From: an uncultured Anaerolineales bacterium
GTDB taxonomy: Bacteria > Planctomycetota > Phycisphaerae > FEN-1346
Length of the DNA stretch: 64,000 nucleotides
Assembly: GCA_964526295.1 (NCBI GenBank)
Contig: CAZGKW010000013.1
Location: 31,468-95,467, forward strand
Direction: 5' to 3'
Numbering within the stretch: position 1 is the first letter of the stretch; the number at the start of each line of letters is the position of its first letter. The notes under the pieces were generated by a model. The model was not told the DNA's origin. It saw nothing but the letters and a program-made list of their open reading frames with translations, and ran no database searches. This document shows positions 1-64,000 of the stretch, piece by piece. The position numbers were made by a program, and so were the translations under genes.

Positions 1-988
1 CCTGGAGCGGCAGATCCACACGTTCCTGAACCACGCCCAGGGCCTGTGGCACATGGGCCAGCGCGACATCAACTGGATTCGCATCTCGAAGGAGGCATTC
101 GAGAAAGGCTTCCGATTGGAGCACGTCGGCAAGATCCTCCACGCCCTGCTCCACGAGGACTTCTCCAGCATCGTCGACAAGGTCCAGGTCAAGCTCTACA
201 CCGACGAGGCGAAGGTGACGGAGCTGCACGAGATGGCCCGCCAGACGTACGACGAGCGGGACGCCCGGATGGCCGGCCTGACCGACGAGGCCGTCGACAC
301 GTTCTACTCCTGTGCCCTGTGCCAGTCGTTCGCCCCGGACCACATCTGCATCATCACGCCGCAGCATCCCGGCCTGTGCGGGGCGTACAGCTGGCTGGAC
401 GGCCAGGCCGCCTACGAGATCAACCCCGCCGGGCCCAACCAGCCCGTGCCGAAGGGCAGTGCGGTCGACGAGAAGCTCGGCCAGTGGGACAAGGTCAACC
501 AGTTCGTCCTGGAGCAGAGCCACGGGGCGATCGAGCGGATGAGCGCCTACTCGATGATCACCGACCCGATGACCTCGTGCGGGTGCTTCGAGTGCATCTC
601 GGCCTTGCTGCCCTCCACGAACGGCATCATGATCGTGCCCCGCGAGTACAGCGAGATGACGCCGTGCGGGATGAAGTTCTCGACGGCGGCGGGCACGGTC
701 GGGGGCGGCCGGCAGACGCCGGGCTTCTTCGGTCACTCGCGGCAGTACATCCTGAGCCCGAAGTTCATCAGCGCCGACGGGGGCTTCGCCCGCATCGTCT
801 GGATGCCCAAGATGCTGAAGGAAGCCCTGCACGACGGCTTGGCGAAGCGGGCCGAGGAGCTCGACCTGGGGGGCGAGGCGTTCCTGGAGAGGATCGCCGA
901 CGAGACCGTCGCCACCACCGAGGAAGAGGTCGCCGAGTACATCGCCCGGAACGAGCACCCGGCGATGGCGATGGAGGCGATGTTCTAA
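1..988 (+). CDS. acsB: Acetyl-CoA synthase (CODH/ACS beta / A-cluster subunit), C-terminal part. It is 5'-truncated at the window edge.
   Basis: The reading frame is open from nt 2. It carries a CxxC..C..C [4Fe-4S] motif and the Cys-Gly-Cys (CGCFEC) Ni-Ni A-cluster motif. It lies in an acs gene cluster. Confidence 0.85.
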   Translation, partial: LERQIHTFLNHAQGLWHMGQRDINWIRISKEAFEKGFRLEHVGKILHALLHEDFSSIVDKVQVKLYTDEAKVTELHEMARQTYDERDARMAGLTDEAVDTFYSCALCQSFAPDHICIITPQHPGLCGAYSWLDGQAAYEINPAGPNQPVPKGSAVDEKLGQWDKVNQFVLEQSHGAIERMSAYSMITDPMTSCGCFECISALLPSTNGIMIVPREYSEMTPCGMKFSTAAGTVGGGRQTPGFFGHSRQYILSPKFISADGGFARIVWMPKMLKEALHDGLAKRAEELDLGGEAFLERIADETVATTEEEVAEYIARNEHPAMAMEAMF

Positions 989-1038
989 CCGCGAAGACGC
1001 GAAACCCGAACGCCCAATGACGAATGAAGTCCGAAGCT

Positions 1039-1077
1039 CGAAGGACCACGTGTGCCAGCACACGCCTTCGTCCTTCG
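1039..1077 (+). other. Nested RNA hairpin in the acsB-acsC intergenic region
   Basis: The outer stem is cgaaggac/gtccttcg. The inner stem is cgtgtg/cacacg with a ccag loop. There is no U-tract. Confidence 0.3.
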
Positions 1078-1207
1078 CCACGGCCGGGTGATTCGTCACT
1101 CGCGCCTTCGTCATTCGGATTTCCGTGACGGCGGCCCGGGACAAATGGCTGGTTTGCGAGGCTGGCCCGCGTTACAAGATTAGGCCCAGGAAAGGACACG
1201 ACCGCCC

Positions 1208-2545
1208 ATGGCCCTGACCGGACTCGACATCTTCAAGCTGCTCCCGAAGACCAACTGCAAGAAGTGCGGCATGCCGACGTGCTTGGCGTTTGCCATGGCC
1301 CTGGCCCAGAAGAAGGTGGGCCTCGACCAGTGCCCGGACGCCAGCGACGAGGCGAAGGAGGCGCTGGCGGCCGCCGCGGCCCCGCCGATGAAGTCCATCA
1401 CCTTCGGCACCGGCGAAGCGGCCTGCAAGATCGGCGGCGAGACCGTCATGTTCCGCCACGAGGAGAAGTTCCACAGCCCCACGGCCGTCGCCGTCGCCCT
1501 GCCGGACGACCTCTCGGCCGACGACCTGAAGGCCCGAGCCGAAATGATCATGGGGTTCGCTTTCGAGCGGATCGGCCTGGCCATGCCCATCGAGGCCGTC
1601 GCCGTCCGCAACCCGAGCGGGGACGCCGACAAGTTCGCCGCCGCGGCCGAGGCGGCCCGCTCCACGGGCAAGGCCCTTGTGCTCATGACGGAGAGCCCCG
1701 ACGCGATGTCGGCCGCCCTGGAGCGGGTCAAGGAGGAGAAGCCCCTCCTCTTCGGGGCCAACGCCGACAATGCCGACGCCCTGGCCAAGCTGGCCGCCGA
1801 GGCGGGATGCCCCCTGGTGGCGAGCGCCCCGGACGTCGAGGCCTTGGCTGAGCTGACCGAGAAGCTCCAGGCCGCCGGGGCCGAGGACCTCGTCCTGCAC
1901 CTCGACGCCCCCGACGGGTGGTCCGAGCTGGCCGGCCTGACGCTCGCGCGGAAGCTGGCCCTGAAGAAAAACTTCCGGCCGCTGGGCTATCCGACGATCG
2001 CGTGCGCGTGCGACGGGTCGCCCGCCGAGCAGGCCGCCCGAGCCGGGGCCCTCGTCTGCAAGTACGCCGGCGTCGTCGTCGTCGAGACGCTCGAACCGTG
2101 GGCCCTGCTGGCCGTGCTGACGGCCCGCCAGAACCTCTACACCGACCCGCAGAAGCCCGTCCAGGTCGAGCCGAAGCTCTACGCCGTCGGCGAGGCCGGG
2201 GCCGACAGCCCCGTCCTGTTCACCACGAACTTCTCCCTGACCTACTACACGGTCGAGAGCGACGTCGAGGCCAGCCGCGTCCCCTCCTGGATCCTCTGCG
2301 TCGACACCGAAGGCACGAGCGTCCTGACGGCCTACTCGGGCGACAAGCTCAACGAGCAGATCGTCGCCAAGGCCATGAAGGACACCGAAGTCGAGGGCAA
2401 GGTCAACCACAAGAAGCTCATCATCCCGGGCTACGTCGCCGTCATGAGCGGGAAGATCGAAGAGGCTACCGGCTGGGAGGTCCTCGTCGGGCCCCGCGAA
2501 TCGAGCATCATCCCGCGGTACCTCCAGGAGGTCTGGGCGTCGTAA
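1208..2545 (+). CDS. acsC: Corrinoid iron-sulfur protein large subunit (CFeSP gamma)
   Basis: The N-terminal CKKCGMPTC...C motif is the 4Fe-4S site of AcsC/CdhE. It is followed by a TIM-barrel and a B12-binding region. An RBS-like AGGAAAGGA sits upstream of the ATG. Confidence 0.85.
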   Translation: MALTGLDIFKLLPKTNCKKCGMPTCLAFAMALAQKKVGLDQCPDASDEAKEALAAAAAPPMKSITFGTGEAACKIGGETVMFRHEEKFHSPTAVAVALPDDLSADDLKARAEMIMGFAFERIGLAMPIEAVAVRNPSGDADKFAAAAEAARSTGKALVLMTESPDAMSAALERVKEEKPLLFGANADNADALAKLAAEAGCPLVASAPDVEALAELTEKLQAAGAEDLVLHLDAPDGWSELAGLTLARKLALKKNFRPLGYPTIACACDGSPAEQAARAGALVCKYAGVVVVETLEPWALLAVLTARQNLYTDPQKPVQVEPKLYAVGEAGADSPVLFTTNFSLTYYTVESDVEASRVPSWILCVDTEGTSVLTAYSGDKLNEQIVAKAMKDTEVEGKVNHKKLIIPGYVAVMSGKIEEATGWEVLVGPRESSIIPRYLQEVWAS

Positions 2546-2638
2546 GGGCAACCCGGTGCTGAAGGTCTGGGGCCGCCGCAAAGGGGCCGGCCGGGGGCCC
2601 CGGGCGTCGAGCGTTCCACGCATTCCGTAGGGCCGTCC

Positions 2639-4603
2639 ATGGCGAAGGCGCGGAAATCCGACAGGAAGAAGCCGACCTGCCAGGTCCGCTTCGAGCCGGC
2701 AGGCCTCAAGACCGAGGTCCCCCAGGGCTCGACGCTCCTGGAGGCCGCCCGTCTGGCCGGCGTCTACCTGACGAGCATCTGCGGCGGCGACGGGTACTGC
2801 GGCAAGTGCAAGGTCGTCGTCAACGAGGGCGAGGTCGAGTCGCCCCCGACGACGCTCCTGGCGCCCCAGGAGGTCCGGGAGAACGTCGTCCTGGCCTGCC
2901 AGGCCCAGGTCCGAAGCGACGCCGTCGTCACCGTGCCCAAGAGCCACCTCCTCGACACGGGCCGCATCCTCGTCGACAGCGACGCCCACCGGTTCAGCGA
3001 GCTGCCCACCGAGGACCTGGGCGAAGGGGCGTTCCCCTACGACCCGCTCGTCCAGAAGCATTACCTCGAGATGAACGTCCCGAACGAGCAGGACCAGCTC
3101 GCCGACCACGAGCGGCTCTACATGGCCATCCGCGAGCGATTCGACGCCCCGCTCATGCAGACCGGCTACCGCATCCTCCAGAGCCTGCCCGGCATCCTGG
3201 CCGAAAGCAGCTACAAGGTGACCGCGATCGTCGCCCAGCGGGGCGGCACAATGGAGGTCGTCGACGTCGAGCCCGACGACACCAGCGACTGCAACTTCGC
3301 CGTCGTCGTCGACGTCGGCACCACCACGGTCGTCGCCCACCTGGTGAACCTCTCCACCGCCTCCACCGTCGACGCCGAGGCCACGTACAACTCGCAGATG
3401 CACTTCGGCGACGACTATGTCCGCCGCATCATCTACGCCGAGCAGAACGACGCCTTCGAAGAGATGCAGCGCCGGGTCGTGCACGACGTGAACGACCTGA
3501 TCCAGACGCTGGCCCTCAGGCAGGGCATCGAGCTGAGCTGTATCACCGCGGTCTGCTGCTCGGGCAACACGGCGATGATCCACTTCCTGCTGAACCTGGA
3601 CCCGCGCCGGATTCGCCGCTCGCCCTACATTCCGACCGCCGCCTGGGTGCCGCCCATCCGCGCGTCGGAGGCCGGCATCCGCATCAACCGCCGCGGCCTG
3701 CTCTACACCCTCCCCGCCGTCGGGGCCTACGTCGGAAGCGACATTGTGGCGGGCGTCCTGGCTACGCGGCTGTACGAGGCGCCGGGGCTCTCGCTCTTCA
3801 TCGACATCGGCACCAACGGCGAGGTCGTCCTCGGGTCGAAGGAGTGGATGGTCTGCGCCAGTTCCAGCGCCGGCCCCGCCTTCGAGGGCTCGGGGGTGAA
3901 GCACGGCATGCGGGCCGCCCGCGGAGCCATCGAACGTCTCACCCTGGCCGAGGACGGCTCGTTCCGATACCAGACGGTGGGCAACGAGCCGCCGCGGGGC
4001 CTGTGCGGGTCCGGCCTCCTGGACACGCTGGCGGGCCTGCTGGAGGCCGGGGTCATCGACCGCACCGGGCGGTTCACCCGGACGGGCGACCCCCGGCTCC
4101 GCGAGGGCTCGGACGGGCCGGAGTTCGCCCTGGTCCCGCCGTCCGACGGACGCGACGCCATCGTCATCACCCAGGCCGACATCTCGAACCTTGTGCGGTC
4201 GAAGGCCGGCGTCTACGCCGCCGTCCAGGTCCTCCTAGACGCCACCGACACCCGGGCCGACCAGCTCGAGGGCATTTACGTGGCGGGCGGGTTCGGCAAC
4301 TACCTCGACGTGCGGAAGGCGATCGCGGTCGGCATGCTGCCCGACGTGCCGGTCGATCGCATCCGGTTCGTGGGCAACTCCTCGATCGCCGGGGCGAAGA
4401 TGGGCGCCATGAGCCGCCACGCCCTCGCGAAGGCCGAGGAGATCGCCGCCCGTATGACCTATTTCGACCTGATGAGCCATCCCGGCTACATGGACGCCTT
4501 CATCCAGGCCAACTTTCTCCCCCACACGGACCTGGCCCGGTTTCCCAGCGTCCAGAAACGGCTGGCCAAGGCCGGCGTCGCCCCCGAAGGGGGTGCCTCG
4601 TGA
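2639..4603 (+). CDS. Reductive activator of CoFeSP (RACo-like). It has an N-terminal plant-type [2Fe-2S] ferredoxin domain plus an ASKHA ATPase.
   Basis: The CGGDGYCGKCKV 2Fe-2S ferredoxin motif is at the N-terminus. The ~650-aa architecture is typical of RACo encoded in acs operons. Confidence 0.75.
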   Translation: MAKARKSDRKKPTCQVRFEPAGLKTEVPQGSTLLEAARLAGVYLTSICGGDGYCGKCKVVVNEGEVESPPTTLLAPQEVRENVVLACQAQVRSDAVVTVPKSHLLDTGRILVDSDAHRFSELPTEDLGEGAFPYDPLVQKHYLEMNVPNEQDQLADHERLYMAIRERFDAPLMQTGYRILQSLPGILAESSYKVTAIVAQRGGTMEVVDVEPDDTSDCNFAVVVDVGTTTVVAHLVNLSTASTVDAEATYNSQMHFGDDYVRRIIYAEQNDAFEEMQRRVVHDVNDLIQTLALRQGIELSCITAVCCSGNTAMIHFLLNLDPRRIRRSPYIPTAAWVPPIRASEAGIRINRRGLLYTLPAVGAYVGSDIVAGVLATRLYEAPGLSLFIDIGTNGEVVLGSKEWMVCASSSAGPAFEGSGVKHGMRAARGAIERLTLAEDGSFRYQTVGNEPPRGLCGSGLLDTLAGLLEAGVIDRTGRFTRTGDPRLREGSDGPEFALVPPSDGRDAIVITQADISNLVRSKAGVYAAVQVLLDATDTRADQLEGIYVAGGFGNYLDVRKAIAVGMLPDVPVDRIRFVGNSSIAGAKMGAMSRHALAKAEEIAARMTYFDLMSHPGYMDAFIQANFLPHTDLARFPSVQKRLAKAGVAPEGGAS

Positions 4604-5364
4604 GCACCACCATCGCCGTCTCCGGCAAGGGCGGCAGCGGCAAGACGACCGTCGCGGCCATGGTCGTCCGGCACCTCGTCGAGCGGGCCGGACGAAGCGT
4701 CCTGGCGGTCGACGCCGACCCGAACGCCTGCCTCGGCCTCGCCTTGGGCGTCGAGCCCGAGACGACCTGCGCCGACATCCGCGAGCAGACCCTCGACCAC
4801 AAGCTCCAGACCGGCCCCGGAATGAACCGGGAACGGGCCTTCGAGTACGCCGTCCACCGGGCCATCGCCGAGGCCAAGGGCTTCGACCTGCTGGCCATGG
4901 GCCAGCCCGAGGGCCCCAAGTGCTACTGCGCGGTCAACCACCTCCTGCGGAGCTACCTCGACTCGGCCGGCCAGGACTACGCCTTCCTCGTCCTGGATAA
5001 CGAGGCGGGTATGGAGCACCTGTCGCGGCGGACGACCAACGACGCGGACCAGTTGATCGTGGTGGCCGAGCCGACGGCCGTCGGCCTGGCGACCGCCAGG
5101 CGGATTCTCTGCCTGTCGGAGCGGCTGCCCATCCGCGTCGAGCGCCGCAGCGTCCTGTGGAACAAAGTGGCCGCCGGGTCGCCGCCTCCGCAGGCCGACG
5201 ACCTGCCCGTCGTGGGCGAGGTGCCGCTCGACGCGGGCGTGCTCGACCTCTCGATGCGCGGCGAGGCCGTCTTCGAGCTGGACGCCGACAACCCCGCCTT
5301 CCGCGCGGTCGGCGATGCACTGAACGAGCTTCTCGGACTGGCGGCCTCCGCCAAGGCCGGCTAG
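4600..5364 (+). CDS. acsF: CODH/ACS nickel-insertion accessory ATPase (CooC/AcsF, MinD/ParA family)
   Basis: It has a Walker A GKGGSGKTT at the N-terminus and a CxC (KCYC) motif. The GTG start overlaps the RACo stop (GTGA). Confidence 0.8.
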   Translation: MSTTIAVSGKGGSGKTTVAAMVVRHLVERAGRSVLAVDADPNACLGLALGVEPETTCADIREQTLDHKLQTGPGMNRERAFEYAVHRAIAEAKGFDLLAMGQPEGPKCYCAVNHLLRSYLDSAGQDYAFLVLDNEAGMEHLSRRTTNDADQLIVVAEPTAVGLATARRILCLSERLPIRVERRSVLWNKVAAGSPPPQADDLPVVGEVPLDAGVLDLSMRGEAVFELDADNPAFRAVGDALNELLGLAASAKAG

Positions 5365-5379
5365 CAAAAGGAGACCCCT

Positions 5380-6333
5380 ATGCCGTTACCCGACGTCAAG
5401 GACAGCTATTCCGGGACCGTGAACAAGATCACCCTGGGAGGCGGGGGCACCCGCACTTCGTCCGTCACCATCGGCGGGGCCAAGACCGTCCCTTACGGGG
5501 CCCAGGCCGGGGCCACCGGCAACCGGCCCGTCATCGCCGTCGACGTCCTCGACACGGCGCCCGAGGACTGGCCGCCCGTCCTGGCCGAGGTCTACCAGGA
5601 CGTCCTCCAGGACCCGGCCGCCTGGGCCAAGAAGGCCGTCGAGGAGGTCGGGGCCGACCTGGTCTGCGTCAAGTTCGACGGCATCCATCCCGACCGGGGC
5701 GACTTGGGCGCCCAGCACGCCGTCCACGTCACCCGACAGGTCCTCGAGGCCGTCGGCGTGCCGGTCATCCTGTGGGGATGCGGCAACGACGAGAAGGACA
5801 ACGAGGTCATGCCGAAGGTCTCGGAGGCGGCCAAGGGCGAGCTGGCCCTCTTGGGCACCGTCAGCCAGGACAACTATAAGAGCCTGACGGCCGTGGCGCT
5901 GGCCGACGGGCACTTCCTGATCGCCGAGGCCCCCCTCGACATCAACATCGCCAAGCAGGTCAACATCCTCGTCTCCGACATGGGCTTCCCCCTGGAGCGG
6001 CTCGTCATGTTCCAGACGACCGGGGCCCTGGGATACGGCATGGAGTACGCCTACTCGATCCAGGAGCGCGAGCGGCTCGCGGCCCTCCAGGGCGACAAGC
6101 TCATGGCCATGCCGGTCATCTGCGACGTCGGCTACGAGGCCTGGCGGGCCAAGGAGGCCAAGACGCCGACCGACGACGCCCCCGAGTGGGGCGACGCCAA
6201 GGACCGCGGCCCCGCCTGGGAGGCCGTCACCGCCGTCTCCCTGCTCCAGTCGGGCGTCGACATCATGCGGATGCGCCATCCGCAGGCCATCGCCACCGCC
6301 AGGAGCTACATCGGCAGCGTCTGGGGAGCGTAA
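5380..6333 (+). CDS. acsD: Corrinoid iron-sulfur protein small subunit (CFeSP delta)
   Basis: It is about 317 aa and of the AcsD/CdhD type. It follows acsF as in canonical acs clusters. An RBS AAGGAGA sits upstream. Confidence 0.85.
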   Translation: MPLPDVKDSYSGTVNKITLGGGGTRTSSVTIGGAKTVPYGAQAGATGNRPVIAVDVLDTAPEDWPPVLAEVYQDVLQDPAAWAKKAVEEVGADLVCVKFDGIHPDRGDLGAQHAVHVTRQVLEAVGVPVILWGCGNDEKDNEVMPKVSEAAKGELALLGTVSQDNYKSLTAVALADGHFLIAEAPLDINIAKQVNILVSDMGFPLERLVMFQTTGALGYGMEYAYSIQERERLAALQGDKLMAMPVICDVGYEAWRAKEAKTPTDDAPEWGDAKDRGPAWEAVTAVSLLQSGVDIMRMRHPQAIATARSYIGSVWGA

Positions 6334-6396
6334 AGCGCGGAACCGTTTCGCCGGCGGCCCTGCCCGCCATGCACTCAGCCTGGAAGGGGACACTGG

Positions 6397-7224
6397 ATGA
6401 TCGCAATCGGTGAACGCATCAACGGGATGTTCACGGACGTCAAGCAGGCCATCGCCGACCACGACCCCGGCCCGGTCGTCGATCTGGCCAAACGCCAGAC
6501 GGAAGCCGGCGCCGCCTACCTCGACATCAACGTCGGCACGGCCGCCGCCGACCAGGAAGCCACCATGAAGTGGCTCGTCGAGACGACCCAGGGGGCCGTC
6601 GAGACGCCCCTGTGCCTCGACAGCCAGAAGCCCGACGTCATCCGGGCCGGCCTGGAGGTCTGCGACACGGGCCGCGGCGTCCTCCTCAACAGCTCCCCCC
6701 TCAACAAGAAGAGCGACCCGGAGGTGCTCGATAAGTACGTCGGCATGGCCCAGGAGGCCGACGGCAAGCTGATCGCCCTGACGATGGACGTCGAGGGGGT
6801 CCCCCAGAACATCGACCGGCGGGTCGAGATCGCCGCCGAGCTCCTCACCAGGGCCCTGGAACTGGGCCTGACGCCCGACCGCCTCTTCATCGACCCGATC
6901 ATCCTCCCGGTCAACGTGCCCGGGGCCCAGGAGCAGCCCGGCAACATCCTGGCGGCCATCGACCAGATCAAGCTGATGTCCGACCCGCCGCCGCACATCA
7001 CGATGGGCCTGTCGAACCTCAGCCAGGGGACCGTCGAGCGGAGCCTGATCAACCGCGTCTTCGTGGCGATGGCCATCAGCCACGGCTGCGACTCGGCCAT
7101 CGTCGACGTCCTCGACGACGCCCTCGTCGACGTCGTGGCCACCAGCGAGATGCTGATGGACCAGCAGATCTACTCGGACAGCTTCCTGAGGGCCTACCGG
7201 AGCATCGCCGGGGGCCAAAGGTAG
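6397..7224 (+). CDS. acsE: Methyl-H4folate:CFeSP methyltransferase (pterin-binding, MeTr)
   Basis: It is a 275-aa pterin-binding-domain protein (IAIGERINGMF...). It is the last acs gene in the canonical order. Confidence 0.85.
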   Translation: MIAIGERINGMFTDVKQAIADHDPGPVVDLAKRQTEAGAAYLDINVGTAAADQEATMKWLVETTQGAVETPLCLDSQKPDVIRAGLEVCDTGRGVLLNSSPLNKKSDPEVLDKYVGMAQEADGKLIALTMDVEGVPQNIDRRVEIAAELLTRALELGLTPDRLFIDPIILPVNVPGAQEQPGNILAAIDQIKLMSDPPPHITMGLSNLSQGTVERSLINRVFVAMAISHGCDSAIVDVLDDALVDVVATSEMLMDQQIYSDSFLRAYRSIAGGQR

Positions 7225-7348
7225 AGCACGAAAGGAGCAGCGCGGCCCGCCTGCCTGCCCTGAGCAGGGCCGAACGGCCGGACCGGCGCGGCGCTGCCCT
7301 CGCGGGCGTTTCGCCGCCGCGCTTGCGCGGCGCGACGAGGCGAACTTC

Positions 7349-8452
7349 ATGAAGCCGTTGTACGTCAGCGCGACCAAGCAGGACACCGGCAAGACCACCG
7401 TCCTGCTCGGGCTGATGCAGGCCCTCCGAGACGCCGGCCACGACGTCGGCTACTTCAAGCCCGTCGGCCAGCGGTACGTCCAGTACGAGGGCCTGAACGT
7501 CGACGAGGACGCCGTCCTGGCCCGTCACGCCTTCGACCTGGCCGACAACCCGGGCGACATGAGCCCGATCGCCATCGAGCGGGGCTTCACGGAGCACTAC
7601 ATCTTCCACCGCGACCCGCTGCCGCTGGAGTGGCGGATGATGGAGGCCTTCGGTCGCCTCCGGGCCGCCCACGACATCCTCCTGGTCGAGGGCACCGGCC
7701 ACGCCGGCGTCGGAAGCTGCTTCGACCTGTCGAACGCCCGCGCCGCCGAGCTGTTCGGCGCCCCCGTCATCATCATCACGTCGGGCGGCATCGGCCGGGC
7801 CATCGACGAAGTCGCCCTCAGCCTCCACCTGTTCGGCAAGCACGGCGTCAACGTCATGGGCGTCATCCTGAACAAGGTCTGGCCCGAAAAGCAGGCCAAG
7901 GTCCAGCGGGCCGTCGCCGAGGGCCTCAAGCACCTCGGGACGGCCCTCCTCGGGGTCGTGCCGTACCGGTCCACGCTGGTCTACCCCCGGATCGAGCAGA
8001 TCGCCGAGGAGGCCCAAGGGCGGATCCTCTGCGGCACCGACGAGCAGCTCGAGCACATCGTCGAGCACACGGTGGTGGCGGCCATGTCGCCCCAGAACGT
8101 CTGCGCCTACATCCGGCCCCACACGCTCGTCATCACCCCGGGCGACCGGATCGACAACATCCTGATCTCGACGATCACCTGCCCGGCCGAGCAGCCCGAC
8201 GCCGGCCCGATCAGCGGCCTCGTGCTGACGGGAGGGTTCGAGCCGCCCGGCAGCATCATCGCCCTGCTCCGGTCGGCGGGCATTCCCGTCCTGCTGTGCC
8301 AGGACGACACCTACACGGTCGCGTCGCGTCTGCGGGAGCTGCGGTTCAAGATCCGCCCGGAGGACACCGAGAAGATCGAGGCCGCCAAGCTGCTCGTCCG
8401 GCACAGCATCGACGCCGACGCAATCACGGCGGCCCTTGCCGACGACGCCTGA
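7349..8452 (+). CDS. Phosphotransacetylase N-terminal-domain-like protein (BioD/CobQ-like P-loop fold plus DRTGG domain). It lacks a Pta catalytic domain.
   Basis: The N-terminal ATKQDTGKTT is a P-loop-like motif. Overall it resembles the regulatory N-terminal half of long Pta proteins. It is about 367 aa. Confidence 0.5.
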   Translation: MKPLYVSATKQDTGKTTVLLGLMQALRDAGHDVGYFKPVGQRYVQYEGLNVDEDAVLARHAFDLADNPGDMSPIAIERGFTEHYIFHRDPLPLEWRMMEAFGRLRAAHDILLVEGTGHAGVGSCFDLSNARAAELFGAPVIIITSGGIGRAIDEVALSLHLFGKHGVNVMGVILNKVWPEKQAKVQRAVAEGLKHLGTALLGVVPYRSTLVYPRIEQIAEEAQGRILCGTDEQLEHIVEHTVVAAMSPQNVCAYIRPHTLVITPGDRIDNILISTITCPAEQPDAGPISGLVLTGGFEPPGSIIALLRSAGIPVLLCQDDTYTVASRLRELRFKIRPEDTEKIEAAKLLVRHSIDADAITAALADDA

Positions 8453-8473
8453 ACCGGGAAAAATGAGCGAGGA

Positions 8474-9019
8474 ATGACGGACATGCCCGAGAAGACGGTT
8501 GCCGGCGAGGAGGCGGTCGCCTGCATCACGCCCAAAGAGGAGGAGATCGCCGCCTTCCTCGACGGCCTGGCGATCTCGCCCGAGTCGAACCTGATCGGCC
8601 TTCTCCAGAAGGTGCAGGATCGGTTCGGGTACCTGCCGCCGGGGGCGCTCGAGCAGATCAGCCGCCGCATGCGCGTGCCCTTGGTCCGCATCTGGGGCGT
8701 GGTCAGCTTCTACGCCCAGTTCTACACCGAGCCCCGGGGCCGGCACACCATCCGGTGCTGCCGCGGCACCGCCTGCCACGTCCGCGGCGCCAAGCGGGTC
8801 ATCAAGACAGTCGAGGACGTGCTCGGCATCGCCGACGGTGAGACCCGCCCGGACCTGGCGTTTTCGTTCGAGACGGTCGCGTGCCTGGGGGCGTGCGCCC
8901 TCTCGCCGGTCATGGTGGTAAACGGGACCTACTACGGGAAGCTGAACGCCCGCCGCGTCGAGGCGGTCCTGGGCCGTCTCGTGGCCGAGGAAGAGGCCAG
9001 AAAGGGGGCAAGCTCATGA
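8474..9019 (+). CDS. NuoE/HoxE/FdsG-like thioredoxin-fold [2Fe-2S] protein (24-kDa subunit family)
   Basis: It has the characteristic C..C...C..C spacing of NuoE (RCCRGTAC...CLGAC). It lies immediately upstream of a NuoF-like gene. Confidence 0.75.
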   Translation: MTDMPEKTVAGEEAVACITPKEEEIAAFLDGLAISPESNLIGLLQKVQDRFGYLPPGALEQISRRMRVPLVRIWGVVSFYAQFYTEPRGRHTIRCCRGTACHVRGAKRVIKTVEDVLGIADGETRPDLAFSFETVACLGACALSPVMVVNGTYYGKLNARRVEAVLGRLVAEEEARKGASS

Positions 9020-12000
9020 CCCCCTTCGATTCGGTCGCCACTTTCCGCCGCAGACAGGACGAGCTCAAGGCCGCCCTCGACCCCGACCGCAAGGTTGTGA
9101 CGCTTTGCGGCGGGACCGGCTGCGGCGCCCTCGGATCGGCCGACGTCTACGAAGCCTTTCGCCGGGAGCTGGACGAGCGGGGCCTGACCGAGACGATCGG
9201 CCTCAAGCGGACCGGCTGCCACGGCTTCTGCGAACAGGGGCCGGTCCTCGTCATCCTGCCGGAGAAGGTCTTCTACCCCAACGTCCAGCCCGAGGACGTC
9301 CCCGAGATCGTCGAGAAGACCCTCCTGCAGGGGAAGCTGGTCAAACGCCTGCTCTACGTCGACCCGGCCACCGGCCGCAAGGTCTCCCGGGAGCACGACG
9401 TCCCGTTCTACGCCAAGCAGCAGCGGTCCGTGTTCCGGTTCAACGGCGTGCTCGACCCGGTCGACCTCGAGGACTACATCGCCCGCGACGGATACGCGGC
9501 GGTGGCCAAGGCGCTGGCCGAGATGACGCCGGAGCAGGTCGTCGAAGAGGTCCTGGCGTCGGGCCTCCGCGGCCGCGGCGGGGCGGGCTTTCCTACCGGC
9601 CGCAAGTGGCAGTTCGCTCGGGCCGCCCGAGGGGGGCCCAAGTACCTCATCTGCAACGCCGACGAGGGCGACCCCGGGGCCTTCATGGACCGGAGCCTCC
9701 TCGAAGGGGCGCCCCACGCCGTCCTGGAGGGCATGGTCCTCGCGGCCTACGCCATCGGGGCGTCCCACGGCATCATCTACGTCCGGGCTGAGTATCCCCT
9801 GGCGGTCCAGCACACCCAGACCGCCCTGCGGCAGGCCCGCGAGGCCGGATTGCTCGGCCCTGATCTCCTCGGCACCGGCTTCGCCTTCGACGTCGAGATC
9901 CACCAGGGGGCCGGGGCGTTCGTCTGCGGCGAGGAGACCGCCCTGATCGCCTCCCTCGAAAGCGAGCGGGGCATGCCCCGGCCACGGCCGCCCTTCCCCG
10001 CCACGAGCGGCTACCGCGAATGCCCCACCATCATCAACAACGTCGAGACCCTCTCCAACGTGCCCCTGATCGTCCTGAACGGCGGCGAGTCGTATGCGAC
10101 CGTCGGCACGGACAAGTCGAAGGGCACGAAGATCTTCGCCCTGGCCGGCAAGGTCACCAGCACCGGCCTCGTCGAAGTGCCGATGGGGACGACGCTTCGC
10201 GAGATCATCTTCGACATCGGCGGCGGGGTGCCGCGTGGGCGCAAGTTCAAGGCCGCCCAGATGGGCGGACCCTCCGGCGGGTGCGTCCCGGCCCAGTACC
10301 TGGACATGCCCATCGACTACGACTCCGTCCAGGAGGTCGGGGCCATCATGGGCTCGGGCGGCCTCATCGTCATGGACGAGGCCACCTGCATGGTCGACAT
10401 CGCACGCTTCTTCACCGACTTCTGTGCCAAGGAATCGTGCGGCAAGTGCGCCCCGTGCCGCATCGGCACCAAGCGGATGCTCGAGGTGCTGGAGAAGATC
10501 TGCCGCGGCGAGGGCGAGATGGAGGACCTCGACCGCCTCGAAGACCTCGGCCGGACGATCCGCGACGCCTCCCTCTGCGGCCTGGGGCAGACCGCCGCCA
10601 ACCCGGTCCTCTCGACGCTGCGGCACTTCCGCGACGAATACGTGGCCCATATCAAGGAGAATCGCTGCCCGTCGCACGCGTGCGAGGCGCTCTCGCCCAT
10701 CACGTGCCGGAGCGCGTGCCCGGCCCACGTGAACATCCCGGAGTACGTCGCGCTGATCGCCGAGGGCCGCTTCGCCGACGCCCTCGACGTCATCCGGCGG
10801 CGGAACCCCTTGGCCTCGGTCTGCGGCCGGGCCTGTCACCACCCGTGCGAGCTGTTCTGCCGCCGCGGCGACGTCGACGAGCCGGTGGCCATCCGCCACC
10901 TGAAGCGGTTCGCCAGCGACCGGGTGAAGCAGGTCGGCGAGCCGCCCCAGTGGCAGGGCCCGAGGCGTGGCCGCGTGGCCGTCGTCGGCTCCGGCCCGGC
11001 CGGCCTGACGGCGGCCTACTTCCTCGCCCTCATGGGTCGCGAGGTCAAGGTCTTCGAGTCCCTCGACACGGTCGGCGGGATGTTGGCTGTGGGTGTGCCG
11101 CAGTACCGCCTGCCTCGCGAGGCGCTGGAGCGCGACGTCGAGTATATCCGCCGGGCCGGCGTCGAGATCGTCACGGGCCACCGCGTGGAATCGATCAAGG
11201 GCCTCCGCGAGGAGGGCTTCGACGCCATCTTTGTGGCCGCCGGGGCCCACGAGAGCTACGCGCTGGACATTCCGGGCGAGGAGCTCGAGGGCGTTCACGA
11301 TGCCATCGCGTTCCTCCGGCGGGCCGCACTCGGCGAACTGGACGCGATGTCCGGCCGCGTCGTCGTCATCGGCGGGGGAAATGCGGCCATCGACGCCGCC
11401 CGGACCGCCCTCAGGCTCGGCGCCGAGTCCGTGACGATTCTCTACCGACGCACCCGCGACGAGATGCCCGCCATCCGCGACGAGATCGACGACGCCGTCA
11501 TGGAAGGCGTCGACATCCACTTGCTGGTCTCGCCGCTGGCGATCGAGGGGGACGGCCGCGTCCGGGCGATCCGCTGTGCCGAGATGGAGCTGGGCGAGGC
11601 CGACGCCAGCGGCCGACGCCGACCCATCCCGAAGCCCGGCTGCGAGCGGGTCTTCGAGACCGACCACGTGATCGTGGCCGTCGGCCAGGCGCCGGAGCTC
11701 GACTTCGCCGCCATCGACGGCGGCCTGGTCGTCAAGCGTGGCAAGGCCGTGGCCGACCCCGTGACGCAGGAGTCGGCCGAGGGCGTCTTCGTGGGCGGCG
11801 ACGCCGTCACCGGCCCGGCGACGATCATCGAAGCCATTGCCGCCGGCCAGCGGGCGGCCATGGCGATCGACCGGCTCCTCGGGGGCAAGGGCGAGCTGCC
11901 GCCGGACCACGGCTGGGCCGCGCCGGGCAAACCCGAGCCGGATGAATCCGAGGAGGCGTCCCGGCGTCGACCCATCCGCCAGCGCTCGGCGCGCAAGCGC

Positions 12001-12093
12001 CGGGGCAACTTCGAGGAAGTCGTCAAGGGCTACTCGCTCCAGGCCGCCTGCTCCGAAGCGCGCCGGTGCCTGCGGTGTGACCTGGAGCAATGA
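9016..12093 (+). CDS. NuoF-like FMN/NAD(H)-binding [4Fe-4S] subunit fused to ferredoxin and GltD/NfnB-like FAD/NAD(P)H oxidoreductase domains
   Basis: The NuoF core motifs are present (GGAGFPTGRKW; CGKCAPCR). Downstream are 2x[4Fe-4S] ferredoxin cysteines and then the GltD-like VAVVGSGPAGLTAAYFLA dinucleotide fold. The ATG at 9016 overlaps the NuoE stop. Confidence 0.75.
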   Translation: MTPFDSVATFRRRQDELKAALDPDRKVVTLCGGTGCGALGSADVYEAFRRELDERGLTETIGLKRTGCHGFCEQGPVLVILPEKVFYPNVQPEDVPEIVEKTLLQGKLVKRLLYVDPATGRKVSREHDVPFYAKQQRSVFRFNGVLDPVDLEDYIARDGYAAVAKALAEMTPEQVVEEVLASGLRGRGGAGFPTGRKWQFARAARGGPKYLICNADEGDPGAFMDRSLLEGAPHAVLEGMVLAAYAIGASHGIIYVRAEYPLAVQHTQTALRQAREAGLLGPDLLGTGFAFDVEIHQGAGAFVCGEETALIASLESERGMPRPRPPFPATSGYRECPTIINNVETLSNVPLIVLNGGESYATVGTDKSKGTKIFALAGKVTSTGLVEVPMGTTLREIIFDIGGGVPRGRKFKAAQMGGPSGGCVPAQYLDMPIDYDSVQEVGAIMGSGGLIVMDEATCMVDIARFFTDFCAKESCGKCAPCRIGTKRMLEVLEKICRGEGEMEDLDRLEDLGRTIRDASLCGLGQTAANPVLSTLRHFRDEYVAHIKENRCPSHACEALSPITCRSACPAHVNIPEYVALIAEGRFADALDVIRRRNPLASVCGRACHHPCELFCRRGDVDEPVAIRHLKRFASDRVKQVGEPPQWQGPRRGRVAVVGSGPAGLTAAYFLALMGREVKVFESLDTVGGMLAVGVPQYRLPREALERDVEYIRRAGVEIVTGHRVESIKGLREEGFDAIFVAAGAHESYALDIPGEELEGVHDAIAFLRRAALGELDAMSGRVVVIGGGNAAIDAARTALRLGAESVTILYRRTRDEMPAIRDEIDDAVMEGVDIHLLVSPLAIEGDGRVRAIRCAEMELGEADASGRRRPIPKPGCERVFETDHVIVAVGQAPELDFAAIDGGLVVKRGKAVADPVTQESAEGVFVGGDAVTGPATIIEAIAAGQRAAMAIDRLLGGKGELPPDHGWAAPGKPEPDESEEASRRRPIRQRSARKRRGNFEEVVKGYSLQAACSEARRCLRCDLEQ

Positions 12094-12140
12094 GCTTGTC
12101 TACCGGCCGCCCCCACGCGGCCCGAGCAGAGGACCACCGG

Positions 12141-14942
12141 ATGGCCGACGACATCAAGCTGACCATCGACGGCCGCGAGGTCACCGCCCCGGCGGGCACG
12201 ACCGTCTTCCTGGCGGCCCGCCAGGCGGGCATCGACATCCCCCACCTGTGCTACGACCCGCGCCTGGGCCTGGAGCCGACCAGCTCGTGCCGCCTCTGCA
12301 TCGTCGAGGCCGAAGGGGCCCGGGCCCCCGTCCCGTCGTGCTCCTACCCGGCGGCCGACGGCATGGTGGTGCGAACCGACACGCCCGAGCTGAGGAAGAC
12401 GCGGCGGACGGTCGTCGAGCTGCTCCTCTCGGACCACCCCCAGGACTGCCTGACGTGCGAGCTGAACGGCCGGTGCGACCTCCAGAAGTACGCCTACGAG
12501 CTGGGCGTCCGCGAGTCGCGATTCCAGGGCGAGCCGGTCTATCCGAAGCCGGTCCGGGACGGGCCGGCCATCGTCTACGACGCCTCCAAGTGCATCCTGT
12601 GTGCGAGATGCGTTCAGATCTGCCAGGAGGTCCAGGTCAGCGGGGCGATCGACCTCCTGGGCCGAGGCTTCGACACGACGGTCTCCCTGCCGCCCGACCT
12701 GCCGCGGGAGGAGTCGGTCTGCGCCGAGTGCGGCAACTGCATCGACGTCTGCCCGACGGGGGCGCTCTACTACGCCGGCCGCGAGGGCCAGGGACGCTCG
12801 TGGGAGTTCGACCAGGTCCCCACGATCTGCCCCTACTGCGGGTGCGGATGCACGCTCGTCCTGAACGTTCACGACAACCGCGTCGTCTCGGTGACGGGCG
12901 AGCCGGGCCTGGGCGTCTCGAAGGGCCTGCTGTGCGTCAAGGGCCGGTTCGGGGCCGACTTCATCGGCCACGAGGAACGGCTCACGCAGCCGCTCATCCG
13001 GAAGGACGGCGAGCTGGTGCCCGCGACGTGGGACGAAGCGCTCGACCTGGTGGCCCGGAGGTTCAAGGAGGTCCGCGACCGCCACGGCCCGGATGCCCTG
13101 GCCGGCCTGTCCTCGGCCAAGACCACCAACGAAGAGAATTACCTGATGCAGAAGTTCATGCGGGCGGTCGTCGGCACGAACAACGTCGACCACTGCGCCC
13201 GCCTGTGCCACGCCTCGACCGTCGCCGGCCTGGCGCGGGCGTTCGGCTCGGGCGCCATGACCAACTCCATCCGAGACGTCGAGGTCACCGACGCCGTTTT
13301 CGTCATCGGCTCGAACACCACCGAATGCCACCCCATTATCGGGGCCGCCATCAAGCGGGCGGTCCTCCAACGCGGCGTGCCGCTTATCGTCGCCGACCCC
13401 CGGGCCATCGAGCTTACGGAGTTCGCCGCGGTCCACATGCAGCAGAAGGGCGGCACGGACGTGGCCCTCATCAACGGGATGATGCACGTCATCCTGGCCG
13501 AGGGCCTGGAGGACGCCGAGTTCATCGCCGAGCGGACCGAGGGCTTCGAGGAACTGCGCAAGGCCGTCGAGCCGTACACGCCCGAGCTGGCGGCGAAGAT
13601 CACGGGTGTGTCGGCCGAGAAGATCCGCCAGGCCGCCCGCCTGTATGCCCGCGTCGGCGCCGCCTCGATCGTCTACTCCATGGGCATCACCCAGCACACG
13701 ACCGGCACGGACAACGTCCTGTCGCTGGCGAACCTGGCCATGCTGACCGGCAACGTGGGCAAGGCCGGGGCGGGCGTCAATCCGCTCCGGGGCCAGAACA
13801 ACGTCCAGGGCGCCTGCGACCTCGGGGCCCTGCCGAACGTCTACCCCGGCTACCAGAAGGTCGACGACGAGGCCGCCCGGAAGAAGTTCGAGAAGGCATG
13901 GGACGCCGCGCTCAGCCCCACGCCGGGCCTCACCGTAGTTGAGATCATGGGCGCCGCCGCCGCGGGCAAGGTCAAGGCCCTCTACGTCATGGGCGAGAAC
14001 CCCATGCTCTCGGACCCCGACGTCAACCACGTCGAGGAGGCCCTGAAGGACCTCGACTTCCTCGTCGTTCAGGACATCTTCCTCTCGGAGACCGCCGAGC
14101 TGGCCGACGTCGTCCTGCCGGCGGCCCTGTTCGCCGAGAAGGAAGGCACGTTCACCAACACCGACCGCCACGTCCAGCGGTTCCGCAAGGCCGTCGACGC
14201 GCCCGGCGAGGCCCGGCCCGACTGGGAGATCCTCTCGGACCTCGCCCGCCGCATGGGCCACGAGATGAGCTACTCGGGCCCCTCGGCCATCCAGGACGAG
14301 ATCGCCTCGCTGACGCCCATCTACGGCGGCATCACCTACGACCGTCTCGAGACGGGCGGCATTCAGTGGCCCTGCCCCGACCGCGACCACCCCGGCACGC
14401 CGTTCCTCCACCAGGGCAAGTTCACCCGCGGGCTGGGCAAGTTCCACCCGGTCGAGTTCGTCCCGCCGAAGGAGCTGCCCGACGATGAGTACCCGTTCGT
14501 GCTCTCGACGGGCCGCATCCTCCAACACTTCCACACCGGGACAATGTCGAGGCGCTCGGAGGTGCTCGACCGGCTCGTCTCGGTCGGGGCGATCGAGGTC
14601 CATCCCGACGACGCCGAGCGGCTCAGCATCGAAGACTCCCAGCCCGTCCGCGTGGCCTCGAGGCGAGGCGAGATCGAGATTTCCGCCCGCGTGACGCCGC
14701 GCGTCGCCCCGGGCACGTGCTTCCTGGCGTTTCACTACCGCGAGGCCCCGGCCAACCGCCTGACCATCGCAGCCCTCGACCCCGTGGCGAAAATCCCCGA
14801 GCTGAAGGTCTGTGCGGTCAAGATCGAGCCGGCCCCGACCCGCGACCGGGAGGTCGCAGGGGCCCCCGGCCACCGGGAGTCCTCCGCCCCCGAACGGGCG
14901 AGCGGTGCGGCCGCGGACCATCAATCGCCGGCCGACTCGTGA
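12141..14942 (+). CDS. fdhA: Formate dehydrogenase catalytic subunit of the NAD(P)-linked FdsA/FdhF family. It is a Mo/W-bisPGD enzyme with a Cys (not Sec) ligand.
   Basis: It has an N-terminal 2Fe-2S domain, NuoG-like FeS domains and the CPYCGCGC Mo-oxidoreductase 4Fe-4S motif. Active-site RLCHAS aligns with RVUHGPS of FdhF, with Cys in place of Sec. There is no in-frame TGA. Confidence 0.85.
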   Translation: MADDIKLTIDGREVTAPAGTTVFLAARQAGIDIPHLCYDPRLGLEPTSSCRLCIVEAEGARAPVPSCSYPAADGMVVRTDTPELRKTRRTVVELLLSDHPQDCLTCELNGRCDLQKYAYELGVRESRFQGEPVYPKPVRDGPAIVYDASKCILCARCVQICQEVQVSGAIDLLGRGFDTTVSLPPDLPREESVCAECGNCIDVCPTGALYYAGREGQGRSWEFDQVPTICPYCGCGCTLVLNVHDNRVVSVTGEPGLGVSKGLLCVKGRFGADFIGHEERLTQPLIRKDGELVPATWDEALDLVARRFKEVRDRHGPDALAGLSSAKTTNEENYLMQKFMRAVVGTNNVDHCARLCHASTVAGLARAFGSGAMTNSIRDVEVTDAVFVIGSNTTECHPIIGAAIKRAVLQRGVPLIVADPRAIELTEFAAVHMQQKGGTDVALINGMMHVILAEGLEDAEFIAERTEGFEELRKAVEPYTPELAAKITGVSAEKIRQAARLYARVGAASIVYSMGITQHTTGTDNVLSLANLAMLTGNVGKAGAGVNPLRGQNNVQGACDLGALPNVYPGYQKVDDEAARKKFEKAWDAALSPTPGLTVVEIMGAAAAGKVKALYVMGENPMLSDPDVNHVEEALKDLDFLVVQDIFLSETAELADVVLPAALFAEKEGTFTNTDRHVQRFRKAVDAPGEARPDWEILSDLARRMGHEMSYSGPSAIQDEIASLTPIYGGITYDRLETGGIQWPCPDRDHPGTPFLHQGKFTRGLGKFHPVEFVPPKELPDDEYPFVLSTGRILQHFHTGTMSRRSEVLDRLVSVGAIEVHPDDAERLSIEDSQPVRVASRRGEIEISARVTPRVAPGTCFLAFHYREAPANRLTIAALDPVAKIPELKVCAVKIEPAPTRDREVAGAPGHRESSAPERASGAAADHQSPADS

Positions 14943-15766
14943 GCGACACGGAACATCCCGGCGCCGTCCGCCCCGTCCCTGTGTGGCGCGTCGGCCCGCC
15001 GGGCGCCGATGCCTCCGACTGCTCCGCCGGCGCGACCGACGACGTCATCGTCGAGCGGGTCGTGGCCCTCTCCCTGAACGGCCGGACGATCGTCCGGATG
15101 AGCTGCCTGCCGGAAGCGCTCGAGGACCTCGCCGTCGGGTTCCTCGCCTCGGAGGGGCTCATCGACGGCATCGACGCGATCCACGAGCTGAACGTCGCCG
15201 ACGGCGCGACCCGCGTCGAGGTGCGGGCCGGCGTCGATCCGGACCGGCTGGTGCGATTCCTGGAGCGTCTGGCGGCAAGCTCCGGCTGCGGCGGAGGGGC
15301 GTCGAGCGAGCCGGCCGCCCTGCCCCGCGTCGCCGGCGACGCGCGGTTCCGCCCCGAAGACGTATCCGCCCGGATGAGCGACCTGGTCCGGGCGTCGGCG
15401 CTCTTTCGCACGACCGGCGGCGTCCACGCGGCCGCGATCGCCGACGCCGAGGAACTGGCCGCCGTTGCCGAGGACATCGGCCGACACAACGCCGCCGACA
15501 AGACCATCGGCCGCTGCCTGCGGGAGGGCATCGACTTGGGCGGGACGATGCTGCTCTCGACCGGCCGCCTGAGCGCCGACATCCTGGCCAAGGCCGCCCG
15601 GGCCGGCGTGCCCGTCGTCGTCAGCCGGGGCGCCGTCATGTCGCGAGCCGTCGAGCTGGCCGAGGCGGCCGGCGTCGCGGCGGTCGGCTTCGCCCGCGCC
15701 GGGCGGATGAACGTCTACTCGGCCGCGTGGCGGCTGGGCCTCGCCGACGCGCCGAGCGGAGGCTGA
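14939..15766 (+). CDS. fdhD: Formate dehydrogenase accessory sulfurtransferase FdhD
   Basis: The conserved IGRHNAADK motif is present. It is about 275 aa. The GTG start overlaps the fdhA stop (GTGA). Confidence 0.8.
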   Translation: MSDTEHPGAVRPVPVWRVGPPGADASDCSAGATDDVIVERVVALSLNGRTIVRMSCLPEALEDLAVGFLASEGLIDGIDAIHELNVADGATRVEVRAGVDPDRLVRFLERLAASSGCGGGASSEPAALPRVAGDARFRPEDVSARMSDLVRASALFRTTGGVHAAAIADAEELAAVAEDIGRHNAADKTIGRCLREGIDLGGTMLLSTGRLSADILAKAARAGVPVVVSRGAVMSRAVELAEAAGVAAVGFARAGRMNVYSAAWRLGLADAPSGG

Positions 15767-15771
15767 CCCCG

Positions 15772-16968
15772 ATGATCACGCCCGAGGAAGCCCTCCGGAC
15801 CATCCTGGAGCACACCCCGCGGCTCGAGGCGGTCGAGGTGCCGCTCCTGGACGCCGTGGGAGCATGCCTCGCCGAGCCGGTCGCGAGCGACCTGGACCTG
15901 CCGCCGTTCGACAAGAGCGCGATGGACGGCTTCGCGGCCCGCGCTGACGACCTGGCGGAGACCCCCGTCGAGCTCGAGATCGTCGAGGAGGTCCCCGCCG
16001 GCGTCGCCCCGAGGCGGGCGGTCGCACAAGGCACCTGTGCGAAGATCATGACCGGCGCGCCCGTGCCGGAGGGCGCCGACGTCGTCGTCCGCGTCGAGGA
16101 CACCGAGCCCGCCGGGGTCGACCGCGTCCGCATCCTCCGGGCCGACCCCAAGCGCCGGAACATCTGCTCCCGCGGCGAGGACGTCCGCCGGGGCGAGGCG
16201 GTCCTGGAGACCGGGACGGTCGTCGAGCCGGCCGAGGTCGGCGTGCTCGCGAGTGTCGGCCGGGACCGCGTCTGCATCGTCCGGCGGCCGCGCGTCGCCG
16301 TCCTGGCGACCGGCGACGAGCTGGTCGGCATCACGGAGGTGCCCGGGCCGGGCGAGATTCGCGACTCGAACTCCTGGGGCCTGCTGGCCTGCTGCCGCCG
16401 GGCGGGCGTCCCGGCCGAGTGCCTGGGCGTCGCCCGCGACGACGAGGCGGACCTGGCCGAGAAGATCGGCCGGGGCCTCCAGCGCGACGTGCTCCTCGTC
16501 TCGGGCGGCGTCAGCATGGGCGAATGGGACCTCGTGCCGAAGGTCTTCGACTCGCTCGGCGTGACGACGCGGTTCCATGCGATCCGCCAGAAGCCCGGCA
16601 AGCCGACGGTGTTTTCGACCCGCCGGGAGCGGCTCGTCTTCGGCCTGCCGGGGAACCCCGTCTCGACGCTCGTGGGCTTTCGCCTTTACGTCTGGCCGGC
16701 GCTTCGGAAGATGATGGGGCACCCGGAGCCGGCCCCGCCGCCGCTCGTGGCAGCGCTGGCGGCCGAGTCGTCGATCCGTGGCGACCGGACGGCCTTCGCC
16801 CCGGCGGCGCTTCGGTGGGAAGCAGGCGGCTACGTCGCCGAGGTGGTCCCGACGCACGGGTCGGCCGACCTGGTGGCCTTCAGCCGGGCCGACGCCCTGG
16901 CCGTCCTCGAGCCCGGCCGCCACGGGCCCGGCGCCCGCGTGACGGTCCATCCCCTCGACCTGTCCTGA
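15772..16968 (+). CDS. moeA: Molybdopterin molybdotransferase MoeA
   Basis: It is 398 aa with MoeA-type domain order. The GGVSMG motif is present. Confidence 0.85.
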   Translation: MITPEEALRTILEHTPRLEAVEVPLLDAVGACLAEPVASDLDLPPFDKSAMDGFAARADDLAETPVELEIVEEVPAGVAPRRAVAQGTCAKIMTGAPVPEGADVVVRVEDTEPAGVDRVRILRADPKRRNICSRGEDVRRGEAVLETGTVVEPAEVGVLASVGRDRVCIVRRPRVAVLATGDELVGITEVPGPGEIRDSNSWGLLACCRRAGVPAECLGVARDDEADLAEKIGRGLQRDVLLVSGGVSMGEWDLVPKVFDSLGVTTRFHAIRQKPGKPTVFSTRRERLVFGLPGNPVSTLVGFRLYVWPALRKMMGHPEPAPPPLVAALAAESSIRGDRTAFAPAALRWEAGGYVAEVVPTHGSADLVAFSRADALAVLEPGRHGPGARVTVHPLDLS

Positions 16969-17378
16969 CATCGCACCCCGGCCGTGAGCGGTCGCTTCCG
17001 CGACGCAGAGCGCGGCTCGTGGGATTTGACTATCGCCCAACATGGGGCATATTTCGCCGTCGCAGCGTCGCTGGCGGGGGCTCGTGAAGCCGGACTTCGC
17101 AAGGGCGTGCTGCGCCCGCACGACGGCCCGAGGACCTTCCCCCGGTGCGACACTCCGCGTCCGTTTACGCGCCGGTGGCGGCGAGAAGGCGAACGTCAGG
17201 CTGACAGTCCATTGCGGCTCCGGCCCCGACGACGTGTACGACTTCCTGGTGGACGATTGGTTCGACGACGCGCCCGACGACGGGGCGGGCAGGACGCTCT
17301 CGGCGATGCCGCCGGGGGTGACGCTGTATCAGCTCGCCGACGGCCAGGACCAACGTACGGCGCCCCGCGGGCCCGCGT

Positions 17379-18803
17379 CTATTCCGACGGCAGCAGGTCG
17401 ATGGGCTCGCCCGCCTCGAACGCCCGCATGACCTTCTCGGCGGCGTCGCGCGTGGAGATGACGGGGTAGCGCGGCGGGTCCGTGACGCCCCGCTTCGCCA
17501 GGAGCCGGGCCACCAGGAGCCTCACCTGCTGGGCCCCGTTGGTCGCATCGCCGAGGATTCGCATCGACTCCTGGGCCGAGTGGAAGCCCATCCCGTTGTT
17601 CGAGCCGATGAAGTCCCAGCGGAACTGGGCGTGACGGAGCATCCGGCGGGCCTCGGCCAGCTCCTCGTCTCCGACGCCCGCCTGCATCGCCGCCGCCACG
17701 TCGAAGTGGGCCTTCACCAGGGCGTCCTCGGTCTGGAGCGTGGCGTTCTCGACCTTGTCCTGGATGCCATAGACGCGGGTGCGGACCTCCTCCTCGCTCC
17801 ACCGGTGGCACACCGCGCAGCTCTTGGCGATGTTCAGCAAGGGGCTGCGGACGTGGTGGTCGGTGAACTTGACGCCGCCCTCGGTCCGGTAGGGCATGTG
17901 GCAGTCGGCACAGGACACGTCGCGATAGCTGTGGATGCCCGTCGACCACAGCTCGTAGTCCGGGTGCTGGGCCTTGACGATCGGCGTCTTCGAGATGGCG
18001 TGGGTGAAGTCCGAGAAGTCGTACGAATCATAGTAGTCGATGATCTCGTCGATCCGGAGCCCGTTCTTCCAGGGGAACGTCAGGTAGGTCTTGTCCTTGA
18101 AGTAGTACTCGACGTGGCACTGAGCGCAGACGAGCGACCGCATCTCCTGATGGTCGGCCTGGTCGACGTCCCGACCCATGGCCTCGAAGGCCTCCCGAAG
18201 CGCCGGCCGCGTGATCCGCAGGTTCATCGTCTTGGGGTCGTGGCAGTCCTGGCAGCCGATCGAGTGGGTGATCTCGTCCGCCAGGTCCATGAACGGCGTC
18301 TCGTAGAACGCCGCCACGCCGAGCCGGTCCATCATCCGCGGCACGTCGGTGCTTTTGCAGGTCCAGCAGGTGGCGGGCGTCGCCGGGCCCACGCGCTTCG
18401 TGGCCGTCACGTCGCGGATCGAGTACCCGTGGCCCCGGGCCTGCTGGTAGTCTTTGCTGAAGCTGTAGCCGGTCCAGAGGATGACCAGCCGGGGGTCTTC
18501 GTCGAGGTAGTCCCTGGGGAACGCGCCCCCGTAGCGGGTCCGGGTGTCGGTGATGCGCGTCTCGAGGAAGGTCTCGTATTCGCGGGGATAGTTCTCGCCC
18601 CAGACGGCGTTATCGGGCTCCCACCGGTCGATGGGCTTCAGGACGAGGGCCGGCCGCTGGGCCTCCCAGCGTCGCTCCATGATCGAGACGGCCAGCATCC
18701 CGAGCAGCGCAACGACCCCCGCCGCCAGGATGAAGACCACCGGCCCGACCCAGCGGGGGGCTCGGCTGCTGTGGGACGGCTGTTCAGACGGCTCAGGGCC
18801 CAT
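17379..18803 (-). CDS. nrfA: Pentahaem cytochrome c nitrite reductase (ammonia-forming) NrfA
   Basis: It has the CWTCK (CxxCK haem 1) motif plus four CxxCH motifs. An N-terminal TM anchor is present. Confidence 0.9.
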   Translation of the reverse strand: MGPEPSEQPSHSSRAPRWVGPVVFILAAGVVALLGMLAVSIMERRWEAQRPALVLKPIDRWEPDNAVWGENYPREYETFLETRITDTRTRYGGAFPRDYLDEDPRLVILWTGYSFSKDYQQARGHGYSIRDVTATKRVGPATPATCWTCKSTDVPRMMDRLGVAAFYETPFMDLADEITHSIGCQDCHDPKTMNLRITRPALREAFEAMGRDVDQADHQEMRSLVCAQCHVEYYFKDKTYLTFPWKNGLRIDEIIDYYDSYDFSDFTHAISKTPIVKAQHPDYELWSTGIHSYRDVSCADCHMPYRTEGGVKFTDHHVRSPLLNIAKSCAVCHRWSEEEVRTRVYGIQDKVENATLQTEDALVKAHFDVAAAMQAGVGDEELAEARRMLRHAQFRWDFIGSNNGMGFHSAQESMRILGDATNGAQQVRLLVARLLAKRGVTDPPRYPVISTRDAAEKVMRAFEAGEPIDLLPSE

Positions 18804-19383
18804 CGGGCGCTCCTTCCTTCAGCCAGTCCAGCCCGGCCGACGGAAGCTCCGGCCGACGGACGTGGGGCGATGAGGACAGGCTCCGGGCCCGCCCGTGGAC
18901 CTCCTGGTGGCAGTCCCAGCAGGTCCGCTCCTCGGCTTCCGCCAGCCGGACCATGGTGAGCTGGTCCAGGTGGCACCGGACGCAGTTCGCCTGGACCACC
19001 GGCACGGCCTCCTCCGAGAGGCGCAGGACCTGGGGCTCGAGGCGGAACGTGAACACATAGGAATGCTTCATCCCATCGTACGCCTTGAACGCCCACGCCG
19101 CCACGGGGTTCGCGTGCGGCACGTGACAGTCGTTGCACACGGCGTCGCGGGCGTGGCTGCCCCGCTGCCACGTCGCGTACGAGTTCATCATGACGTGACA
19201 GTTGATGCAGGTCTCGGGGGCGTCGGAGAGGTAAGAGGTGGCGTTGGCGATCCGGGCGACCACGACGGCCGCACCCGCTGCCGCTCCCAGCAGGGCGAAG
19301 ATACCCAGCCGCGCGCCGCGGCCCAGGGGAGCCAGCGTCAGCCGGTCCCCGGATCGCCGCCCGGCTGTCGTCGAGCCTGCCAT
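18793..19383 (-). CDS. nrfH: Tetrahaem NapC/NirT-family quinol dehydrogenase NrfH
   Basis: It has four CxxCH motifs (CINCH, CNDCH, CVRCH, CWDCH) and an N-terminal TM helix. It lies directly upstream of nrfA. Confidence 0.85.
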   Translation of the reverse strand: MAGSTTAGRRSGDRLTLAPLGRGARLGIFALLGAAAGAAVVVARIANATSYLSDAPETCINCHVMMNSYATWQRGSHARDAVCNDCHVPHANPVAAWAFKAYDGMKHSYVFTFRLEPQVLRLSEEAVPVVQANCVRCHLDQLTMVRLAEAEERTCWDCHQEVHGRARSLSSSPHVRRPELPSAGLDWLKEGAPDGP

Positions 19384-19387
19384 GAGC

Positions 19388-20470
19388 TCAATTCTCGGAT
19401 GCGCCCGACGGCCTTGTCAAGCGGTCCCGCAATTCGTCCTCGGTGTTGACGTTGATCCAGGCACCGCGAAGGCGCTGCGGCGGCTCCGGCGTGAGGACCT
19501 TCGGATGGCCCGCCAGGCGCGACGGTGTGAACCGCCCCGCCGCAGCCAACTCCTCCAGGAGCAGCCGGCCCCGGAGGTCGTAGTGCGCAAGGAGCGGCTC
19601 CGCCGTGCGGCGCCCGGACAGGCGCGGCAGCGTGGCCCAGACGCCCGGCCGGCGGGTATCGAGCAGCCACTCGAGCGCCACGGGCCCCATCTCGGGCAGG
19701 TCGCAAGCGGCCATGAGCCACGTCGAGCCCGGTGCCCAGCGCATCGCCGCCAGGAGCCCGGCCATCGGCCCGTCGACGCCCGGCGCGTCCGGAAGCCTCT
19801 CCGATGCGGTCAGCCCGGGCGGCAGGTCCCCGACGCCCAGGACCACGACGCGCTCCACCTTGCTTCCGAGCACCTCCATCGTCCGTTCGAGCCACGTCCG
19901 ACCGCCCGTCTCGATCAGGTGCTTGGGACGGCCCATGCGTGTGCTCCGGCCGCCGATCAACACGCCGCCATAGACCGGCGGACGCCGCCAGACTTCCGGC
20001 AGCCAACCGTCGAGGGTATCAAGGACGGCCTCGACCCGGTCGGCATCGCGTCGGAGCGTCGCCACGACCGGGCCGATCTCGGGGGGCGCCGCGGATTCGC
20101 CTTCGCCCAGGAGCCAGACCTTCGGCCAGCCCAGGGGCTTGCGGCCCTCGACCAGCACCAGGTCGTACCGCCGGCCCAGCTCGATCAGGCCGAGCGGCAT
20201 CCCCGGGCGGCCGGCATGCCCTTGGCGGCCGGCGGGATGCGTCCGGGCGAAGCCCTGCTCCTCCGAGCCGATGAACACGTCCGCTCCCGTGCGAAAGAAG
20301 CGGTCGCTGTCCTTTCCGAGGCGGTCGACGTCGAGATGCCCGGCGCCGGGCTTGGCCACGGCGACCGCCAGCCCGCGGCCGGCGAACCGGGAAGCGACGG
20401 CCTCGATGACGGTGGTCTTGCCGGAATCGTGGTGGCCGAAGATGCCGAAGACGGGCAGGTCAGCGAGCAT
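19388..20470 (-). CDS. mobA: MobB::MobA fusion. MobB is the GTP-binding MGD-biosynthesis protein and MobA is the molybdenum cofactor guanylyltransferase.
   Basis: The N-terminal GHHDSGKTT is the MobB P-loop. The C-terminal LIGGRSTRMG...K is MobA. Confidence 0.8.
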   Translation of the reverse strand: MLADLPVFGIFGHHDSGKTTVIEAVASRFAGRGLAVAVAKPGAGHLDVDRLGKDSDRFFRTGADVFIGSEEQGFARTHPAGRQGHAGRPGMPLGLIELGRRYDLVLVEGRKPLGWPKVWLLGEGESAAPPEIGPVVATLRRDADRVEAVLDTLDGWLPEVWRRPPVYGGVLIGGRSTRMGRPKHLIETGGRTWLERTMEVLGSKVERVVVLGVGDLPPGLTASERLPDAPGVDGPMAGLLAAMRWAPGSTWLMAACDLPEMGPVALEWLLDTRRPGVWATLPRLSGRRTAEPLLAHYDLRGRLLLEELAAAGRFTPSRLAGHPKVLTPEPPQRLRGAWINVNTEDELRDRLTRPSGASEN

Positions 20471-21449
20471 GCCCGCCCTCCGCCGGGCTCGACCGGGCCG
20501 GCGCGGCAGGTCGCCCGCACTCGCTCGGATCGCCCCGGAGCTTCGCCAGGCCGTGCCCGAGGGCCGGCAGGACGGCCTCCAGGTTCTCGACGGCCCCCCG
20601 CTCCGAGCCGGGCAGGTTCAGGATGAGCGCCGAACCGCGGATGCCCGACGAGCCGCGCGACAGCATGGCGTGCGGCGTCTTGGCCAGCGACGCCGCCCGC
20701 ATCGCCTCGTCCAGGCCGGGCGTCGGCCGATCCAGGACCTGACGGGTGGCCTCCGGGGTCACGTCGCGGGGGGCGAAGCCCGTGCCCCCCACCGCCGCCA
20801 CGAGGTCGATACTGTGCCCGTCGGCATAGTGCCGGAGCCGGTCGGCAATCCGGTCGACCTCGTCGGGCAAGACCTCCGTGCAGTAGACGTGGGCGCCGAG
20901 ATCGTCTTCGAGCCGCCGGGCGACGGCCGGGCCGGCCGTGTCGGCCGCCTCGCCTCGCGAGCAGCGGTCGCTGATCGTCAGGACGACCGCCTGGAACCGA
21001 TCGCGCTCCACGAGTTTCAGGACCGCCGCTTCGTCGCCCGGCCGGACCGTCCCGCCGCTTTCGACCCGGGCGAACAGGCCCAGCCGCGGCATGATGCAGT
21101 CGCCCGTCAGGCGGCCGATGGCACACGGCGCGTGACAGACCTTGCCGATCTGGGTGATGGAGAGGACCACGTCTCGGCCCAGCCGGAGCCGCGTTCCGAG
21201 CCCCAGCGCCGAGAGTTCGATGCCTGAGAGGACGACGTTCTCAGCGAACGCCCCCGGCGTCAGGTCCGGCAGGCCGGCCTCGCGGACCGCCTGGATGTCT
21301 TCGTCGGCGAGGAGGCTGACCTGGCGGTGCCAGGGGCCGGCGTGGGCGTCGCCTATGATGCCGTGGTCGGGGCGGAAGACGGCCGCCTCCACAGGGCGCT
21401 TCTGGACGCCGGTGACCTCGCTCGTGCAGAGGGCCTCAGCCCTGGCCAT
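20460..21449 (-). CDS. MOSC-domain::MogA/MoaB fusion. The second domain is a molybdopterin adenylyltransferase-like domain.
   Basis: The N-terminal ~150 aa carries a conserved Cys (SITQIGKVCH) of MOSC type. The C-terminal half has the MogA/MoaB GGTG motif. Confidence 0.65.
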   Translation of the reverse strand: MARAEALCTSEVTGVQKRPVEAAVFRPDHGIIGDAHAGPWHRQVSLLADEDIQAVREAGLPDLTPGAFAENVVLSGIELSALGLGTRLRLGRDVVLSITQIGKVCHAPCAIGRLTGDCIMPRLGLFARVESGGTVRPGDEAAVLKLVERDRFQAVVLTISDRCSRGEAADTAGPAVARRLEDDLGAHVYCTEVLPDEVDRIADRLRHYADGHSIDLVAAVGGTGFAPRDVTPEATRQVLDRPTPGLDEAMRAASLAKTPHAMLSRGSSGIRGSALILNLPGSERGAVENLEAVLPALGHGLAKLRGDPSECGRPAAPARSSPAEGGHAR

Positions 21450-21939
21450 GCCCGCCCTCCTCGCGGACCCAATGGCCCGACTTGCCGCCCTCCTTCTCGA
21501 GGAGCCGGACCTGGCTGATCTCGACGCCCGGCCCGGCCGACTTCACCATGTCGTAGACCGTCAGGGCCGCCACCGACGCCGCCACCATCGCCTCCATCTC
21601 GACCCCCGTGCGGGCCTCCGTCGCGACCCGGGCCACGATGTGGACGCGGCCGCCGGAGAGCGTCGTGTCGCAATCGACGGCGTCGAGCGTCAGCGTGTGG
21701 CACAGGGGTATGAGGGTGGCGGTGTGCTTGGCGGCGGTGATGCCGGCGAGGCGGGCCGTGTCGAGGACATTGCCCTTGGCCATGCCGCCGTGCCTTCGGA
21801 TCCGTTCCTCGATATCCGAGCCGATGGTGATCCAGGCCTCCGCGACGGCGCGGCGCCTCGTCACGGGTTTGCCTCCGACGTTGACCATTCGGGCCTCGCC
21901 GCCGGGCGCCAGGTGGTTCAGGCCGGACGATTCGCTCAT
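21436..21939 (-). CDS. moaC: Cyclic pyranopterin monophosphate synthase MoaC
   Basis: It is 167 aa with MoaC-typical conserved blocks (LIPLCH..., GVEMEAM). Confidence 0.85.
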   Translation of the reverse strand: MSESSGLNHLAPGGEARMVNVGGKPVTRRRAVAEAWITIGSDIEERIRRHGGMAKGNVLDTARLAGITAAKHTATLIPLCHTLTLDAVDCDTTLSGGRVHIVARVATEARTGVEMEAMVAASVAALTVYDMVKSAGPGVEISQVRLLEKEGGKSGHWVREEGGHGQG

Positions 21940-22023
21940 CTCTCACCCCCAGTGGAAAGGTGCGGTCGGTACCCCGTCCCCAGCCGCACTCATGATCACA
22001 CCCCGGCGGGTGGGGACTTCCGT

Positions 22024-23049
22024 CTATCCGCCGATGCCGGCCATAAGTTGCTGGTCGGCGAAGCGCCGGCCGGCCCGCTTGAGGCCGAGGGCCTCCTCGA
22101 CGGCGTCGGCCAGGGCTGCTTCGTAGGTCGGCCCCCGGGCCCGAAGGAGGGGCCGGACGTCGATCCCCTCCGGCCGCGCCAGGCACCCCAGAAGCCGCCC
22201 CGTCGCCGTCAGCCGGAGCCGGCGGCAATCGCCGCAGAACGGCGCCGTGCACGGCGAGATGAAGCCGATGCGGCCCGTGCGGCCGTCCGCGTCGCGGGCC
22301 AGGAAGTCGCGGCTCGACGCCCCGGGCTCGCGCGGGAGCGGCTCCAGTGCCAACTCCTCCGCGAGCCGCGCCCGGACCTCGCCGCTCGGGACGAGCCAAT
22401 CCCGATGCCGCCCGGCTGCCGCACCGATCGGCATCACCTCCAGGAACCGCACGGGGCAGCCCCGCTCCAGGCCGTAGCGGGCCATGCGGACGACCTCGTC
22501 CTGATTGATGCCGCGGAGGACCACCATGTTGAGCTTCACGGGCCGGAGCCCGGCCCCGAGGGCGGCGTCGATACCGGCCAGTGCATCGGCCAGGCGCCCG
22601 CCTCGCGTCAACTCACGATAGACCTGCGGGTCGAGCGTGTCGAGGCTGACGTTGACCCGTCGAACCCCCGTCCGGCGGAGGTCAGCAGCCAGGTCGGCCA
22701 GCCGCACGCCGTTGGTCGTCAGCGCCAGGTCGGGAAGCCCCATCGCCCCGAGAGCGGCGACGAAGTCGACGATGCCGCGCCGAATGAGCGGCTCGCCGCC
22801 CGTGATGCGGACTTTTGACACTCCCAATCGGGCGCGAACGATGCGGACGAAGTCGGCCACCTCCTCGTACCGAAGCACGTCCTCATGACGGCCCATCGAG
22901 GCCCCTTCGGGGGGGAGGCAGTAGAGGCACCGCAGGTCGCACCGGTCGGTCACGGAGAGACGCAGCGTCAGCGGGGCCGGTGATCGGCCGGCCTGTCCTT
23001 GCCCGGCTTCGGGCACGGACCCGAGCTTGTTGCCCGACGTCCTGTCCAT
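22024..23049 (-). CDS. moaA: GTP 3',8-cyclase MoaA (radical SAM)
   Basis: It has the CxxxCxxC (CDLRCLYC) radical-SAM motif and the C-terminal second cluster CTAPFCGDC. The internal ATG at 23049 was chosen because the ORF extension upstream is Arg/Pro-rich junk. Confidence 0.85.
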   Translation of the reverse strand: MDRTSGNKLGSVPEAGQGQAGRSPAPLTLRLSVTDRCDLRCLYCLPPEGASMGRHEDVLRYEEVADFVRIVRARLGVSKVRITGGEPLIRRGIVDFVAALGAMGLPDLALTTNGVRLADLAADLRRTGVRRVNVSLDTLDPQVYRELTRGGRLADALAGIDAALGAGLRPVKLNMVVLRGINQDEVVRMARYGLERGCPVRFLEVMPIGAAAGRHRDWLVPSGEVRARLAEELALEPLPREPGASSRDFLARDADGRTGRIGFISPCTAPFCGDCRRLRLTATGRLLGCLARPEGIDVRPLLRARGPTYEAALADAVEEALGLKRAGRRFADQQLMAGIGG

Positions 23050-23246
23050 GGAAGAAGCACCCCGATTGGCCGCCGCCCTGCGACCGCGGTTATTATACCC
23101 ATTCGTGGGGGCATTTGCACCCCCGTCCCGGGGGAAGTTTCCGGTCACCACCCGGTGGGACGCGAGCGGCCGGAACGGGGGCCTGACCCGGGGGCATCGA
23201 AAGGCCTTGACCGCACCGGAAAACGGGCGAGAATGGGTCACCCGCC

Positions 23247-25220
23247 ATGGCCGCCGAGACCACAACCCTTGACGTCCGCGCCACGGGCGACGTGTCGCCT
23301 GAGGCGGAGAGCGATGCGCCCGCGAGCCGCCCCGGTCCCGGCAGGGCGGCCCGTCGAGGGGGCACGCCGGGACGGGACTCCCAGCCGCTGAGCGTCCTGT
23401 TCGACCTCGGTCATCCGGCCCACTTCCACCTGTTCCATCACACGATCGCCGCCCTGAAGGAGGCGGGCCACCGCGTTCGGATCATCGCCCGGCAGAAGGA
23501 CTGCCTGCCCGACCTGCTCGACCGGTCGGGGTGGGACTACGAGCTGGTGCCCCGGCCCCGGAAAGGCCTTGCGGCCCTGGCGGCCGAGCAGTTCCACGTC
23601 CTGGCCAGGATCTGCGCCCTGGCGGCCCGGAAGCCGGTCGACCTCATGATCGGAACGTCGGTCGTGATCGGCCTGGCCTCGCGCCTGACAGGGGCGACGT
23701 CTCTGGTGTTCTGCGAAGACGACCAGGACGTGGTGCCCCTGTTCGCCCAGTTGGCCTACTCGCCCGCCCACTTCGTCGTCACGCCGCGGTCGTTGAAAAA
23801 GGAGAACCACGGCCGGAAGCACCTGACGTACCCGGGGTACCAGGAGCTGGCGTACCTGCATCCGGACCTGTACCGGCCATCGCCGGACGTCCTGGAGAGG
23901 CTGGGCGTCGAGCCGGGCGAGCGGTACTTCATCGTCCGCCTGGTCGCCCTTCGAGCCCATCACGACATCGGACAGCAGGGCCTGAGCCACGCCCAGGCCC
24001 GGGCGGTGGTCGAGCGGCTGCTCCCCCACGGCCGGGTGTTCCTGAGCGTCGAGGGCGACGTGCCCGAGGACCTTCGGTCGCACCTGCTGCCCACGCCCGT
24101 CGACCGCATCTTCGACGTCATGCACTACGCCGACATGATCGTCGGCGACAGCCAGACGATGACTATCGAGGCGGCCGTCCTGGGGACGCCGGCCCTGAGG
24201 TGCAACACGTTCGTGGGGCGTCTGAGCGTCCTGGAGGAGCTCGAGCATCGGTACGGCCTGACCGTGGGCATCCACCCGCGCGACTTCCCGCGGCTCCTGG
24301 AGCAGGTCGACCGCTGGCTGGCGACGGACGACCTCAAGGCCGTCTGGGAGCGGCGACGACAGGGCTTGCTGGCCGAGTCGGTCAACCTGACGGACTGGAC
24401 GCTCGGGTTGGTCGACTCGCTGGCCGAGAAGCGGCGACGCGCCCATGAGGTGCCCCCCTCCCGGGGCCGGTCCACGTTCGGTGCGGAGCGCGAAACCGTC
24501 CGCCTGGAGCCGTTCGGAAGCCACGCCCGCCAGGAGAAATACGCCACCCGCAACCCGGTTGAGCGGTGGCTGATCCGCAATTTCTTCGACGAGCTGGAGA
24601 ACCTGCTCGGCCCTTCCGAAGGATCGATCCTCGACGTCGGGGCCGGCGAAGGCGATGCCTACCGGTTCCTGTCGCCCGCCATCGCGCGGAAGGGCGTCAC
24701 GGCCCTGGAGGTCGACGCGACCTGCTTCCCCCGGATGCGGCGCATCGCCCCGGCCGTCACGCCCGTCCAGGGCGACGTCTACGCCCTGCCGTTTCAGGAC
24801 GCGGCCTTCGACACGGTCATGTGTCTGGAGGTCTTCGAGCACCTGACCGATCCCGGGCGGGCCCTCCAGGAGCTGTTGCGTGTCAGCCGGCGCGGTGTGG
24901 TGCTGAGCGTCCCGTGGGAACCGGTGTGGCGGCTGGGGAACCTCGTGGCGACCCGGTACATCTGGGACCTCGGCAACACGCCCGGACACATCCAGCACTG
25001 GACCCACCGGGGATTCGTCGAGTGGGTGGGTCAGCATGCCCGCGTCCTCGCGGTCCGATGCCCCGTGCCGTGGACGATGGTGCTGGCGTCACCGGTGCAA
25101 CGGCACGACCCGAGCGGCCCTGCCGCCGCTGGCTCGTTGGGAAAACGCGGATTCGATTGGTTCCTCGCGAAGGGGCGGCCACGAGGGGGGCCAAGCCGCA
25201 GCTTCAGGTCCGGTCCGTGA
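23247..25220 (+). CDS. DUF354-family (GT-B-like) domain fused to a class I SAM-dependent methyltransferase
   Basis: The N-terminal 400 aa resemble DUF354. The C-terminal part has the ILDVGAGEGD SAM-binding motif (Methyltransf_11-like). Confidence 0.55.
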   Translation: MAAETTTLDVRATGDVSPEAESDAPASRPGPGRAARRGGTPGRDSQPLSVLFDLGHPAHFHLFHHTIAALKEAGHRVRIIARQKDCLPDLLDRSGWDYELVPRPRKGLAALAAEQFHVLARICALAARKPVDLMIGTSVVIGLASRLTGATSLVFCEDDQDVVPLFAQLAYSPAHFVVTPRSLKKENHGRKHLTYPGYQELAYLHPDLYRPSPDVLERLGVEPGERYFIVRLVALRAHHDIGQQGLSHAQARAVVERLLPHGRVFLSVEGDVPEDLRSHLLPTPVDRIFDVMHYADMIVGDSQTMTIEAAVLGTPALRCNTFVGRLSVLEELEHRYGLTVGIHPRDFPRLLEQVDRWLATDDLKAVWERRRQGLLAESVNLTDWTLGLVDSLAEKRRRAHEVPPSRGRSTFGAERETVRLEPFGSHARQEKYATRNPVERWLIRNFFDELENLLGPSEGSILDVGAGEGDAYRFLSPAIARKGVTALEVDATCFPRMRRIAPAVTPVQGDVYALPFQDAAFDTVMCLEVFEHLTDPGRALQELLRVSRRGVVLSVPWEPVWRLGNLVATRYIWDLGNTPGHIQHWTHRGFVEWVGQHARVLAVRCPVPWTMVLASPVQRHDPSGPAAAGSLGKRGFDWFLAKGRPRGGPSRSFRSGP

Positions 25221-26818
25221 CGAAGCGTTCGCTCATCCTGGTGGTCTTCGCGGCCATCGCTGCCCTTCACCTGGCAGCGCTGACCAACCACTGGGTCCCG
25301 AAGCAGGACTCCGCCCTGTATATGGTCCTGGGTCGATCGCTGGCCGAGGGCCGGGGCATGGAGTTCGCCGGCAGGCAGGAATGGGGCATTCCCCCGTTCG
25401 TGCCGCTTCTGATCGCCGGCTGCCGACTCGCCGTCGGGCCCGATCCGTGGCTTCCGAACCTGATCATGACGCTGTTCGGTCTGGGAACGGTGGCCCTTTC
25501 CTACGGGCTGGCACGGCGATGGGCGGCCGAGTTACCGCCTGTCTATCGCCAGGACTTGCCCATCGCCGTCCTGATCTTGGCGGGGACGTCGGCCCGGCTG
25601 TTCGTCGACTCGACGCACATCCTCACGGACGTGCCGTTCGCGTTCTGGGTGACGTTGGGCCTGTACGGTTTCGTGCGTGGCTGGCAGGGCCACTGGGCGT
25701 GGTGCCTGGCGGGGTCGCTGGCCCTGGCGGTGGGCGTCTACACGCGGCTGCCCGCCCCGGCCATCCTCCTCGCCGCCGTGGTGTCGGTGCTGATCGACCG
25801 GCGTCGGCCGGGATGGGGCAAGCGTGCGGCGGCCGCCCTGGGCGGCGGGGCCCTCGTCCTGGCCGGTGCGGCCCTCTGGCTTGTCCTGCTGGGAGGGCGC
25901 CGCGACGCCGGTTCCATCGACTACCTCGCCTCGGTTCGCCCGGATCAGCTCCTGTCCTGGGAGGGCCTTGGGGATACGTGGGCGACCGTGGCGGAGTTCC
26001 CGGGGGCGATCGTCGCGGCCGTCATCTACCAGAAGCTGGAATGGTTCCACTTCAGCCTGGTGCCGACGGCCTTCGTCGTCCTCGGTCTGGTTACGTCGGT
26101 CCGGCACCGTCAATGGCTGGCCGTGCTGCCGCTCGTGGCGTACTTCCTGGTGCTGGCGGCCCGTGGCGGCGGATCGGCCGCCTCACGGTACATGCTTCCG
26201 GTGATGCCGATCCTGGCCTACGCCCTGCTGGCAGGCGTCCAGACGCTGGCCAACTGGGGGACGCGGCTGGGCCGGGCGCTCGGCGTGCCGGACAGCCGGA
26301 CGACGGTGTTCCTGAACCGGGTGCCGATCGCCGTGGCGGTTGCGCTCCTCACGGCCACGGGTCTCTTCCGCGTGGGCCGACAGATCCTTTGGATCCGCCA
26401 CCCGCAATTTGAGAAAGTCTACGAGGAGGGGCGGTGGCGGGACACCCTGGCCGTGGGACGTTACCTGGCCGCCCGAGGCCAGCGGAGCGAGGACGCCGTT
26501 CTGACGCCCGACGACACCGTGGTGGCCTATGCGTCGGGGCTCCGGACGGAGGGCCTCATCGCCTGGCAGGGCCGCCGCGAGGAGCACTGGTCGGACCTGC
26601 CCCCGGAGGCGCTGCTGCGTGCGGCGACCGGCGGCGAGTACCGCTTCGTCGTGGTGCCGGCGGACAAGGGCGACTGGAGTCGCGCGGTCGAGAAGGGGAT
26701 GGCCGAGAGCGACCTCTTCATGGGCCCGCCCCGGCGGTTCGGCCGATTCGCCCTCTACGAACGGCGCCGCCCGCCCGGCGACGAGCCGGAACCCGGCGGC
26801 GAAGACGGCGGCGGCTGA
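25217..26818 (+). CDS. Polytopic membrane GT-C glycosyltransferase (PMT/ArnT-like, GT39/GT83-type)
   Basis: It has more than 10 predicted TM helices plus a C-terminal soluble domain. Overall it resembles PMT_2-family proteins. The GTG overlaps the upstream stop. Confidence 0.5.
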   Translation: MTKRSLILVVFAAIAALHLAALTNHWVPKQDSALYMVLGRSLAEGRGMEFAGRQEWGIPPFVPLLIAGCRLAVGPDPWLPNLIMTLFGLGTVALSYGLARRWAAELPPVYRQDLPIAVLILAGTSARLFVDSTHILTDVPFAFWVTLGLYGFVRGWQGHWAWCLAGSLALAVGVYTRLPAPAILLAAVVSVLIDRRRPGWGKRAAAALGGGALVLAGAALWLVLLGGRRDAGSIDYLASVRPDQLLSWEGLGDTWATVAEFPGAIVAAVIYQKLEWFHFSLVPTAFVVLGLVTSVRHRQWLAVLPLVAYFLVLAARGGGSAASRYMLPVMPILAYALLAGVQTLANWGTRLGRALGVPDSRTTVFLNRVPIAVAVALLTATGLFRVGRQILWIRHPQFEKVYEEGRWRDTLAVGRYLAARGQRSEDAVLTPDDTVVAYASGLRTEGLIAWQGRREEHWSDLPPEALLRAATGGEYRFVVVPADKGDWSRAVEKGMAESDLFMGPPRRFGRFALYERRRPPGDEPEPGGEDGGG

Positions 26819-26868
26819 TGCCGCTCCCGCCGTGCCCGGCGCCCGAGGACCCGCCGCCCGGCCCACTC

Positions 26869-28689
26869 TCAGCCGGCGGCAGCGGCCGGTGCATCGGCGA
26901 CCGGTCCATGGGCGGCGGGCCCGCCGCGCGGATCCCGCATCGGGACCGGGTTGGACGGCGGGGCCGTGGCGCGCCGGATAGGGCCCGACCGAAGCCGCCG
27001 GGCCCAATCGAGAGTCCGTCGCGCGTTCAGCGCGAGACCCAGCATGCCGAGGAACTGCGGCCCGCAGTCCAGCAGGTACGCCGAACTTTTCGGCCGGAGG
27101 AGCGCGTTCAGAAGGCGGGCTGGATTATAGAAATAGGCGTACGTAGCCAGGATGTTGAGCTGGGCCCGCCACGGCCGGGCCTCGCGCGACGCCACCACGT
27201 AGTTGCCGTCGATCATGTGGGGCCCGACGGGTCTGCCTCCGGCGCTTTCGATCACGAGCCCGTCGCGGTAGGCCTCGTCAGCCCACTTCGACCCCGGGGC
27301 CGGCGTCACTGAAAGGACCTGGAGCGTGCAGGCCCCGGCCCGCCTGAGGAGCCGGGCCTGGTTGATCAGGCCGTACGGTTTCTCGCCGCGGCTGATGAGC
27401 GGCTGTCCGTCGTGGTGCATGAGCATGGGCATGGGGGCGATGCCCCGTTCGCGGAGCGCTCTGAACGCCTCCAGCGTCCGGCTCGACGTCTGGCCCTTCC
27501 GAACGAACGTGGCGGTCATGTCCTCGACGCCCAGCCACAGGGCCCGGCAGCCGGCCTTTCGGATCGACCGCAGGTGGTCCTTGATCCGCAGCGTGTCGGC
27601 GACGGTAACCTCGGTGGCCCAACGCATGGTCTTGCGGAGCCGGACCCCGTCGCGCTCGGCTCGGATGAGCGTCTCGGCGATGTCGAGCGCCCGCCGGGGA
27701 TCGTTGAAGAAGTTGTCGTCGGCGCCGAAGAAGTGGCGGATGCCGTAGGCCTTGTACAGTCCCCACATCTCGTCGGCGACACGAGGACCGCCCTTGGCCC
27801 GGAACCGGCCCTGGTTGTAGGCCGGGATCGGGCAGTACGGACACCGGAACCGGCACCCGAGCGTCAGGACGAGCGTCGCCAGGGCCGTGTTCCGGCGGAC
27901 CCGCTCGGGTGGAATGGGCCGCGGCGACAGGCCCTCTCGCCGGCTCGGGGGCTCGAGCATCGCGTAGCCCGGCACCGGGTCCGGAAGCTCGTCCAGGTCG
28001 GCGACGAGCCGCTGGACGCCCGTGTCGACCAGCTCCTCGGCGACGCCGTCCGTCTCGCCCCGCGGCCAGACGAGCCCGGGAATCTCGTCCAGCGCCCCCG
28101 AATCCCGCGCCCGGAGGAACGCCGACCGGAGCGGCTCGCCCGCGGCCCGCTCGGCCAGGACCACCTCCAGCAGCCGCAGCAGCACGTACTCCTCGCCGGT
28201 GACGGCCACGTCGGCGCCCCACGGATCGGCCGGGTCGGTGCCGAATACGTCCCACGGCTCGTAGATGGTCTTCGGGCCGCCGGCGATGACGAGCGGCCGC
28301 TCGGCGGACGGCATACGGCAGACCTCGCGGATCCACGCCTGGCACGATGCGGTGTGGATCTGCATGCTCGAGACGAGAAACAGGTCCGGCGTCCGCCCGT
28401 CCAAGCGGGCCAGCGACGGCCGGAACCGCCGGTTCCACTGGCCGAGGACAATGCGGGTCCGGTCGAACCCGCAGTCGGCCAGGGCCGAGCCGATCGCCCG
28501 GACCCCCGCCGGGACCATCCGCGTGTCGACAAAAAGGAACGGGAGCATCCGCGTCCGGAAATCGAACGCGTTGGCGATGACGGTAACGAGGTCGTGGCGC
28601 GGGGCGATCCGCCGGAGCCGACGACGGACGTCGACCAGCTCGCCCGGTGCGAGAAACACGTCGCCCGGCTCACGCTGCGGAAGCTCCAT
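26869..28689 (-). CDS. B12-binding radical SAM protein
   Basis: It has an N-terminal cobalamin-binding-like domain and the CRFRCPYC radical-SAM cluster motif. Confidence 0.75.
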   Translation of the reverse strand: MELPQREPGDVFLAPGELVDVRRRLRRIAPRHDLVTVIANAFDFRTRMLPFLFVDTRMVPAGVRAIGSALADCGFDRTRIVLGQWNRRFRPSLARLDGRTPDLFLVSSMQIHTASCQAWIREVCRMPSAERPLVIAGGPKTIYEPWDVFGTDPADPWGADVAVTGEEYVLLRLLEVVLAERAAGEPLRSAFLRARDSGALDEIPGLVWPRGETDGVAEELVDTGVQRLVADLDELPDPVPGYAMLEPPSRREGLSPRPIPPERVRRNTALATLVLTLGCRFRCPYCPIPAYNQGRFRAKGGPRVADEMWGLYKAYGIRHFFGADDNFFNDPRRALDIAETLIRAERDGVRLRKTMRWATEVTVADTLRIKDHLRSIRKAGCRALWLGVEDMTATFVRKGQTSSRTLEAFRALRERGIAPMPMLMHHDGQPLISRGEKPYGLINQARLLRRAGACTLQVLSVTPAPGSKWADEAYRDGLVIESAGGRPVGPHMIDGNYVVASREARPWRAQLNILATYAYFYNPARLLNALLRPKSSAYLLDCGPQFLGMLGLALNARRTLDWARRLRSGPIRRATAPPSNPVPMRDPRGGPAAHGPVADAPAAAAG

Positions 28690-28766
28690 CGCCTCACCAC
28701 TCCTCGGAAAGGCCCGGCGGCAGGAATTCTTGCAGGTCGCGGACCCGGAAGCAACCGGAAGGACGC

Positions 28767-29642
28767 TCAGCCGCGGCCCGTCTCGCGGCGGACCGCCTCG
28801 CGGTAGGCCTCGGCCAAACGGCGCCAGACGGGGCCCGGTCGGCCCTCACCGATCGGGCGCTGCTCGACACGGCCGACAGGCAGCAGCTCCATGATCGAGT
28901 TCGTCAGAAACACCTCGTCGGCGTCCAGCAAATCGTGGACGGTCAACGACCGCTGCTCGGCCGGCACACCGACCTCGGCGGCCAGCTCCAGGACGGCCGC
29001 CCGCGTCACGCCCGGCAGGAGGCCGTCCTCGACCGGCGGCGTCAGGAGGCGGCCGTCGAGCACGAGGAACACGTTCGAGACGGCCCCCTCGGCCAGGCGG
29101 TTCTTCGTGTTGAACCGGATGGCCTCGGTCGCGCGGGCCCGGCGGGCCTCGCGCAGCGCCAGCAGGTTCGCCATGTACCCGGTCGTCTTGTGGAACGTCG
29201 TCGGGTCGGTCTCGTTGATGCGGACCTCGCTGGCGACGACCGTCGCGCCGCGCTCGTACGCTGCGGCCGGGTAAGGGACCATCGGGCCGGCCGTGACGAC
29301 AAGCGTAGCCGGAGGGACGGCCTCATCGTCGACGGCGGCCGTCAGCCGACCGCGGCTGGCCGTGATGCGGACCCGGGCGTCGGGCACGCCGTTCGTCTCG
29401 ACGAGACGGGCGACGGTCCCGGCGATCTTCTCGTCGCTCTCGCGGACGAAGATGCGGAGCGCCTCGCCGCTCTCGCGGAGCCGCCGGAGGTGGGCCTCGA
29501 GGCGGAACGGCCTCCCGTCGTAGGTCCGAAGCGTCTCGAAAAGGCCGGCCCCGAGGAGGAAGCCGGCATCGTCGGCCGCGACGGTCGCTTCGTCGGCCGG
29601 AAGGAACCGCCCGGCCACATAGACCTCGTCGCTTCCTGCCAT
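28767..29642 (-). CDS. pabC: Class IV aminotransferase-fold enzyme, probably aminodeoxychorismate lyase
   Basis: It is a 291-aa fold-type IV PLP enzyme. It lies immediately downstream of a PabB-like gene. Confidence 0.6.
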   Translation of the reverse strand: MAGSDEVYVAGRFLPADEATVAADDAGFLLGAGLFETLRTYDGRPFRLEAHLRRLRESGEALRIFVRESDEKIAGTVARLVETNGVPDARVRITASRGRLTAAVDDEAVPPATLVVTAGPMVPYPAAAYERGATVVASEVRINETDPTTFHKTTGYMANLLALREARRARATEAIRFNTKNRLAEGAVSNVFLVLDGRLLTPPVEDGLLPGVTRAAVLELAAEVGVPAEQRSLTVHDLLDADEVFLTNSIMELLPVGRVEQRPIGEGRPGPVWRRLAEAYREAVRRETGRG

Positions 29643-29672
29643 GGATGACCTCCGGGTGACGCCAGGAGCGCG

Positions 29673-31124
29673 TTACGGCGTGAGGCCGAAGGCGGCCAGC
29701 ATGGCGCGGGCCTTGTCGGCGGTCTCGTCGAACTCGGCCGCCGGGTCCGAGTCGGCCACGATGCCCCCGCCGACCTGCATGTGGACCCGCCCCCCGGCGG
29801 CCAGCAGCGTCCGAATGGCGATGTTGAGGGCACATCGTCCGGCCGGCTCGCCCGGCGATGGGGGCGCGATGTACCCCACCGCCCCGGTGTAGACGCTCCG
29901 GCGGGTCGGCTCCAGCTCGGCGATGATCTGCATCGCACGGACCTTCGGGGCCCCCGTGATCGAGCCGCCCGGGAACGTCGCCTTCAGCAGGTCGACGACG
30001 TCGCGGTCGGGGTGCAGCCGGCCCTCGACGGTCGCCACCGTATGATAGACCGCCTCGTAGGCCTCGAGGGTCCGCGGCTCGGTGACCCGGACCGACCCGT
30101 AAGAGGCGACGCGCCCGAGGTCGTTCCGCTCGAGGTCGACGATCATGACGAGTTCGGCCCGGTCCTTGGCGGAGACGTCGAGGTCGGCCCGCATGCGGCG
30201 ATTGAACGAAGCGTCGGCGGGCCGGCGAGGCCGCGTGCCCTTGATCGGCCGCGTGATAATCCGCCCGCCCGCCAGGTCGAGGAACAGCTCCGGGCTGCTC
30301 GAGAGGACCGCCCGGTCGGGCGCCACGCCGACGTAGGCCGCGTAGGGAGCGGGGTTCGCACGCCGGAGGGCCTCGTAGAGCGCCGGCGGCGCGGGAGCGG
30401 ACGCACCGGCCATCGCGATCGTGAAGCGGCGGCTCAGATTCACCTGGAAAATGTCGCCGGCGGCGATGTACTCGCGTGCCGCCGCCACCGCCTCCAGGTA
30501 ACCGGCGCGGGTGAAGTTGCACGCGACGACGGGCCGCTCGGGAAACGTCGTCTCACCCGGGCGCTCCGGCGCCGGGTCGGCAAGGGCGGCCTCGAGGGTC
30601 TCGCAGGCCGGGCCGTCGGCGCCGATGATCGTCGCGCTGCGCCGCCGATGCTCCAGCACCAGGACCGCGTCGTAGAGGCCGAACCAGAGCTCCGGCAGCG
30701 GTACGTCGCGCTGCCGCGCCAGGGCGGCTTTCGGCTCCACGTGGACCCCGAGGTCGTAGGCCAAGTAGCCGTAGAGCCCCGGCCCGTACGGCGGGCTTCC
30801 GACGTCCGCCGCCTCGTCCTCGACGCCCGTCGAGCGCAGCACCTCGCGGAGGGCCTCGAAGGGGCGGCACCCAAGCTCTTGCACGGTCCGGACGCCGGGG
30901 TCGAGCAGCCGCCCCGTCCCGTGCTCGAACACGAACGTCGCCGAGGGCTCGGCCGTCAGGACGCTCCACCGGGCCAGCCGGGCCGGACCGCCGGCACTGT
31001 CGAGCCAGACCGGCCCCCGCCGCTGGGCCAGGCGGCGGAAGACGCCGGCCACGTTCTCCGGCCACGGCACGCTGCGGACGGACCGGCGCAGGGCGTGTCG
31101 CGGGATGGTCGGCGTGCGGGTCAT
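29673..31124 (-). CDS. pabB: Aminodeoxychorismate synthase component I (chorismate-binding enzyme family)
   Basis: The C-terminal chorismate-binding domain is present (GGSITGAPK...GAVGY). There is no glutaminase domain. The ATG at 31124 overlaps the purN stop (ATGA). Confidence 0.75.
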   Translation of the reverse strand: MTRTPTIPRHALRRSVRSVPWPENVAGVFRRLAQRRGPVWLDSAGGPARLARWSVLTAEPSATFVFEHGTGRLLDPGVRTVQELGCRPFEALREVLRSTGVEDEAADVGSPPYGPGLYGYLAYDLGVHVEPKAALARQRDVPLPELWFGLYDAVLVLEHRRRSATIIGADGPACETLEAALADPAPERPGETTFPERPVVACNFTRAGYLEAVAAAREYIAAGDIFQVNLSRRFTIAMAGASAPAPPALYEALRRANPAPYAAYVGVAPDRAVLSSSPELFLDLAGGRIITRPIKGTRPRRPADASFNRRMRADLDVSAKDRAELVMIVDLERNDLGRVASYGSVRVTEPRTLEAYEAVYHTVATVEGRLHPDRDVVDLLKATFPGGSITGAPKVRAMQIIAELEPTRRSVYTGAVGYIAPPSPGEPAGRCALNIAIRTLLAAGGRVHMQVGGGIVADSDPAAEFDETADKARAMLAAFGLTP

Positions 31125-31762
31125 GGGCGGCGGTACTTCGGGGCGTCGACGTGGACGGTCCGGCCCTCGATGCGGAGCCGTCCCTCGGCGAACAGGCGGA
31201 TCGCCTCCGGATACGCGATGCACTCCTCGCGGAACACCCGGGCCGCCAGCTCGTCGGGCGTGTCCTTGGCATAGGCCGGCACGGTCCGCTGGAGGACGAT
31301 CGGCCCCTCGTCGTAGGCGTTGTCGACGAAGTGGACGGTACAGCCGGAGACCTTGCACCCCCGCGCGAGGACCGCCTCGTGAACGTGGTGCCCGTACATG
31401 CCCTTCCCGCCGAAGGACGGCAGCAGGGCCGGATGGATGTTCATCACGCGGCCGAGATAGCGGTCGGGTAAGGTCCAGTGGGAAAGGAACCCGGCCAGGC
31501 AAGTGAGGTCCGGCTCGGCCTCGTCGAGGACCGCGTCTATCGCCGCTGAGAAGGCCTCGGTGGTGTCGAAGTCGCGGCGGCGGACGAGGTGCGTCGGGAT
31601 GCCGGCCTCGCGGGCGATCTCGATGCCGCGGATACCCGGCCGGGACGCGATGACGAGGACCACCTCGGCCGCGAGGCGGTCCTCGGCGATGTGCTGGAGG
31701 ATGTTCTCGAGCGTCCGCCCGCCACCCGACAGCAGGACGCCGATACGGAGCGGCTGGGTCAT
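31121..31762 (-). CDS. purN: Phosphoribosylglycinamide formyltransferase
   Basis: It is 213 aa with PurN motifs (IGVLLSGGGRTL; NIHPALLP). Confidence 0.85.
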   Translation of the reverse strand: MTQPLRIGVLLSGGGRTLENILQHIAEDRLAAEVVLVIASRPGIRGIEIAREAGIPTHLVRRRDFDTTEAFSAAIDAVLDEAEPDLTCLAGFLSHWTLPDRYLGRVMNIHPALLPSFGGKGMYGHHVHEAVLARGCKVSGCTVHFVDNAYDEGPIVLQRTVPAYAKDTPDELAARVFREECIAYPEAIRLFAEGRLRIEGRTVHVDAPKYRRP

Positions 31763-31855
31763 TCGATGCCCTTCCCCCGGACCGGCTGGAGTGTACGCTT
31801 CGGCCCGAGAGGGGTCAACCCGCGCCCCTGACGGGCGGGCCCCGGCAAGCCCGCC

Positions 31856-34150
31856 TCAGAGGCCGCCGCGGTGCTGGATCGAATCGAGATAGCCCACGGC
31901 GTTGGGGCCCAGCTCGGCGGCGTTCGCTTCGTCCGTGTCGATGTGCATGTCGAGGCGGAAGTCGGGGTGGACCCGGACGCAGACGTCGCCGAAGATGAGC
32001 GACCGCTCGCCGGGCACGCGGATGCGGACGATGTCGCGGTCGCGGACGGCGAACTCCATGGCGTCTTCCGGCAACATGTGAATGTGCCGCATGGCACAGA
32101 TCACGCCTCGCTCCAAACGCACCTGGCCTGCGGGCCCCTCCAGGACGATGGCCGGCGTGCCGTCCAGGTCGCCCGAGAGGCGGATCGGGGCGTCGATGCC
32201 CAGCTTGAACTCTTCGGTCCGGGAGATCTCGACCTGGCTCTCCGGCCGCTCGGGCCCCAGGACGCGGACCCGCTCGATGCGGCCCTTCGGCCCGACCAGC
32301 GTGACGGCCTCCCGGCAGGCGAACTGGCCCGGCTGGGTCAGGTCGGCGTGCCAGGTCAGCGTGTGGCCCGGCCCGAAGAGGGCCTCGACGTGCTCGGCCG
32401 TCAGGTGAACGTGATGGGCCGACGTGCCGATCGGGATCGACCGTTCCTTCCGCCGCATGACGGCCGTGACGCGGGCGTGGGAGAGGGCCTGGACGGCGTG
32501 GAGGGCGACGGTCCGCTGCTCGTCGCTGCCGACCACGAAGATGCGGGCCCGCGACTGAGGGGCGGAGATCTCCGCCGTGTGGGCCGCCTCGACCTGGACC
32601 GACCGGTTGCGTCCCTCGTCCAGGACGATGCCCATCCAATCGAGGCCCTGGCAGATGCGGGCCCGGACGCCGGGGCTGTTCTCGCCGACGCCGCCGGTGA
32701 AGACGATGGCGTCGGCCCCTCCGAGGAGGCCGATGTAGGCGCTCAGGTGCTTCCGCGCCCGGAGGCAGAAGACCTGGAGCGCGAGCAGGGCCATGGGGTT
32801 GCCCCGGTTGGCCTCCTCGATCACGCGGATGACGTCGCCCGAGACGCACGAGAGGCCGAACAGGCCCGACTCGGTGAACAGCCGCTCGTACAGCTCGTCG
32901 GGGGGAATGCCGCGCTCCCGCACCAGATGCAGGACGAGGCCGGGGTCGAGGTCGCCCGGCCGGGTGGCCATGACGAGGCCCTCGAGCGGCGTGAAGCCCA
33001 TCGTCGTGTCGACGCACCGGCCGTGGTTGATCGCCGCCAGCGACGCCCCCTGCCCGAGGTGGCACGTGACGAACCGCAAGGCGTCGAACCCCGCGCCCAT
33101 GAACGCGGCGGCCGTGCGGGCCGCCCCCTCGTGCGAGATGCCGTGGAAGCCGAACCGACGCAGCTCCGGATCGTGGGCCAGGTCGGGCGGCAGGGCGTAG
33201 CGGCAGGCCGCCTCCGGCATCGTCCGGTGGAACGCCGTGTCGAAGACGGCCACCTGCGGCACGCCGGGTGCGAGCCCCTCGCACGCCTCAATGCCCCGGA
33301 GGTTGTACGGGTTGTCCTGGGGTGCCAGGGCCGACAGCTCCCGGATCCGCTCCTTCGTCTCCGGTGCGACCATCGCCGGCCCGTTGAACTCCGTGCCGCC
33401 GTGACGGACCATGTGGCCGACGGCCGACAGGTCGGATGGCGATCCAAGCAGCGGCTCGGGCCCGGAGGTCAGGGCGGCGAGGGCCGCTCCGAGGGCCGCC
33501 TCGTGGTCGGCCCGGCCGAGAGGACGCTGCCCCTCGCCTTCCGGGCCGTGGTAGGTGTGGACGGCCTCGCCGTCGGCGAAGCCCCCGATCCGGCCCCAAG
33601 CGAGCGCCGATTCGGACGTCGTGTCGAAGTAGGCGTACCGGACGTCGTCGCGTCGACACGTGACGGCCAGCAGCCGCATCGGCTCGGTGGCGCCGAGTGC
33701 GTAGCGGACCGCCGCCGCCGGCGCCGGCGCGGAAGGCTCCGAGTGCGGGGTCAGGCGGCGCGCGATCAGCTTCGTCAGAAACTGGATGGCCCGGCGGTTC
33801 ATCGCAATGAGAGGGCTGATCGCCTCCTGATAGAAGACGACCGCCTCGGACTCGACGAGCGCGACGACCGACGCGTTCGTGGGGTCGCCGGTCAGCATGC
33901 TCATCTCGCCGAAGCACTCGCCGGGCTCGATGGTCCCGATCCGTTCCCGCATGGCCGTGCCATAGCCTCGCACGGCTTCCAGGCGCCCCGCCGTCAGGAC
34001 GCCGAACACCTCGCCGGGGTTGTCGCCGTGGATGCAGACGTCGCCCGCCGCGTAGCGGACGGCCGTGCCGAGTCGGACCGCCTCGGCCAGCGCCTCGGGC
34101 GCGAACGTTTCGAACAGGGGGTGAGACTGGAGTTGATGGAGCACGTCCAT
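31856..34150 (-). CDS. Tri-domain fusion: a cyclic-nucleotide-binding domain, acetate/propionate kinase and a PduL/EutD-type phosphate acyltransferase
   Basis: Residues ~10-120 form a cNMP-binding fold (GECFGEMSMLTG). Residues ~290-560 carry acetate-kinase motifs (VAVFDTAFH; GFHGISH). The C-terminal ~200 aa are two PduL-type repeats with His-rich metal sites (SAHHVHL; MRHIHM). Confidence 0.7.
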   Translation of the reverse strand: MDVLHQLQSHPLFETFAPEALAEAVRLGTAVRYAAGDVCIHGDNPGEVFGVLTAGRLEAVRGYGTAMRERIGTIEPGECFGEMSMLTGDPTNASVVALVESEAVVFYQEAISPLIAMNRRAIQFLTKLIARRLTPHSEPSAPAPAAAVRYALGATEPMRLLAVTCRRDDVRYAYFDTTSESALAWGRIGGFADGEAVHTYHGPEGEGQRPLGRADHEAALGAALAALTSGPEPLLGSPSDLSAVGHMVRHGGTEFNGPAMVAPETKERIRELSALAPQDNPYNLRGIEACEGLAPGVPQVAVFDTAFHRTMPEAACRYALPPDLAHDPELRRFGFHGISHEGAARTAAAFMGAGFDALRFVTCHLGQGASLAAINHGRCVDTTMGFTPLEGLVMATRPGDLDPGLVLHLVRERGIPPDELYERLFTESGLFGLSCVSGDVIRVIEEANRGNPMALLALQVFCLRARKHLSAYIGLLGGADAIVFTGGVGENSPGVRARICQGLDWMGIVLDEGRNRSVQVEAAHTAEISAPQSRARIFVVGSDEQRTVALHAVQALSHARVTAVMRRKERSIPIGTSAHHVHLTAEHVEALFGPGHTLTWHADLTQPGQFACREAVTLVGPKGRIERVRVLGPERPESQVEISRTEEFKLGIDAPIRLSGDLDGTPAIVLEGPAGQVRLERGVICAMRHIHMLPEDAMEFAVRDRDIVRIRVPGERSLIFGDVCVRVHPDFRLDMHIDTDEANAAELGPNAVGYLDSIQHRGGL

Positions 34151-34274
34151 GGCGGTTCCTCCAGCGGCACGGGGAAGCCGGCCCGTGACGATAGCAGAGC
34201 GCGCCAGGGGTGTAAAGCGGGGCCCCGGCCGTCGGAGGCCGGGGCGGGGTCGGCGTCAGTCGTCCCGGCTGGGC

Positions 34275-34667
34275 CTACTCCGCCTCGGCCGTCACCCGCT
34301 GGACGACCCGCTTGAACGTGTCGGGGTCGATGGGCTTCTCGACGTAGGCGTCGGGTTCCTTGCCGAGGAACTCGCCCACGTCCTCGGCGGAGAACTGGAT
34401 GCCGACCTTCTCGGCGACGCCCGTCAGCATGATGACCTTGGTGGCCCGGAGGTCGGGGTCCTTGATGACCTCGGTGAAGACGTCGAAGCCGCTCTTGTTG
34501 GGCATCTGAACGTCGAGGACCATCAGGTCGGGCTTGAGGGACCTGGCCTTCTCGAGTCCGATCTCGCCGTCCTCGGCCTCGGCGATGTCCCATCCGTCGG
34601 GTTCGAGGATGGCCCGGACGAACTCGCGGGCCTCGTACTCATCGTCAACAATCAATGCTTTCTTCAT
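34275..34667 (-). CDS. Single-domain response regulator (CheY-like receiver)
   Basis: It is 130 aa with the DD..D..K receiver signature (LIVDDE...LMVLDVQMP...K). Confidence 0.85.
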   Translation of the reverse strand: MKKALIVDDEYEAREFVRAILEPDGWDIAEAEDGEIGLEKARSLKPDLMVLDVQMPNKSGFDVFTEVIKDPDLRATKVIMLTGVAEKVGIQFSAEDVGEFLGKEPDAYVEKPIDPDTFKRVVQRVTAEAE

Positions 34668-34704
34668 GGCTCCGGTGGCTCCTTCGTGTCCGCTCCGCCG
34701 CGCT

Positions 34705-35991
34705 TCAGCCCGACGCCTCCTGGTCCGGAGGCCGGACCGGCAGGAGCAGCGCGAACTCCGTTCCCACGCCGACCGTCGAGCCGACGCGGATGGTCCCGCC
34801 GTGCTCCTGGACGATCTTTTTCGTCACGGCCAGCCCCAGGCCGGTCCCTTTCCCCCCCTTGGTCGAGAAGAACGGGTCGAATACCTTGTCCCGTGTCTCG
34901 GGCCCCATGCCGCACCCGTTGTCGCGGACCCGGATGGTGAACTGCCCGTCCCCGTCTCCGGGCTCGACGACCAGCTCGACACGGGCGTCCTCGCGGTCGG
35001 CACAGGCGTCGACGGCGTTGCCGGCCAAATTGATCAGGCACCGCCGGATGCCGGACTCGTCGACACAGACGGTCTCGATTTCGCTGCGGGTCTCGAGCCG
35101 GACGTTCTTGCCGCGGGCCTGCTCCTCCAGGAGGTCGACGATGTCCTTGCACAGGTCGCCGATAGCGCAGTCCTGGTACAGGGGCTTGCGTTTCTTGGTG
35201 TAGGCGAGCATGTCGAGGACAATGTCGCTGAGTATCTGCATGTTGCGCTTGACCATCGCCCATCCGCGTTTCAGGGCGTCCGGCGTCTCGTCCGACAGGT
35301 TCTGGTCGATGATGTAGGAGCCGGCCCGGAGGCCGTTCAGGATGTTCTTGACGCAATGGGCCATGCCGGCCACGGTCTGGCCGACCGTGGCCAAGCGTTC
35401 GGCCAGGAGCCGGGCCTCGTGCTCCTCGGCGTTGTGGATGGCCACGGCGATGAGACTGGCTACGGCCCGGGCCAGCTCGAGGTCGTGGTCATCGAACGAC
35501 TGGCCGTCGCGGCGGTTGAGGACCTGCACGACGCCCACCGGCTTGCCTTTGGCCACCAGGGGCGCCGAGAGGATCGATCGGGTGCGAAACCCCGTCCGCC
35601 GGTCGTAATCGCGATTGAAGCGCTCGTCCTGGTACGCATCCGGTATGAGGAGGGCTTCCTGGTGGTGGGCGACCCATCCGGCGATGCTGTTGTCGTCGAT
35701 GGGGAGGCTCTGCTTGGCCAGCGAAGCGGTCTGGGGGCCCTCGACGAGGTGAAACGTCAGGCAGTCGGCCCCGGCCGGCTGGAGGAGGATCGAGCAGGCC
35801 TCGGCGTTCATCGCCTCCTGGGCCGCGTTCATCGCCGATCGCAGGACCGAGTCCAGGTCCAGCTCGCCCGCGACCATCTGGCTGACCTCGGACAGGGCCT
35901 CCAGGGCCCGGCGGCACTCGGGCGTCGAGGCGGCCTCGGCCGCTCGTTCGGAGGGTCCTGACCCGCCCGCGTGTGGGTCCCGGCGTGCCAC
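34705..35991 (-). CDS. GAF-domain sensor histidine kinase
   Basis: It has a GAF domain, HisKA (MAHCVKN) and HATPase_c (GTGLGL) domains. The GTG start at 35991 was chosen for a strong GGAAGGAGG-like RBS (GGGGAGGTG). The upstream ORF extension is low complexity. Confidence 0.7.
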   Translation of the reverse strand: MARRDPHAGGSGPSERAAEAASTPECRRALEALSEVSQMVAGELDLDSVLRSAMNAAQEAMNAEACSILLQPAGADCLTFHLVEGPQTASLAKQSLPIDDNSIAGWVAHHQEALLIPDAYQDERFNRDYDRRTGFRTRSILSAPLVAKGKPVGVVQVLNRRDGQSFDDHDLELARAVASLIAVAIHNAEEHEARLLAERLATVGQTVAGMAHCVKNILNGLRAGSYIIDQNLSDETPDALKRGWAMVKRNMQILSDIVLDMLAYTKKRKPLYQDCAIGDLCKDIVDLLEEQARGKNVRLETRSEIETVCVDESGIRRCLINLAGNAVDACADREDARVELVVEPGDGDGQFTIRVRDNGCGMGPETRDKVFDPFFSTKGGKGTGLGLAVTKKIVQEHGGTIRVGSTVGVGTEFALLLPVRPPDQEASG

Positions 35992-36238
35992 TCGGGCACC
36001 TCCCCGCCAAGTGAAGCCGGACGACTGGACGCCCGGCCGGCTCAGTCCCCGACGTGAAAAGGGACCGTTGCATAGAATAGGTGCCGCGAGGGGGTTGTCA
36101 ATCGGTTTTCGCGAGGACCTCTCGTGCCGGCAGCCGATGCCCGTCGGCTCCGGGACGCGAAAAGCCTTCCCTCGGGGCCCCCTGACGAGTATCCTTGGCG
36201 GCCGTCTGCTGGCACCTTGCCATACGCCGGAGCCGACC

Positions 36239-37276
36239 ATGTTCGAGGACAGAATGGTCGCGGTCGTCGTCCCGTGCTACAACGAGGAGACGCAGATCGA
36301 ACGGGTCCTGGCGACCATGCCGGACTTCGTCGACGCCATCATCGTCGTCGACGACGCCAGCCGCGACGCGAGTGGGGACGTCGTCCGACGCGCCATCGAC
36401 CGCGACGGGCCGGACGGACGGATCACTCTGGTCACGCACGATGTGAACCGCGGCGTCGGGGCCGCCATCGCCACCGGTTACAAGGAGGCCCTCCGGCGGG
36501 GCGTCGACGTGGCGGCCGTCATGGCCGGCGACGGCCAGATGGACCCCGGGGAGCTCGAGCTCCTCGTCGGGCCGGTGGCCCGAGGCGAGGCCGACTACGC
36601 CAAGGGCAACCGCCTCTTCTACCAGGGCGCCTGGGGCAACACCCCCAAGCATCGCTATATGGGCAACGCGTTCCTCTCGATGCTCACGAAGATCGCCAGC
36701 GGCTACTGGCACGTCGCCGACTCCCAGACCGGCTTCACGGCCATCAACCGCCGCGCCCTGGAGCTCGTGGACCTCGATCGGCTGTATCCCCGCTACGGGT
36801 ACCCGAACGATCTGCTGATCCGTCTGAACGTCTTCGACATGCGGGTCGCTGACGTCCACGTCCGGCCGGTCTACAACGTGGGAGAGTCCTCGAAGATGCG
36901 CCTGCGGCACGTCGTGCCGAAGCTCTCGTGGCTCATCCTGAAGCGGTTCGTCTGGCGCCTGAAACAGAAGTACGTGGTCCACGACTTCCATCCGCTGGTC
37001 CTCTTCTACGGGGCAGCGGGGTTCTTCACAGCGTCTTCCCTGGTGTTGTTCGTGCGGTTGATCTGGGTGTGGGCCGCCAAGGGCGACATCCCCGACATGA
37101 ACGCGCTCCTGTGGGCCATGTGCGTCATCACGTCGATCCAGCTCGGCCTGTTCGCCATGTGGTTCGACATGGAGATGAACCGCCACCTTCGCATCGTCAT
37201 CAACTCCCAGCCCCGGCCGGCCTGTCCGCTTCCCCCGGACGAGCTCCGCGAAGACGGCGGCGACGGAGAGGCATGA
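36239..37276 (+). CDS. GT2-family glycosyltransferase (DPM1/polyprenyl-phosphate sugar transferase-like) with C-terminal TM helices
   Basis: The N-terminal VVVPCYNEE...DDAS.D is a GT-A DxD fold. Two C-terminal TM helices are predicted. Confidence 0.75.
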   Translation: MFEDRMVAVVVPCYNEETQIERVLATMPDFVDAIIVVDDASRDASGDVVRRAIDRDGPDGRITLVTHDVNRGVGAAIATGYKEALRRGVDVAAVMAGDGQMDPGELELLVGPVARGEADYAKGNRLFYQGAWGNTPKHRYMGNAFLSMLTKIASGYWHVADSQTGFTAINRRALELVDLDRLYPRYGYPNDLLIRLNVFDMRVADVHVRPVYNVGESSKMRLRHVVPKLSWLILKRFVWRLKQKYVVHDFHPLVLFYGAAGFFTASSLVLFVRLIWVWAAKGDIPDMNALLWAMCVITSIQLGLFAMWFDMEMNRHLRIVINSQPRPACPLPPDELREDGGDGEA

Positions 37277-37365
37277 GCGCAAGCCGCGTGGAGCGGAGCG
37301 GGCGAAGGGACGCCTTGCCCGTGAGGAAACGACCCGCGACGTCGCCAAGAGGAAGCCTGATTCGC

Positions 37366-38148
37366 ATGGCAGCACCTCCGGACGGGTTCCAAAGACGCGC
37401 CATCATGGGAGGGCTTCCGCGTTCGGGGTCCAGCCTGATACGAAGCATTCTGAACGGCCATCCGCGGATTCTCGCGCCGCGGGAGACGGCGGTCTTTATC
37501 CACGACTTGGACGTACTCCGGTCGAAATCGCCCCGCATAGCACCGCGAATCGGTCGGCGGCTCGGGTTGCCGGCCGACCTCGTCTCGGAGCTGCTCGCGG
37601 AGGCGGGCTCGACCGTCGAGTTCTTCGACGAGTTGATGTTTGCGTGGCGCCGAACCACCGGGCGCTGGGACGCCGACGTGTGGCTTGAGAAGACACCCCG
37701 CAACTGCCGGCGCTGTGCCGCCATACGACGAGAGTGCCCCGACGCCGGGTTTATCTCGATCCTGCGGGACGGCCGCGACGTGGTCACCTCCGTCTTCCCG
37801 GGGAGGGAAGGCTATTACTGCAGCATCGACCGTTACGTCCGCGCGGTTCGCCAGATCATGGCGTTCGAGAACGACGCCCACCTCCTTGTCCGCTATGAGG
37901 CGTTCGTCGAATCGACGGAGGAGGTGCTCCGTGACATCACTAAGCACATCGGGGTTGAATGGTCCGACGAGATGATGGGATCTTGCCGCAGGCGGCCGGG
38001 GCTTTCGGGCAACCGGAAGGTCGAGGAACCCGTCACGGACCGCTGGGTCGGCCGATGGCGGCTGCCCGAGCACGCGGACCGCATCCGTGCCTTCTACGAG
38101 ACGCCGGAAGCCGTGGAGTGCCTCGCTCTGAGCGGTTACGAGCCGTGA
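37366..38148 (+). CDS. PAPS-dependent sulfotransferase
   Basis: It has a 5'-PSB loop (GLPRSGSS) and a 3'-PB-like region. An AGAGGAAG RBS sits upstream. Confidence 0.7.
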   Translation: MAAPPDGFQRRAIMGGLPRSGSSLIRSILNGHPRILAPRETAVFIHDLDVLRSKSPRIAPRIGRRLGLPADLVSELLAEAGSTVEFFDELMFAWRRTTGRWDADVWLEKTPRNCRRCAAIRRECPDAGFISILRDGRDVVTSVFPGREGYYCSIDRYVRAVRQIMAFENDAHLLVRYEAFVESTEEVLRDITKHIGVEWSDEMMGSCRRRPGLSGNRKVEEPVTDRWVGRWRLPEHADRIRAFYETPEAVECLALSGYEP

Positions 38149-38343
38149 CGATTGGGGGGGGCGCGAAATCTGCTTGTCATGTCTCACCTCGGCCGGGATA
38201 ATGTCACAAGAAGCGAGAGGCTGCGCAAGACTCCTGAAAGCCCGCTCCGAGCCGTGCCTTTCCCTCCCCGATCGCGCCCGGACCCGTAACGCAGCGCCGT
38301 TCGCCCTCAAAAGCCCTGGCAACGCGAACGGCAGGAGCAAGCC

Positions 38344-39876
38344 GTGGATTTGAGCAAGATGATCTTCGTGACCGGCTTCGCCCGGGGCGGCACCACGTGG
38401 CTCCGCAACTGTATCGCCTCGCATCCGCAGGTCTCGAAGATCGACAAGGAGCTGGTGCTCTTCAAGCGGTTCGGCGGGGACCGCAACGCCATCGAGGCGG
38501 AGCTGGAAGCGTTCATCGCCGACAGGGGCCTGGAGGGGCCCTACTTCGTCGAGAAAGGGCCAGCCAACGCTCCCCACGTCGCCAAGGCGTGCCGGGCGCT
38601 GCCCGAGGCGAAGTTCCTTTTCATCATCCGGGACCCCCGCGACGTATTCATCTCGCACAAGCGGGGAAAGCGCAAATGGATGGGCGGAAGCAACAGCGAA
38701 GTCGCCGGATGCATGCGCAAAACCCGTCGGTACTATGAAGGCTACATCGAGGGACGGGAGCAGCCCAACCTCATGCTGGTCCGCTACGAGGACCTGCACC
38801 AGGACTTCGAGACGACGCTCGGCCGGGTGCTGGAGTTCGTCGGCCTCCGGGCCGACCCCGCCATCGTGGAGCAGGCCTACGAGGCGAACGCCTTTTCCCG
38901 GGTGACCGGCGGCCGCCGGAAGGAGGACCGCGACGCCGCCGTCCGCAAGGGCTGCGTCGGCGACTGGCAGACGTTCCTTTCCGACCGCGAAGCCGCTTGG
39001 CACCGGAAGCAGACATTCTGGCGGGATTTCATGGCCAAGCACGGGTACGGGTGGCGGAAGCTGACCTTCGAGTCGATCCTGCAGACCTTGGCGGAGGCGG
39101 GGGTTCGCTTTCTCTCGGAAGACGACATCCTGGCCGCGCGACTCGATACCGAGCGGCTGAACGTGTTCCTGTATCACGACATCGACAACCTGTCCAGCCG
39201 CGCTGCTCGGGAGAGCCTGCGGCGAACCGTCGAGATCGAGGCGACCCTCGGCGCTGCCTCCACGACATACTTCCTGCCGCTCGACGAGTGGCGGTACCGG
39301 GGGCTCTCCCCCGAGGGGGTGGCCAAGATCGCACGGGAGGTCCTCGGCGCCTCGCCGCGCCATGCCGTGGGGCTCCACCTGAACGCCGCGGAGCGGTTCT
39401 TTCCGCCCGAGGCGCCGGCGGCGGACGACACGCATCCCGACATGGCCAAGGCCATTGCCTATCTCCATGCCCAGATCGACGCGTACGAGGAGCGGGGGTT
39501 CCGCCTCCGCAGCGCCACGGCCCACGGCTACGGCCGCAAGAAGAAACGCCCCAACAATCGCGACAGCGACGTGTTCCCCGCCGAGCTGGCGAAACGCGAC
39601 ATCGTATTGCTGGATCACCATATTAAGCGCCGCATTGAGAAGGCGGCGTCGCACCGGGCACGCTTTCTCGATGTGGGAGGGCCCCTTTCGGCACGCCGGA
39701 TGCCGAACGCGGGACGCCTCGACGACCCGGAGACGTATCGCCGGTTCCCGCCGAAAAGCGTCCTGGTCTTCCAGACCCACCCGGGCAACTACGACGTAAC
39801 CCGCGGCCTTTGCCTCGGCCAGCGCCGAAACGTCCCGTTAGGCGAGACCGACACGGTCGAAGAGGCCGTCGAGTAG
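38344..39876 (+). CDS. Sulfotransferase domain fused to a C-terminal deacetylase-like domain. The second domain has two paralogues in this island.
   Basis: The N-terminal GFARGGTTWL (5'-PSB) and RDPRD (3'-PB) motifs are present. The C-terminal 250 aa share motifs (LYHDID.., TYFLPL, GLHLN) with the ORFs at 42381 and 49177. Confidence 0.65.
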   Translation: MDLSKMIFVTGFARGGTTWLRNCIASHPQVSKIDKELVLFKRFGGDRNAIEAELEAFIADRGLEGPYFVEKGPANAPHVAKACRALPEAKFLFIIRDPRDVFISHKRGKRKWMGGSNSEVAGCMRKTRRYYEGYIEGREQPNLMLVRYEDLHQDFETTLGRVLEFVGLRADPAIVEQAYEANAFSRVTGGRRKEDRDAAVRKGCVGDWQTFLSDREAAWHRKQTFWRDFMAKHGYGWRKLTFESILQTLAEAGVRFLSEDDILAARLDTERLNVFLYHDIDNLSSRAARESLRRTVEIEATLGAASTTYFLPLDEWRYRGLSPEGVAKIAREVLGASPRHAVGLHLNAAERFFPPEAPAADDTHPDMAKAIAYLHAQIDAYEERGFRLRSATAHGYGRKKKRPNNRDSDVFPAELAKRDIVLLDHHIKRRIEKAASHRARFLDVGGPLSARRMPNAGRLDDPETYRRFPPKSVLVFQTHPGNYDVTRGLCLGQRRNVPLGETDTVEEAVE

Positions 39877-39884
39877 GACCGCTC

Positions 39885-40643
39885 ATGGACGACGACCAGG
39901 TTACGCGGCTGTATCGGGGCGAGATCATGACCCCCGGGGCCCAGCGCCGCTGCCGCGAGCGCATCGCCTGGATCACCGAGCGGGCGTCGGGGCCCCGAGT
40001 TCTGGACGTGGGATGCAGCCAGGGGGTCGTCTCGATTCTGCTGGCCCGCCGGGGGCTGGAGTGCCTGGGGGTGGACATCGCCGAGCCGCAGATACGCTTT
40101 GCTAGGCGGGCGTTGGCCGACGAATCGCCGGCGGTCCGCAAACGCATCCGCTTCGAGCTGGCCGACGTCCGGCGGGTTGACTGCGGCCCGTTCGACACCA
40201 TTATCCTGGGCGAGGTCCTGGAGCATGACGATGACCCCGAGGAACTGTTGGCGGTGGTCAAGGACCTGGTGCGGCCGGAGGGCAATGTGATCATCACCGT
40301 GCCTTACGGCCATCAGCCGTCCGTTGATCACAAGCGGTCGTACTACCTGGCGGACTTCCACGACCTGGTGCGGAAGCCGTTTCGGATTCGAGAGTTGGGG
40401 CTGCTCAACCGCAACATCGTGTGCCTGGCTTCGCCGGGAGACCCGGAGCCACGCCCCGCCCTGGGCAAGCGGCACGTGGCCCAGGTGGAGCGGATCGTGG
40501 CCGAACTGGAGCAGGAGGTCCAGCGGATCAAGGGGCGCCTGAAGGCCGCGGCAGAGCCGGTGCAGAAGCCGGGCGGCGCGGCTCAACTCGCGCGGAGGCT
40601 GCTCCGGAAAGTCCGGGGGCGGCATACCGGCAAGGCCCCATAG
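39885..40643 (+). CDS. Class I SAM-dependent methyltransferase
   Basis: It has the VLDVGCSQG glycine-rich SAM motif and the ILGEVLEH motif (Methyltransf_11/23-like). Confidence 0.75.
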   Translation: MDDDQVTRLYRGEIMTPGAQRRCRERIAWITERASGPRVLDVGCSQGVVSILLARRGLECLGVDIAEPQIRFARRALADESPAVRKRIRFELADVRRVDCGPFDTIILGEVLEHDDDPEELLAVVKDLVRPEGNVIITVPYGHQPSVDHKRSYYLADFHDLVRKPFRIRELGLLNRNIVCLASPGDPEPRPALGKRHVAQVERIVAELEQEVQRIKGRLKAAAEPVQKPGGAAQLARRLLRKVRGRHTGKAP

Positions 40644-40676
40644 CACCCCGCACCCGAGACCGAGAGACAGTTCGCG

Positions 40677-41504
40677 ATGAGCGCCAACGGCGATACCAAC
40701 GAGGTGCCGGACATCGACGAGCGATTCCAGAGCCTTGTCGAGGAAGACCGGCAAAGCTACGGCGAGCCGGGGGTGATCCTGGTCCGTAGCCGGCTGGAGG
40801 AGGGACGCTGTCTCGACGCGTGTCGCAAGAAGGTGGAGGACTGGATCGCCTGGCACGGGGCGCCGTATCCAGCGGACCGGCATGCCGAGTACATGTACGT
40901 CCCGTCGCGATCGGACAGGAAGGTCCTGCTCTCGGCGGTCCTCGTGCTGCCGGGCACGTTCGAAGATTACCGGTCGTGGTTCTCCCGCAAGCGGCGCTCC
41001 AACGCGATGGGGCGGAAAGCGGCTAACTTGGGCTACAAGACCAGCCCCTTTCGACCCCGGGACTACGCCGAGCAGATCTACCGCATCATACATTCCAGGC
41101 CCGAGCGTCAGGGGCGAGAGGTCGAAGCCGCCTTCTGGGACAGGCCCCCGGACGAGCCATTTGATCGGTACGAACCTATCGGATGCCCTCGACACGAGAA
41201 CCTGGCGTGGGGGGTATTCACGCCGGAAGGGGGCTTAGCCGCCTATCTGCTGGGCATGCGGGTGGGGGACGTCCTGTTCTACGAGGAAATCATGGGCCAT
41301 GCGGACCATCTCGACAACGACGTCATGTACCTGCTGCACGCCGAGCTGGTCGGCCACTGCATCGGTCTTCGCGAACCGCCCGAATTCCTCCACTACGGCC
41401 CCTGGTACAGCGGGAGGGACCCATTCAATCCTCGGGGAGGCCTGAATCGATGGAAGCGAAAGGTCCGGATGCGGCCGGCGTATCTCGTGCTTGCGTCCTC
41501 CTAG
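40677..41504 (+). CDS. Hypothetical protein in the glycan island. No confident family assignment.
   Basis: It is a 275-aa ORF co-directional with the island and has good codon bias. No motif was recognised. Confidence 0.4.
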   Translation: MSANGDTNEVPDIDERFQSLVEEDRQSYGEPGVILVRSRLEEGRCLDACRKKVEDWIAWHGAPYPADRHAEYMYVPSRSDRKVLLSAVLVLPGTFEDYRSWFSRKRRSNAMGRKAANLGYKTSPFRPRDYAEQIYRIIHSRPERQGREVEAAFWDRPPDEPFDRYEPIGCPRHENLAWGVFTPEGGLAAYLLGMRVGDVLFYEEIMGHADHLDNDVMYLLHAELVGHCIGLREPPEFLHYGPWYSGRDPFNPRGGLNRWKRKVRMRPAYLVLASS

Positions 41505-42391
41505 GCGGCCAACCGCGGTCCGGCACGACCCTGCTGGCCAGCATCCTCGGCAGCGCCCCGGGCCACGTTCAGGCCTACGAGCTGCACGTTCGAAAGCCCA
41601 GCTTCGTCGTCGGCCTGGAGGGCCGATATACCCGGAACCTGCTGACCGAGCTTGGCCTCCCCCCGGAAACCTACGACCGGATCGTCGCGGGCTGGGACAC
41701 CGACCGCATGAACCTGGGGGCCTGGGCCGGACCGGTCGAAGAGCACAGCGCCGAGCCACTGACCGGCGCCGAGACCGACCGGTTCGAGGAAGAGCTGGCG
41801 GCCCGGTGCGAGCTCATCGAAGCCCTCATGGAGGCCCTCTGCAGGCACTTGGGCGGCCGATCCTGGGGGATCAAGATCCTGGCCGACATCGCGTTCGCCG
41901 ACAGATACGCCAAGGCGTGGCCCGCCGCCCGCGTCATCCACGCCGTCCGCGACCCCCGGGACCAGGCGCTGTCGGTCCTCCGGCTGAACGAACAGCGCCA
42001 CGAGCGGGGCCAGCCTCCGTTTTACGAATCGGTGCGCGAGGCCGCCGAAGGGTGGCGGCGGAACCTCCTGGCCGGGCGCGAGGCCGTCCGCCGGGCCGGC
42101 CTGACCGCGGTAGAGGTCCGGTACGAAGAGCTGGCTCGGCGTCCCGAGACCATCCTGCGGGTCCTCGAAGGGCGGCTCGGCCTGGAGGGGCTGGTCGCCT
42201 CCGCCGGGGAGTTCCACCGCTCGGCCGTCGTTCAAAGGCACGCCCGCCGGTTCCGGCATCACGACAACGTCCTCCGACCGATCAACACCTCCCGGATTGG
42301 AAACTGGCGGACCGCCATGGCGCCCGACGACCGGGCCGCCGTGGCCGAAATCTGCGGAGACCTCATGGCGGAGCTGGGCTATGAGCCGTAA
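41450..42391 (+). CDS. PAPS-dependent sulfotransferase
   Basis: It has the GQPRSGTTLL 5'-PSB loop and the RDPRD 3'-PB motif. A GGAGG RBS lies before the ATG. It overlaps the upstream ORF by ~55 nt. Confidence 0.7.
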   Translation: MEAKGPDAAGVSRACVLLGGQPRSGTTLLASILGSAPGHVQAYELHVRKPSFVVGLEGRYTRNLLTELGLPPETYDRIVAGWDTDRMNLGAWAGPVEEHSAEPLTGAETDRFEEELAARCELIEALMEALCRHLGGRSWGIKILADIAFADRYAKAWPAARVIHAVRDPRDQALSVLRLNEQRHERGQPPFYESVREAAEGWRRNLLAGREAVRRAGLTAVEVRYEELARRPETILRVLEGRLGLEGLVASAGEFHRSAVVQRHARRFRHHDNVLRPINTSRIGNWRTAMAPDDRAAVAEICGDLMAELGYEP

Positions 42392-43343
42392 CGACGCCGC
42401 GACGGAACTGTGGTCGCCGGAAATGCTGATCGAGGCGTTGACGGCAGCCGGCGCCGAGACCCCGGCCATCCAGCCGGTCTGCGCCGTCGACCGGGCGCTG
42501 GCCGAACGCCGCGCCGTCTGGTTCCTGAAGCACGACGTCCACGCTGTGCCGCTGGAGGACATCCGGGAGCTGGCCCAGGCCGAGGCGGCCAGAGACCTCC
42601 ATGCGACCTACTTCTTCCTGGTCCCCGGGCACCCGGCATCGTCCGAAGCGTACGGCACGGAGGAGCTCCTGGAGACGTGCCGGGTGCTGATTGCCCTGGA
42701 CCACGAGGTGGGCCTGCATCTGGACCCCTATTTCCTGATCGAATGGCGCGCCCAGCCTCTCCGGGAAACCATCGCCGAGGCCGCCGAGACGTTCCGCTCG
42801 GCCGGGATCCCCCTCTGGACCGCCAATACCCACGGCAACACGGCCTACCGCTACACCGACCAGGACGGGTTCGGGATTTTCTTCGAGGTGTACGAGGAGC
42901 TGGCCCGGCAGCCGGACTACCCCACTCTGGCCGGGGTGGACGCGGTGCGGCGGGAGGTGATCCGGCGCCATCGGTTCGGCGTCCGCGACTTGGGATTCCG
43001 ATGGTGGGGCGACGTGCCGCTCTGGTCCGCGGCCCGCGGGTTCGCCGTGATGCACTACGTCTCCGACAACCCGCTGGATCGGAGAGGCACGTGGGATCAC
43101 ACGATTTTCGCGGAGGCGAAGGGACGGTACAAGCTCTCGGACCGTCAGCCGCCCGGTGCTCGTACGCGTGCCGAGGCGCGGGACTTCGTCCTTTGCAAAA
43201 ACGGGTGGCCGGGAGCTTTCGAGGAGGGTCCCGCCCGGTTCGAGGTGGACCCCCGGAGTCCGGCCCACGCCGACGCGATGCGTCGGCTGGCCTCGGGGCC
43301 GGCCCAGTTCTTGCTCCATCCCCAGTTTTATGGCACGATGTAG
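42381..43343 (+). CDS. Deacetylase-like domain protein. It is paralogous to the C-terminal domain of the 38344 ORF and to the 49177 ORF.
   Basis: It shares blocks FLKHDVH / TYFFL / VGLHLD with the two other copies. Confidence 0.5.
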   Translation: MSRNDAATELWSPEMLIEALTAAGAETPAIQPVCAVDRALAERRAVWFLKHDVHAVPLEDIRELAQAEAARDLHATYFFLVPGHPASSEAYGTEELLETCRVLIALDHEVGLHLDPYFLIEWRAQPLRETIAEAAETFRSAGIPLWTANTHGNTAYRYTDQDGFGIFFEVYEELARQPDYPTLAGVDAVRREVIRRHRFGVRDLGFRWWGDVPLWSAARGFAVMHYVSDNPLDRRGTWDHTIFAEAKGRYKLSDRQPPGARTRAEARDFVLCKNGWPGAFEEGPARFEVDPRSPAHADAMRRLASGPAQFLLHPQFYGTM

Positions 43344-43391
43344 GCTGCGGGCCGGACGGCAGCGGTGCGGCGGCCCCGACGAGGCCACTAC

Positions 43392-45224
43392 ATGGCTCCC
43401 ATCGAGTTCCTGCGCAACTTCAAACGCAAGGCCGGGTCCTACCTGCGCCTCTACGGCTGGCTCCTGTGGGACGGGGCCCGGGAGATGAAGTTGCTGGTGG
43501 CGGCGGTGGTGGTGCTGAGCTTTCTGGGCGTGATGGCGCGGGCCAGCACCTACGGAGCGGTCCTGAAGTTCGCCCGGTGCATCGAGACGGGCAAGCCGGC
43601 CCGGCTGGGTCCGATCGTCGTTCCGGTCGGCACGAGCCTCGAGGTTCTGCTGCTGTGGGCGGGCCTCGTGCTCGGCGTCGGGCTCCTCAGCGCGCTGGTG
43701 GTCTACATCGCCCAGGCGTCCGCCCTGCGAGCCGGGCACCGCTTCGAAGTCAAGGCTTCTTCCCGGCTGCTGTCGTTGGTCTCCCGCTCGCCGACCGTGG
43801 CCGCGTCCGGTTTTGGTGATTTGCAGCCCGCGGCGCTGCTTTCGCGCCTGTCGCGGACCGACACCCGCTTCATGCGTCGGGCCTATCAGTTGATGCTGGA
43901 CTCGGTCATCCCGTTCCTCCAGCTTGTGGTGTGGACGGGCGTCCTGATCTACACCGACTGGCTGCTGACGGTCGTGGTAGGCGTAATCGGGGTGTTCTAC
44001 CTGTTCCCGTTCTACCTGGTGCAACGTCAGGCGGCCCAGCACTCGCGGGATTACGAAGCGGCCCTGTACGAATCATCACCCTCGGCCGTTCCGTCGGTGC
44101 TGCAGCGTTTCATTGAGAGCGAATCGCCGCCCGACGCCGAGGAGCGGTGGAAAGAACGCGTTTACGGCGCCGGGCCCACCCGCCGCCGTCTCGACGCCTA
44201 TCGGGGACGACTTCTGGTCCGGGCCAAGAGCGACCTGCTCAACGACGGGTTCTTCGGCCTCTTCCTGGCGGTCATTCTCGTGGTCTTCGGCGTGGCCGTC
44301 CTTCAGGGCAACCGCTACTGGTCGGACTTCGCGACCTACCTGGTGGCCCTGAAGCTGGCCCAGGGCAGTCTGAAGCGGCTGACGGCCAAGGTCTCCAGCA
44401 TGAGCCGCTTCCATCCCCAGATATCGCGGTATCGCCGGTTCCTGCGCCGCCATGCCGAGACGCCGCCGGCGGCCGCGACCGGGAGGGAGCCCGACCTGCC
44501 TTACATCCTGAAGGCAGCAGGAGAAGGGCTCGGCGAGATCGCCGAGCCGGTGACGGTCACGGCCGGCAGCTCGCTGCTGTGTCTGGCGCCGCAGCGCCCC
44601 ACCCGCTATACGCTGGCCGCGGTCGTGCTCCCCCTGCTGGACGGCGCGTACGACGACCCCGAGGAACGTGCGTCGTCGGTGGCACTCCTGGGCCGCGCGG
44701 AGGGGCTGCTGCCCGGAAGCCTTCTTTACAACCTGGTGGGCTCCGATCCGGGCGCCGAAGCGCGAGGGAGCGCCGAGGACATCCTCAGCCAGCTCGGGGT
44801 GCTGGAGTCTCTGACCTCGCTTCCCGAGGGCCTGGAGACGGACGTGTCGGACCCGGCGGTTGCCGACCTCGAAGCCGACCCCTGGTTTGCCGTCGTAGCG
44901 ATGCCTTGTCTCCTCTCCGGCAAGCCGTTTCTTGCGATCGACTGGAGTGCGCTGATGCGAACCAGTCCGGAGTTTCGCCGCCGGCTCTTCGGTCTGCTGG
45001 AGGAGCAGGTCCTGTTTCTTCTGGCCACTCGAGCGCCGGACGAGCCGGAGGACGTGGAGTTGCACGGCTGCGCGGTTGTCGACGAAGCACGGCTCGTGGC
45101 AAGTGGGGGCATGGACTGGTACCGGCGGGCCCGCCCCCAACTCCAGCAGTACCTGGACGCACGCCGCAAAGCCGAGGCCGCCGAGGAGGAAGAGGACCTC
45201 GACCTCCTTCTCGAGGACTCGTAA
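43392..45224 (+). CDS. ABC-exporter-like membrane protein with a 6-TM domain and a degenerate nucleotide-binding domain
   Basis: It has ABC_membrane-like TM topology. The C-terminal domain lacks a Walker A motif but retains LSGK (signature-like) and FLAID (Walker B-like) remnants. Confidence 0.45.
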   Translation: MAPIEFLRNFKRKAGSYLRLYGWLLWDGAREMKLLVAAVVVLSFLGVMARASTYGAVLKFARCIETGKPARLGPIVVPVGTSLEVLLLWAGLVLGVGLLSALVVYIAQASALRAGHRFEVKASSRLLSLVSRSPTVAASGFGDLQPAALLSRLSRTDTRFMRRAYQLMLDSVIPFLQLVVWTGVLIYTDWLLTVVVGVIGVFYLFPFYLVQRQAAQHSRDYEAALYESSPSAVPSVLQRFIESESPPDAEERWKERVYGAGPTRRRLDAYRGRLLVRAKSDLLNDGFFGLFLAVILVVFGVAVLQGNRYWSDFATYLVALKLAQGSLKRLTAKVSSMSRFHPQISRYRRFLRRHAETPPAAATGREPDLPYILKAAGEGLGEIAEPVTVTAGSSLLCLAPQRPTRYTLAAVVLPLLDGAYDDPEERASSVALLGRAEGLLPGSLLYNLVGSDPGAEARGSAEDILSQLGVLESLTSLPEGLETDVSDPAVADLEADPWFAVVAMPCLLSGKPFLAIDWSALMRTSPEFRRRLFGLLEEQVLFLLATRAPDEPEDVELHGCAVVDEARLVASGGMDWYRRARPQLQQYLDARRKAEAAEEEEDLDLLLEDS

Positions 45225-45328
45225 CCGGAGGCGAAGAAGGCTCCGGGAGGCACTATGCAGACCGGACGACAAGGCGCTGCGACCGAGGGGCCGTCGAGCC
45301 TGATCGGCGCCGGGGCGGACGAGGTGAG

Positions 45329-46675
45329 ATGAACAAAGTCGCCATGGTCGTCCTGAACAACGTCACCCGCGACCCGCGGGTGATGAAGGAGTCCGCCGCG
45401 TTGGCCCGGGCCGGTTACGCGGTTCACGCCGTGGGCCTGGCCGAGGATTCGGAGCGCGACATCCCCGTCGAGGCCGCCGAAGGCGTCACCATCCACCGAT
45501 ACGTCAAGCCGACGGCGTCCTCCCGGCGTTTCACCGGTCGGCACCTGGCGGCCTTGTCGATCGTTGGGCTCCTGGCCGTGGGAGGCGCCGTGACGCTGGC
45601 GGTCGTCTGGGATCAGGAATCGGTCATCCGTGTCGTGAAGGTGGTGATCACATCGCTGGGGACGGGGGGCGCAGCCGTCCTGGCGATCCGGCACCGGCGC
45701 GCCCTGGTCCGGCTGCTTCGGCCGTTCACCGTGGCGTTGCGACTCCGCCGATTCCGGCGTTTTGCCGAGCGGACCTTGGCCGAGATCGACCCGGAGATCG
45801 TCCATTGCCACGACCTGCTGGCCCTTCCGGTCGGCGTCCGCTACGCACGGAAGCGGCCGCGCGTCAAAGTGGTCTACGACAGCCACGAGATCTTCGAGGA
45901 CCAGTCCCTGCTGGCGGCATGGGAGTCGCGGTTCTATCGACGGCTCCAGGCCCGCTATACAGAAGACCTCGACGGCTTCATCACGGTCAACGGTTCGATC
46001 GCCTCGCTGCTGAAAGAGCGGTACCCGAAGCTGCCCGAGCCGACCGTCATCATGAACGCGGCGGAGTACGACGGCGAGAATGTCGCCTACGACGGCTGTC
46101 TGCACGACGCCGCGGGGCTGCCCCCCGAAACGCGGATTCTGCTCTACCACGGGGGCTACGCCAGGTTCCGAGGCCTGATGACGCTGGTTCGCGCCGGGCA
46201 CCATTTGCCCGGAGGGTGGGCGATCGTCCTGATGGGACGCGGCCCGCTGGAGCCGCAGCTCCGCCGGACCGTGGACGAGGAAAACCTCTCCAACGTCTTC
46301 CTGGTCAAGCCGGTGCCCCGGGACGATCTGCTGTACTGGACGGCGGGAGCCGAGGTGGGCGTCATCGCCTACGAGAACGTCAGCCTCAACCACTGGTACT
46401 GCAGCCCCAACAAGCTGTGGGAGTACCCCGCGGCCGGGGTGCCGATCCTGGCCGGCCCGCTGGCGGTCGTGAGGGAGATGGTTGAGGAAAACGGCATCGG
46501 CTGGGTCGTGTCCGACCCGGTGACGTCGCATGCAATCGCCTCACGGATCGAGTCCCTGACGGAAGAGGAAATCGAGCGGAAACGTCGCGCCTGCCTGGAG
46601 TTCATCCAGCGGGACAACTGGGCGGTCTACGAGAAGCGCCTCCTACGGCTGTACCAGGAACTCACGGGCCTGTAG
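45329..46675 (+). CDS. GT4-family (GT-B) glycosyltransferase
   Basis: It has the C-terminal EX7E-like GT4 motif region (KLWEYPAAGVPIL). A GAGGTGA RBS is present. Confidence 0.75.
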   Translation: MNKVAMVVLNNVTRDPRVMKESAALARAGYAVHAVGLAEDSERDIPVEAAEGVTIHRYVKPTASSRRFTGRHLAALSIVGLLAVGGAVTLAVVWDQESVIRVVKVVITSLGTGGAAVLAIRHRRALVRLLRPFTVALRLRRFRRFAERTLAEIDPEIVHCHDLLALPVGVRYARKRPRVKVVYDSHEIFEDQSLLAAWESRFYRRLQARYTEDLDGFITVNGSIASLLKERYPKLPEPTVIMNAAEYDGENVAYDGCLHDAAGLPPETRILLYHGGYARFRGLMTLVRAGHHLPGGWAIVLMGRGPLEPQLRRTVDEENLSNVFLVKPVPRDDLLYWTAGAEVGVIAYENVSLNHWYCSPNKLWEYPAAGVPILAGPLAVVREMVEENGIGWVVSDPVTSHAIASRIESLTEEEIERKRRACLEFIQRDNWAVYEKRLLRLYQELTGL

Positions 46676-47046
46676 GCCGCTGCCGATTTGGGCGGCCATC
46701 ACGAAATGCCCGGCCCGAGACACAAAGAGGAAAACACCATGGCTAAAGCCCGACTCGGTGCGATTCAACGAAGTGATCCTTTACAAGGACGCGCCGATTC
46801 GGCCTGAAGAGAAGATTCGCCGCGGGGCCGCCTCCGTACGTCGAACTCGAAGAATACCTGGAACACGCCCACCACACGGCCTCGCACGGCGGGATCGCGT
46901 GGGTCCACTCGCCCTCGAAAGGGGAGGACGACCCGCGGCGGACGTATTTCGACTGAGCGGTTCGGCCCGCCTCCGGTCACCGGACATCCAGCGCCGGGGG
47001 CGAAACGGGGTGGAGCGCCTTCCCGAGAGAGTTGGGAGAGCATCGG

Positions 47047-49104
47047 ATGCAGGCAAAGCGACTTCTGCTGCCGGTCCTGGCCGGGCTCGCCGTCCTGGGC
47101 GGCGCGGTCTGGGCCATCCGCGAGTTGCACGAGGAGGCAGTGGAACAGAGCCGAGAGGCGGCGTCCAAGGTACCTCGGCTCGACTTGGCCGAGCTCACGC
47201 CAGCGTGGCTGGTCCACCACGTCGAGCTACCCCCGGAGGCCGTGCCAAGCCCACAGACGGCCGAGCCGTCTCCGGACCCCCGGAGCCGGCGGATCGCGGC
47301 CTGGCTTCTCGGCCGACCGCCCATCGCCGGCCTGCCGGTCAAGTTTTGTGGACACCGGCAGGCTCTGGCCAACTACCGAAAGGGCGTGATCCAGTTCCGC
47401 GAATTCCCACCGATCCCTTGGCGAGCACCGGTAGATTGGACGGAGGGCCCGAGCTGGACGTTCCTGGCCGAGCTCCACTCCTGGCGGTACCTGACCCCCG
47501 TAATCAACGAGTACGCCCGGACGGGTGATCCGCAACTCCTGAAGGACGTGGTCGACATCGTGCTGGACTGGTCCCGATCGAACCCCCCGCCCGAAGGCGC
47601 CCATCGCAGGGCTTGGCACGACGGATCCGTGGTCAAGCGGACCGGCGTCCTGCTGATCCTGCTGAACGCCTATCGGCAACAAGGGGCGTCCCCCCGCCTG
47701 CCCGTCCAGGCGCTGATGGCGCTGATCCATCAGCACGCCCGGGCCGTGGCCAGCCCGGAGCGATACATGGGACTGGGCAACCACGGCCTGCGCCAGGACA
47801 TGTCCCTCTACTTCGTGGCCACGGGGGTGCCCGAGTTCAAAGCGTCCCCCGGGTGGAGAAGACTTGCCGAGGAGCGTCTCCGGCGACAGATCCGCGAAGG
47901 ATTCACCGCCGAAGGGGTCTGGCGCGAGCACTCTCCCGGCTACCACGTCTACGTCATGCTGCGGCTGCACGACTTGACCCGTTTCATGCAGGCCCTCGGC
48001 ATCGACGAGCCCGAGTGGCTGCGTCAGCACGTCCTGCGGTCGCAGCACTACCTGGCACACGTGATGACGCCCGAGGGCAACCTGCCGCCGGTCGGCGACA
48101 CCAATCTCAAGCCCCTCCCGGACGCCTATCCGATACGGCTGCCGGCGCTGCGGTATACCGTCACAGGCGGCCGGGAAGGCCGGCCGCCGTCCGAGCGCGT
48201 AGGCTTCTTTCCGGGCGCCGGCGAGGTGACGTTTCGCCGCACCTGGGGCCCCACGCCGGCCGACGTTCGCGACTCGCTCTACCTCCATCTGCACGCCGAC
48301 TCCCCCGGCCGCTTCGGCCATCGCCACGAGGACGCCCTCTCGTTCATCCTCTACGCCCACGGTAACTGGTGGGTAATCGACCCCGGCAAGTACCGGCCTC
48401 GGAAGGACGCCTTCCGCGAGTATGTGGTCGGCCAATGGGCCCACAATACCTACGTTCTGAACGAAAAGCCCGTCCACCCCCGAGTGCCGCTGGACAAGGG
48501 TGTTGGGATAGAGGGAGAGCCTGTGGTCCGCGACGATCTCCTGGCGGTGGCAGCCTTCTCCGGGCGTTTCTCCTCCCCCGCCCAAGCCACGCGGGTCCTG
48601 GCGTACCTGCCGGGGGAAGACACGCTCGTCGTGCTGGACGTTCTGCGGGCCGAGCCCGGCGACCGCTGGACAGGCCACTTCCACGTGGCCCCCGAACTGA
48701 AGACCGAGGTCCGCGGCCACTGCGTGACGGCTTCCGCCGACGACCGGGCCTGGATGCTGGACGTCGCCGACTCCCGGCAGGAGAACGACCGGCTCGAGAT
48801 CGTCCGCGGCAGAGAGGACCCCCTACTCGGTTGGGCCTATCGCAGGGGCCGCGGCAGGCGTCCCCTGTCAACGCTCCAGTACCGGAGATCGGGCCACCGG
48901 CGGGAGGTGGCCACCGTGTTCCGCTGGCGCCGTCCCGACGCCGGTCCCACGGAAGGCATGTCCGTCCTGCGGCAGGGCAACGGGTACCTTGTCCGATGGC
49001 ACGCGGACGGACAGAAGCACGAAATCCGCTTCGATCTGGCGGACGGCCTGCGCGTCACTCAGCGCGAAGCGGGCTTGACGAACCCCGGGCCCTCCGTACC
49101 ATAG
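47047..49104 (+). CDS. Heparinase II/III-fold protein with an N-terminal signal/anchor. It is either a polysaccharide lyase or a uronyl C5-epimerase-like enzyme.
   Basis: It has the N-terminal hydrophobic MQAKRLLLPVLAGLAVLGGAVWA segment. The Hepar_II_III-like block is YLHLHADSPGRFGHRHEDALSF. The (alpha/alpha)-toroid portion is about 690 aa. Confidence 0.6.
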   Translation: MQAKRLLLPVLAGLAVLGGAVWAIRELHEEAVEQSREAASKVPRLDLAELTPAWLVHHVELPPEAVPSPQTAEPSPDPRSRRIAAWLLGRPPIAGLPVKFCGHRQALANYRKGVIQFREFPPIPWRAPVDWTEGPSWTFLAELHSWRYLTPVINEYARTGDPQLLKDVVDIVLDWSRSNPPPEGAHRRAWHDGSVVKRTGVLLILLNAYRQQGASPRLPVQALMALIHQHARAVASPERYMGLGNHGLRQDMSLYFVATGVPEFKASPGWRRLAEERLRRQIREGFTAEGVWREHSPGYHVYVMLRLHDLTRFMQALGIDEPEWLRQHVLRSQHYLAHVMTPEGNLPPVGDTNLKPLPDAYPIRLPALRYTVTGGREGRPPSERVGFFPGAGEVTFRRTWGPTPADVRDSLYLHLHADSPGRFGHRHEDALSFILYAHGNWWVIDPGKYRPRKDAFREYVVGQWAHNTYVLNEKPVHPRVPLDKGVGIEGEPVVRDDLLAVAAFSGRFSSPAQATRVLAYLPGEDTLVVLDVLRAEPGDRWTGHFHVAPELKTEVRGHCVTASADDRAWMLDVADSRQENDRLEIVRGREDPLLGWAYRRGRGRRPLSTLQYRRSGHRREVATVFRWRRPDAGPTEGMSVLRQGNGYLVRWHADGQKHEIRFDLADGLRVTQREAGLTNPGPSVP

Positions 49105-49176
49105 CGGCGTCTTCCGTCCTCTGCAGTTCGTGTCCGCGCCAACGGCTCGTCCGCCCGAGCGTCCGGGATCGGTGCC

Positions 49177-50079
49177 ATGGCCTATCGCTTCGCGGAGTAT
49201 CTGATGTTACTCGATGCCGTGGCGGAGGCCGGCATACCCACCCGGACCGTCAGGGAGTGGGGGCCGCCCGGCCTCTACATCCTCCACGACGTCCACTCAC
49301 AGATCGAACCGTGCCGCGCGTTTGCCCGGGAGGAGGCACGCCGGGGCGTCCGGACGAGTTTCTTCTTCCTCCCGGAGTCGCGGTACAATCGCGAGTGGTT
49401 CGGGACGAGCCAGATGTTCGATGTCCTGGCCGACCTCCGCGACGCCGGAGCGGAACTGGGCTTTCACATCGACCCGTTCGAACTGGACATCCTGTACGGC
49501 CGTTTCGACTTCCTCTACCGGCCCGTCTATCGCCGCGTCCGGGAGTGGAAGGCATACTTCCACCGGCGGGGTTTCCCGATGGCCGTTGCGAATCTGCACG
49601 GCTCGACGAAGCATCGTCGGTCGGGCATGGTGGCGTCGGACTTCTTCCGAGAGACGCAGCGGGACCGGAACGTGATCCGGGGGTGCGACCCCTCACGCTT
49701 CCATCCTCACTTTGGGCGGTATAGGCTCCGCAGGCTCCCGTTTGACCGAACCGTCGTCCTCTCAATGGTTTACGAGCAGCGGGCACGGCGGCTCACCCAC
49801 CCGGACTACTATCTCAGCGACAACAGCAAACGCATCGTGCTCCACAAGATCGATCCGGAGAGGGAACTCAGCCTCCTCCTGACGGATTTTCACGCCAACG
49901 TGGAGCACCTCCGCCGGACCGGCCGCTACGAGGAGCTCCGGCGTCACGTGGAGCTGGAAGGCGACCTCTGGTCGCTCGATGCGGACCTGATAGCCGAGCT
50001 GGTCCGCCGGATCGACGGTCGCCGCGTCCTGGCCCTGATCCATCCGCAGTGGTTCCACGGGGCCGAAGATGAAGTCTAA
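49177..50079 (+). CDS. Deacetylase-like domain protein, the third paralogue
   Basis: The blocks YILHDVHS / SFFFLPE / LGFHIDP align with the other two copies. Confidence 0.5.
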   Translation: MAYRFAEYLMLLDAVAEAGIPTRTVREWGPPGLYILHDVHSQIEPCRAFAREEARRGVRTSFFFLPESRYNREWFGTSQMFDVLADLRDAGAELGFHIDPFELDILYGRFDFLYRPVYRRVREWKAYFHRRGFPMAVANLHGSTKHRRSGMVASDFFRETQRDRNVIRGCDPSRFHPHFGRYRLRRLPFDRTVVLSMVYEQRARRLTHPDYYLSDNSKRIVLHKIDPERELSLLLTDFHANVEHLRRTGRYEELRRHVELEGDLWSLDADLIAELVRRIDGRRVLALIHPQWFHGAEDEV

Positions 50080-51226
50080 GCCTCAGAAGACGCGACGCTC
50101 TTCGCGGCGGGCCCGCCGGGTGGCACACGTCTGCGTGGTCCACGCCGCCGGCGACGCCCGCATCTTCCTGAAGGAGTGCCGGACGCTCGCCGCACAGGGG
50201 TACGACGTCCACCTGGTGGCGCCGGAGCCCGGACCCGAGGCGCCGGGCGAGGTCGCGTTTCACCCGGTCCGGCGGGCACGTCCGCGGGTCGCCAGCGTCG
50301 TGGCGAGTCTGGCGGACGCGTTCCGGCAGGTGACCTGCATCCGGCCGGACGTCGTCCACCTGCACGAGCCGGTCCTGCTGCCCCTCGGCCTGATGGCGAA
50401 GGCGGCCGGAGCGGCCACCGTGATCTACGACGCCCACGAGGACGCGCCTCGCCAGGCGCGGTCGGTCGGACGCAATCAGAACCGCCCGGTCTATGGATGG
50501 GCCCTCTCGGTCGCCTACGCCGCCCTGGTGTCCACGGCCCGTTTCTTGGACGGCTTCGTGTGCGCGACGCCGGCCATCGCCGCCCGGTTTCCGGCCGGTC
50601 GGCGGGTGGTGGTCCGCAACTTCCCGCAGCGCCGGGAGTTCGCCTCCGCGGCCCAGGTCCCCTACGCCGACCGCCCGGCCCGGGTGATCTACGCGGGCGG
50701 CATCTCACGGACCCGCGGCATCCGCGAGGTGGTCCTGGCGGCCGAGCGTCTGTCTTCTGCTCTCGGGGCCCGGTTCAGGCTGGCGGGGCGGTTCGCCCCG
50801 GCGGCGCTGCGCCGCGAAGTCGAGGCCCTGCCCGGGTGGGACCGCACGGACTTCCTGGGCTGGTTGAGCCGCGAAGACCTTGCGGCCGAGCTGGGCCGGG
50901 CACGCGTCGGCCTGCTGCCGTTCCATCCCCAGCCGAACCACGTCCGGGCCTTGCCCGCGAAGCTCTTCGAGTACATGGCGGCGGGGCTGCCGGTCGTCGC
51001 GTCGGACTTCCCGCTCTGGCGGCGCCTCGTGGAGGGGCACGGGTGCGGCGTATGTGTCGATCCGCTCGACCCGGAGGCCATCGCCGGGGCGGTCCGGCAT
51101 CTGCTGGAGCAACCGGCCGAGGCCGAAGCCATGGGCAGCCGGGGCAGCGACGCCGTTAAGCACCGATACAACTGGGACCGCGAGGCAGGGCGTCTGCTGG
51201 AGCTGTACCGCCGGCTCGGGGGGTGA
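50069..51226 (+). CDS. GT4-family (GT-B) glycosyltransferase
   Basis: It has GT4 C-terminal motifs (GLLPF..., KLFEYMAAGLPVVASD). Confidence 0.75.
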   Translation: MKSKPQKTRRSSRRARRVAHVCVVHAAGDARIFLKECRTLAAQGYDVHLVAPEPGPEAPGEVAFHPVRRARPRVASVVASLADAFRQVTCIRPDVVHLHEPVLLPLGLMAKAAGAATVIYDAHEDAPRQARSVGRNQNRPVYGWALSVAYAALVSTARFLDGFVCATPAIAARFPAGRRVVVRNFPQRREFASAAQVPYADRPARVIYAGGISRTRGIREVVLAAERLSSALGARFRLAGRFAPAALRREVEALPGWDRTDFLGWLSREDLAAELGRARVGLLPFHPQPNHVRALPAKLFEYMAAGLPVVASDFPLWRRLVEGHGCGVCVDPLDPEAIAGAVRHLLEQPAEAEAMGSRGSDAVKHRYNWDREAGRLLELYRRLGG

Positions 51227-51290
51227 GCGTCGCATGGGGCTCGCCCCCGGGGCCCGGCCGGGGTGCAGCAAGGCCGTCCGGGAGGTCGGG

Positions 51291-52232
51291 ATGCTCTCGA
51301 GAGCCAGGATGGGCCGCTTTCTTCGCCGCCTTGGCGGAGCGGCCCTCTTCGCCCTGGTCCTCGTGTTCGTCGGACGGGAGTTCGTGCGGCGCCTCGCCGA
51401 CTTCGACTGGCAGGCGGCATCGTTTGCGCCCGGCTACGCGGCCGCGGCGGCGGCGGCCCTGCTGGCGGCCAACGCCCTCCTCGGCGTGCCCTACCGACAC
51501 CTCGTGGCGCGGCTTTCCAGGCGCCTGCCGCTCGCCTTCGTCAGTGCCGTCGCATGGGTCAGCCAGACGGGCAAGTACGTACCCGGCAAGGTGCCGAGCG
51601 TGGCGACGCTGGTATGGCTGCTCTACCGACGGGGCGTGCCGCGGCGGGCGGGCCTGACGGCGGCGGTGATGGTCGCCGCCCTGTGGGTCGGGCTGGCGCT
51701 GATCATGGCGGCGCCGCTGGGCCTGTGGGAGCCGGTCCGGGAGCGGGTGCCGCCGGCGTGGCTATGGGGAGCGGCGGCAGCGGCAGCCGGCCTGGCGGGG
51801 CTGCACCCGAGGGTCCTCGGCCCGGTCGCCAGCGCCGTCCTCAGGCGGCTGGGGCGAGACCCCCTCGGGCCCCTGCCCCGGGTCCGCGACTACGCCCTTC
51901 CGGCCGCCGCCCTCGCCCTGTACCTGGGGCTGAACGGCGTCGCGCTCTGGCTCGTGGCGCGGGCCGTGACGGACGTGCCGGTCGGCCTGCTCGGGCTGTT
52001 CATCGGGGCGACGGCCCTGGCGTACGCGGCGGGGTTCCTGTCGCTGTTCGCCCCGGCCGGGATCGGCGTCCGCGAGGGCGTCCTGCTGCTCGTCCTCGGC
52101 CTCGTCCTGCCGCGGGGGGTCGACGCGGCGGCCGTGACGGCCGTCCGGCTCCTGACGATCCTGGTGGAAGTCGGGCTGGCGGGGGTCGGCCTGGCGCTGC
52201 TTCGACGGGGACGGCCTGACGCCTCGACTTGA
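51291..52232 (+). CDS. Polytopic membrane protein of the flippase-like / lysyl-PG-synthase TM-domain (UPF0104) type
   Basis: It has about 8 TM helices and is Ala/Leu-rich. A GGAGG RBS is present. This family is commonly found next to GT genes. Confidence 0.5.
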   Translation: MLSRARMGRFLRRLGGAALFALVLVFVGREFVRRLADFDWQAASFAPGYAAAAAAALLAANALLGVPYRHLVARLSRRLPLAFVSAVAWVSQTGKYVPGKVPSVATLVWLLYRRGVPRRAGLTAAVMVAALWVGLALIMAAPLGLWEPVRERVPPAWLWGAAAAAAGLAGLHPRVLGPVASAVLRRLGRDPLGPLPRVRDYALPAAALALYLGLNGVALWLVARAVTDVPVGLLGLFIGATALAYAAGFLSLFAPAGIGVREGVLLLVLGLVLPRGVDAAAVTAVRLLTILVEVGLAGVGLALLRRGRPDAST

Positions 52233-52337
52233 TGCATTTCCGCCGGGAACCCGCCCGTTCGGCGCGGTTTAACGAAACATCACAGGAGGGATTCGTCCCG
52301 CCAGGTCGTCCGCCCGAACTCGTAGGATGGCAAGACT

Positions 52338-54521
52338 ATGAAGCATGTGGCGATTGTGTGGGCCTGTACGGTCCTGGCCGCAGCTACCGCAGACGCCGAC
52401 GTCCGGATCGAGGTCGTCCCGCCCTTCGTCCGCATCGGCCCGAAGGCCGCCGCCGACATGGGCCCCGCCGCGTCCAAGGTGATCGACCTGCGTGCCCCGC
52501 GTAACGGCATCGCCTCGGCCCAGGTGGTCGTCCGCGCGGAGGAGCCGTTCAGCGGGCCCTCGGCCTCGGCGAGCGATCTCACGGGCGAGACGGGCGGCCG
52601 CATCCCGGCCGAGGCCGTCCGCCTCCGCTACGGCCGCCTCGGAGGCGCCTATGTGCCCCTGCTGGACGAGCCCGCCTCCGGCGAAGCCCTCCACATGGTG
52701 TGGCTGACGGTCCGCGTGCCGGAAGACGCCCGGCCCGGGGCATACCGCGGGAAGCTTGACCTCCGCGGACCGTTCGGCTCGCGGACCGTGCCGATCGAGC
52801 TCCGGGTCCATGCCTGGCGCGTCGGCGATCCGCACCAGTGGCGGACCTGGGTCAACCTGCTCCAGTCGCCCGAGTCGGTGGCGGCCCACTACAAGGTGCC
52901 GCGGTGGTCCGACAGGCACTTCCGCCTGATGGAGAAGTCGCTGGCCCTGATGGGGGCGGCGGGCAACGACGTGCTGGGCATCTCGGCCGTCCGCGAGACC
53001 GTCTTCGGCGACGACCCGATGCTCGTCTTCCGCCGCACCGGCGACCGATGGGTCCCTGAGTTCGACCTCGTCGAGCGATACCTCGGCCTCTACGACCGCC
53101 ACGCCGGCGAGCCGGCCTACCTGGCCCTCCACGTGTGGTCCTACGGGATGTACTACAGGGGGGAGGGCCGCGACGGCGGCAAGGAGCAGGTCCGGGCCGA
53201 GACGATCCCCGTCCTGGAGCGCCGCGGCGGCGAACTCGTGCCGGTCGAGATGCCCATCTTCGGAGGGCCCGGCACGGGGCCCGTCTGGCGGGCCGTCGTC
53301 GAGGGCCTCAAGGCCCGCTTCGAGCGGCTCGGCTGGACGCGGACGCGGCTCCTGCTGGGGACAGGCGGCGACACATGGCCCTCGCCCGAGACGGTCGGCT
53401 TCTTCCAGACGATCGCCCCGGACGTCCGGTGGCGTGTCCTGACGCACGGCTGCGGGTGCCCCAAGTGGGGACCGACCCCCCTGGAGCGGACCCAGCCGAA
53501 CGGCATGGTCGTCGGGTACCTGGAGATCGCCCGGCGCCTCACGAACCACCGCGACCGGCTGCCCGGCCGCCCCGTCGTCTGCAACAGCCGCGACCGCGTC
53601 GGCTCGGACCCCTTCGCCTACCGCGGCCTGGCGAGCGTGACGGTCTTCGGCCACGGCTACGAGGGCATCTGCTGGAAGGGCATCGACTACTGGACCTACA
53701 CGACGCCGGAGGGCACCCGCCGCAACGCCCTCAACACGTACGTCCACTTCGGCAACATGGTGGGCGGGACGCCGCGGGCCATGTGCGCCCCCGGCCCCGA
53801 CGGGGCGGTCACCACGCAGCAGTTCGAACAGCTCCGCGAGGGGCTCCAGGAGTGCGAGGCCATGCTCGCCATCCGGGCCGGCCTGGACCGCCTGTACCCC
53901 CAGCCGGTCACCCGCTGCGACGTGCTGCAACTCGTGCTCAAGGACGCCCTCGCCCGGGAGGACCGGCGGCGAAAGGCCGAGGGCGAGTTCGTCGACGTGC
54001 AGGACCTGGAACTGTCGCTCCGGTTCCGCGATGGGGAGTTGCTGCCCGAGGTCCGCTCGAAGGCGTCGACCTACAACACGGGCCGCCACACCGCACGGGC
54101 GAAGGCCCTGCCCTCCAGCGACAGCCTGCGGCTCGAAGTCGAGGTGACCATCGCCGACGACCCATGGATTGCCGGCGGCACCGGCACCTTCGTTCTGGAC
54201 CTGGAGCGGGGCAATCCGTCCTGCACGGGACGCTTCGAGGGCGCCTTCAACGGCCACGAGCGGGAGGGGCCGGTCATCGGGACGTTCGTGCCGAACGGGT
54301 ACGCCGTGCCCACAGGCGAACCCCGGCCGGGGACGGAGGCCGTCGCCCGCGCCGAGGCCGTCATCGAAACGGCCGTCGGCGTGGTGAAGACCCGCAAGCC
54401 CGATTCGCGGACGACGGAGGCGTGGCCGGAAGCGTTGGACCGACTCTACGAGGAAGCGGCGGCCATCGAGGCGAGCGCCGCGGCGACCCAGGTGAGTGCG
54501 GACCCCCGCGCGGCGAAGTGA
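52338..54521 (+). CDS. Secreted 727-aa protein of unknown function. It is a possible glycan-processing enzyme.
   Basis: It has a cleavable-type signal peptide (MKHVAIVWACTVLAAATADA). It is large and globular and is the last gene of the island. Confidence 0.4.
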   Translation: MKHVAIVWACTVLAAATADADVRIEVVPPFVRIGPKAAADMGPAASKVIDLRAPRNGIASAQVVVRAEEPFSGPSASASDLTGETGGRIPAEAVRLRYGRLGGAYVPLLDEPASGEALHMVWLTVRVPEDARPGAYRGKLDLRGPFGSRTVPIELRVHAWRVGDPHQWRTWVNLLQSPESVAAHYKVPRWSDRHFRLMEKSLALMGAAGNDVLGISAVRETVFGDDPMLVFRRTGDRWVPEFDLVERYLGLYDRHAGEPAYLALHVWSYGMYYRGEGRDGGKEQVRAETIPVLERRGGELVPVEMPIFGGPGTGPVWRAVVEGLKARFERLGWTRTRLLLGTGGDTWPSPETVGFFQTIAPDVRWRVLTHGCGCPKWGPTPLERTQPNGMVVGYLEIARRLTNHRDRLPGRPVVCNSRDRVGSDPFAYRGLASVTVFGHGYEGICWKGIDYWTYTTPEGTRRNALNTYVHFGNMVGGTPRAMCAPGPDGAVTTQQFEQLREGLQECEAMLAIRAGLDRLYPQPVTRCDVLQLVLKDALAREDRRRKAEGEFVDVQDLELSLRFRDGELLPEVRSKASTYNTGRHTARAKALPSSDSLRLEVEVTIADDPWIAGGTGTFVLDLERGNPSCTGRFEGAFNGHEREGPVIGTFVPNGYAVPTGEPRPGTEAVARAEAVIETAVGVVKTRKPDSRTTEAWPEALDRLYEEAAAIEASAAATQVSADPRAAK

Positions 54522-54584
54522 CCGGCACGCCCGAGCGGCGGTCCGCCGACGCCGAGAGGGGGCCTCGCCCAAACCGTCGAGCCG

Positions 54585-55829
54585 TCATTCCTCCTCGGGG
54601 TAGCCATACTGGTCCGGCGGGGTCCCATGGGACTCAAGGACCCGAGGCCGGTCAAACCCTCGGCTTGAGGGGTCCACGCGGACCAGCCGCACATTGAAGG
54701 ACCAGCAATCTCCGAAGTCGTAGAGAAACTCCATCGCCTCGCCGTCGGCCAGCGGCAGATCGCCCAGTCGCACGTCCGCCGTGGAGGGTGACTCTTCACA
54801 GAACGGATGAAGGAACCTGGTGGATCCGCCGAAGCGGTCCGCGCACGTGAACGAATAGAGGTGGTCCAGGTCGAAGTTGAAGGCGTGCACGATGCCGACG
54901 GCCAGGTCATCCAGCGTCCGGCCGGCCGATAGCCCGATCCGCCGTCGCGCACGGCCCAGCGAGACGCCAAAGACCCACACCCCTTTCCGGAAAGCGGGCG
55001 CCGAAATCTCCAGGTCCTTCTGCCACGCGGGTACGAACGGCCCGAACACCTCCCGGAGACCCCCGGATGTCGTCGATTTCGGTTCGCCCTCGCACAAGAT
55101 ACGCAGCAAGTGGTCAGGGTCGCGCAGCGGCCGGAAGATCGCCCGGCCCCACGCCGTGCGGCGGATGGCCTTCGGCTGCCAGGTCCGGCCTTCCACCGGG
55201 GGCCCCTGGTCCACGGCCAACAGGCCGAACATGTCCATCAGCATAAGTTCCCAAGCGGTGGCCCATGCGCCCGCCACGTACCGTCCGCCTTGCACCTCGT
55301 CGTCGATTTGCAGGCCGTCCTTCGGAAGGGCCTCCCAGAGCATCAAGGCCGAAGTGAGACAGCCAAAAACCGGGGTTCGGCGCTCGCCCACGACCTCGGG
55401 CCGGCCGTTCAGCAGCCAAGCCTCCAGGAGCGCGAAGTACCGCTCGGTCGCATTGAGGCCCTGCCACAACTCGTGGACCTCTTCGTCCACAACCAGGCAG
55501 CCCTTTGTCCCGCCGGCCTTGGCCTGGATCAAGCCGCTGCACCGGCCCACGAGATACAGGCCGTGAAGGTTCGGATAGGACTGCTGTTGTGGGCGTTTCA
55601 AGCGGACCGCCAAAGGGCGGCCCATCCGCGAGTTGAGCTCCACCAGGCACGAGCCCGGCAACAAGCCCCGACGGGCGGTGCTCCGAACCCCTGCGGGCCC
55701 GATGAAGTCCAGCAGGACCCCGAAGTCGTGCAGGATAGGCCCGGGGTGCTCGTCGTCGATGGTCTGCTCGCGGAACGTACGAACCGCGTCCAGCGAGATC
55801 ACGGCCTGATTTCGACTTCTGGCCGCCAC
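54585..55829 (-). CDS. PRiA4b-ORF3-like domain protein
   Basis: The C-terminal FLYDFGDCWSFNV block resembles the YDFGDxWxH signature of PF07929-type proteins. The GTG start was chosen for a strong GGAAGGAGG RBS. Confidence 0.45.
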   Translation of the reverse strand: MAARSRNQAVISLDAVRTFREQTIDDEHPGPILHDFGVLLDFIGPAGVRSTARRGLLPGSCLVELNSRMGRPLAVRLKRPQQQSYPNLHGLYLVGRCSGLIQAKAGGTKGCLVVDEEVHELWQGLNATERYFALLEAWLLNGRPEVVGERRTPVFGCLTSALMLWEALPKDGLQIDDEVQGGRYVAGAWATAWELMLMDMFGLLAVDQGPPVEGRTWQPKAIRRTAWGRAIFRPLRDPDHLLRILCEGEPKSTTSGGLREVFGPFVPAWQKDLEISAPAFRKGVWVFGVSLGRARRRIGLSAGRTLDDLAVGIVHAFNFDLDHLYSFTCADRFGGSTRFLHPFCEESPSTADVRLGDLPLADGEAMEFLYDFGDCWSFNVRLVRVDPSSRGFDRPRVLESHGTPPDQYGYPEEE

Positions 55830-55894
55830 CGCGGGCCTCCTTCCGAAATACCTCCCGCAACGTCGCTCCGACAAGCGCCCTGACAGACGGCCGC

Positions 55895-56518
55895 TCAGCC
55901 CCCAAGGCCGGCGCGGGCGTGGGCCCGAAGGGCCTGGACGCGTTGCCGCCATTGGCGGTCGGCGGCCTCCCACCTCTTCACCTTCCCGCCGGCCCGGGCG
56001 GCCTTGATCCCGCCGATGATCAGGTTCAGCAAGCCGCCCAGGATACAGACGCCCCCCACGAGGAGCAGCGGCTCCAGTTCCGGATCGGCCTGCCCTGCGC
56101 CGAGGGCCACCACGCCGAGCGGCAGCGCCACCACCCCCACGATGACCCACCGGACACCCTTGCGGCGGGCCCGCCGCAGGCGAGGCAGGGCGACGCGCAT
56201 CCGGCCCTGGAACGTGGCGTACTGCTCGCGGGCCTCATCGAGGGCCAGCCGGGCCTGTTCCCGGGCGGCCATCGCCTGGTGACGCTGCATCAGGCCGTCC
56301 GTCGTGTCCCGGACGGCCGTCATGTGGTCCTGGATCTCGGTGACCCGGCCGTGGACCTCATCGATGGCCCGCTTGAGGACCGTCAGCTCGATCGAGCCGT
56401 CGGCGGCCCGCGTCACGCGGAAGACCGACCGGCAGCTCGAGCACCGGACGGCGTCGGACGTGTCCTCGACGTGCAGGTTGTCGCCGCAGTTCCTGCACTC
56501 GAAGGTCTGGAGTTCCAT
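55895..56518 (-). CDS. Zn-ribbon / coiled-coil / single-TM protein
   Basis: It has an N-terminal CxxC...CxxC ribbon (CRNCGDN...CSSCRS), a central coiled coil and a C-terminal TM helix. It starts 5 nt after the upstream gene's stop. Confidence 0.5.
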   Translation of the reverse strand: MELQTFECRNCGDNLHVEDTSDAVRCSSCRSVFRVTRAADGSIELTVLKRAIDEVHGRVTEIQDHMTAVRDTTDGLMQRHQAMAAREQARLALDEAREQYATFQGRMRVALPRLRRARRKGVRWVIVGVVALPLGVVALGAGQADPELEPLLLVGGVCILGGLLNLIIGGIKAARAGGKVKRWEAADRQWRQRVQALRAHARAGLGG

Positions 56519-56523
56519 GCGGC

Positions 56524-57294
56524 CTACTTTCGGAGCCCCTGGGCGAGTGCTGTGACCTTCCGGCTGATCTCGTCGGCCCGACGGGCGGCCCCGGCGGCCC
56601 GCTCCTCGCCGGGCGACGCCGGGTCGATGCGGCCCGCCTCCTCCGAGAGCTGCTGCACCTCGGCCGCCAGCATGCCGTACTCGGCCGACCGCCCGACCGT
56701 GCCTGCGTGCGGCAGCGAGTAGGTGAGCTTCTCGCGGAGGGCCTTCAGGCGCGCGGCCAGGTCGGCCGTCGCCTCGGATGAGGCCAGACGGTCCTCCTGG
56801 GTGCGGATCGCCGCGGCCAGGGCCGGCGGCGCCGGGACGCCCTCCGGCACGGGCTCGCCGCCCGCCGCCGCCCCCGCACGGGCCAGGTAGAGGAACACGA
56901 AGATGCCCAGCGCCGCGGCGGCCAGCAGCACCTGCGTCGCCAAGTGCAGCCGGTCGTACAGCTCGCTGCTCTCTCCGGCCGCGTGGACCAGCATCAGGGC
57001 GAAGCTGATGATCGCATAGATGATGACGACGACGTTGACGGCCGGGAGGACGCCGCCCGTCGCGCCGGACGGCATGGACCGGCGGATGGCGTAGAAGGCA
57101 TAGGCCCCCAGGCCGCCCCAGACCACCAGCGCGAGCACCTCGGTCCAGAGCATGTTCCGCCAGAACTGGGGCGTGCGGTCGTCCGTCTCGACCAGCAGCA
57201 GGGCGAGGACCACGATCGCCGCCGCCGTGATGATGTACCCCAGAACCGACGCGACCCACACGCCGTGGATGGGCCTGGCCATGGCGGTCTCCAT
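56524..57294 (-). CDS. 4-TM membrane protein with a C-terminal coiled-coil
   Basis: Its ATG overlaps the SPFH gene stop by 1 nt (TGATG). Four hydrophobic helices are predicted. Confidence 0.5.
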   Translation of the reverse strand: METAMARPIHGVWVASVLGYIITAAAIVVLALLLVETDDRTPQFWRNMLWTEVLALVVWGGLGAYAFYAIRRSMPSGATGGVLPAVNVVVIIYAIISFALMLVHAAGESSELYDRLHLATQVLLAAAALGIFVFLYLARAGAAAGGEPVPEGVPAPPALAAAIRTQEDRLASSEATADLAARLKALREKLTYSLPHAGTVGRSAEYGMLAAEVQQLSEEAGRIDPASPGEERAAGAARRADEISRKVTALAQGLRK

Positions 57295-58493
57295 CACAGG
57301 TCCTTCAGGATCTCGGCCTTCTTGGCGTCGTAATCGTCCTGCGTGATGAGCCCGCCGTCGAGGAGGGCCTTGAGCTGCTGGAGCTTGGCCACGGGGTCGG
57401 CCTGGCCGGCCGGGGCGGCGCCCCCGCCGGGCGCGGCGGGCGGTCCAGGCGGAGGCGTCTCGGGGGCTTGGGGCGCCTGCGCCCCGGTCGCCGACTCGGG
57501 CGGGGGTTCGGCCGAGGGTGGGGGCTCGCCGGACGGGGGCGGAGTCCTGCCCTTCGGCCCTTCGCCCCCCTGGCCTTCCTGCCCCTGTTGGCCCGGCCGG
57601 CCGGGCTGGACGTTCAGGTTGCTCCCCATCTGCTGACCGACCGGCATGCCGGCCCCCAGGCCGACGCCTAGGCCCAGCCCCGCCGAAAGGAGCTGCCCGG
57701 CCCCGCCGCCCTCGTTCGAGGCGGCCTGGTCGAGGGTGTCGAAGGTCCGCATCGTCGTGTAGGCGGGGCCGACGTTCGCGCCGGAGATCTGCTCGATCTC
57801 CATCCGCCGACGGAGCACCTCCTGGAACTGCTCCTTCTCCTCCTGCGGGATGCTGATGCTGACGACGTTGAAGTTGATGACTTCGATGCCGAACCGGCCG
57901 AACTCTTCCCGCATGTCGCTCTCGGTGAACTGCGACAGGTCGTTGAGGCGGGCGGCGATGTCGAAGATCGACGCCCCCCGCTCGACGAAGTACTTCGCCA
58001 GGGCATCGGAGAACCGCTGAACGATCAGGCCGATGAAGTAGTCGAAGATCTTGCCGCTGTCGGCCGACGGGAGGGTCCCCACGATCTGCGTGATGAACGC
58101 CCGGGAGTCCTCGATCCTGAGGCCCCACGTCCCCCGGGCCCGGACGCTGATGGGGAAGTTGTACCGCGGGTCCACCAGGTTCACCGGCGAGGGCGTGCCC
58201 CACCGGAGGTCGCGCTTCACGTGACGGTTGACGAACCAGACCTCGGCCGTAAACGGCGTCTGCCCGCCGAACGGCCGATTGATGAGCCGGCGCAGCAGGG
58301 GCAGGTTGCCCGTGGCCAGCGAGTGGGTGCCCGGCCCGAACAAGTCGAGGGCCTTCCCGCCCTTGACGAGCAGGGCCTCCTGGGCCTGGTTGACGATGAG
58401 CTGGGTCCCGAGGCGAAGCTCTTCCCCGGGGAACTTGAAGGCCAGCTCCTCGTCGCTGGCAGCATCGTGCTTGACGCGATCGATCAGTGCCAT
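57294..58493 (-). CDS. SPFH/band-7 (stomatin/flotillin-like) protein with a Pro/Gly-rich linker and a C-terminal SHOCT domain
   Basis: It has an SPFH core followed by a low-complexity PPP-rich linker. The terminal LKALLDGGLITQDDYDAKKAEIL is a SHOCT-like motif. Confidence 0.75.
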   Translation of the reverse strand: MALIDRVKHDAASDEELAFKFPGEELRLGTQLIVNQAQEALLVKGGKALDLFGPGTHSLATGNLPLLRRLINRPFGGQTPFTAEVWFVNRHVKRDLRWGTPSPVNLVDPRYNFPISVRARGTWGLRIEDSRAFITQIVGTLPSADSGKIFDYFIGLIVQRFSDALAKYFVERGASIFDIAARLNDLSQFTESDMREEFGRFGIEVINFNVVSISIPQEEKEQFQEVLRRRMEIEQISGANVGPAYTTMRTFDTLDQAASNEGGGAGQLLSAGLGLGVGLGAGMPVGQQMGSNLNVQPGRPGQQGQEGQGGEGPKGRTPPPSGEPPPSAEPPPESATGAQAPQAPETPPPGPPAAPGGGAAPAGQADPVAKLQQLKALLDGGLITQDDYDAKKAEILKDL

Positions 58494-58699
58494 GACGTGG
58501 TCCCCTCAGATCACTTGCCGCTCCCGCGAGGACGATACGGCAGCAGGCCACGGCGGGACACCCCTCGGCGTACGCCTCGAAGGGCCGCCTCTGGGTACCA
58601 TAGGCCCCCGCCCGGCGGGGCGTCAACCCAAAAGGGCCTCGGCATCTCCCGCAGGCCGGTCGCGGGCGGCCCGTCCGCCCAAAATGGGGCGGAAACTGC

Positions 58700-58728
58700 T
58701 TACACCGGCCGCCCAGGGATGCTAGAAT
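58700..58728 (+). promoter_or_regulatory. Candidate sigma70-type promoter with an extended -10 (TGcTAGAAT) for the Ubl operon
   Basis: TGCTAGAAT lies ~125 nt upstream of the Ubl ATG in a 350-bp divergent intergenic region. The -35 element is weak (TTACAC). Confidence 0.25.
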
Positions 58729-58851
58729 TGCCGCGGGTGCATTTGAGGGGCCGGCGCGCCTGGTCGTCACCGCCCACGGCGACGACCAGATGGGCAATAC
58801 GTGCGAATTCAGACACCGGCTGGTGCGTATGAGCAGGTGAGGCAGGGGTCG

Positions 58852-59145
58852 ATGGCCGACGAGGACGAGAACATCAACGTCGAGGTCTGGGACGCCACCG
58901 GAAACAAGCGGATCACCGCCAGCCTCCCGCGAAACGCACCGGTCAACCGCATCCTGGTCCTGCTGGTGGACCGGATGAACCTGCCGCGGCACAGCCCCGA
59001 CGGCCAGTTGATGAGCTACAAGTTCCACCACAAGGCGAGCGGGCGGCAACTCCTGGACGAGGAGACTCTCGAGGACGCCGGCGTCCACGAAGGCGACGTC
59101 CTCAGAATCCAGCCGGAGATCACGGCGGGGGGCCGCGAGCCATAA
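58852..59145 (+). CDS. Ubiquitin-like beta-grasp protein (pro-form). A di-glycine is followed by a 3-residue tail (…ITAGG-REP).
   Basis: The GRQLLDEETLEDAGVHEGDVLRIQPE block parallels ubiquitin's [26 protein letters not shown]. The core ends in GG+REP. The ATG at 58852 has a GTGAGG RBS. Confidence 0.6.
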   Translation: MADEDENINVEVWDATGNKRITASLPRNAPVNRILVLLVDRMNLPRHSPDGQLMSYKFHHKASGRQLLDEETLEDAGVHEGDVLRIQPEITAGGREP

Positions 59146-59292
59146 GCAGGTAACGCGATTCAGCGCATCGGGTCTCCGTCCCCGCCGGGCCCGCCGGGGC
59201 AGGGACGGGAACACGTCCGCCCTTGTCGCGGTGTGCACAGAGACCCACCGCACGATGAGCGACGCCTCGCATGAACACGACGGGAATGCCCC

Positions 59293-60480
59293 GTGAGTGA
59301 GACCCCCGCTATCCGGATCGACGGCGCCGAGCCGGAGGCGCGGTTCAGCCGCTTCGAGCTCATCTCCTGGTGGGACCAGAGGCGCCTGCGGGAGGCCAAG
59401 GTCCTCGTCATCGGGGCCGGGGCCCTGGGCAACGAGCTCGTTAAGAACGCCGCCCTCCTGGGCATCGGGAACCTCCTCGTCGCCGACATGGACCGCATCG
59501 AGGGGTCGAACCTGTCGCGGTCGGTCCTGTTTCGGGCCGAGGACGAGGGCCGGCCCAAGGCGGAGGTGGCCTGCGAATCGGCCCGGGCGATCTACCCGGA
59601 CGTCGCCGCCCACCCCTTCGTCGGCAACGTGGTCCACGACCTCGGACTCGGGCCCTACCTCTGGGCCGACGTGGTCCTCGGGGGGCTTGACAACCGTGAG
59701 GCCCGCGTGGCGGTCAACCGCGGGGCCGCCCTGGCCGGGAAGACGTGGATCGACGGGGCCATCGAGGTCTTGAGCGGCCTGGTGCGGGTCTTCGACCCGG
59801 CCGGCGGGCCGTGCTACGAGTGCACCATGAGCGAGGTGGACTGGAAGATCCTCCAGGGCCGCCGGTCCTGCGCCCTGCTGACGCGGGAGGAGATGGAGAC
59901 GGGCAAGGTGCCCACCACGCCGACGACCGGCAGCGTCGTCGCCGGCCTCCAGGTCCAGGAGGCAGTGAAGCTCCTGCACGGCCTCGACGTGCGGACGGGC
60001 GAAGGCGTGCGGCTCGACGGCATCACGGGCGGATTCGAGCCCGTCCGCTACCCCCGGAAGGCCGATTGCGCGGGGCACGAACGGCTGGAGCGCATCGAGC
60101 CGCTGGACGCCGGCGCCGCCGACGTGACCGTCGGGGAGCTGCGGGCGAGGGCCCAGGCCGACCTCGGGCCGGCAGCGACGCTCGAGCTGTCGCGCGACAT
60201 TATCGCGCGGCTCGTGTGCCCCCAGTGCGGCGCGGCCGAGGATCGGTTCGCCTCGCTGGGCCGGGTGACCGTCTCGGAGGCGGCGTGCCCGGCGTGCGGC
60301 CAGGTCCGCATTCCCGAGACGCTCTTCGAGCTGGAGGCCGAGGAAGGCCTGGCCGATAGGACGTTCGCAGCGCTCGGCGTCCCGCCGATGGACGTCGTTA
60401 TCGCCCGGCAGGGCGACGACGCGGTCGGGTACCTGTTCGACGGCGACGCGGAGGCCGTGCTGGGCCCGCTGGCCCGGTGA
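59293..60480 (+). CDS. ThiF/MoeB/E1-like adenylyltransferase with Zn-binding CxxC pairs
   Basis: It has a Rossmann GxGxxG (VLVIGAGALGNELVKN) and the CYEC...C / CPQC...CPAC motifs. Confidence 0.7.
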   Translation: MSETPAIRIDGAEPEARFSRFELISWWDQRRLREAKVLVIGAGALGNELVKNAALLGIGNLLVADMDRIEGSNLSRSVLFRAEDEGRPKAEVACESARAIYPDVAAHPFVGNVVHDLGLGPYLWADVVLGGLDNREARVAVNRGAALAGKTWIDGAIEVLSGLVRVFDPAGGPCYECTMSEVDWKILQGRRSCALLTREEMETGKVPTTPTTGSVVAGLQVQEAVKLLHGLDVRTGEGVRLDGITGGFEPVRYPRKADCAGHERLERIEPLDAGAADVTVGELRARAQADLGPAATLELSRDIIARLVCPQCGAAEDRFASLGRVTVSEAACPACGQVRIPETLFELEAEEGLADRTFAALGVPPMDVVIARQGDDAVGYLFDGDAEAVLGPLAR

Positions 60481-60557
60481 TCGGCGGACCCGACGCCGCG
60501 TGACGTCTGCGGTCGCCGGGGCGCCGGCGCGGACGCGACCCATGAGGAGGACCCCAG

Positions 60558-61874
60558 GTGAGTGACGCCGACCAGCGCGGGGGCGGTTCGTCCGAGGCGG
60601 GCGGTCGGGCCGGCAGCGGACCGGACTGCCGGCGGATCGACCCGTCGGGGCTCCGGGAGGCGGCGTTTCCCGCCCCGGAGTCGCCGGAGTATCGGGTCCA
60701 CTTCAGCGAAGACGCCTACGAGCAGATGAAGGCCCACGCCGCCACCACCGACGAGGTGGAGCTGTGCGGCGTCCTGGTGGGCGAGGTCTGCAAGGACGAG
60801 CAGGGACCGTACCTGCGGATCACGGGGGCCATCGAGGGCCAGGGGGCCAAAAACTACGGGGCCCAGGTCACGTTCACCCACGAGACCTGGAGCCACCTGC
60901 ACGAGGTCAAGGACGCCCGCTACCCGGACACGCGGATCGTGGGCTGGTATCACACGCACCCGGGGTTCGGCGTGTTCCTGTCGAGCATGGACACGTTCAT
61001 CCAGGAGAACTTCTTCAGCGAGCCGTACCAGGTGGCGGTGGTCATCGAGACGCGCCGCGGGGTGGAAGGCTGCTTCGTGTGGCAGGACGGCCGGTGCGTG
61101 CCGCTGCGGCGGTACTGGGTCGGCGACCGGGAGGTCTCGCTGACGCCGGGCGAGGCGGAGGCGTTCGAGGGGTCGCCGGACCGGGCCAAGGCCGAGGACG
61201 TCCCGGTGGAGAACGAGGACGAGGCGGGGCCCCTGCTGCCTCCCTCGATGCTGACGTACGCCCTGGTCGTGCTGGTCTTCGTGGGCGGGGTGATGATCGG
61301 GGCGTTCTTCCTGGGCACGAAGGGGAACGGCGCGGCCGAGCGGGCCGCCGAGAACGAGGTCTATTCGATCCTCGAGTCGGCCGCCCTGGGCACCCTGGCC
61401 GCCGAGGACCTGGAGCGGGTGCGGAGCGAGCTCGAGGCCGTCCGGCGGAATCTGGACGAAGGCAAGGCCGACCTGGCCGTAGAACAGGTGGAGCGGTTGA
61501 CGGCGGAGGTAGACTCCCTCAAGGGGGACTACGCCGAGCGGCGGTCGGTCCGGCGGGCCCAGTTGGCCCATCTGGCCGGCAAGCGCCGAAGCCTCAGCGA
61601 CCGCCTCGAGGTGGTCTGGCGGAACCAGGCGGAGCTGCAACGGGTCGTCGCCGACCTTTATCTGCTGCGGCTCGTCGACGCCCTGCAAAGTCTGGGCGGC
61701 ACGGACCCGTCGAAGTGGAGCGAGGCCGAGCGCCTGGCCGTCAAGCAGATGCTGGACCGGACGCTCCAGCTCGACCCCGGCAACAAGGCGACCATCGAGC
61801 GGGCCGTGCCCGGCCTGGTCGAGCACTTCTATCCGCCCAAGGAGGCGGCCAAGAAGGACAAGCCGGACGATTAG
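60558..61874 (+). CDS. JAB/MPN (JAMM) metallopeptidase with a TM helix and a C-terminal coiled-coil
   Basis: It has the E..H.H..(7)S..D JAMM motif (GWYHTHPGFGVFLSSMD). A hydrophobic helix LTYALVVLVFVGGVMIGAFFLG follows. A GAGGAGG RBS sits before the GTG. Confidence 0.7.
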   Translation: MSDADQRGGGSSEAGGRAGSGPDCRRIDPSGLREAAFPAPESPEYRVHFSEDAYEQMKAHAATTDEVELCGVLVGEVCKDEQGPYLRITGAIEGQGAKNYGAQVTFTHETWSHLHEVKDARYPDTRIVGWYHTHPGFGVFLSSMDTFIQENFFSEPYQVAVVIETRRGVEGCFVWQDGRCVPLRRYWVGDREVSLTPGEAEAFEGSPDRAKAEDVPVENEDEAGPLLPPSMLTYALVVLVFVGGVMIGAFFLGTKGNGAAERAAENEVYSILESAALGTLAAEDLERVRSELEAVRRNLDEGKADLAVEQVERLTAEVDSLKGDYAERRSVRRAQLAHLAGKRRSLSDRLEVVWRNQAELQRVVADLYLLRLVDALQSLGGTDPSKWSEAERLAVKQMLDRTLQLDPGNKATIERAVPGLVEHFYPPKEAAKKDKPDD

Positions 61875-61952
61875 GGCCGGGGCGGCCGCGCCGGCTGGGC
61901 CTGTGCCGGTCCGGATGAGCGGCGGCGAGGCCGCGCTCCGAGGACGTGACCC

Positions 61953-63014
61953 ATGGCGGACATCCGCATCACCCGAAACGAGCTGAACGATCCGGCCATC
62001 GACGAGGTCATCGGCCTGGAGCGGCAGTTCCGTCAGGCGACCGGCGAGGCCGTCGAGGACATCCCCACCCCCTTCTACTACAACCCGCTCTTCTACTACT
62101 CGCTGGCGGGCCTGGCGGGGGGCCTGATCGCCTGGGGCACCCACGAGCCGTTCTACTCCGACCGCGAGTCCATGACCCCCCTCCCGTTCATCAACGACTT
62201 TCTCCTGTTCGGGCCGGTAGCGGCGTTCATCGGGCTGTTCATCGGCGTTTCCTACGGCCTGTCGAACCGAAACGTCAAGCAGGCGCTCTACTGCGGCGTC
62301 GTGGGGCTGGGCGTCGGGCTGGGGGCGACGGTGGTGACGACCTTCGCCGCCAACTGGCTCTACAACATCACCGCGACCATGGCGGTGACGATGTCCGGGG
62401 CACGGCACGACGGCATCTACCAGCCGCGCGGGGTGGCCTTCTTCGTTCAGACGTGCGGCCGGGGGATCGCCTGGGCCATCGTGGCGACGGGGGGCGGCGT
62501 GGGGCTGGGCATCAGCCTGAAGAGCCCCCACCGGATCCTGAACGGCCTGGCGGGGGCCCTCGTCGGGGGGCTGCTGGGCGGCCTCCTGTTCGATCCCATC
62601 GACCGGTTCATCTACGGCTGGGGGGAGGAGGCCGCCACGAGCCGCGGCATCGGCATCGCCGCCATCGGCCTCCTGGTCGGTTTCTTCGTCGGCCTGTTCG
62701 AAAACATCTCGAAGGAGGCTTGGTTCCAGATGCTCCGCGGGCCGCTGGCCGGAAAGCAGTTCATCCTGTTCAAGAGCCCGATGGTCGTCGGCTCGGCCCC
62801 GAAGTGCGACATCTATATCTTCAAGGACCCGGTCATCGAGCCCTGCCACGCCTCCATCACGAAGACGGGGACCAAGTACCTCCTGAGGGACGAAGGGACC
62901 GAGGCCGGCACGTTCGTCAACGGCCGGCGCATCGACCGGTACATTCTCCAGCCCGACGACTTCGTCACCATCGGAGAGGCGGTCCTGAAGTACCACGAGC
63001 GGCACCAGTCGTAG
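61953..63014 (+). CDS. Polytopic membrane protein with a C-terminal FHA domain
   Basis: It has about 6 TM helices. The C-terminal FHA signature is YIFKDPVIEPCHASI...GTFVNGRRI...DDFVTIGE. Confidence 0.65.
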   Translation: MADIRITRNELNDPAIDEVIGLERQFRQATGEAVEDIPTPFYYNPLFYYSLAGLAGGLIAWGTHEPFYSDRESMTPLPFINDFLLFGPVAAFIGLFIGVSYGLSNRNVKQALYCGVVGLGVGLGATVVTTFAANWLYNITATMAVTMSGARHDGIYQPRGVAFFVQTCGRGIAWAIVATGGGVGLGISLKSPHRILNGLAGALVGGLLGGLLFDPIDRFIYGWGEEAATSRGIGIAAIGLLVGFFVGLFENISKEAWFQMLRGPLAGKQFILFKSPMVVGSAPKCDIYIFKDPVIEPCHASITKTGTKYLLRDEGTEAGTFVNGRRIDRYILQPDDFVTIGEAVLKYHERHQS

Positions 63015-63032
63015 CCGGCGAGAGGCAGATTC

Positions 63033-63950
63033 ATGGCCGAACCGGGCGAGAAGCGGCGGATGACGTGCCCGCACTGCCGGGTCACGGTCGAGTTCCCGGC
63101 CCGGCTGGCCGGGCACGAGCGTCCGTGCCCGAAGTGTCTGCGGGCCATCACCCTGGAGGCCCGCCCGGCGACGGGGGCGACGCCGGCCCCGGGTCCCTCG
63201 CCGGCCGCGGCCGTCCCGCCGCCGGCGGCGGGTCCGCTTTCGGAGGGCCCCGGCGCCGGTCCCCCGCCCTCGCCGGAGAAGGAGCGGCACGCCTTCACGC
63301 CGGTCCGGCCGCCGGGCAAGGAGGGGCCGGCGTTCCTGGAGCGGATGCGGGCCAACCGGGTCCTGGCCGGCCGGATCTGCCCCGGCTGCGGACAGGAGAT
63401 CGACCTGGGCGACGACGTGTTCAACTGCCCGAGCTGCAACGTGACGATGCACTTCGCCTGCCGCGAGCAGCACGGCGGCTGCGCGAACCCGGACTGCCCG
63501 GCCTATCAGGCGGCCGCCCCTGCGGCGGCTGCGGCCCCTGCGGGGGGGGCCGCGGCCCCCCCCGCAGGGGCCGACCTCGTGCCGTGCCGGTTCTGCGGCG
63601 AACCGATCACCCGGCAGGCCCGCCGGTGCCTCTATTGCGGCGAGTATCAGCAGCGCGTCCACCCGCGGTTCCGCGCCCGCCAGGATCCCCTGTCGCAGAA
63701 GGCCACCACGGCGATGGTGCTCGGGATCCTGGGGCTGGTCTTCTCGACCGTGACGTGCTGCCCGCCGCTGGGCATCGGCCTCGGGACCGGCGCCATCGTC
63801 CTCGGGGGCAAGGCCAAGGCGTCGACGACCTCGGCCGGCAAGGCCAACGCCGGCTTCATCATGGGGATCATCGCGGTGGTCCTGGGCGGGCTGGGCCTCG
63901 TGTGGCTCCTGTTCATGATCGGGGTCAATTTCCAGGCGAACGGGTACTAG
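63033..63950 (+). CDS. Multi-zinc-ribbon protein with a Pro/Ala-rich linker and a C-terminal double-TM (DUF4190-like) anchor
   Basis: It has four CxxC pairs (CPHC/CPKC; CPGC/CPSC; ...CRFC/CLYC). The C-terminal hydrophobic helices include a CCPP segment. Confidence 0.55.
   Translation: MAEPGEKRRMTCPHCRVTVEFPARLAGHERPCPKCLRAITLEARPATGATPAPGPSPAAAVPPPAAGPLSEGPGAGPPPSPEKERHAFTPVRPPGKEGPAFLERMRANRVLAGRICPGCGQEIDLGDDVFNCPSCNVTMHFACREQHGGCANPDCPAYQAAAPAAAAAPAGGAAAPPAGADLVPCRFCGEPITRQARRCLYCGEYQQRVHPRFRARQDPLSQKATTAMVLGILGLVFSTVTCCPPLGIGLGTGAIVLGGKAKASTTSAGKANAGFIMGIIAVVLGGLGLVWLLFMIGVNFQANGY
63532..63573. repeat. Perfect ~42-bp palindrome containing G8 and C8 homopolymer tracts, inside the Zn-ribbon gene
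   Basis: The left arm is cggcccctgcgggggggg, the central spacer is ccgcgg, and the right arm is ccccccccgcaggggccg. The arms are exact reverse complements. Confidence 0.7.
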
Positions 63951-64000
63951 TGTAGTGTATCAAGCAGATTGCACATTATTCAGTACGGCCCGTGCCCGTT

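Follow-up and report, generated by a model that had tools for sequence, protein, structure and literature searches.

A candidate NAD(H)- and NADP(H)-linked formate dehydrogenase with a GltD cassette in place of the ferredoxin-reducing domain

Three overlapping genes in a Wood–Ljungdahl gene cluster may encode a ferredoxin-independent formate dehydrogenase that exchanges electrons with both NAD(H) and NADP(H), the two nucleotide sites acting in parallel; on the sequence evidence we give this reading about an even chance. The genes lie in the window, the whole 64,000-nucleotide stretch of DNA analysed here, and encode a NuoE-like subunit, a NuoF-type subunit fused to a GltD cassette, and FdhA. 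By alignment, a circularly permuted cassette of the Stn/NfnABC kind exactly replaces the B3/B4 domain of the NuoF-type subunit.

Gene layout and the catalytic subunit

ORF and Pfam analysis placed the three ORFs on the plus strand at the coordinates in Table 1, inside the Wood–Ljungdahl cluster and followed by fdhD and moeA. The nuoE stop overlaps the nuoF::gltD ATG (ATGA, 9016–9019), the nuoF::gltD stop overlaps the fdhA start (ATGA, 12090–12093) and the fdhA stop overlaps the GTG start of fdhD (GTGA, 14939–14942). The moeA start is preceded by GGAGG. The first-pass annotation had described the trio as NuoE, a NuoF of about 1025 aa extended by Fe–S clusters and a complete GltD-type FAD/NAD(P)H domain, and a Cys-type FdhA; Pfam order and TIGR01591 bear this out, and the length counted from ATG 9016, like the identical database protein, agrees.

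Table 1 Features of the trio and its surroundings in the window
Feature	Position	Strand	Basis or note
acsB, truncated by window edge	2–988	+	upstream of trio
acsC	1184–2545	+	upstream of trio
RACo	2639–4603	+	upstream of trio
cooC-like	4600–5364	+	upstream of trio
acsD	5380–6333	+	upstream of trio
acsE	6397–7224	+	upstream of trio
AAA_26/DRTGG protein	7349–8452	+	upstream of trio
nuoE/bfuC-like gene, 181 aa, thioredoxin-like [2Fe-2S] subunit	8474–9019	+	PF01257, E = 4e-45
nuoF::gltD fusion gene, 1025 aa	9016–12093	+	Pfam domains; 100% identical to database protein P0001
N-terminal thioredoxin-like [2Fe-2S] site 'B5' (Cys31, 36, 68, 72)	9103–9231	+	partial PF01257
NuoF/BfuB core with SLBB domain, fusion gene	9454–10653	+	PF01512, PF10531, PF10589
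'B2'/Zn site (Cys458, Cys496, His545, Cys551, Cys556; H-x5-C-x4-C), interleaved with B1	10387–10683	+	alignment
GltD-type Fe-S domain (Cys564, 568; Cys603, 607, 611, 615)	10702–10860	+	PF14691
FAD domain (GSGPAG 658–663) and NADP(H) domain (GGGNAA 786–791; YRR 810–812)	10972–11847	+	PF07992; Lys630 lies just before
Permuted C-terminal segment, residues 982–1022 (...NFEEV...RRCLRCD)	11959–12081	+	NfnB alignment
fdhA, 950 aa	12090–14942	+	TIGR01591, Pfam, FdsA alignment
FdhA NuoG-like N-terminus, 2Fe-2S and 4Fe-4S clusters	12150–12767	+	domain search
FdhA Mo/W-bis-PGD catalytic domain	12816–14816	+	domain search
Cys373 codon TGC, Mo/W ligand, His374 next	13206–13208	+	FdsA alignment, codon read
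fdhD, formate dehydrogenase sulfurtransferase/chaperone	14939–15766	+	PF02634, E = 1e-67
moeA, molybdopterin molybdenum/tungsten insertion	15772–16968	+	PF03453, PF00994, PF03454

At least 13 more loci, spread over many phyla (Planctomycetota, Armatimonadota, Methylomirabilis-like, Chloroflexota, Desulfobacterota and others), carry the same trio, and the arrangement is widespread among uncultured microbes. Together with the gene overlaps, this recurrence makes the physical complex with FdhA assumed in the first pass likely. That the NuoE and NuoF::GltD proteins form a free-standing Stn- or Nfn-like transhydrogenase, beside fdhA by chance, is very improbable: the two flavin and nucleotide sites needed are there, but start/stop overlaps flank the fusion gene on both sides, the fusion–FdhA pairing is found again and again, and every readable fusion neighbour has a NuoG-like N-terminus (FdhA, HydA or HoxU-like), the kind that docks on NuoF-type subunits.

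FdhA scores 885.7 bits on the TIGR01591 (Fdh-alpha) model, against a cut-off of 666, and matches its closest solved structure, R. capsulatus FdsA (6TG9), over its full length with 803 bits. CARLCHAST, which holds the ligand Cys373, aligns with CARVCHSPT of FdsA, where the ligand is also Cys, and both the Cys–His pair and Arg567 (in NPLRGQNNVQG) are conserved between the two; FdhA thus looks catalytically competent. An alternative start lies at ATG 12141, and a C-terminal tail of about 35 aa is missing in relatives. Cys often replaces Sec, and the substitution is unremarkable. The locus L081, whose fusion protein is 71% identical to ours, has an in-frame TGA exactly at the Cys373 position, as does L013, and L020, L082 and L083 have Cys there. 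The TGA in L081 marks a Sec/Cys position, so the TGC-encoded Cys of the window, noted in the first pass, is genuine.

The Bfu-type core and the cassette junction

The NuoE-like subunit (cluster ligands Cys96, 101, 137 and 141) finds its best eight matches among solved structures exclusively in bifurcating Bfu C subunits (149–105 bits), compared with 95 bits for NuoE and 77–89 bits for FdsG. The fusion protein, numbered here from Met1 at ATG 9016, is matched at 62% identity or more by over 120 clusters of full-length homologues, and its Pfam order is partial 2Fe-2S_thioredx, Complex1_51K, SLBB, NADH_4Fe-4S, Fer4_20 and Pyr_redox_2. Its NuoF part reaches 492 bits on TIGR01959, under the 559-bit cut-off, and 670–780 bits against BfuB chains versus 375–423 bits against FdsB or complex I NuoF; Foldseek ranks 1–13 are B subunits of bifurcating enzymes without exception. 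The core retains FMN and NAD(H) site motifs (GRGGAGFPTGRKW, CNADEGDPGAFMD, GAGAFVCGEETALI), the [4Fe-4S] 'B1' ligands Cys475, 478, 481 and 521, and the PGAFMD signature. The B2 residues align one by one with C438, C476, H525, C531 and C536 of A. mobile BfuB (ligand naming from PMC9304861), and the site is kept in 24 of 24 fusions, with C, T or S at position 496. The B5 cysteines are invariant in 25 close relatives, although the first two are missing in 9 of the 24 distant fusions. These comparisons clearly assign the NuoE-like subunit and the NuoF part to the Bfu type and not to the simple FdsGB type.

We compared the region beyond B2 in 81 proteins, including 24 full-length fusions and 53 non-fused BfuBs. 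The GltD Fe–S domain of the window begins seven residues past the B2 site, and the cassette sits at one fixed junction in all 24 fusions, exactly where the 53 non-fused proteins carry two CxxCxxCxxxC motifs (B3/B4). The 2x[4Fe-4S] ferredoxin-reducing B3/B4 domain is absent from the fusion in this comparison. Could the enzyme nonetheless depend on ferredoxin and NAD, as a bifurcating formate dehydrogenase of the HylABC–FdhF2 or Fdh-Bfu kind, with ferredoxin docking elsewhere (for example, at the GltD clusters or FdhA) and NADPH as an additional or regulatory ligand? Its core is of the Bfu type, reduced ferredoxin is made via CODH in Wood–Ljungdahl organisms, and three non-fused Bfu-FDH loci (L029, L040 and L056) also adjoin acs genes. 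We consider it improbable, because B3/B4 is gone, the operon has no ferredoxin gene, and the FAD/NADPH motifs are conserved more strictly than a vestigial or regulatory role would require. In the structure of T. sibiricus NfnABC, ferredoxin lies 12.8 Å from B3 and from B4, and the mutants tested there included one in B4 (PMC12018979).

Within the cassette, residues 563–958 align to T. maritima NfnB 46–462 and residues 982–1022 to NfnB 3–43. The latter, permuted segment would contribute two ligands of the first GltD cluster, Cys1018 and Cys1021, and its RCLRCD motif is invariant in the relatives compared (25 closer relatives and 24 fusions). The first pass had proposed alignment with NfnB and FdsB; the cassette does align with NfnB, and FdsB proved a poorer match than BfuB. 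Scores against the GltD cassettes of NfnA (9bov_A) and StnC (8oh5_C) are 332–388 bits, with window residues 563–1022 matching residues 103–567 of StnC and Csac NfnA. GSGPAG, GGGNAA, YRR and the eight cluster cysteines are present and essentially invariant in the 24 fusions (more than 12 phyla) and the 25 closer relatives, so the degeneracy that the first pass had named as a risk is not seen; the FAD and NADPH site and the NADH/FMN site are both under strong purifying selection.

The second Rossmann strand ends in YRR without an acidic residue, as it does in aligned StnC, NfnA and NfnB, a pattern that we take to denote NADPH specificity in the family. In one relative (L005), this 2'-phosphate motif alone is altered, from YRR to CLE, which looks like a specificity switch at a working site rather than decay. 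These observations bear on the idea that the enzyme uses NADPH only (Moorella-like) or NADH only (FdsGBA-like), the second nucleotide site being structural or regulatory. The GltD cassette alone suffices in two-subunit relatives, and NuoEF alone in FdsGBA enzymes; yet all cofactor and nucleotide motifs are kept at both sites across phyla, and the L005 change suggests a site in use, making a single-nucleotide enzyme quite improbable.

Comparison with known enzymes

The electron-bifurcating Stn and NfnABC (Nfn-Bfu) transhydrogenases of S. ovata, C. saccharolyticus and T. sibiricus share with the window Bfu-type NuoE-like and NuoF-like subunits, a formate-dehydrogenase-like third subunit and the permuted cassette, in which Lys occupies the place of StnC K170. 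In those enzymes, however, the cassette is an insertion within the NuoG-like subunit rather than a C-terminal part of the NuoF-like one, B3/B4 remain on the NuoF-like subunit and ferredoxin is reduced, and the formate-dehydrogenase-like domain has lost its pterin site, whereas the window FdhA passes the formate dehydrogenase equivalog model. The first-pass statement that the architecture is seen in bifurcating or confurcating complexes therefore does not hold for these characterised enzymes. Its suggestion of possible flavin-based bifurcation also fares poorly for the GltD FAD: the cassette has Lys where non-bifurcating StnC has Lys and bifurcating NfnB has Glu, and we found no NfnA/NfnS-type partner gene in the cluster, which together make bifurcation there unlikely.

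The bifurcating formate dehydrogenases (HylABC–FdhF2 of G. acidurici and Fdh-Bfu types 1–3) likewise combine a Bfu-type BC core with a pterin formate dehydrogenase, type 1 having its pterin in the A subunit as here. They use ferredoxin and NAD and are defined by a BfuB with the ferredoxin-type domain IPR017896 (Schut et al. 2022); this domain is missing from the fusion, so such proteins fall outside that catalogue as defined. NAD+-dependent FdsGBA of R. capsulatus and C. necator has the same three-subunit NuoE/NuoF/FdhA layout, but FdsB and FdsG match the window far more poorly than Bfu subunits do, the features given for FdsB do not include a GltD cassette, and R. capsulatus Fdh is without B2–B5 clusters (Schut et al., PMC9304861).

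The Moorella thermoacetica-type NADP+ formate dehydrogenase (FdhA and FdhB, EC 1.17.1.10) is similar by database names and one paper's domain description: its FdhA has a NuoG-like N-terminus, its beta subunit joins the NuoF C-terminal [4Fe-4S] domain to a permuted GltD cassette at the same junction and ends in RCLRC, and it serves the Wood–Ljungdahl methyl branch. The window differs in about 460 extra N-terminal residues (2Fe-2S domain and complete FMN/NAD(H) domain), a B2 His/Cys site that the short beta subunits have lost, a NuoE-like third subunit, and Cys rather than Sec in FdhA. Proteins of 610–680 aa with this domain pair at the same junction and no FMN module are named 'formate dehydrogenase (NADP+) beta subunit' in IMG and occur in two-gene operons; IMG-named examples (A2) are 39–45% identical to window residues 435–705, and one such gene lies directly 5' of an fdhA gene at a locus that lacks both an FMN domain and NuoE. 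In these FMN-less proteins, the cassette must feed the B1 domain or FdhA directly.

Elsewhere, the fused module is partnered by [FeFe] hydrogenase or by a glutamate-synthase-like protein. By description, it resembles HydB of archaeal hybrid [FeFe]/[NiFe] hydrogenase complexes, in which AlphaFold models show a NuoF-like diaphorase with a glutamate-synthase small-subunit-type domain (Greening et al., Cell 2024, PMC11216029), although the partner there is a hydrogenase rather than a formate dehydrogenase. Ferredoxin binding to that domain was a guess by the authors, and the paper gives no analysis of junction, motifs or NADPH.

Electron path, coupling and pathway role

In our proposal, the products of the three genes would assemble into a single soluble formate dehydrogenase in the cytoplasm. 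FdhA would be an FdsA-like catalytic subunit with Mo or W bis-PGD, Cys373 as ligand and an N-terminal NuoG-type Fe–S chain; the NuoE-like subunit and fusion residues 1–556 would make up a Bfu-type NAD(H)/FMN module that holds the B1, B2 and N-terminal [2Fe-2S] sites; and the last 460 residues would hold two [4Fe-4S] clusters, FAD and an NADPH-type Rossmann site. NADPH would pass hydride to FAD, from which single electrons would travel via the two GltD clusters to the B1 region, a route suggested by domain order, while NADH would pass hydride to FMN, adjoining B1. From B1, electrons would reach the pterin through the FdhA clusters and reduce CO2 to formate, every step being reversible. With both nucleotides as inputs and no ferredoxin site, formate/CO2 would be linked to both pyridine-nucleotide pools, and we favour parallel inputs or outputs over obligatory coupling.

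An obligatorily coupled Bfu-type enzyme, with NADP(H) in ferredoxin's place, is a less likely but serious contender, at perhaps one chance in four. Here the B1–FMN–C1 site would split or merge electrons among formate/CO2 (through B1 and FdhA), NAD(H) (at FMN) and NADP(H) (through the swinging cluster of NuoE and the GltD clusters). The reaction could be 2 formate + NAD+ + NADP+ = 2 CO2 + NADH + NADPH or, Stn-like, 2 NADPH + NAD+ + CO2 = 2 NADP+ + NADH + formate, in which case downhill transfer from NADPH to NAD+ would pay for CO2 reduction without ferredoxin. Consistent with coupling, all Bfu features save B3/B4 are kept (B2 site, PGAFMD, N-terminal 2Fe-2S and BfuC-like subunit), the cassette is of the same permuted, Lys-containing type as in Stn/NfnABC, the module, like Bfu cores, is also found with [FeFe] hydrogenase, and the cassette occupies the exact place of the usual low-potential exit, which in Bfu enzymes runs from C1 through B3 and B4 to ferredoxin (PMC12018979, PMC11829005). 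An FMN site that acts only as a parallel NADH entry would also leave the Bfu type of NuoE and NuoF difficult to account for. On the other side, the FMN-less relatives with the same junction are NADP+ formate dehydrogenases by annotation, so a cassette can reach the main chain without a swinging cluster; both acceptors are downhill from formate, making coupling unnecessary; and no gating is visible in the sequence. Even for the parallel arrangement that we prefer, a plain FAD–clusters–B1–FMN wire would let NADPH reduce NAD+ as an uncoupled transhydrogenase, something that cells usually avoid, so some gating is likely.

Placed within a Wood–Ljungdahl operon, the enzyme would make or consume methyl-branch formate. 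The first-pass assignment to this pathway is plausible for the window genome and fits the acs genes beside the trio, but it does not extend to the family: acs genes lie within 10 kb in only 2 of 14 formate-dehydrogenase-linked fusion loci (the window and L081). One fusion locus adjoins a cbb3 oxidase.

Gene order and the formate dehydrogenase subunit

Because the G+C content of the window is around 70%, spurious open reading frames (ORFs) are plentiful; third-position G+C picks out a single run of plus-strand genes, at 2-16968. Translation, Pfam domains and overlapping start and stop codons confirmed that the three ORFs claimed for 8474-14942 by the first-pass annotation are real genes, encoding a NuoE-like protein, a NuoF::GltD fusion and FdhA. 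The table collects these and the other features discussed here.

Features of the window and of related loci (L numbers are loci of other genomes that carry relatives of window genes)
Feature	Sequence	Position	Strand	Remarks
acsB, acsC, RACo, cooC-like, acsD, acsE and AAA_26/DRTGG protein genes	window		+	upstream, same strand
cooC/acsF-like P-loop gene	window	4600-5364	+	GTG overlaps RACo stop codon
nuoE-like	window	8474-9019	+	181 aa, thioredoxin-like [2Fe-2S]; PF01257, E = 4e-45
nuoF::gltD fusion	window	9016-12093	+	ATG 9016 overlaps NuoE stop (ATGA); 1025 aa, identical to database protein P0001
Last 41 residues of the GltD cassette	window	11959-12081	+	permuted segment of the cassette
fdhA	window	12090-14942	+	ATG 12090 overlaps fusion stop (ATGA); 950 aa; alternative start possible at ATG 12141
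C-terminal tail of FdhA	window	14835-14942	+	~35 residues, Pro/Ala/Ser/Arg-rich
fdhD	window	14939-15766	+	GTGA overlap with fdhA
moeA	window	15772-16968	+	next after fdhD
nrfA (cytochrome c552 nitrite reductase) and nrfH	window	17379-19416	-	immediately beyond the Wood-Ljungdahl/formate dehydrogenase cluster and convergent to it
mobB-mobA fusion, MOSC/MogA-like gene, moaC	window	19388-21942	-	near the formate dehydrogenase genes
799-aa ORF	window	31856-34255	-	cyclic-nucleotide-binding domain, acetate kinase, PduL-type phosphotransacylase (PTAC)
Fused module with glutamate-synthase-domain protein	L001	483-6424		Eubacteriales MAG
Fused module with glutamate-synthase-domain protein	L014	9598-18178		Promethearchaeota (Loki) MAG
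Fused module followed by HydA	L004	1428-7352		PF02906 and PF02256 confirmed
Fused module followed by HydA	L010	9441-14869		PF02906 and PF02256 confirmed
Fusion with C-L-E in place of Y-R-R	L005	2368-3864		Deltaproteobacteria MAG
Formyl-THF synthetase gene	L081	7736-8906		gene call split into two short pieces (261 and 115 aa)
Complex I operon	L085	2838-14034		FMN-less protein at the nuoF position

The cooC/acsF-like gene occupies the 3' portion of a long open frame (2806-5364), which overlaps RACo in another frame, and such a gene is easily missed at 70% G+C. A gene-free gap or a pseudogene at 4604-5364 was ruled out, the cooC-like gene being there in another frame. On the other side of the trio, the mobB-mobA fusion, the MOSC/MogA-like gene and moaC make up a local pterin-cofactor gene set with fdhD and moeA, and the position of nrfA and nrfH may mean that oxidation of formate or acetyl-CoA is tied to nitrite ammonification. 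The 799-aa ORF joins the last two acetate-forming steps to a possible cNMP sensor.

FdhA has the formate dehydrogenase alpha features that we tested. It scores 885.7 bits on TIGR01591 (formate dehydrogenase alpha; curated cut-off 666.25), contains PF04879 and the [4Fe-4S] cluster adjoining the pterin, and keeps the active-site Cys-His and the conserved Arg in PLRGQNNVQG. Its best solved full-length relative is FdsA of R. capsulatus (803 bits), whose CARVCHSPT aligns with CARLCHAST and places the ligand at Cys373, codon TGC. The cysteine previously noted at the Mo/W ligand position is therefore no annotation artefact, and relatives have TGA at the same position: in L081, a locus whose fusion is 71% identical to that of the window, fdhA carries an in-frame TGA exactly at the Cys373 position (CART*HAPT). 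Among other fusion-linked fdhA genes, the codon is TGA in L013 and encodes Cys in L020, L082 and L083, so that Cys is one of two ordinary states of the family. Searches for tRNAs (including tRNA-Sec) and Rfam families detected none within the 64-kb window. The C-terminal tail of FdhA is absent from its relatives in L082, L083 and L084, which are 897-904 aa long.

A Bfu-type NuoF joined to a GltD cassette

Residues of the fusion are numbered from Met1 at 9016. The N-terminal 556 residues of the fusion comprise a thioredoxin-like 2Fe-2S domain followed by Complex1_51K, SLBB and NADH_4Fe-4S (Pfam), and the FMN/NAD(H), SLBB and NuoF-type [4Fe-4S] domains of BfuB are all present (PF01512, PF10531 and PF10589). 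Its best solved-structure matches are without exception B subunits of bifurcating Bfu enzymes, at around 670-780 bits: NiFe-HydB of A. mobile (780 bits), HydB of T. kivui and A. woodii (around 712 bits), and NfnB of T. sibiricus and C. saccharolyticus, HydB of T. maritima and StnB of S. ovata (around 670 bits). Non-bifurcating relatives are much weaker, with 375-423 bits for FdsB and around 400 bits for complex I NuoF. Foldseek searches with an AlphaFold model of the fusion (mean pLDDT 82.7) ranked the B subunits as the sequence search did and confirmed both halves of the protein. The NuoE-like protein, with its thioredoxin-like [2Fe-2S] domain (PF01257), has BfuC chains as its top solved-structure matches (105-149 bits, versus 77-95 bits to NuoE or FdsG). 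The features of FdsGBA-type small subunits were not found: the score was 492 bits on TIGR01959 (cut-off 559), and the NuoE-like protein reached 128 bits on NuoE models (cut-off 141) and 122 bits on the formate dehydrogenase gamma subunit model (cut-off 198).

The Bfu definition includes IPR011538, IPR019554 and IPR019575 plus IPR017896 for BfuB, and IPR002023 for BfuC (PMC9304861); the family is further marked by reduction of NAD+ and of ferredoxin in tight coupling, with a third substrate as donor. The features that separate bifurcating BfuB, as listed by Schut et al., are the B2 ligands and an Ala and a Met near FMN (A202 and M204 in A. mobile BfuB; PMC9304861). In a residue-level alignment, C458, C496, H545, C551 and C556 of the fusion correspond to the A. 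mobile BfuB ligands C438, C476, H525, C531 and C536, and its DPGAFMD segment bears the Bfu-type Ala and Met. The N-terminal cysteines (31, 36, 68 and 72) and those of B1 (475, 478, 481 and 521) are likewise complete.

The likeness ends at the C-terminal 2x[4Fe-4S] ferredoxin-type domain of BfuB (IPR017896), the route to ferredoxin, which the fusion lacks. In 53 non-fused BfuB homologues from genomes, two CxxCxxCxxxC motifs (B3 and B4) come 11-12 residues beyond H-x5-C-x4-C, on a tail of mostly 60-70 residues. In 24 full-length fusions (that of the window and 23 others), the same H-x5-C-x4-C gives way 7 residues later to the C-x3-CP of a GltD-type Fe-S domain, the tail is around 480 residues long, and no ferredoxin-type CxxCxxCxxxC motif occurs after the B2 site. 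Comparing the two sets indicates that the GltD cassette substitutes for B3/B4 at a single fixed point.

In alignments with 8oh5_C, 9bov_A and 9n5u_A, the counterpart of residues 563-1022 of the fusion is the GltD cassette of the Nfn-Bfu/Stn transhydrogenases, at residues 103-567 both in NfnA of C. saccharolyticus (388 bits) and in StnC of S. ovata (331 bits); the match to T. maritima NfnB is weaker (316 bits). Compared with NfnB (4ylf_B) and GltD, the cassette is circularly permuted: its last 41 residues (...NFEEV...RRCLRCD) correspond to NfnB 3-43 and the rest to NfnB 46-462. The N-terminal CxxC segment of NfnB thus forms the extreme C-terminus of the window fusion and of the fusions at L001-L023, and StnC and NfnA share the permutation. 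Eight cysteines (564, 568, 603, 607, 611, 615, 1018 and 1021) are enough for two [4Fe-4S] clusters. The cassette also contains GSGPAG (FAD), GGGNAA and YRR, the last at a position where StnC, NfnA and NfnB, whose cassettes bind NADP(H), have it too; YRR without an acidic residue at the strand end we take to be a sign of NADPH specificity. These motif residues are essentially invariant both across the 24 fusions, with identities of 44-56% and members in more than 12 phyla, and among 25 closer relatives. The earlier description of a 1025-aa NuoF homologue extended by Fe-S clusters and a complete GltD-type FAD/NAD(P)H domain therefore holds, and the degenerate GltD motifs that would have spoken against it were rejected. 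In the L005 fusion, C-L-E replaces Y-R-R after the second Rossmann strand, an acidic residue that suggests a FAD-side site switched to NADH.

The first-pass annotation had gone on to propose that the enzyme might bifurcate electrons at a flavin, and here the comparison with known families is less favourable. At the cluster adjoining FAD, non-bifurcating StnC has Lys170 where bifurcating NfnB has Glu (PMC10482914). The corresponding residue is Lys630 in the window protein and Lys or His (His in 5 of 24), never Glu, across the fusions. NfnAB differs in having this Glu ligand on the proximal cluster of NfnB/L and a PyrK-like NfnA/S partner; no gene for such a subunit was found among those at 2-21942. 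Bifurcation at the FAD itself is unlikely given the Lys in place of Glu and the missing partner. A NfnAB-like bifurcating FAD and chance adjacency of a free-standing transhydrogenase were both rejected. The architecture that had been remarked on stands, and the interpretation put on it is supported in part.

The bifurcating transhydrogenases Stn/NfnABC come closer, sharing the permuted cassette, FAD, the NADPH site and the Lys (Lys630 = StnC K170). However, their cassette sits inside a NuoG-like subunit, whereas that of the window is at the C-terminus of a NuoF-like one, and their formate-dehydrogenase-like domain has no pterin site, unlike the window FdhA with its 885.7 bits on TIGR01591 and conserved Cys-His-Arg. 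Judged by its sequence, the enzyme is an assembly of known parts in a new arrangement and not a member of Bfu, Stn, NfnAB or FdsGBA, because a defining feature of each was looked for and found missing.

Candidate electron routes

The junction search also returned complete proteins of 610-680 aa that contain the NuoF C-terminal [4Fe-4S] domain (PF10589), Fer4_20 and Pyr_redox_2, end in RCLRC and have lost the B2 His/Cys site. Several carry the IMG label 'formate dehydrogenase (NADP+) beta subunit', and at locus L086 such a short gene immediately precedes fdhA; an MTHFR gene is close by, and both NuoE and an FMN domain are absent. The architecture of the NADP+ formate dehydrogenase beta subunit (FdhAB, EC 1.17.1.10) is contained in the window protein, with the same junction; the window protein is 460 residues longer and is joined by a third subunit. 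This possible link is drawn from the IMG names and the description in PMC5736913, Moorella being compared by description only. The window protein would read as a NADP-type beta subunit to which a complete Bfu-type NAD(H)/FMN module and a small subunit have been added. Because the short proteins have neither FMN nor the NuoE cluster, their GltD clusters must feed the B1 domain or FdhA directly. A further FMN-less protein occurs in the L085 complex I operon (nuoA, B, C, D, a 74-aa NuoE remnant, two nuoG-like genes, nuoH and nuoI), where the nuoF position is taken by a 677-aa protein with only the NuoF C-terminal 4Fe-4S domain and the GltD cassette (20 contigs), suggesting a complex I with FAD/NADPH-type input.

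Cryo-EM studies place Bfu bifurcation at B1-FMN-C1: mid-potential electrons enter via B1, and low-potential electrons exit on the swinging C1 to B3, B4 and ferredoxin (PMC12018979, PMC11829005 and PMC10482914). The predicted layout of the window enzyme has the formate dehydrogenase chain on the B1 side and the NADPH/FAD cassette where B3/B4 stood. Two readings agree with this layout. We are evenly balanced on whether it provides two parallel inputs, in which NADPH (through FAD and the two GltD clusters) and NADH (through FMN) would both feed B1, and B1 the pterin. The NuoE cluster would then be a side cluster, as it is in FdsGBA and complex I. The FMN-less relatives back this parallel-input reading. 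We think it improbable that the Bfu site instead still gates electrons, with NADP(H) in the place of ferredoxin: such coupling would account for the retention of all Bfu-specific features bar B3/B4, and for how an uncoupled NADPH:NAD+ short circuit is avoided.

It is similarly doubtful that the NuoE and NuoF::GltD proteins form the core of an unrecognized ferredoxin-free Bfu branch with NADP(H) in the ferredoxin arm. The module would in that case tie a third, low-potential couple (CO2/formate in the window; H+/H2 or glutamate synthase in relatives) energetically to the NADH and NADPH pools, a possible reaction being 2 NADPH + NAD+ + CO2 = 2 NADP+ + NADH + formate. Standard potentials are about -430 mV for CO2/formate and -320 mV for each of the two nucleotides, which makes the oxidation of formate by NAD+ or NADP+ downhill. 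In the opposite direction, CO2 reduction requires a low formate level or a Stn-like reaction paid for in part by electron transfer from NADPH to NAD+. Dependence on ferredoxin is unlikely because the B3/B4 domain is missing.

The energetics of the Wood-Ljungdahl pathway are set by the way in which CO2 is converted to formate and by the reductant used. Organisms are known to use ferredoxin, NADPH (Moorella), H2 (HDCR) or NADH with ferredoxin (bifurcating enzymes); the window enzyme appears to join the NADPH solution to a complete Bfu-type NADH module from which the ferredoxin domain has been dropped. The family is a natural test of whether ferredoxin is needed at all by the Bfu flavin/cluster site, and a candidate ferredoxin-independent route from formate or H2 to both NADH and NADPH. 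Were the ferredoxin-free branch real, Wood-Ljungdahl organisms could drive CO2 reduction without spending reduced ferredoxin, and many hydrogenases now labelled 'A3, NAD/ferredoxin-bifurcating' would be doing something else.

Distribution and partner proteins

The nearest named relatives of P0001 come from Planctomycetota and Phycisphaerae metagenome-assembled genomes (MAGs). The protein database holds more than 120 full-length homologue clusters at 62% identity or above, the named ones from Planctomycetota/Phycisphaerae, Armatimonadota and Methylomirabilis and labelled only 'NuoF' or 'FAD-dependent oxidoreductase'. A 121-residue junction query reached E = 1e-30 or better against 42 representatives of 50%-identity clusters, and nearly all of its best 150 hits cross the junction. 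In contig searches that took one genome for each species, most of the 600 pattern matches listed were ordinary HydB loci, with at least 23 full-length fusion loci among them, all at 56% identity or less; partner frequencies from these loci represent a sample, not a census. They fall in Bacillota (a Eubacteriales MAG), Chloroflexota, Desulfobacterota, Armatimonadota, Actinomycetota, Acidobacteriota, Bacteroidota, Verrucomicrobiota, Omnitrophota, Planctomycetota, Alphaproteobacteria and a Promethearchaeota (Loki) MAG. When 81 NuoF core sequences were placed in a neighbour-joining tree, the fusions were scattered through a star-like base, and the tree speaks neither for nor against a single origin of them.

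Among these listed loci (at least 23), NuoE lies upstream of the fusion wherever the contig extends far enough, and the neighbouring gene, wherever readable, has a NuoG-like N-terminus in all. That neighbour is FdhA in nine, the [FeFe] hydrogenase HydA in around six (L004, L010, L011, L015, L016 and L017; PF02906 confirmed in the first two) and a short HoxU-like protein in around five. Four closer loci (L081, L082, L083 and L084) keep the order NuoE-fusion-FdhA, and a predicted complex of these three proteins is well supported. L081, the relative whose Wood-Ljungdahl cluster is fullest, also bears RACo, cooC, acsD, acsE, MTHFR and FTHFS genes; a cbb3 oxidase adjoins L082, a formate/nitrite transporter domain is encoded upstream in L083, and the neighbours in L084 are uninformative. 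Of 14 formate-dehydrogenase-linked fusion loci, only the window and L081 include acs genes at a distance of 10 kb or less; the proposed Wood-Ljungdahl role applies to certain lineages only. The split of the formyl-THF synthetase gene of L081 may be a frameshift or an assembly error.

The arrangement is widespread, its proposed functions being read from the encoded proteins. Uncultured Planctomycetota, Armatimonadota, NC10-like bacteria, Chloroflexota and Desulfobacterota commonly carry the fused module, which also occurs in the Promethearchaeota (Loki) MAG and serves [FeFe] hydrogenases and a glutamate-synthase-like partner as well. Present catalogues mislabel or omit it. The Bfu survey required the ferredoxin-type domain in the architecture by which BfuB was chosen, and left metagenomic data aside (PMC9304861), so the family would fall outside it. 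Genome pipelines call the protein 'NuoF'. HydDB puts any [FeFe] hydrogenase that precedes a 'NuoF' domain into the bifurcating group A3, and keeps A2 for GltD without NuoF, a rule that would label fusion-linked hydrogenases as NAD/ferredoxin-bifurcating although the ferredoxin domain is absent. Our literature search found no paper on the formate-dehydrogenase-linked form; a NuoF-like subunit bearing a glutamate-synthase domain came up in one place only, AlphaFold models of archaeal hybrid hydrogenases, for which the authors guessed a ferredoxin partner (PMC11216029).

In L001 and L014, the NuoE gene, the fusion and the gene for the HoxU-like Fe-S protein are followed by that for a protein of around 530 aa with a glutamate-synthase FMN domain, a set that possibly encodes an NADH/NADPH-linked glutamate synthase. 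In the L014 archaeon, two glutamate dehydrogenase genes come next.

What the first reader, a model, noticed from the sequence alone, without database searches (positions are those of the whole stretch)
31856..34150. cNMP-binding::acetate kinase::PduL tri-domain fusion, a single-polypeptide acetyl-CoA-to-acetate-plus-ATP module with a putative allosteric sensor
A cyclic-nucleotide-binding domain is fused N-terminally to a complete acetate kinase. It is followed by a complete PduL-type phosphotransacylase with two His-rich repeats. Ack and Pta/PduL are normally separate. Fusing them with a cNMP sensor implies nucleotide-gated substrate-level phosphorylation, or acetate activation feeding acetyl-CoA to the adjacent Wood-Ljungdahl enzymes. 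A stand-alone Pta-N-terminal regulatory domain is encoded in the acs cluster (7349-8452). The classical Pta architecture therefore appears split and rewired here.
Basis: partly seen in the sequence, partly recalled or inferred. Interest (0 to 1): 0.65.

Follow-up and report, generated by a model that had tools for sequence, protein, structure and literature searches.

The report
Sensor–acetate kinase–PduL fusion enzyme
One 764-residue protein joins a sensor domain to the two enzymes that convert acetyl-CoA to acetate plus ATP, and in its relatives the gene sits next to carbon-fixation (Wood-Ljungdahl) genes; however, the sensor lacks the residue needed to bind cyclic nucleotides and the kinase half has an unusually rewritten ATP-phosphate loop.

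Summary
Window 31856-34150 (-) is one 764-aa ORF with three domains: a CNB fold (1-133), a full-length acetate kinase (158-567) and a PduL phosphotransacylase (568-764). The architecture recurs in more than 120 protein clusters from several phyla, so it is not an assembly artefact.

- **Link to Wood-Ljungdahl genes: supported.** 8 of 31 non-redundant loci of this clade have CODH/ACS, MeTr, stand-alone PtaN or NuoEF-FDH genes within 10 kb, against 0 of 46 other loci.
- **cNMP gating: not supported.** The phosphate-binding Arg is Thr91 here and is absent in all 64 aligned relatives.
- **Sensor target.** CNB-PduL proteins without Ack exist, so the sensor's constant partner is PduL.
- **PduL domain: intact.** All six zinc ligands and Arg103 are invariant.
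- **Ack domain: atypical.** It keeps D148, H180, R241, E384 and G331. The PHOSPHATE1 motif N-x-G-S-S-S-x-K is T-C-R-R-D-D-V-R. R91 has moved two residues along. H123, N211, G239 and R285 are replaced. The derived residues are themselves conserved.

Ack-PduL fusion was mentioned in one sentence in 2016. The tri-domain form and the remodelled kinase site are undescribed. I rate it a new variant of a known kind, of moderate interest.

The parts
31856..34150 (-). Whole gene: CNB-fold sensor :: acetate kinase :: PduL, 764 aa plus stop codon
   Evidence: ORF; Pfam, NCBIfam and PDB matches; identical protein on two other assemblies
33752..34150 (-). CNB-fold (CRP-like) sensor domain, residues 1-133: beta-barrel plus C-helix 119-133
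   Evidence: Pfam PF00027; PDB matches to CRP/GlxR-type domains; AF2 secondary structure
33860..33913 (-). Non-canonical phosphate-binding cassette FGEMSMLTGDPTNASVVA (residues 80-97). E82 is kept; T91 replaces the cNMP-phosphate Arg
   Evidence: Alignments to cAMP/cGMP-binding structures; 0 of 64 relatives have Arg (T44, S18, G1, A1); wider relatives have T/S/A/I
33680..33751 (-). Flexible Pro/Ala-rich linker, residues 134-157
   Evidence: pLDDT below 50 at 134-146; not conserved in alignment A1
32450..33679 (-). Acetate kinase (ASKHA) domain, residues 158-567, including the C-terminal helix 544-567 that runs on into PduL
   Evidence: PF00871 and TIGR00016; alignment to 1g99 and 2iir; TM 0.95 to 1g99; D304, H336, R397, E544 and G487 invariant
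33635..33664 (-). Remodelled PHOSPHATE1 hairpin VTCRRDDVRY (residues 163-172) in place of the canonical INAGSSSLKY
   Evidence: Gapless alignment to MtACK. In the derived clade R166 is 48/48, R171 48/48 and D169 44/48. Among 96 ordinary Ack representatives G9 is 89/92 and S/T12 is 92/92. The hairpin is modelled with pLDDT above 90
33395..33415 (-). HMVRHGG (residues 246-252): the catalytic Arg91 position is Met247, and an Arg appears two residues later (R249, the V93 position)
   Evidence: Contingency in 64 sequences: R at 91 only 49, R at 93 only 13, neither 2, both 0
31859..32449 (-). PduL phosphotransacylase domain, residues 568-764, with all zinc ligands (H580, H582, E641, H689, H691, H736) and R635
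   Evidence: PF06130 and PRK15070; alignment to 5cuo; ligand identities from PMC4784909; invariant in 64 of 64
34188..34216 (-). Promoter-like site TTTACA-17-TATCGT (TG-extended), about 38 nt upstream of the ATG
   Evidence: Consensus scan: 3 sites found against 0.3 expected in shuffles. This is a consensus match only
34275..34667 (-). Single-domain response regulator (130 aa) immediately upstream
   Evidence: Pfam Response_reg; NCBIfam DivK-like. It lies upstream of the fusion in L003, L004, L112, L115, L116 and L121
34705..35991 (-). GAF-domain histidine kinase upstream of the response regulator. The start is taken from the 428-aa gene call in L001; the longest ORF runs to 36240
   Evidence: Pfam GAF + HATPase_c; gene call in L001
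31121..31762 (-). purN (GAR formyltransferase, uses 10-formyl-THF) directly downstream, followed by pabB and pabC (28767-31124)
   Evidence: Pfam; the same order occurs in L002 and L115
7349..8452 (+). Stand-alone Pta N-terminal module (AAA_26/BioD-like + DRTGG), the last gene of the acs block
   Evidence: Pfam; NCBIfam PRK05632 positions 2-372 of 708. It lies next to the fusion gene in L049 (tandem) and L101 (convergent), and in the same block in L113 and L115
1..14942 (+). Wood-Ljungdahl cluster: AcsB (cut by the window edge), AcsC, RACo, CooC-like, AcsD, MeTr, PtaN, NuoE-like, NuoF-GltD fusion, FdhA
   Evidence: Pfam; tblastn panel

Best explanation
The gene encodes a member of a conserved, uncharacterised family of sensor-Ack-PduL fusion proteins. 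In the Phycisphaerae/Planctomycetota-Lentisphaerae clade, to which this window belongs, the family is the acetate branch of the Wood-Ljungdahl pathway.

Shown. The PduL domain has an intact di-zinc site, which is the site that interconverts acetyl-CoA + Pi and acetyl phosphate + CoA. It is joined to the Ack domain by a continuous helix. The Ack domain keeps the residues that act on the acyl phosphate (D148, H180, R241, E384, and a relocated R91) and the adenosine-motif Gly.

Inferred. Acetyl phosphate is handed directly between the two active sites, giving acetyl-CoA + Pi + ADP <-> acetate + CoA + ATP in one polypeptide. The direction (acetogenesis or acetate activation) is not determined.

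The sensor. The N-terminal CNB-fold domain is flexibly tethered and lacks the Arg that binds the cyclic phosphate. It most likely senses a ligand other than cAMP/cGMP, identity unknown. Sensor-PduL proteins without Ack exist, so its conserved target is probably the PduL step. This would be analogous to the N-terminal regulatory domain of class II Pta.

The kinase. In this clade the nucleotide-phosphate side of the Ack site has been replaced by a conserved Arg/Asp arrangement (PHOSPHATE1, N211, G239, R285, H123). The kinase probably still works, but with altered kinetics or control.
For: Domain identity and completeness.

PduL: the ligands H48, H50, E109, H157, H159, H204 and R103 (defined in PMC4784909) are invariant in 64 of 64 sequences.

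Ack: D304, H336, R397 and G487 are invariant and E544 is 63 of 64. R91 and position 93 are mutually exclusive Arg sites (49/13/2/0), which suggests the Arg function is retained. The derived residues are themselves fixed (R166 48/48, R171 48/48, D/E279 48/48), which argues against simple decay. G331-V/I332 is kept, unlike the PPi-dependent EhACK (PMC5517563).

Rigid Ack-PduL junction and floppy CNB linker.

Link to WL genes: 8 of 31 non-redundant derived-clade loci with at least 5 kb of flank carry CODH/ACS, MeTr, PtaN or NuoEF-FDH genes, against 0 of 46 other Ack-PduL loci (Fisher p = 3.7e-4). The gene orders differ between loci (tandem, convergent, divergent). L049 and the window itself add to this.

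Precedent: PduL serves as the Pta of a WL acetogen (Moorella; PMC8065083). A channelling rationale for Ack-PduL fusion was proposed in PMC4784909.

CNB: no Arg in any relative. Arg-less CNB domains bind other ligands (PMC2246266; PMC10959531). CNB-PduL and REC-PduL architectures exist.
Against: Nine or more of the residues regarded as Ack hallmarks (PMC4390882) are changed in the window protein: N7T, S10R, S11D, S12D, K14R, R91M, V93R, L122Q and N211Q, plus G239A and R285I.

Single substitutions at N211 or G239 cost 6- to 200-fold activity in MtACK.

The Ack domain diverges 1.7 times as fast as PduL in this clade, against 1.2 times in canonical clades.

Related lineages have clearly degenerate or truncated Ack domains (Armatimonadia; P0143 and P0105).

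No enzyme activity, ligand or channelling has been measured. Whether the genome has a second ack or pta gene is unknown. In the window itself the gene is 17 kb from the WL cluster. The loci counted in the neighbourhood test are phylogenetically related, so they are not fully independent.
Confidence: 0.55

Rival explanations
1. Regulated PduL with a non-catalytic Ack domain. The Ack domain of this clade has lost efficient ATP-linked kinase activity. It serves instead as a scaffold, a dimerisation module or an acetyl-phosphate-binding regulatory module. The protein would then be a sensor-controlled phosphotransacetylase that makes or consumes acetyl phosphate, with ATP formation, if any, left to another enzyme.
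For: The PHOSPHATE1 motif is fully replaced, and N211, G239, R285 and H123 are changed. These states are essentially absent from 96 ordinary Ack representatives: S12->D 0 of 92, H123->D/E 0 of 94. Ack diverges faster relative to PduL. Two derived-clade members lack Arg at both position 91 and position 93. Armatimonadia relatives lose R241 and H180 but keep PduL. CNB-PduL proteins exist with Ack deleted (P0136, 60% identical CNB), and others have truncated Ack.
Against: D148, H180, R241, E384, N124 and G331 are invariant across the derived clade. The R91<->R93 swap implies selection to keep an active-site Arg. The derived residues are fixed rather than drifting. The ASKHA fold and the hairpin are modelled confidently. 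The opposite decay also exists (P0141: PduL ligands lost, Ack canonical), so loss is lineage-specific and not a family trend.
Confidence: 0.2
2. Neofunctionalised kinase. The Arg/Asp-rich PHOSPHATE1 loop and the altered acyl pocket (V93->C/R, L122->M/Q, F179->S/G/C in many members) adapt the Ack domain to a different phosphoryl partner (another NDP, Pi/PPi or polyphosphate) or to a different acyl group.
For: There is a coordinated and conserved set of substitutions on the nucleotide-phosphate side and in the acetate pocket. V93, L122 and P232 are the acetate-binding determinants, and N211 contacts the beta-phosphate (PMC4390882). One Ack with an altered phosphoryl partner is already known (EhACK; PMC5517563).
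Against: The signature of the only known PPi-Ack is absent. That signature is an occluded adenosine pocket (Gln-Met instead of Gly331-Ile332) and an extended PHOSPHATE2 loop. Here G487-V488 is kept. The window protein itself keeps F179 and P232. The WL context predicts acetyl units. There is no direct evidence for any alternative substrate.
Confidence: 0.12
3. One reading: cAMP, cGMP or a cyclic dinucleotide binds the N-terminal domain and gates substrate-level phosphorylation.
For: The Pfam cNMP_binding match is above threshold. The FGE motif, including the ribose-contacting Glu (E82), and the beta2-beta3 Gly are conserved. A CNB-gated enzyme of acetate metabolism exists in mycobacteria (Pat), and there is a weak NCBIfam hit to it (E 1.9e-5).
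Against: The Arg that neutralises and hydrogen-bonds the cyclic phosphate is Thr91 here and is never Arg in 64 of 64 relatives or in the wider set. The position three residues later is acidic in 55 of 64. This Arg is the key residue of the canonical PBC, and families with a non-canonical PBC bind other ligands, such as heme in CooA (PMC2246266). Trypanosomatid PKA with Thr/Asn at this position does not respond to cAMP (PMC10959531).
Confidence: 0.08
4. A microcompartment-associated PduL/PduW-type module for propanediol or ethanolamine catabolism (propionyl-CoA -> propionate + ATP).
For: PduL is classically a BMC core enzyme. The NCBIfam hits include propionate kinase and EutD models, all below their cut-offs.
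Against: There is no N-terminal encapsulation peptide, because PduL is fused behind Ack. The neighbourhoods are WL, FDH and folate genes.
Confidence: 0.02

Closest known systems
Ack-PduL multidomain proteins noted by Erbilgin et al. 2016 (PLoS Biol, PMC4784909)
   Same: The two PF06130 repeats of PduL are fused to an acetate kinase, there is no encapsulation peptide, and the fusion is proposed to channel acetyl phosphate. The two-domain form is found here in Myxococcota.
   Different: That paper gives one sentence, with no CNB domain, no genomic context and no active-site analysis. The window protein has an extra N-terminal sensor and a remodelled Ack site, whereas the Myxococcota two-domain proteins are canonical.
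Pta-Ack pathway of WL acetogens with a PduL-type Pta (Moorella thermoacetica PduL1/PduL2 + AckA)
   Same: PduL-type phosphotransacetylase plus acetate kinase converts WL-derived acetyl-CoA to acetate with ATP gain (PMC8065083).
   Different: In Moorella these are separate proteins with no sensor domain. Here there is one polypeptide and the organism is a Planctomycetota MAG.
Class II phosphotransacetylase (E. coli/Salmonella Pta: BioD-like + DRTGG N-terminal regulatory half, PTA_PTB catalytic half)
   Same: It is a phosphotransacetylase under the control of an appended regulatory domain. A homologue of its N-terminal half is encoded alone in the acs cluster and abuts the fusion gene in relatives.
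   Different: The catalytic fold is PduL, not PTA_PTB. The appended sensor is a CNB fold. The PtaN module is a separate protein, and its interaction with the fusion is untested. The regulatory role of PtaN in E. coli and Salmonella is from my own knowledge and was not checked here.
Mycobacterial protein acetyltransferase Pat (CNB domain fused to GNAT; controls acetyl-CoA synthetase)
   Same: A CNB-fold domain is fused to an enzyme of acetate/acetyl-CoA metabolism. There is a weak NCBIfam match of residues 13-133 to the Pat model (E 1.9e-5).
   Different: Pat binds cAMP (own knowledge) and regulates by protein acetylation. Here the PBC Arg is missing and the fused enzymes are catalytic pathway steps.
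Non-canonical CNB domains: CooA (heme), NtcA, trypanosomatid PKA regulatory subunit (purine nucleosides)
   Same: They share the CNB fold with a PBC that lacks the phosphate-binding Arg, which implies a ligand other than cAMP/cGMP (PMC2246266; PMC10959531). TbPKAR has Thr at the same position as T91.
   Different: The nucleoside-binding Glu of TbPKAR (the PKA A202 position) is an invariant Ser84 here. No heme-ligand pattern was identified, and the ligand is unknown.
Entamoeba histolytica PPi-dependent acetate kinase
   Same: It is an Ack with departures from the canonical ATP-binding motifs, including the N211 and G239 positions.
   Different: EhACK occludes the adenosine pocket (Gln323-Met324). 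This family keeps Gly-Val/Ile there and instead rewrites PHOSPHATE1.

Membership tests
Acetate/propionate kinase (PF00871, TIGR00016; ASKHA superfamily) | Full-length match to the family profile above the curated cut-off | tested here: met
   PF00871 336 bits, model positions 3-391 of 392; TIGR00016 328 bits against a cut-off of 293
Acetate/propionate kinase (PF00871, TIGR00016; ASKHA superfamily) | ASKHA two-subdomain fold | tested here: met
   AF2 model pLDDT 86; TM 0.95 and rmsd 1.8 A to MtACK 1g99
Acetate/propionate kinase (PF00871, TIGR00016; ASKHA superfamily) | Catalytic core residues D148, H180, R241, E384 | tested here: met
   D304, H336 and R397 are invariant and E544 is 63 of 64
Acetate/propionate kinase (PF00871, TIGR00016; ASKHA superfamily) | Arg91 (transition-state and acyl-phosphate contact) | tested here: inconclusive
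   Met247 occupies the aligned position, and Arg249 lies two residues later on the same strand. R91 and R93 are mutually exclusive across the family. Whether R249 reaches the site needs coordinates or an assay
Acetate/propionate kinase (PF00871, TIGR00016; ASKHA superfamily) | PHOSPHATE1 motif N7-x-G9-S10-S11-S12-x-K14 | tested here: not met
   The sequence is T-C-R-R-D-D-V-R. The background of 96 Ack representatives keeps N 88/92, G 89/92, S/T12 92/92 and K 85/92
Acetate/propionate kinase (PF00871, TIGR00016; ASKHA superfamily) | PHOSPHATE2 Asn211, LOOP3 Gly239, LOOP4 Arg285 | tested here: not met
   Q367, A395 and I441; the roles of these residues are given in PMC4390882
Acetate/propionate kinase (PF00871, TIGR00016; ASKHA superfamily) | ADENOSINE motif Gly331-Ile/Val332 (open adenosine pocket of NTP-dependent Acks) | tested here: met
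   G487-V488; G is invariant in 64 of 64; criterion from PMC5517563
Acetate/propionate kinase (PF00871, TIGR00016; ASKHA superfamily) | Acetate pocket V93, L122, F179, P232 | tested here: not met
   R249 and Q278 are changed; F335 and P388 are kept
Acetate/propionate kinase (PF00871, TIGR00016; ASKHA superfamily) | ATP-dependent acetate phosphorylation activity | not testable with these tools
   Needs an enzyme assay
PduL phosphotransacylase (PF06130, NF011652) | Two PF06130 repeats forming the PduL fold | tested here: met
   PF06130 positions 1-175 of 176, 255 bits; NF011652 258 bits against a cut-off of 209; TM 0.94 and rmsd 1.6 A to 5cuo
PduL phosphotransacylase (PF06130, NF011652) | Di-zinc ligands His48, His50, Glu109, His157, His159, His204 and the phosphate-contacting Arg103 | tested here: met
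   H580, H582, E641, H689, H691, H736 and R635, all invariant in 64 of 64
PduL phosphotransacylase (PF06130, NF011652) | Microcompartment association (N-terminal encapsulation peptide, shell genes nearby). This is typical of the family but not universal | tested here: not met
   The PduL N-terminus is fused to Ack.
Cyclic-nucleotide-binding domain (PF00027), functional cNMP binders | CNB beta-barrel fold with FGE motif and beta2-beta3 Gly | tested here: met
   PF00027 50.6 bits against a cut-off of 27.5; F80, G81 and E82 invariant, G46 nearly invariant; structural matches to CRP/GlxR
Cyclic-nucleotide-binding domain (PF00027), functional cNMP binders | PBC arginine (PKA R209 / CAP R82) that binds the cyclic phosphate | tested here: not met
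   T91; 0 of 64 Arg; T/S/A/I in wider relatives; the criterion is in PMC2246266
Cyclic-nucleotide-binding domain (PF00027), functional cNMP binders | Measured cAMP/cGMP binding | not testable with these tools
   Needs ITC or DSF on residues 1-150
Class II Pta (for the separate protein at 7349-8452) | N-terminal BioD-like (AAA_26) + DRTGG regulatory half | tested here: met
   Pfam; NF004167 positions 2-372 of 708, E 8.7e-50
Class II Pta (for the separate protein at 7349-8452) | C-terminal PTA_PTB catalytic domain | tested here: not met
   The protein ends after DRTGG, and its score of 170 bits is far below the cut-off of 418

The most novel reading that the evidence does not exclude
The Planctomycetota/Lentisphaerae clade carries a previously unrecognised class of acetate kinase. 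In it the Ser-rich PHOSPHATE1 loop is replaced by a conserved Arg-x-x-Asp-x-Arg hairpin, together with H123->Asp/Glu and loss of N211, G239 and R285. This would give a different way of holding the transferred phosphate or a different phosphoryl partner. The kinase is hard-wired to PduL, and the whole module is gated by a CNB-fold domain that senses a metabolite other than a cyclic nucleotide. Together with the stand-alone PtaN protein and possibly the adjacent single-domain response regulator, it would act as a dedicated, regulated valve between the Wood-Ljungdahl pathway and acetate/ATP.
Probability: 0.15. Interest if true: 0.75.

Novelty: new variant of a known kind. Interest (0 to 1): 0.55.

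Why it matters
Acetyl-CoA <-> acetate + ATP is the energy-conserving exit (or the entry) of the Wood-Ljungdahl pathway. How uncultured Planctomycetota, Lentisphaerae and magnetotactic Nitrospirota run and control it is unknown, and databases label this protein simply 'acetate/propionate family kinase'.

A one-polypeptide, sensor-equipped Pta/Ack module would be a compact part for metabolic engineering. It is also a natural test case for acetyl-phosphate channelling.

The conserved rewriting of a motif treated as a hallmark of all acetate kinases gives enzymologists a natural experiment on what PHOSPHATE1 actually does.

For annotation, the practical message is that a 'cNMP_binding' hit here should not be read as cAMP/cGMP control.

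Tried and rejected
1. **Assembly or frameshift artefact: rejected.** The identical protein occurs on independent assemblies, and the architecture recurs in more than 120 clusters.
2. **Microcompartment context: rejected.** There are no shell-protein hits in the window or in about 160 loci.
3. **EhACK-like PPi kinase: no support.** The adenosine-motif Gly-Val is retained.
4. **Trypanosomatid-type nucleoside-binding CNB: not the same type.** The key Glu position is an invariant Ser.
5. **HK-RR-fusion-purN-pabB as a universally conserved operon: rejected.** It is conserved only among the closer relatives.
6. **WL association for the Myxococcota two-domain proteins, Nitrospirota, Armatimonadia and clade A tri-domain proteins: none found** within 10 kb.
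7. **Literature searches.** Searches for CNB + acetate kinase + phosphotransacetylase and for DRTGG + Wood-Ljungdahl returned nothing. The Phycisphaerae/WL/acetate kinase papers were listed but not read, and searches on phosphate propanoyltransferase turned up nothing about the fusion.
8. **AFDB fold search:** the library was unavailable.
10. **Intrinsic terminators:** none were predicted on the gene's strand around it, so the transcription unit is not defined.

Full report
**1. Observation**

The window has about 70% G+C. On the minus strand at 31856-34150 it carries a single 764-codon ORF starting with ATG.

Pfam finds three domains:
- cNMP_binding at residues 31-116 (E 1.9e-13).
- Acetate_kinase at 161-549, covering model positions 3-391 of 392 (E 2.8e-100).
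- PTAC/PduL at 573-747, covering 1-175 of 176 (E 6e-76).

NCBIfam places it above the curated cut-offs of TIGR00016 (acetate/propionate kinase) and PRK15070 (phosphate propanoyltransferase). PDB sequence searches match acetate kinases, R. palustris PduL and CRP-type CNB domains.

An AlphaFold2 model built on 64 homologues has pLDDT 86 and pTM 0.72. Its parts superpose on MtACK (TM 0.95, rmsd 1.8 A), on PduL 5cuo (TM 0.94, rmsd 1.6 A) and on CRP/GlxR sensor domains. No solved structure covers more than one domain.

The model shows a disordered linker at 134-146 between CNB and Ack. By contrast, a continuous helix (544-567) leads from Ack into PduL.

The identical protein is encoded on two independent SRA assemblies.

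**2. A conserved family, not a one-off**

A search of 5.8 billion proteins lists more than 110 clusters at 54-86% identity with the same three Pfam domains. Where they are named at all, they are called 'acetate/propionate family kinase', 'acetate kinase' or 'hypothetical protein'.

Among GTDB species representatives:
- The tri-domain form occurs in Phycisphaerae and other Planctomycetota, Victivallales/Lentisphaerae, magnetotactic Nitrospirota (including Ca. Magnetobacterium casense MYR-1), Armatimonadia and Syntrophales. One member is labelled Elusimicrobia.
- A two-domain Ack-PduL form of about 597 aa, without CNB, is common in Myxococcota.

The best genome match to the window protein is only 75% (Phycisphaerae MAGs). 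The source is therefore probably an unrepresented Phycisphaerae-like planctomycete.

An exhaustive HMMER search of 50%-identity representatives finds about a dozen tri-domain clusters and several two-domain ones before ordinary stand-alone Acks take over.

Other architectures exist:
- CNB-PduL without Ack: P0136, P0161 and P0229. The CNB of P0136 is 60% identical to the window's.
- Receiver-domain-PduL (P0258).
- PduL-Ack in reversed order (P0146).
- CNB-truncated Ack-PduL (P0143, P0105).

The constant pairing is therefore sensor plus PduL.

**3. The PduL domain is intact**

Erbilgin et al. define Zn1 ligands His48, His50 and Glu109, Zn2 ligands His157, His159 and His204, and the phosphate-contacting Arg103 (PMC4784909).

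In the alignment to 5cuo these are H580, H582, E641, H689, H691, H736 and R635. All are invariant in 64 of 64 family members and in every group examined. The one exception is a distant lineage (P0141), where PduL rather than Ack has decayed.

**4. The CNB domain is not a canonical cNMP binder**

The phosphate-binding cassette reads FGEMSMLTGDPTNASVVA. In every alignment to cAMP- or cGMP-binding structures, the Arg that binds the cyclic phosphate (P-R-x-A-T/S) aligns with Thr91.

Across 64 relatives this position is T (44), S (18), G (1) or A (1), and never R. The ribose-contacting Glu (E82) is invariant, and the position three residues after Thr91 is Asp or Glu in 55 of 64. More distant tri-domain and CNB-PduL proteins have T, S, A or I at the Arg position.

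The comparative survey of CNB domains gives the canonical PBC as FGE[LIV]AL[LIMV]x[PV]R[ANQV]. It notes that families with non-canonical PBCs bind other ligands, such as heme in CooA, and it lists no Ack or Pta fusion (PMC2246266). Trypanosomatid PKA, with Thr/Asn at this position, is cAMP-independent and binds purine nucleosides. Its key extra Glu corresponds to an invariant Ser84 here, so the analogy is only partial (PMC10959531).

The domain is best called a CNB-fold sensor of unknown ligand.

**5. The Ack domain is full-length but remodelled**

The gapless alignment to MtACK (1g99) gives the following mapping:
- MKVLVINAGSSSLKYQLID aligns with MRLLAVTCRRDDVRYAYFD, so N7->T164, G9->R166, S10->R167, S11->D168, S12->D169 and K14->R171.
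- R91->M247, V93->R249, L122->Q278 and H123->D279.
- N211->Q367, G239->A395 and R285->I441.

These positions are retained: D148 (D304), F179, H180 (H336), P232, R241 (R397), G331-I332 (G487-V488) and E384 (E544).

[quoted passage not shown] They name V93, L122 and P232 as acetate determinants. They also show that N211S/T or G239A/S substitutions lower activity 6- to 200-fold (PMC4390882).

Against a background of 96 ordinary Ack cluster representatives, the canonical states hold: N7 88/92, G9 89/92, S/T12 92/92, K14 85/92, R91 92/94, H123 94/94 and R285 84/96. The window's state is therefore genuinely unusual.

**6. The remodelling is clade-specific and conserved**

The states by group:
- Canonical: Myxococcota two-domain proteins, Syntrophales, and a tri-domain 'clade A' at about 55% identity (one member of which is labelled Elusimicrobia).
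- Intermediate: magnetotactic Nitrospirota have G9->R and N211->H and lack R285.
- Fully derived: the Planctomycetota/Lentisphaerae clade, including the window.
- Degenerate: Armatimonadia have lost even R241 and H180 while PduL stays intact.

Within the 48 derived-clade sequences, the new residues are themselves fixed:
- R166 48/48, R171 48/48 and D/E279 48/48.
- D169 44/48, S/T164 46/48 and A/S395 46/48.

Arg at position 91 and Arg at position 93 are mutually exclusive: 49 sequences have R91 only, 13 have R93 only, 2 have neither and none has both. The swap is HRVCHGG against HCVRHGG or HMVRHGG, which looks like relocation of a still-needed Arg.

The Ack domain diverges 1.7 times as fast as PduL in the derived clade and 1.9 times in Nitrospirota. 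In the canonical groups the ratio is 1.2 to 1.25.

My reading is altered, somewhat relaxed, but still real selection on the kinase site. The signature of the only known Ack with a different phosphoryl partner (EhACK: Gln-Met instead of Gly331-Ile332, and an extended PHOSPHATE2 loop) is absent (PMC5517563).

**7. Genomic context**

In the window, positions 1-14942 (+) encode AcsB (cut by the window edge), AcsC, RACo, a CooC-like ATPase, AcsD, MeTr, the AAA_26+DRTGG protein, NuoE-like, a NuoF-GltD fusion and FdhA. NrfHA and Moco biosynthesis genes follow.

The fusion gene lies 17 kb further on, on the minus strand. The local order is GAF histidine kinase, single-domain response regulator, fusion, purN, pabB, pabC-like, radical SAM. 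A promoter-like site lies 38 nt upstream of its ATG (consensus match only).

The DRTGG protein matches class II Pta over profile positions 2-372 of 708 only, so it is a stand-alone Pta N-terminal module.

In relatives of the derived clade the link to WL genes is direct and takes several different gene orders:
- L049: AcsC-RACo-CooC-AcsD-MeTr-PtaN-fusion, in tandem with a 116-bp gap.
- L101: the fusion is convergent with PtaN-MeTr-AcsD-CooC, with a 39-bp gap.
- L115: acs...PtaN-HK-RR-fusion-purN-pabB.
- L084: CooS-CooF-AcsB-AcsC-RACo runs divergently from CooC-fusion.
- L114 and L128: NuoE-NuoF/GltD(-FdhA) lies adjacent to the fusion.

Counting non-redundant loci with at least 5 kb of flank, 8 of 31 derived-clade loci carry such genes, not counting L049 and the window. 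The figure is 0 of 39 for other Ack-PduL loci and 0 of 7 for other tri-domain loci (Fisher p = 3.7e-4 for 8/31 against 0/46). The loci are related to each other, but the variety of arrangements argues against a single inherited accident.

No microcompartment shell genes were detected anywhere.

**8. Mechanism**

Shown:
- Intact PduL di-zinc chemistry.
- An intact acyl-phosphate side of Ack.
- A rigid Ack-PduL junction and a flexibly tethered Arg-less CNB domain.
- Recurrent WL neighbourhood.

Established elsewhere: PduL acts as the Pta of a WL acetogen (PMC8065083), and Pta plus Ack yields ATP from acetyl-CoA (PMC4784909).

Inferred:
- The protein carries acetyl-CoA <-> acetyl phosphate <-> acetate with hand-over of acetyl phosphate between the two sites.
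- The sensor acts chiefly on the PduL step.
- The direction of flux and the ligand are unknown.
- The CNB C-helix ends only about 25 residues before the PHOSPHATE1 hairpin, so an effect on kinase domain closure is also conceivable. This is pure inference.

The main rival is that the kinase half of this clade is catalytically weak or non-catalytic.

**9. Comparison and novelty**

Ack-PduL fusion was mentioned in one sentence in 2016. I found no description of the following:
- the CNB-Ack-PduL architecture;
- its WL linkage;
- the stand-alone PtaN in acs clusters;
- the remodelled PHOSPHATE1.

It is a new variant of known kinds (the Pta/Ack pathway, PduL, and CNB-fold sensors), not a new category.

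**10. Verdict**

- Observation: confirmed.
- Interpretation: partly supported. The fusion and the WL link hold; cNMP gating does not; the claim of a 'complete' kinase needs qualification.
- Interest: 0.55.

Noticed in passing
window 33395-33415 (residues 246-252) and alignment A1: There is an exact residue swap between two positions on one strand of the Ack domain: HRVCHGG in most derived-clade members against HCVRHGG/HMVRHGG in the window's subclade. Arg and Cys trade places, and the two Arg positions are never both occupied.
   Followed up: partly
P0136, P0161, P0229 (CNB-PduL), P0258 (receiver-PduL), P0146 (PduL-Ack), P0143 and P0105 (CNB-truncated Ack-PduL): PduL is fused to different sensor domains and in different orders. 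P0136 looks like the window protein with the Ack domain cleanly excised. A receiver-domain-PduL fusion echoes the stand-alone response regulator next to the window's gene.
   Followed up: partly
L020 and L045 (Armatimonadia), P0128; P0141: Decay is reciprocal across lineages. Armatimonadia tri-domain proteins have lost Ack residues R241 and H180 but keep PduL. P0141 has lost the PduL His ligands but keeps a canonical Ack.
   Followed up: partly
window 34275-34667 (-) and 34705-35991 (-): A GAF histidine kinase and a single-domain (output-less) response regulator sit immediately upstream of an enzyme whose intermediate, acetyl phosphate, is a known small-molecule phosphodonor for receiver domains (own knowledge). 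The pair is conserved upstream of the fusion in several relatives (L003, L004, L112, L115, L116, L121).
   Followed up: partly
window 7349-8452 (+); L049, L101, L113, L115: A stand-alone Pta N-terminal module (BioD-like + DRTGG) is the last gene of the acs block after MeTr in this clade. I found no literature on a DRTGG protein in WL clusters.
   Followed up: partly
window 8842-12093 (+): A 1083-aa fusion combines a NuoF-like FMN/NADH module with a GltD-like (Fer4_20 + pyridine-nucleotide disulfide oxidoreductase) module. It lies between a NuoE-like gene and FdhA, which suggests a multi-cofactor, possibly bifurcating, formate dehydrogenase complex. The same trio lies next to the fusion gene in L100, L114 and L128.
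   Followed up: no
window 17379-19416 (-) and 19388-21942 (-): NrfA and NrfH (cytochrome c nitrite reductase) and Moco biosynthesis genes (mobAB, moaB/MOSC, moaC) lie between the WL cluster and the fusion gene. The organism may therefore couple WL chemistry to nitrite ammonification.
   Followed up: no
L049 (CAYGWP010000309.1, labelled Anaerolineales): This contig's acs genes and fusion gene are 65-80% identical to the window's Planctomycetota-like genes. The contig is probably mis-binned.
   Followed up: no
window 31790-31818 (-) and 36074-36101 (-): There are two further sigma-70-like sites, one before purN and one inside or before the histidine kinase ORF. No terminator-like site was found on the minus strand in 28.5-36.8 kb, so the transcription units are unresolved.
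   Followed up: no
window 28767-31762 (-): purN (which uses 10-formyl-THF) and pabB/pabC (p-aminobenzoate for folate) lie directly downstream of the fusion gene. This is a folate-related set next to a WL-linked enzyme, and the order is conserved in L002 and L115.
   Followed up: partly

Follow-up and report, generated by a model that had tools for sequence, protein, structure and literature searches.

The window, by which we mean the whole 64,000-nucleotide stretch that was analysed, contains between positions 36239 and 54521 fourteen co-directional genes on the + strand, as determined by GC3 frame analysis. Gene calls made independently on an identical metagenome contig (L006) match this count, and thus the shared direction stated in the preliminary description stands, while its number of sixteen genes does not. 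A histidine kinase and a response regulator are divergent from the island and, judging from position only, are possible regulators of it.

34275-34823, - strand: response regulator (PF00072)
34705-36240, - strand: GAF-histidine kinase (PF02518, PF01590)
36239..37276, + strand: g1, GT2 of the DPM1/ArnC/PpgS/AglJ type, polyprenyl-phosphate sugar synthase-like (PF00535, 1.9e-23)
37273..38148, + strand: g2, stand-alone PAPS-type sulfotransferase (PF13469, 3e-23)
38344..39876, + strand: g3, bifunctional sulfotransferase with a CE4-fold deacetylase-like domain (PF13469/PF00685, fold assignment)
39885..40643, + strand: g4, class I SAM-dependent methyltransferase (PF13489, 2.5e-17, and related models)
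40677..41504, + strand: g5, tandem-GNAT, Fem/MprF-synthase-like acyl- or aminoacyl-transferase (no Pfam model)
41450..42391, + strand: g6, stand-alone PAPS-type sulfotransferase (PF13469, 2.2e-20)
42381..43343, + strand: g7, free-standing CE4-like (X) protein, predicted cytoplasmic (BLASTP to g11, hhalign to g3)
43392..45224, + strand: g8, ABC half-transporter homologue without ATPase motifs (PF00664, 6e-4, below cut-off)
45329..46675, + strand: g9, long GT4 with a TM hairpin inserted in its N-terminal domain (GT4 and GT1 Pfam domains)
47047..49104, + strand: g10, PL12 heparinase-III-like protein with an N-terminal signal/anchor (PF16889, 8.5e-21; PF07940, 8.1e-17)
49177..50079, + strand: g11, second free-standing CE4-like (X) paralogue, overlapping the g12 start (BLASTP to g7)
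50069..51226, + strand: g12, GT4 glycosyltransferase (PF13692, 6.8e-19; PF00534, 1.3e-18)
51291..52232, + strand: g13, polytopic membrane protein with an MprF-type flippase-like TM domain (LPG_synthase_TM, PF03706, 6.2e-10)
52338..54521, + strand: g14, secreted GH123-like protein (beta-N-acetylgalactosaminidase family; PF22680, 7.5e-8; PF13320, 1.2e-7)

The domain and fold assignments bear out the earlier picture of a sulfotransferase-rich island for glycan biosynthesis and modification, including its three PAPS-type sulfotransferases with 5'-PSB and 3'-PB motifs (g2, g3, g6), one of them fused to a deacetylase-like domain (g3), two free-standing paralogues of that domain (g7, g11), a heparinase II/III-fold protein with both N and C domains (g10), one GT2 and two GT4 enzymes (g1; g9, g12), a SAM methyltransferase (g4) and a flippase-like membrane protein (g13). 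The Fem-like g5 and the GH123-like g14 had been missing from that list. Domain scans of the window island gave no initiating phosphoglycosyl transferase, Wzx/Wzy, Wzm/Wzt, nucleotide-sugar or PAPS genes, and the scanned genes of the window did not include cysDN/cysC.

The core gene order is seen again in MAGs from several phyla, and the island's arrangement lies far beyond chance. Here g3 lies in conserved synteny with the membrane-anchored long GT4 (g9), the ATPase-dead ABC homologue (g8) and the PL12-like g10, and a second conserved triad comprises the deacetylase-like g7, the Fem-like g5 and the sulfotransferase g6; the synteny of the g9-g3-g8-g10 core and of the g7-g5-g6 triad extends over Planctomycetota, Acidobacteriota, Proteobacteria, Desulfovibrio and Euzebya. 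Considering the 14 loci that carry a g3 homologue and a distance limit of 10 kb, the most constant partner of g3 is g9, present in 11 of them as full-length homologues with 34-44% identity and in several (L002, L010-L012, L015) directly upstream of the g3 homologue. Full-length g8 homologues are found in six of the 14, with additional partial matches in L011 and L012. A g2 homologue (46% identity) lies near the g3 homologue in L015, an Isosphaeraceae MAG (L013) has a g6 homologue (51% identity) adjoining those of g5 and g7, and methyltransferases are present again in related loci. Related loci do not keep g1, g4, g11, g12, g13 and g14 together with the core, so that the roles given to these genes are the least certain. 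The Euzebya pacifica module has as neighbours WecA-like and Bac_transf initiating enzymes as well as a Wzm/Wzt ABC transporter, which places it in a surface-polysaccharide pathway.

Within g3 the sulfotransferase is N-terminal (about residues 1-230) and the CE4-fold deacetylase-like domain is C-terminal (about 236-497), numbering from the ATG at 38359 (5 residues fewer than with the annotated GTG start at 38344), and the pTM of 0.90 for the two-domain model indicates a fixed arrangement between the domains. About 95 full-length homologues occur in MAGs of Planctomycetota, Acidobacteriota and Proteobacteria. The animal NDST, with a (beta/alpha)7 metal-dependent barrel as its deacetylase (PMC10864358), has the same pair of activities and folds, but the domain order is reversed in g3. 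These homologues, together with the conserved synteny of g3 and the second triad, make an NDST-like logic of deacetylation and then sulfation plausible for g3; of the enzyme logic put forward initially, the fusion is thus retained, while the full heparan sulfate pathway is not.

The relationship of g7 and g11 to each other (BLASTP 6e-13) and to the C-terminal domain of g3 (hhalign probability 97.3%, E 2.2e-11) defines a shared X domain, and an HMM of the g3 domain matches g11 at 3.6e-4. The g7 family comprises 3592 representatives at E<=1e-3, its invariant residues (H51, D52, H54, H113, D115, H151, D229 and H313 in g7; alignment A2) are all present in g11, and the motifs H-D-x-(D/H), G-L-H-L-(N/D), H-G and L-x-H-P are common to the g3 and g7/g11 families. 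In the predicted model the invariant His/Asp/Glu residues sit where successive barrel strands end on their C-terminal side, the position expected of an active site. The domain has no match at all to PF01522, and its best structural neighbours are IcaB, WbmS and PgaB. Other proteins join the X domain to a sulfotransferase, which may come before or after it (P0222, P0329), or pair it with a SAM methyltransferase (P0192) or a hexapeptide acyltransferase (P0249), and each of these group-transfer partners could act on a freed amine.

All three sulfotransferases score above threshold with PF13469/PF00685, and their 5'-PSB and 3'-PB motifs read PRSGSS and RDGRD..S in g2, ARGGTT and RDPRD..S in g3, and PRSGTT and RDPRD..S in g6. 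They are closest to protein-tyrosine and small-molecule sulfotransferases, TPST1/2 being their closest solved relatives. For the g3 sulfotransferase domain TPST/SULT rank above NDST and 3-OST, its likeness to NDST and the HS O-sulfotransferases being the lesser one.

Among the glycosyltransferases and membrane proteins, g1 has two C-terminal TM helices (254-277, 289-307) and PpgS (1e-15) and AglJ (9.5e-14) as closest NCBIfam models, all far under equivalog cut-offs. The TM segments of g9 span residues 70-88 and 97-115; g12 is 28% identical to g9 and is otherwise similar to generic EPS GT4 enzymes only. The proposed ABC-like exporter, g8, combines six TM helices with an NBD-like domain, and its family profile matches Sav1866 (4.5e-7) and MsbA (1.9e-6) across TMD and NBD; this homology agrees with the proposal, but working ATPase motifs do not exist, as no Walker A, LSGGQ signature or Walker B was found in the sequence. 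Since g8 could not hydrolyse ATP alone, a role in export is speculative. The PF03706 match of g13 is above cut-off, with multiple TM segments (alternative start at 51234, called as 313 aa in L006), and a PF03706 protein lies near the g3 homologue of a Rhodobiaceae MAG. For g4 the NCBIfam search gave no specific equivalog.

The sulfotransferases, X-domain proteins (g7 included), methyltransferase and GNAT are predicted to have neither signal nor TM segments, whereas g10 and g14 have N-terminal hydrophobic segments (3-24 and 4-22, respectively); this topology fits cytoplasmic PAPS-dependent modification followed by extracytoplasmic processing. With a score of 57 against the NCBIfam HepC cut-off of 700, g10 matches heparinase III (4mmh, 7.7e-15) and aligns its Asn (GNHG), Tyr (SPxYH) and His (GHRH) with N240/Y294/H424. 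The Asn and Tyr do not vary among the seven syntenic homologues; six of these preserve the His motif (as KHKH in L017), and in L079 it is shifted. Lyase residues together with a secretion signal in the heparinase-fold protein had been named in the preliminary description itself as evidence against its reading. The GH123 relationship of g14 extends to PDB entries 5l7v (3.3e-7) and 5fqe (1e-3).

From gene content, folds, fusions, conserved synteny and predicted topology we infer the identity of the substrate, N- or O-sulfation, the order of steps and the export route as follows. It is somewhat more probable than the opposite that the island makes and decorates a sulfated, amino-sugar-containing cell-surface glycan. 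The retaining GT4 enzymes, the membrane-anchored and conserved g9 together with g12, would assemble an N-acetyl-hexosamine-containing chain at the cytoplasmic membrane face. Cytoplasmic g3 would then strip acetyl with its CE4-fold domain and add sulfate from PAPS with its sulfotransferase domain, most likely giving N-sulfo-hexosamine as in NDST. Other residues may be re-derivatised by g7, g5 and g6 (deacetylation, N-acylation or aminoacylation, then sulfation), and g2, g4 and g11 may add further sulfate, methyl and deacetylation marks. In export g8 could serve as membrane partner or conduit, and outside the cytoplasm the polymer may be trimmed or released by g10 and g14 or, with lower probability, epimerised by them; lyases and hydrolases have such tasks in the alginate, Pel and PNAG systems. 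Finally, g1 together with g13 would probably provide a polyprenyl-phosphate sugar and flip it for extracytoplasmic side decoration.

The first reading, in which g3 N-deacetylates and N-sulfates a heparosan-like GlcNAc-GlcA chain, g10 acts as its C5-epimerase and g2 and g6 add the O-sulfates, appears improbable. PL12 enzymes act on GlcNAc/GlcNS-alpha1,4-GlcA linkages, a PL12-like protein is conserved alongside the fusion, and alternating alpha and beta linkages are formally within reach of a set of two retaining GT4 and one inverting GT2; the fusion itself mirrors NDST (PMC10864358). However, the glycosyltransferases are not heparosan-synthase types (no GT45/GT64/GT47 or KfiC/PmHS-like synthase was found, and g1 is an unconserved DPM1/PpgS-like lipid-sugar synthase), and UDP-glucose dehydrogenase, like any UDP-sugar dehydrogenase, is absent from all nine annotated neighbourhoods (eight related loci and L006, the window's own island), with a UDP-GlcNAc 2-epimerase (ManNAc route) instead in five of the eight related ones. 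The TPST/SULT ranking of g3, the lyase residues kept in the predicted extracytoplasmic g10, and g5 and g4, which have no place in heparan sulfate logic, point the same way. Nothing marks the polymer as heparan-sulfate-like, and such a backbone is not supported. An O-sulfated polysaccharide of the synechan kind, with three sulfate-ester sulfotransferases, no N-sulfation and CE4-like domains serving as O-deacetylases, carbohydrate-binding modules or pseudoenzymes, is unlikely, if not negligibly so. CE4-fold enzymes include O-deacetylases and pseudoenzymes too, the known bacterial glycan sulfotransferases NodH, NoeE and LpsS are O-sulfotransferases, and g2 and g6 are weakly similar to NoeE; those of synechan are likewise of the O-type (PMC8205485). 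Against this, the polar residues at the barrel ends are strictly conserved both in about 80 g3 homologues and in the g7/g11 family, which speaks for catalysis, the repeated independent fusions suggest that a freed group is handed on, and the structural neighbours of the X domain are N-deacetylases or putative deacetylases of polysaccharide pathways.

The product might also be no polymer, namely a small glycoconjugate, either a Nod-factor-like oligosaccharide or a polyprenyl-/lipid-linked amino sugar, that is deacetylated, acylated, methylated and sulfated and then flipped, a proposal to which we give little credence. The enzyme set parallels NodB, NodA, NodS, NodH and NoeE (NodS and NoeE matches being weak), g5 and g13 jointly resemble the two MprF halves, and long-chain polymerase and export machinery is absent from the window island; yet neither g1 nor g13 is conserved with the core, a NodC-like processive GT2 is not present, and the conserved partners are a long GT4 and a PL12-like lyase fold, with Wzm/Wzt or Wzy-type polysaccharide machinery in the Euzebya and L002 loci. 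It is very improbable that the sulfotransferases act, RaxST-like, on tyrosines of a peptide or protein matured and exported by g5 and g8. Besides the TPST1/2 affinity, radical SAM/SPASM genes and a Fem-like enzyme are present in some related loci and the top structural neighbour of g5 is an aa-tRNA-dependent peptide synthase, but precursor peptide, protease and functional ABC ATPase are all missing, the partners are instead glycosyltransferases, CE4-fold, PL12-like and GH123-like proteins, UDP-GlcNAc 2-epimerase and WecA-like enzymes, and TPST-likeness is presumably typical of bacterial PF13469 members generally.

N-sulfated GAG-like exopolymers have been chemically measured in PVC bacteria and in sludge EPS, with no genes known behind them (PMC7356697, PMC10483923). 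A literature search turned up no description of a naturally occurring bacterial enzyme like g3; the g3-type fusion is a bacterial enzyme so far undescribed and part of the island's conserved core, and the island is a real 14-gene operon-like unit, probably for a sulfated surface sugar polymer.

Because the G+C content of the window is about 70%, raw ORF lists are swamped by spurious frames; genes were called by third-position GC (GC3) analysis combined with a frame plot and inspection of start codons. The frame analysis yields 14 co-directional genes (g1-g14), and independent gene calls for the same island on an identical metagenome contig (L006) give the same products, of 291, 510, 252, 275, 313, 320, 610, 448, 685, 300, 385 and 313 aa; the gene after these is truncated there. 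The sixteen genes of the preliminary description are therefore too many, and its boundaries are right. Gene junctions are mostly overlaps or gaps below 110 bp, the widest being the 371 bp located 5' of g10, and over most of the island the G+C content is 66-69%, a few points lower than in the flanks (about 72%). Upstream are found a divergent GAF histidine kinase and a response regulator, and then metabolism genes bearing no relation to the island, while the genes downstream lie on the opposite strand and are likewise unrelated to it.

Features of the window
1-19416: Wood-Ljungdahl genes (ACS/CODH beta and delta subunits, RACo, methyltransferase), a 1083-aa NuoF-like and GltD-like fusion, a molybdopterin formate-dehydrogenase-like subunit, MoeA and the NrfA/NrfH nitrite reductase
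23211-25220, + strand: methyltransferase-domain protein
24563-26818, + strand: PMT/ArnT-like GT-C membrane glycosyltransferase
31856-34255, - strand: single 799-aa ORF with a cNMP-binding domain, acetate kinase and a PduL-type phosphotransacylase (PTAC)
36239-54521, + strand: the island, g1-g14
54585-56234, - strand: 549-aa protein whose C-terminal domain is pRiA4b ORF-3-like, adjoining the island on its downstream side
58747-63950, + strand: operon-like set of YukD-type ubiquitin-fold, ThiF/E1-like, JAB/MPN peptidase, FHA/YscD-like and Prok-RING_1 proteins

Family matches of the island genes
g1: GT2, most like the polyprenyl-phosphate sugar synthases PpgS, AglJ and ArnC, with two C-terminal TM helices (Pfam/NCBIfam)
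g2, N-terminal half of g3, g6: PF13469/PF00685 sulfotransferases, 5'-PSB and 3'-PB motifs readable in each
g4: SAM methyltransferase (Pfam/NCBIfam)
g8: weak ABC_membrane match (Pfam)
g9, g12: GT4 (Pfam/NCBIfam)
g10: Heparinase II/III N and C domains (Pfam)
g13: LPG_synthase_TM (Pfam)
g14: weak GH123 match (Pfam)
g5, g7, g11, C-terminal half of g3: no family match in Pfam or NCBIfam

Outside the island, the set at 58747-63950 resembles a prokaryotic system for ubiquitin-like conjugation, the 799-aa ORF would be a cyclic-nucleotide-sensing Ack-Pta fusion, and the host is a high-GC anaerobe. A hydrophobic N-terminal segment is present in g10 and g14, and hydrophobic-segment analysis detected no signal or TM segment in the sulfotransferases, the methyltransferase, the tandem-GNAT protein g5 or the proteins carrying the X domain described below. 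Wzx, Wzy, Wza and Wzc are absent from the 14 island genes and the flanks, and the PAPS supply genes cysDN/cysC were not detected among the window genes scanned.

The protein g3, whose recorded form begins at GTG 38344, is indeed the fusion that had been proposed, consisting of a sulfotransferase followed by a domain of CE4 (NodB-homology) fold, the X domain, which is free-standing in g7 and g11. These two are mutually paralogous (BLASTP 6e-13), an HMM built on the C-terminal domain of g3 matches both in register, and when the g7/g11 and g3 families are compared profile to profile, the alignment falls on this same domain (probability 97.3%, E 2.2e-11). The X domain adopts a distorted (beta/alpha)7-8 barrel, and the structural neighbours of the g3 C-terminal half are CE4 polysaccharide deacetylases (IcaB 11.7, WbmS 11.3, PgaB 11.1, ArnD 8.8), among them many that act on peptidoglycan and chitin, so that describing it as deacetylase-like is correct at the level of the fold. 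PF01522 matches none of g3, g7 and g11, the family profile of the domain has no CE4 match among PDB sequence profiles, and Foldseek of g3 against the PDB returned sulfotransferase-domain matches only. The five canonical CE4 motifs (TFDD, H(S/T)xxH, RxPY, DxxDW, LxH) are not found as such, only partial analogues being present (H-D-x-D/H, G-L-H-L-N/D, L-x-H-P). In the g3 X domain the invariant polar residues are H273, D274, D276, H340, E345, H389, D438 and H474, and in the structural model all eight sit at the C-terminal ends of successive barrel beta-strands; this arrangement, and the series of motifs shared with the g7/g11 family (H-D-x-H, G-L-H-L-D, H-G, S-D-N, L-x-H-P), argue for a conserved active site.

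A search of 1.84 billion representatives (clusters at 50% identity) with the X-domain profile retrieved 3592 proteins at E≤1e-3 and 654 at E≤1e-10, a family recognised by no Pfam or NCBIfam model. As read from sampled multidomain members, X is fused to a sulfotransferase in the order of g3 (P0222) and in the reverse order (P0329, a borderline PF13469 match of 26.4 bits against a cut-off of 27 bits), to a SAM methyltransferase (P0192), to a hexapeptide acyltransferase (P0249) and, in some cases, to TPR repeats. In many members of 550-1100 aa no partner domain can be recognised. Such recurrent pairing with group-transfer enzymes as is seen lends support to a role of X in exposing a group, most simply an amine, for modification by the fused partner.

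The g8 protein, with about six TM helices, has no PDB match as a single query, and a six-sequence family profile aligns through both TMD and NBD with Sav1866 (4.5e-7, residues 118-544) and MsbA (1.9e-6), revealing the type IV ABC exporter architecture of a six-helix TMD followed by an NBD. The homology implied by its earlier description as an ABC-like exporter is thus borne out. Walker A, the LSGGQ signature motif and Walker B were not found in g8, and each of the three sites is degenerate in the consensus of the family, for which reason g8 is predicted to be an ATPase-dead ABC homologue. Half-transporters of this family (L002, L008-L010, L015, L080) have lost the three motifs and kept synteny with the sulfotransferase-deacetylase fusion.

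The protein g5 has the tandem GNAT fold of Fem (FemX, FemA) and MprF-synthase transferases, has no match to Pfam FemAB or DUF2156, and its structural matches also include the acyl-CoA-using tandem GNATs MshD and MAB_4324; its synteny with a deacetylase-like protein and a sulfotransferase suggests that its acceptor may be a sugar amine rather than a phospholipid. The flippase-type TM domain of MprF is in turn represented by g13, with the difference that g5 and g13 are separate and non-adjacent genes. The PMT/ArnT-like GT-C lies about 10 kb upstream of the island, with unrelated genes in between, and could in principle use a polyprenyl-phosphate sugar made by g1.

Given these components, the proposal of a heparan-sulfate-like pathway can be evaluated, and it is only partly supported. 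Three PAPS-type sulfotransferases are present as had been reported, all of them having the PAPS-dependent domain; TPST or SULT are nearest to all three by sequence and nearer than NDST or HS-OST to the g3 domain by structure. In respect to the backbone, there is no alpha-GlcNAc transferase (GT45/GT64) and no beta-GlcA transferase (KfiC/PmHS GT2 or GT47), only the two GT4 and a DPM1/PpgS-like GT2 being found, and a UDP-sugar dehydrogenase family, for UDP-GlcA supply, occurs in none of nine annotated neighbourhoods, unlike a ManNAc-route epimerase, which is recurrent in related loci. The heparinase-fold protein g10, for which epimerisation had been considered, looks like an exported lyase. It matches heparinase III (4mmh, 7.7e-15), contains both the Hepar_II_III_N and the Hepar_II_III_C domain, has an N-terminal hydrophobic segment and retains residues aligned with Asn240, Tyr294 and His424, the catalytic residues of the Pedobacter enzyme; the Asn and Tyr do not vary among its syntenic homologues, in most of which the His motif is kept as well. 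Against the NCBIfam HepC model (NF045573) it scores 57 bits, the cut-off being 700. The island moreover encodes additional acyl- and methyltransferases. What survives in spirit is the NDST-like coupling of a deacetylase and a sulfotransferase, and not the heparan-like backbone or the epimerisation.

Two further readings were rejected because the partner genes are biosynthetic and keep their synteny between phyla. One was a RaxST-like pathway of tyrosine sulfation on a peptide, the other a catabolic PUL to which the heparinase and GH123 genes would belong. The likeness of g10 to the PL12 heparinases III of Pedobacter heparinus and Bacteroides thetaiotaomicron extends to both Pfam domains and the aligned Asn/Tyr/His, but its locus is biosynthetic rather than catabolic. 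Most EPS operons carry a lyase for their own polymer; our search for literature on heparinase II/III proteins in biosynthetic loci found nothing useful.

The island can be compared with several known systems. In NDST1 a (beta/alpha)7 metal-dependent deacetylase is joined to a PAPS sulfotransferase (PMC10864358), and g3 resembles animal NDST1-4 in combining a PAPS-type sulfotransferase fold and a (beta/alpha)-barrel sugar-deacetylase fold in one polypeptide, implying, as a prediction for g3, deacetylation and then sulfation of one glycan. However, whereas NDST runs from an N-terminal domain through the deacetylase to a C-terminal sulfotransferase and has a type II membrane anchor, g3 has the reversed order and lacks both the N-terminal domain and any anchor or TM segment; it is predicted to be cytoplasmic and not Golgi-luminal, and its deacetylase-like domain is of the PgaB/IcaB/WbmS CE4 type rather than the Agd3/CE18 type. 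The synechan (xss) cluster of Synechocystis PCC 6803 likewise combines several PAPS-type sulfotransferases with glycosyltransferases (PMC8205485) and has two-component-type regulation, for which the island has candidate regulators, but synechan relies on a Wzx/Wzy pathway and O-sulfation, in place of which the island has deacetylase-fold partners, the ATPase-dead ABC homologue and the PL12-like protein.

In Nod-factor tailoring (NodB, NodA, NodS, NodH/NoeE) a cytoplasmic CE4-fold enzyme frees an amine that is then acylated or methylated, and PAPS sulfotransferases sulfate the product, a chemistry that the island would share; weak similarities to NodS and NoeE are found in the island. Yet it has no NodC-type chitin-oligosaccharide synthase, its GNAT is Fem-like and tandem instead of NodA, its deacetylase-like domains form a distinct family, and the conserved partner genes indicate that its product would be a polymer, unlike a Nod factor. 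Synthase-type EPS systems (PNAG PgaB/IcaB, Pel PelA/PelF, alginate AlgL/AlgG) provide the closest structures to X, a GT4 polymerase precedent in PelF and operon-encoded polymer-specific lyases or hydrolases acting outside the cytoplasm. There, deacetylation is periplasmic or extracellular and sulfation is missing, whereas in the island cytoplasmic deacetylase-like proteins are coupled to sulfotransferases.

About 95 full-length homologues of g3 were found (38-90% identity), nearly all of them metagenomic and the nearest being for the most part from Phycisphaerae. Among GTDB species representatives the carriers are exclusively MAGs, from Phycisphaerae/Phycisphaerales, Isosphaeraceae, Acidobacteriota, Gammaproteobacteria, a 'delta proteobacterium', Rhodobiaceae and Phaeomarinobacter. 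Around g3 homologues, 11 of 14 loci encode a long g9-like GT4 no more than 10 kb away, in several directly upstream; full-length g8-like proteins occur in six of the 14, with partial matches in two others, and a g10-like PL12 protein in seven. The fusion gene itself is frequently present as two tandem copies. A second module, made of g7-, g5- and g6-like genes, is syntenic in four neighbourhoods (L013, L078, L079, L080) and, judging by gene sizes and order, in Desulfovibrio sp. JC010 (L081), and no conservation with the core was seen for g1, g4, g11, g12, g13 and g14. Related loci also share genes not present in the window: a UDP-GlcNAc 2-epimerase (five loci), a protein of ~510-520 aa with no Pfam match (L001, L078, L079, L080) and a hexapeptide-repeat protein of 860-900 aa (L001, L079, L080). 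Parts of the system occur in two cultured strains amenable to experiment, Desulfovibrio sp. JC010 and Euzebya pacifica (L082), both having deacetylase-like, sulfotransferase and long-GT4 genes, and only the former a g5 homologue. The setting of the module in Euzebya pacifica is a surface-polysaccharide pathway, with initiating transferases (WecA-like, Bac_transf) and an ABC transporter (Wzm/Wzt).

The best reading of the island is that of a pathway for a sulfated amino-sugar glycan, assembled and modified in the cytoplasm and then exported, having as its hallmark NDST-like deacetylation and sulfation in one protein. To our knowledge, the sulfated glycans of bacteria have seldom been tied to genes. 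Measurements of N-sulfated GAG-like polymers exist for Pontiella and for the EPS of anammox and granular sludge, in papers that leave their genes unknown and the 'pathways not well known' (PMC7356697, PMC10483923), and heparin bioengineers have built an artificial NDST for the N-sulfation step (PMC13353177); our literature search turned up no natural counterpart in bacteria. It is conceivable, though we hold it rather unlikely, that in the g3 family prokaryotes have a natural N-deacetylase/N-sulfotransferase of their own, with an origin separate from that of animal NDST and with fusions in both orders, which with its GT4, pseudo-ABC and PL12-like partners makes the gene-unassigned N-sulfated GAG-like exopolymers of PVC bacteria and granular-sludge EPS.

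The window points to a conserved multi-phylum module recognisable by the physical fusion of a sulfotransferase with a deacetylase-fold domain. As far as found in the literature, this fusion and its syntenic partners are undescribed, and they are experimentally tractable. Even if sulfation were O-linked, the X-domain family (~3600 cluster representatives, with sulfo-, methyl- and acyltransferase fusions), the ATPase-dead ABC family and the deacetylase-GNAT-sulfotransferase triad would be new and testable. Should g3 N-sulfate a hexosamine, the first NDST analogue from a prokaryote would have been found; its gene would serve as a concrete marker of sulfated EPS producers in metagenomes, and the protein could become a soluble, bacterially expressible enzyme for bioengineered heparin.
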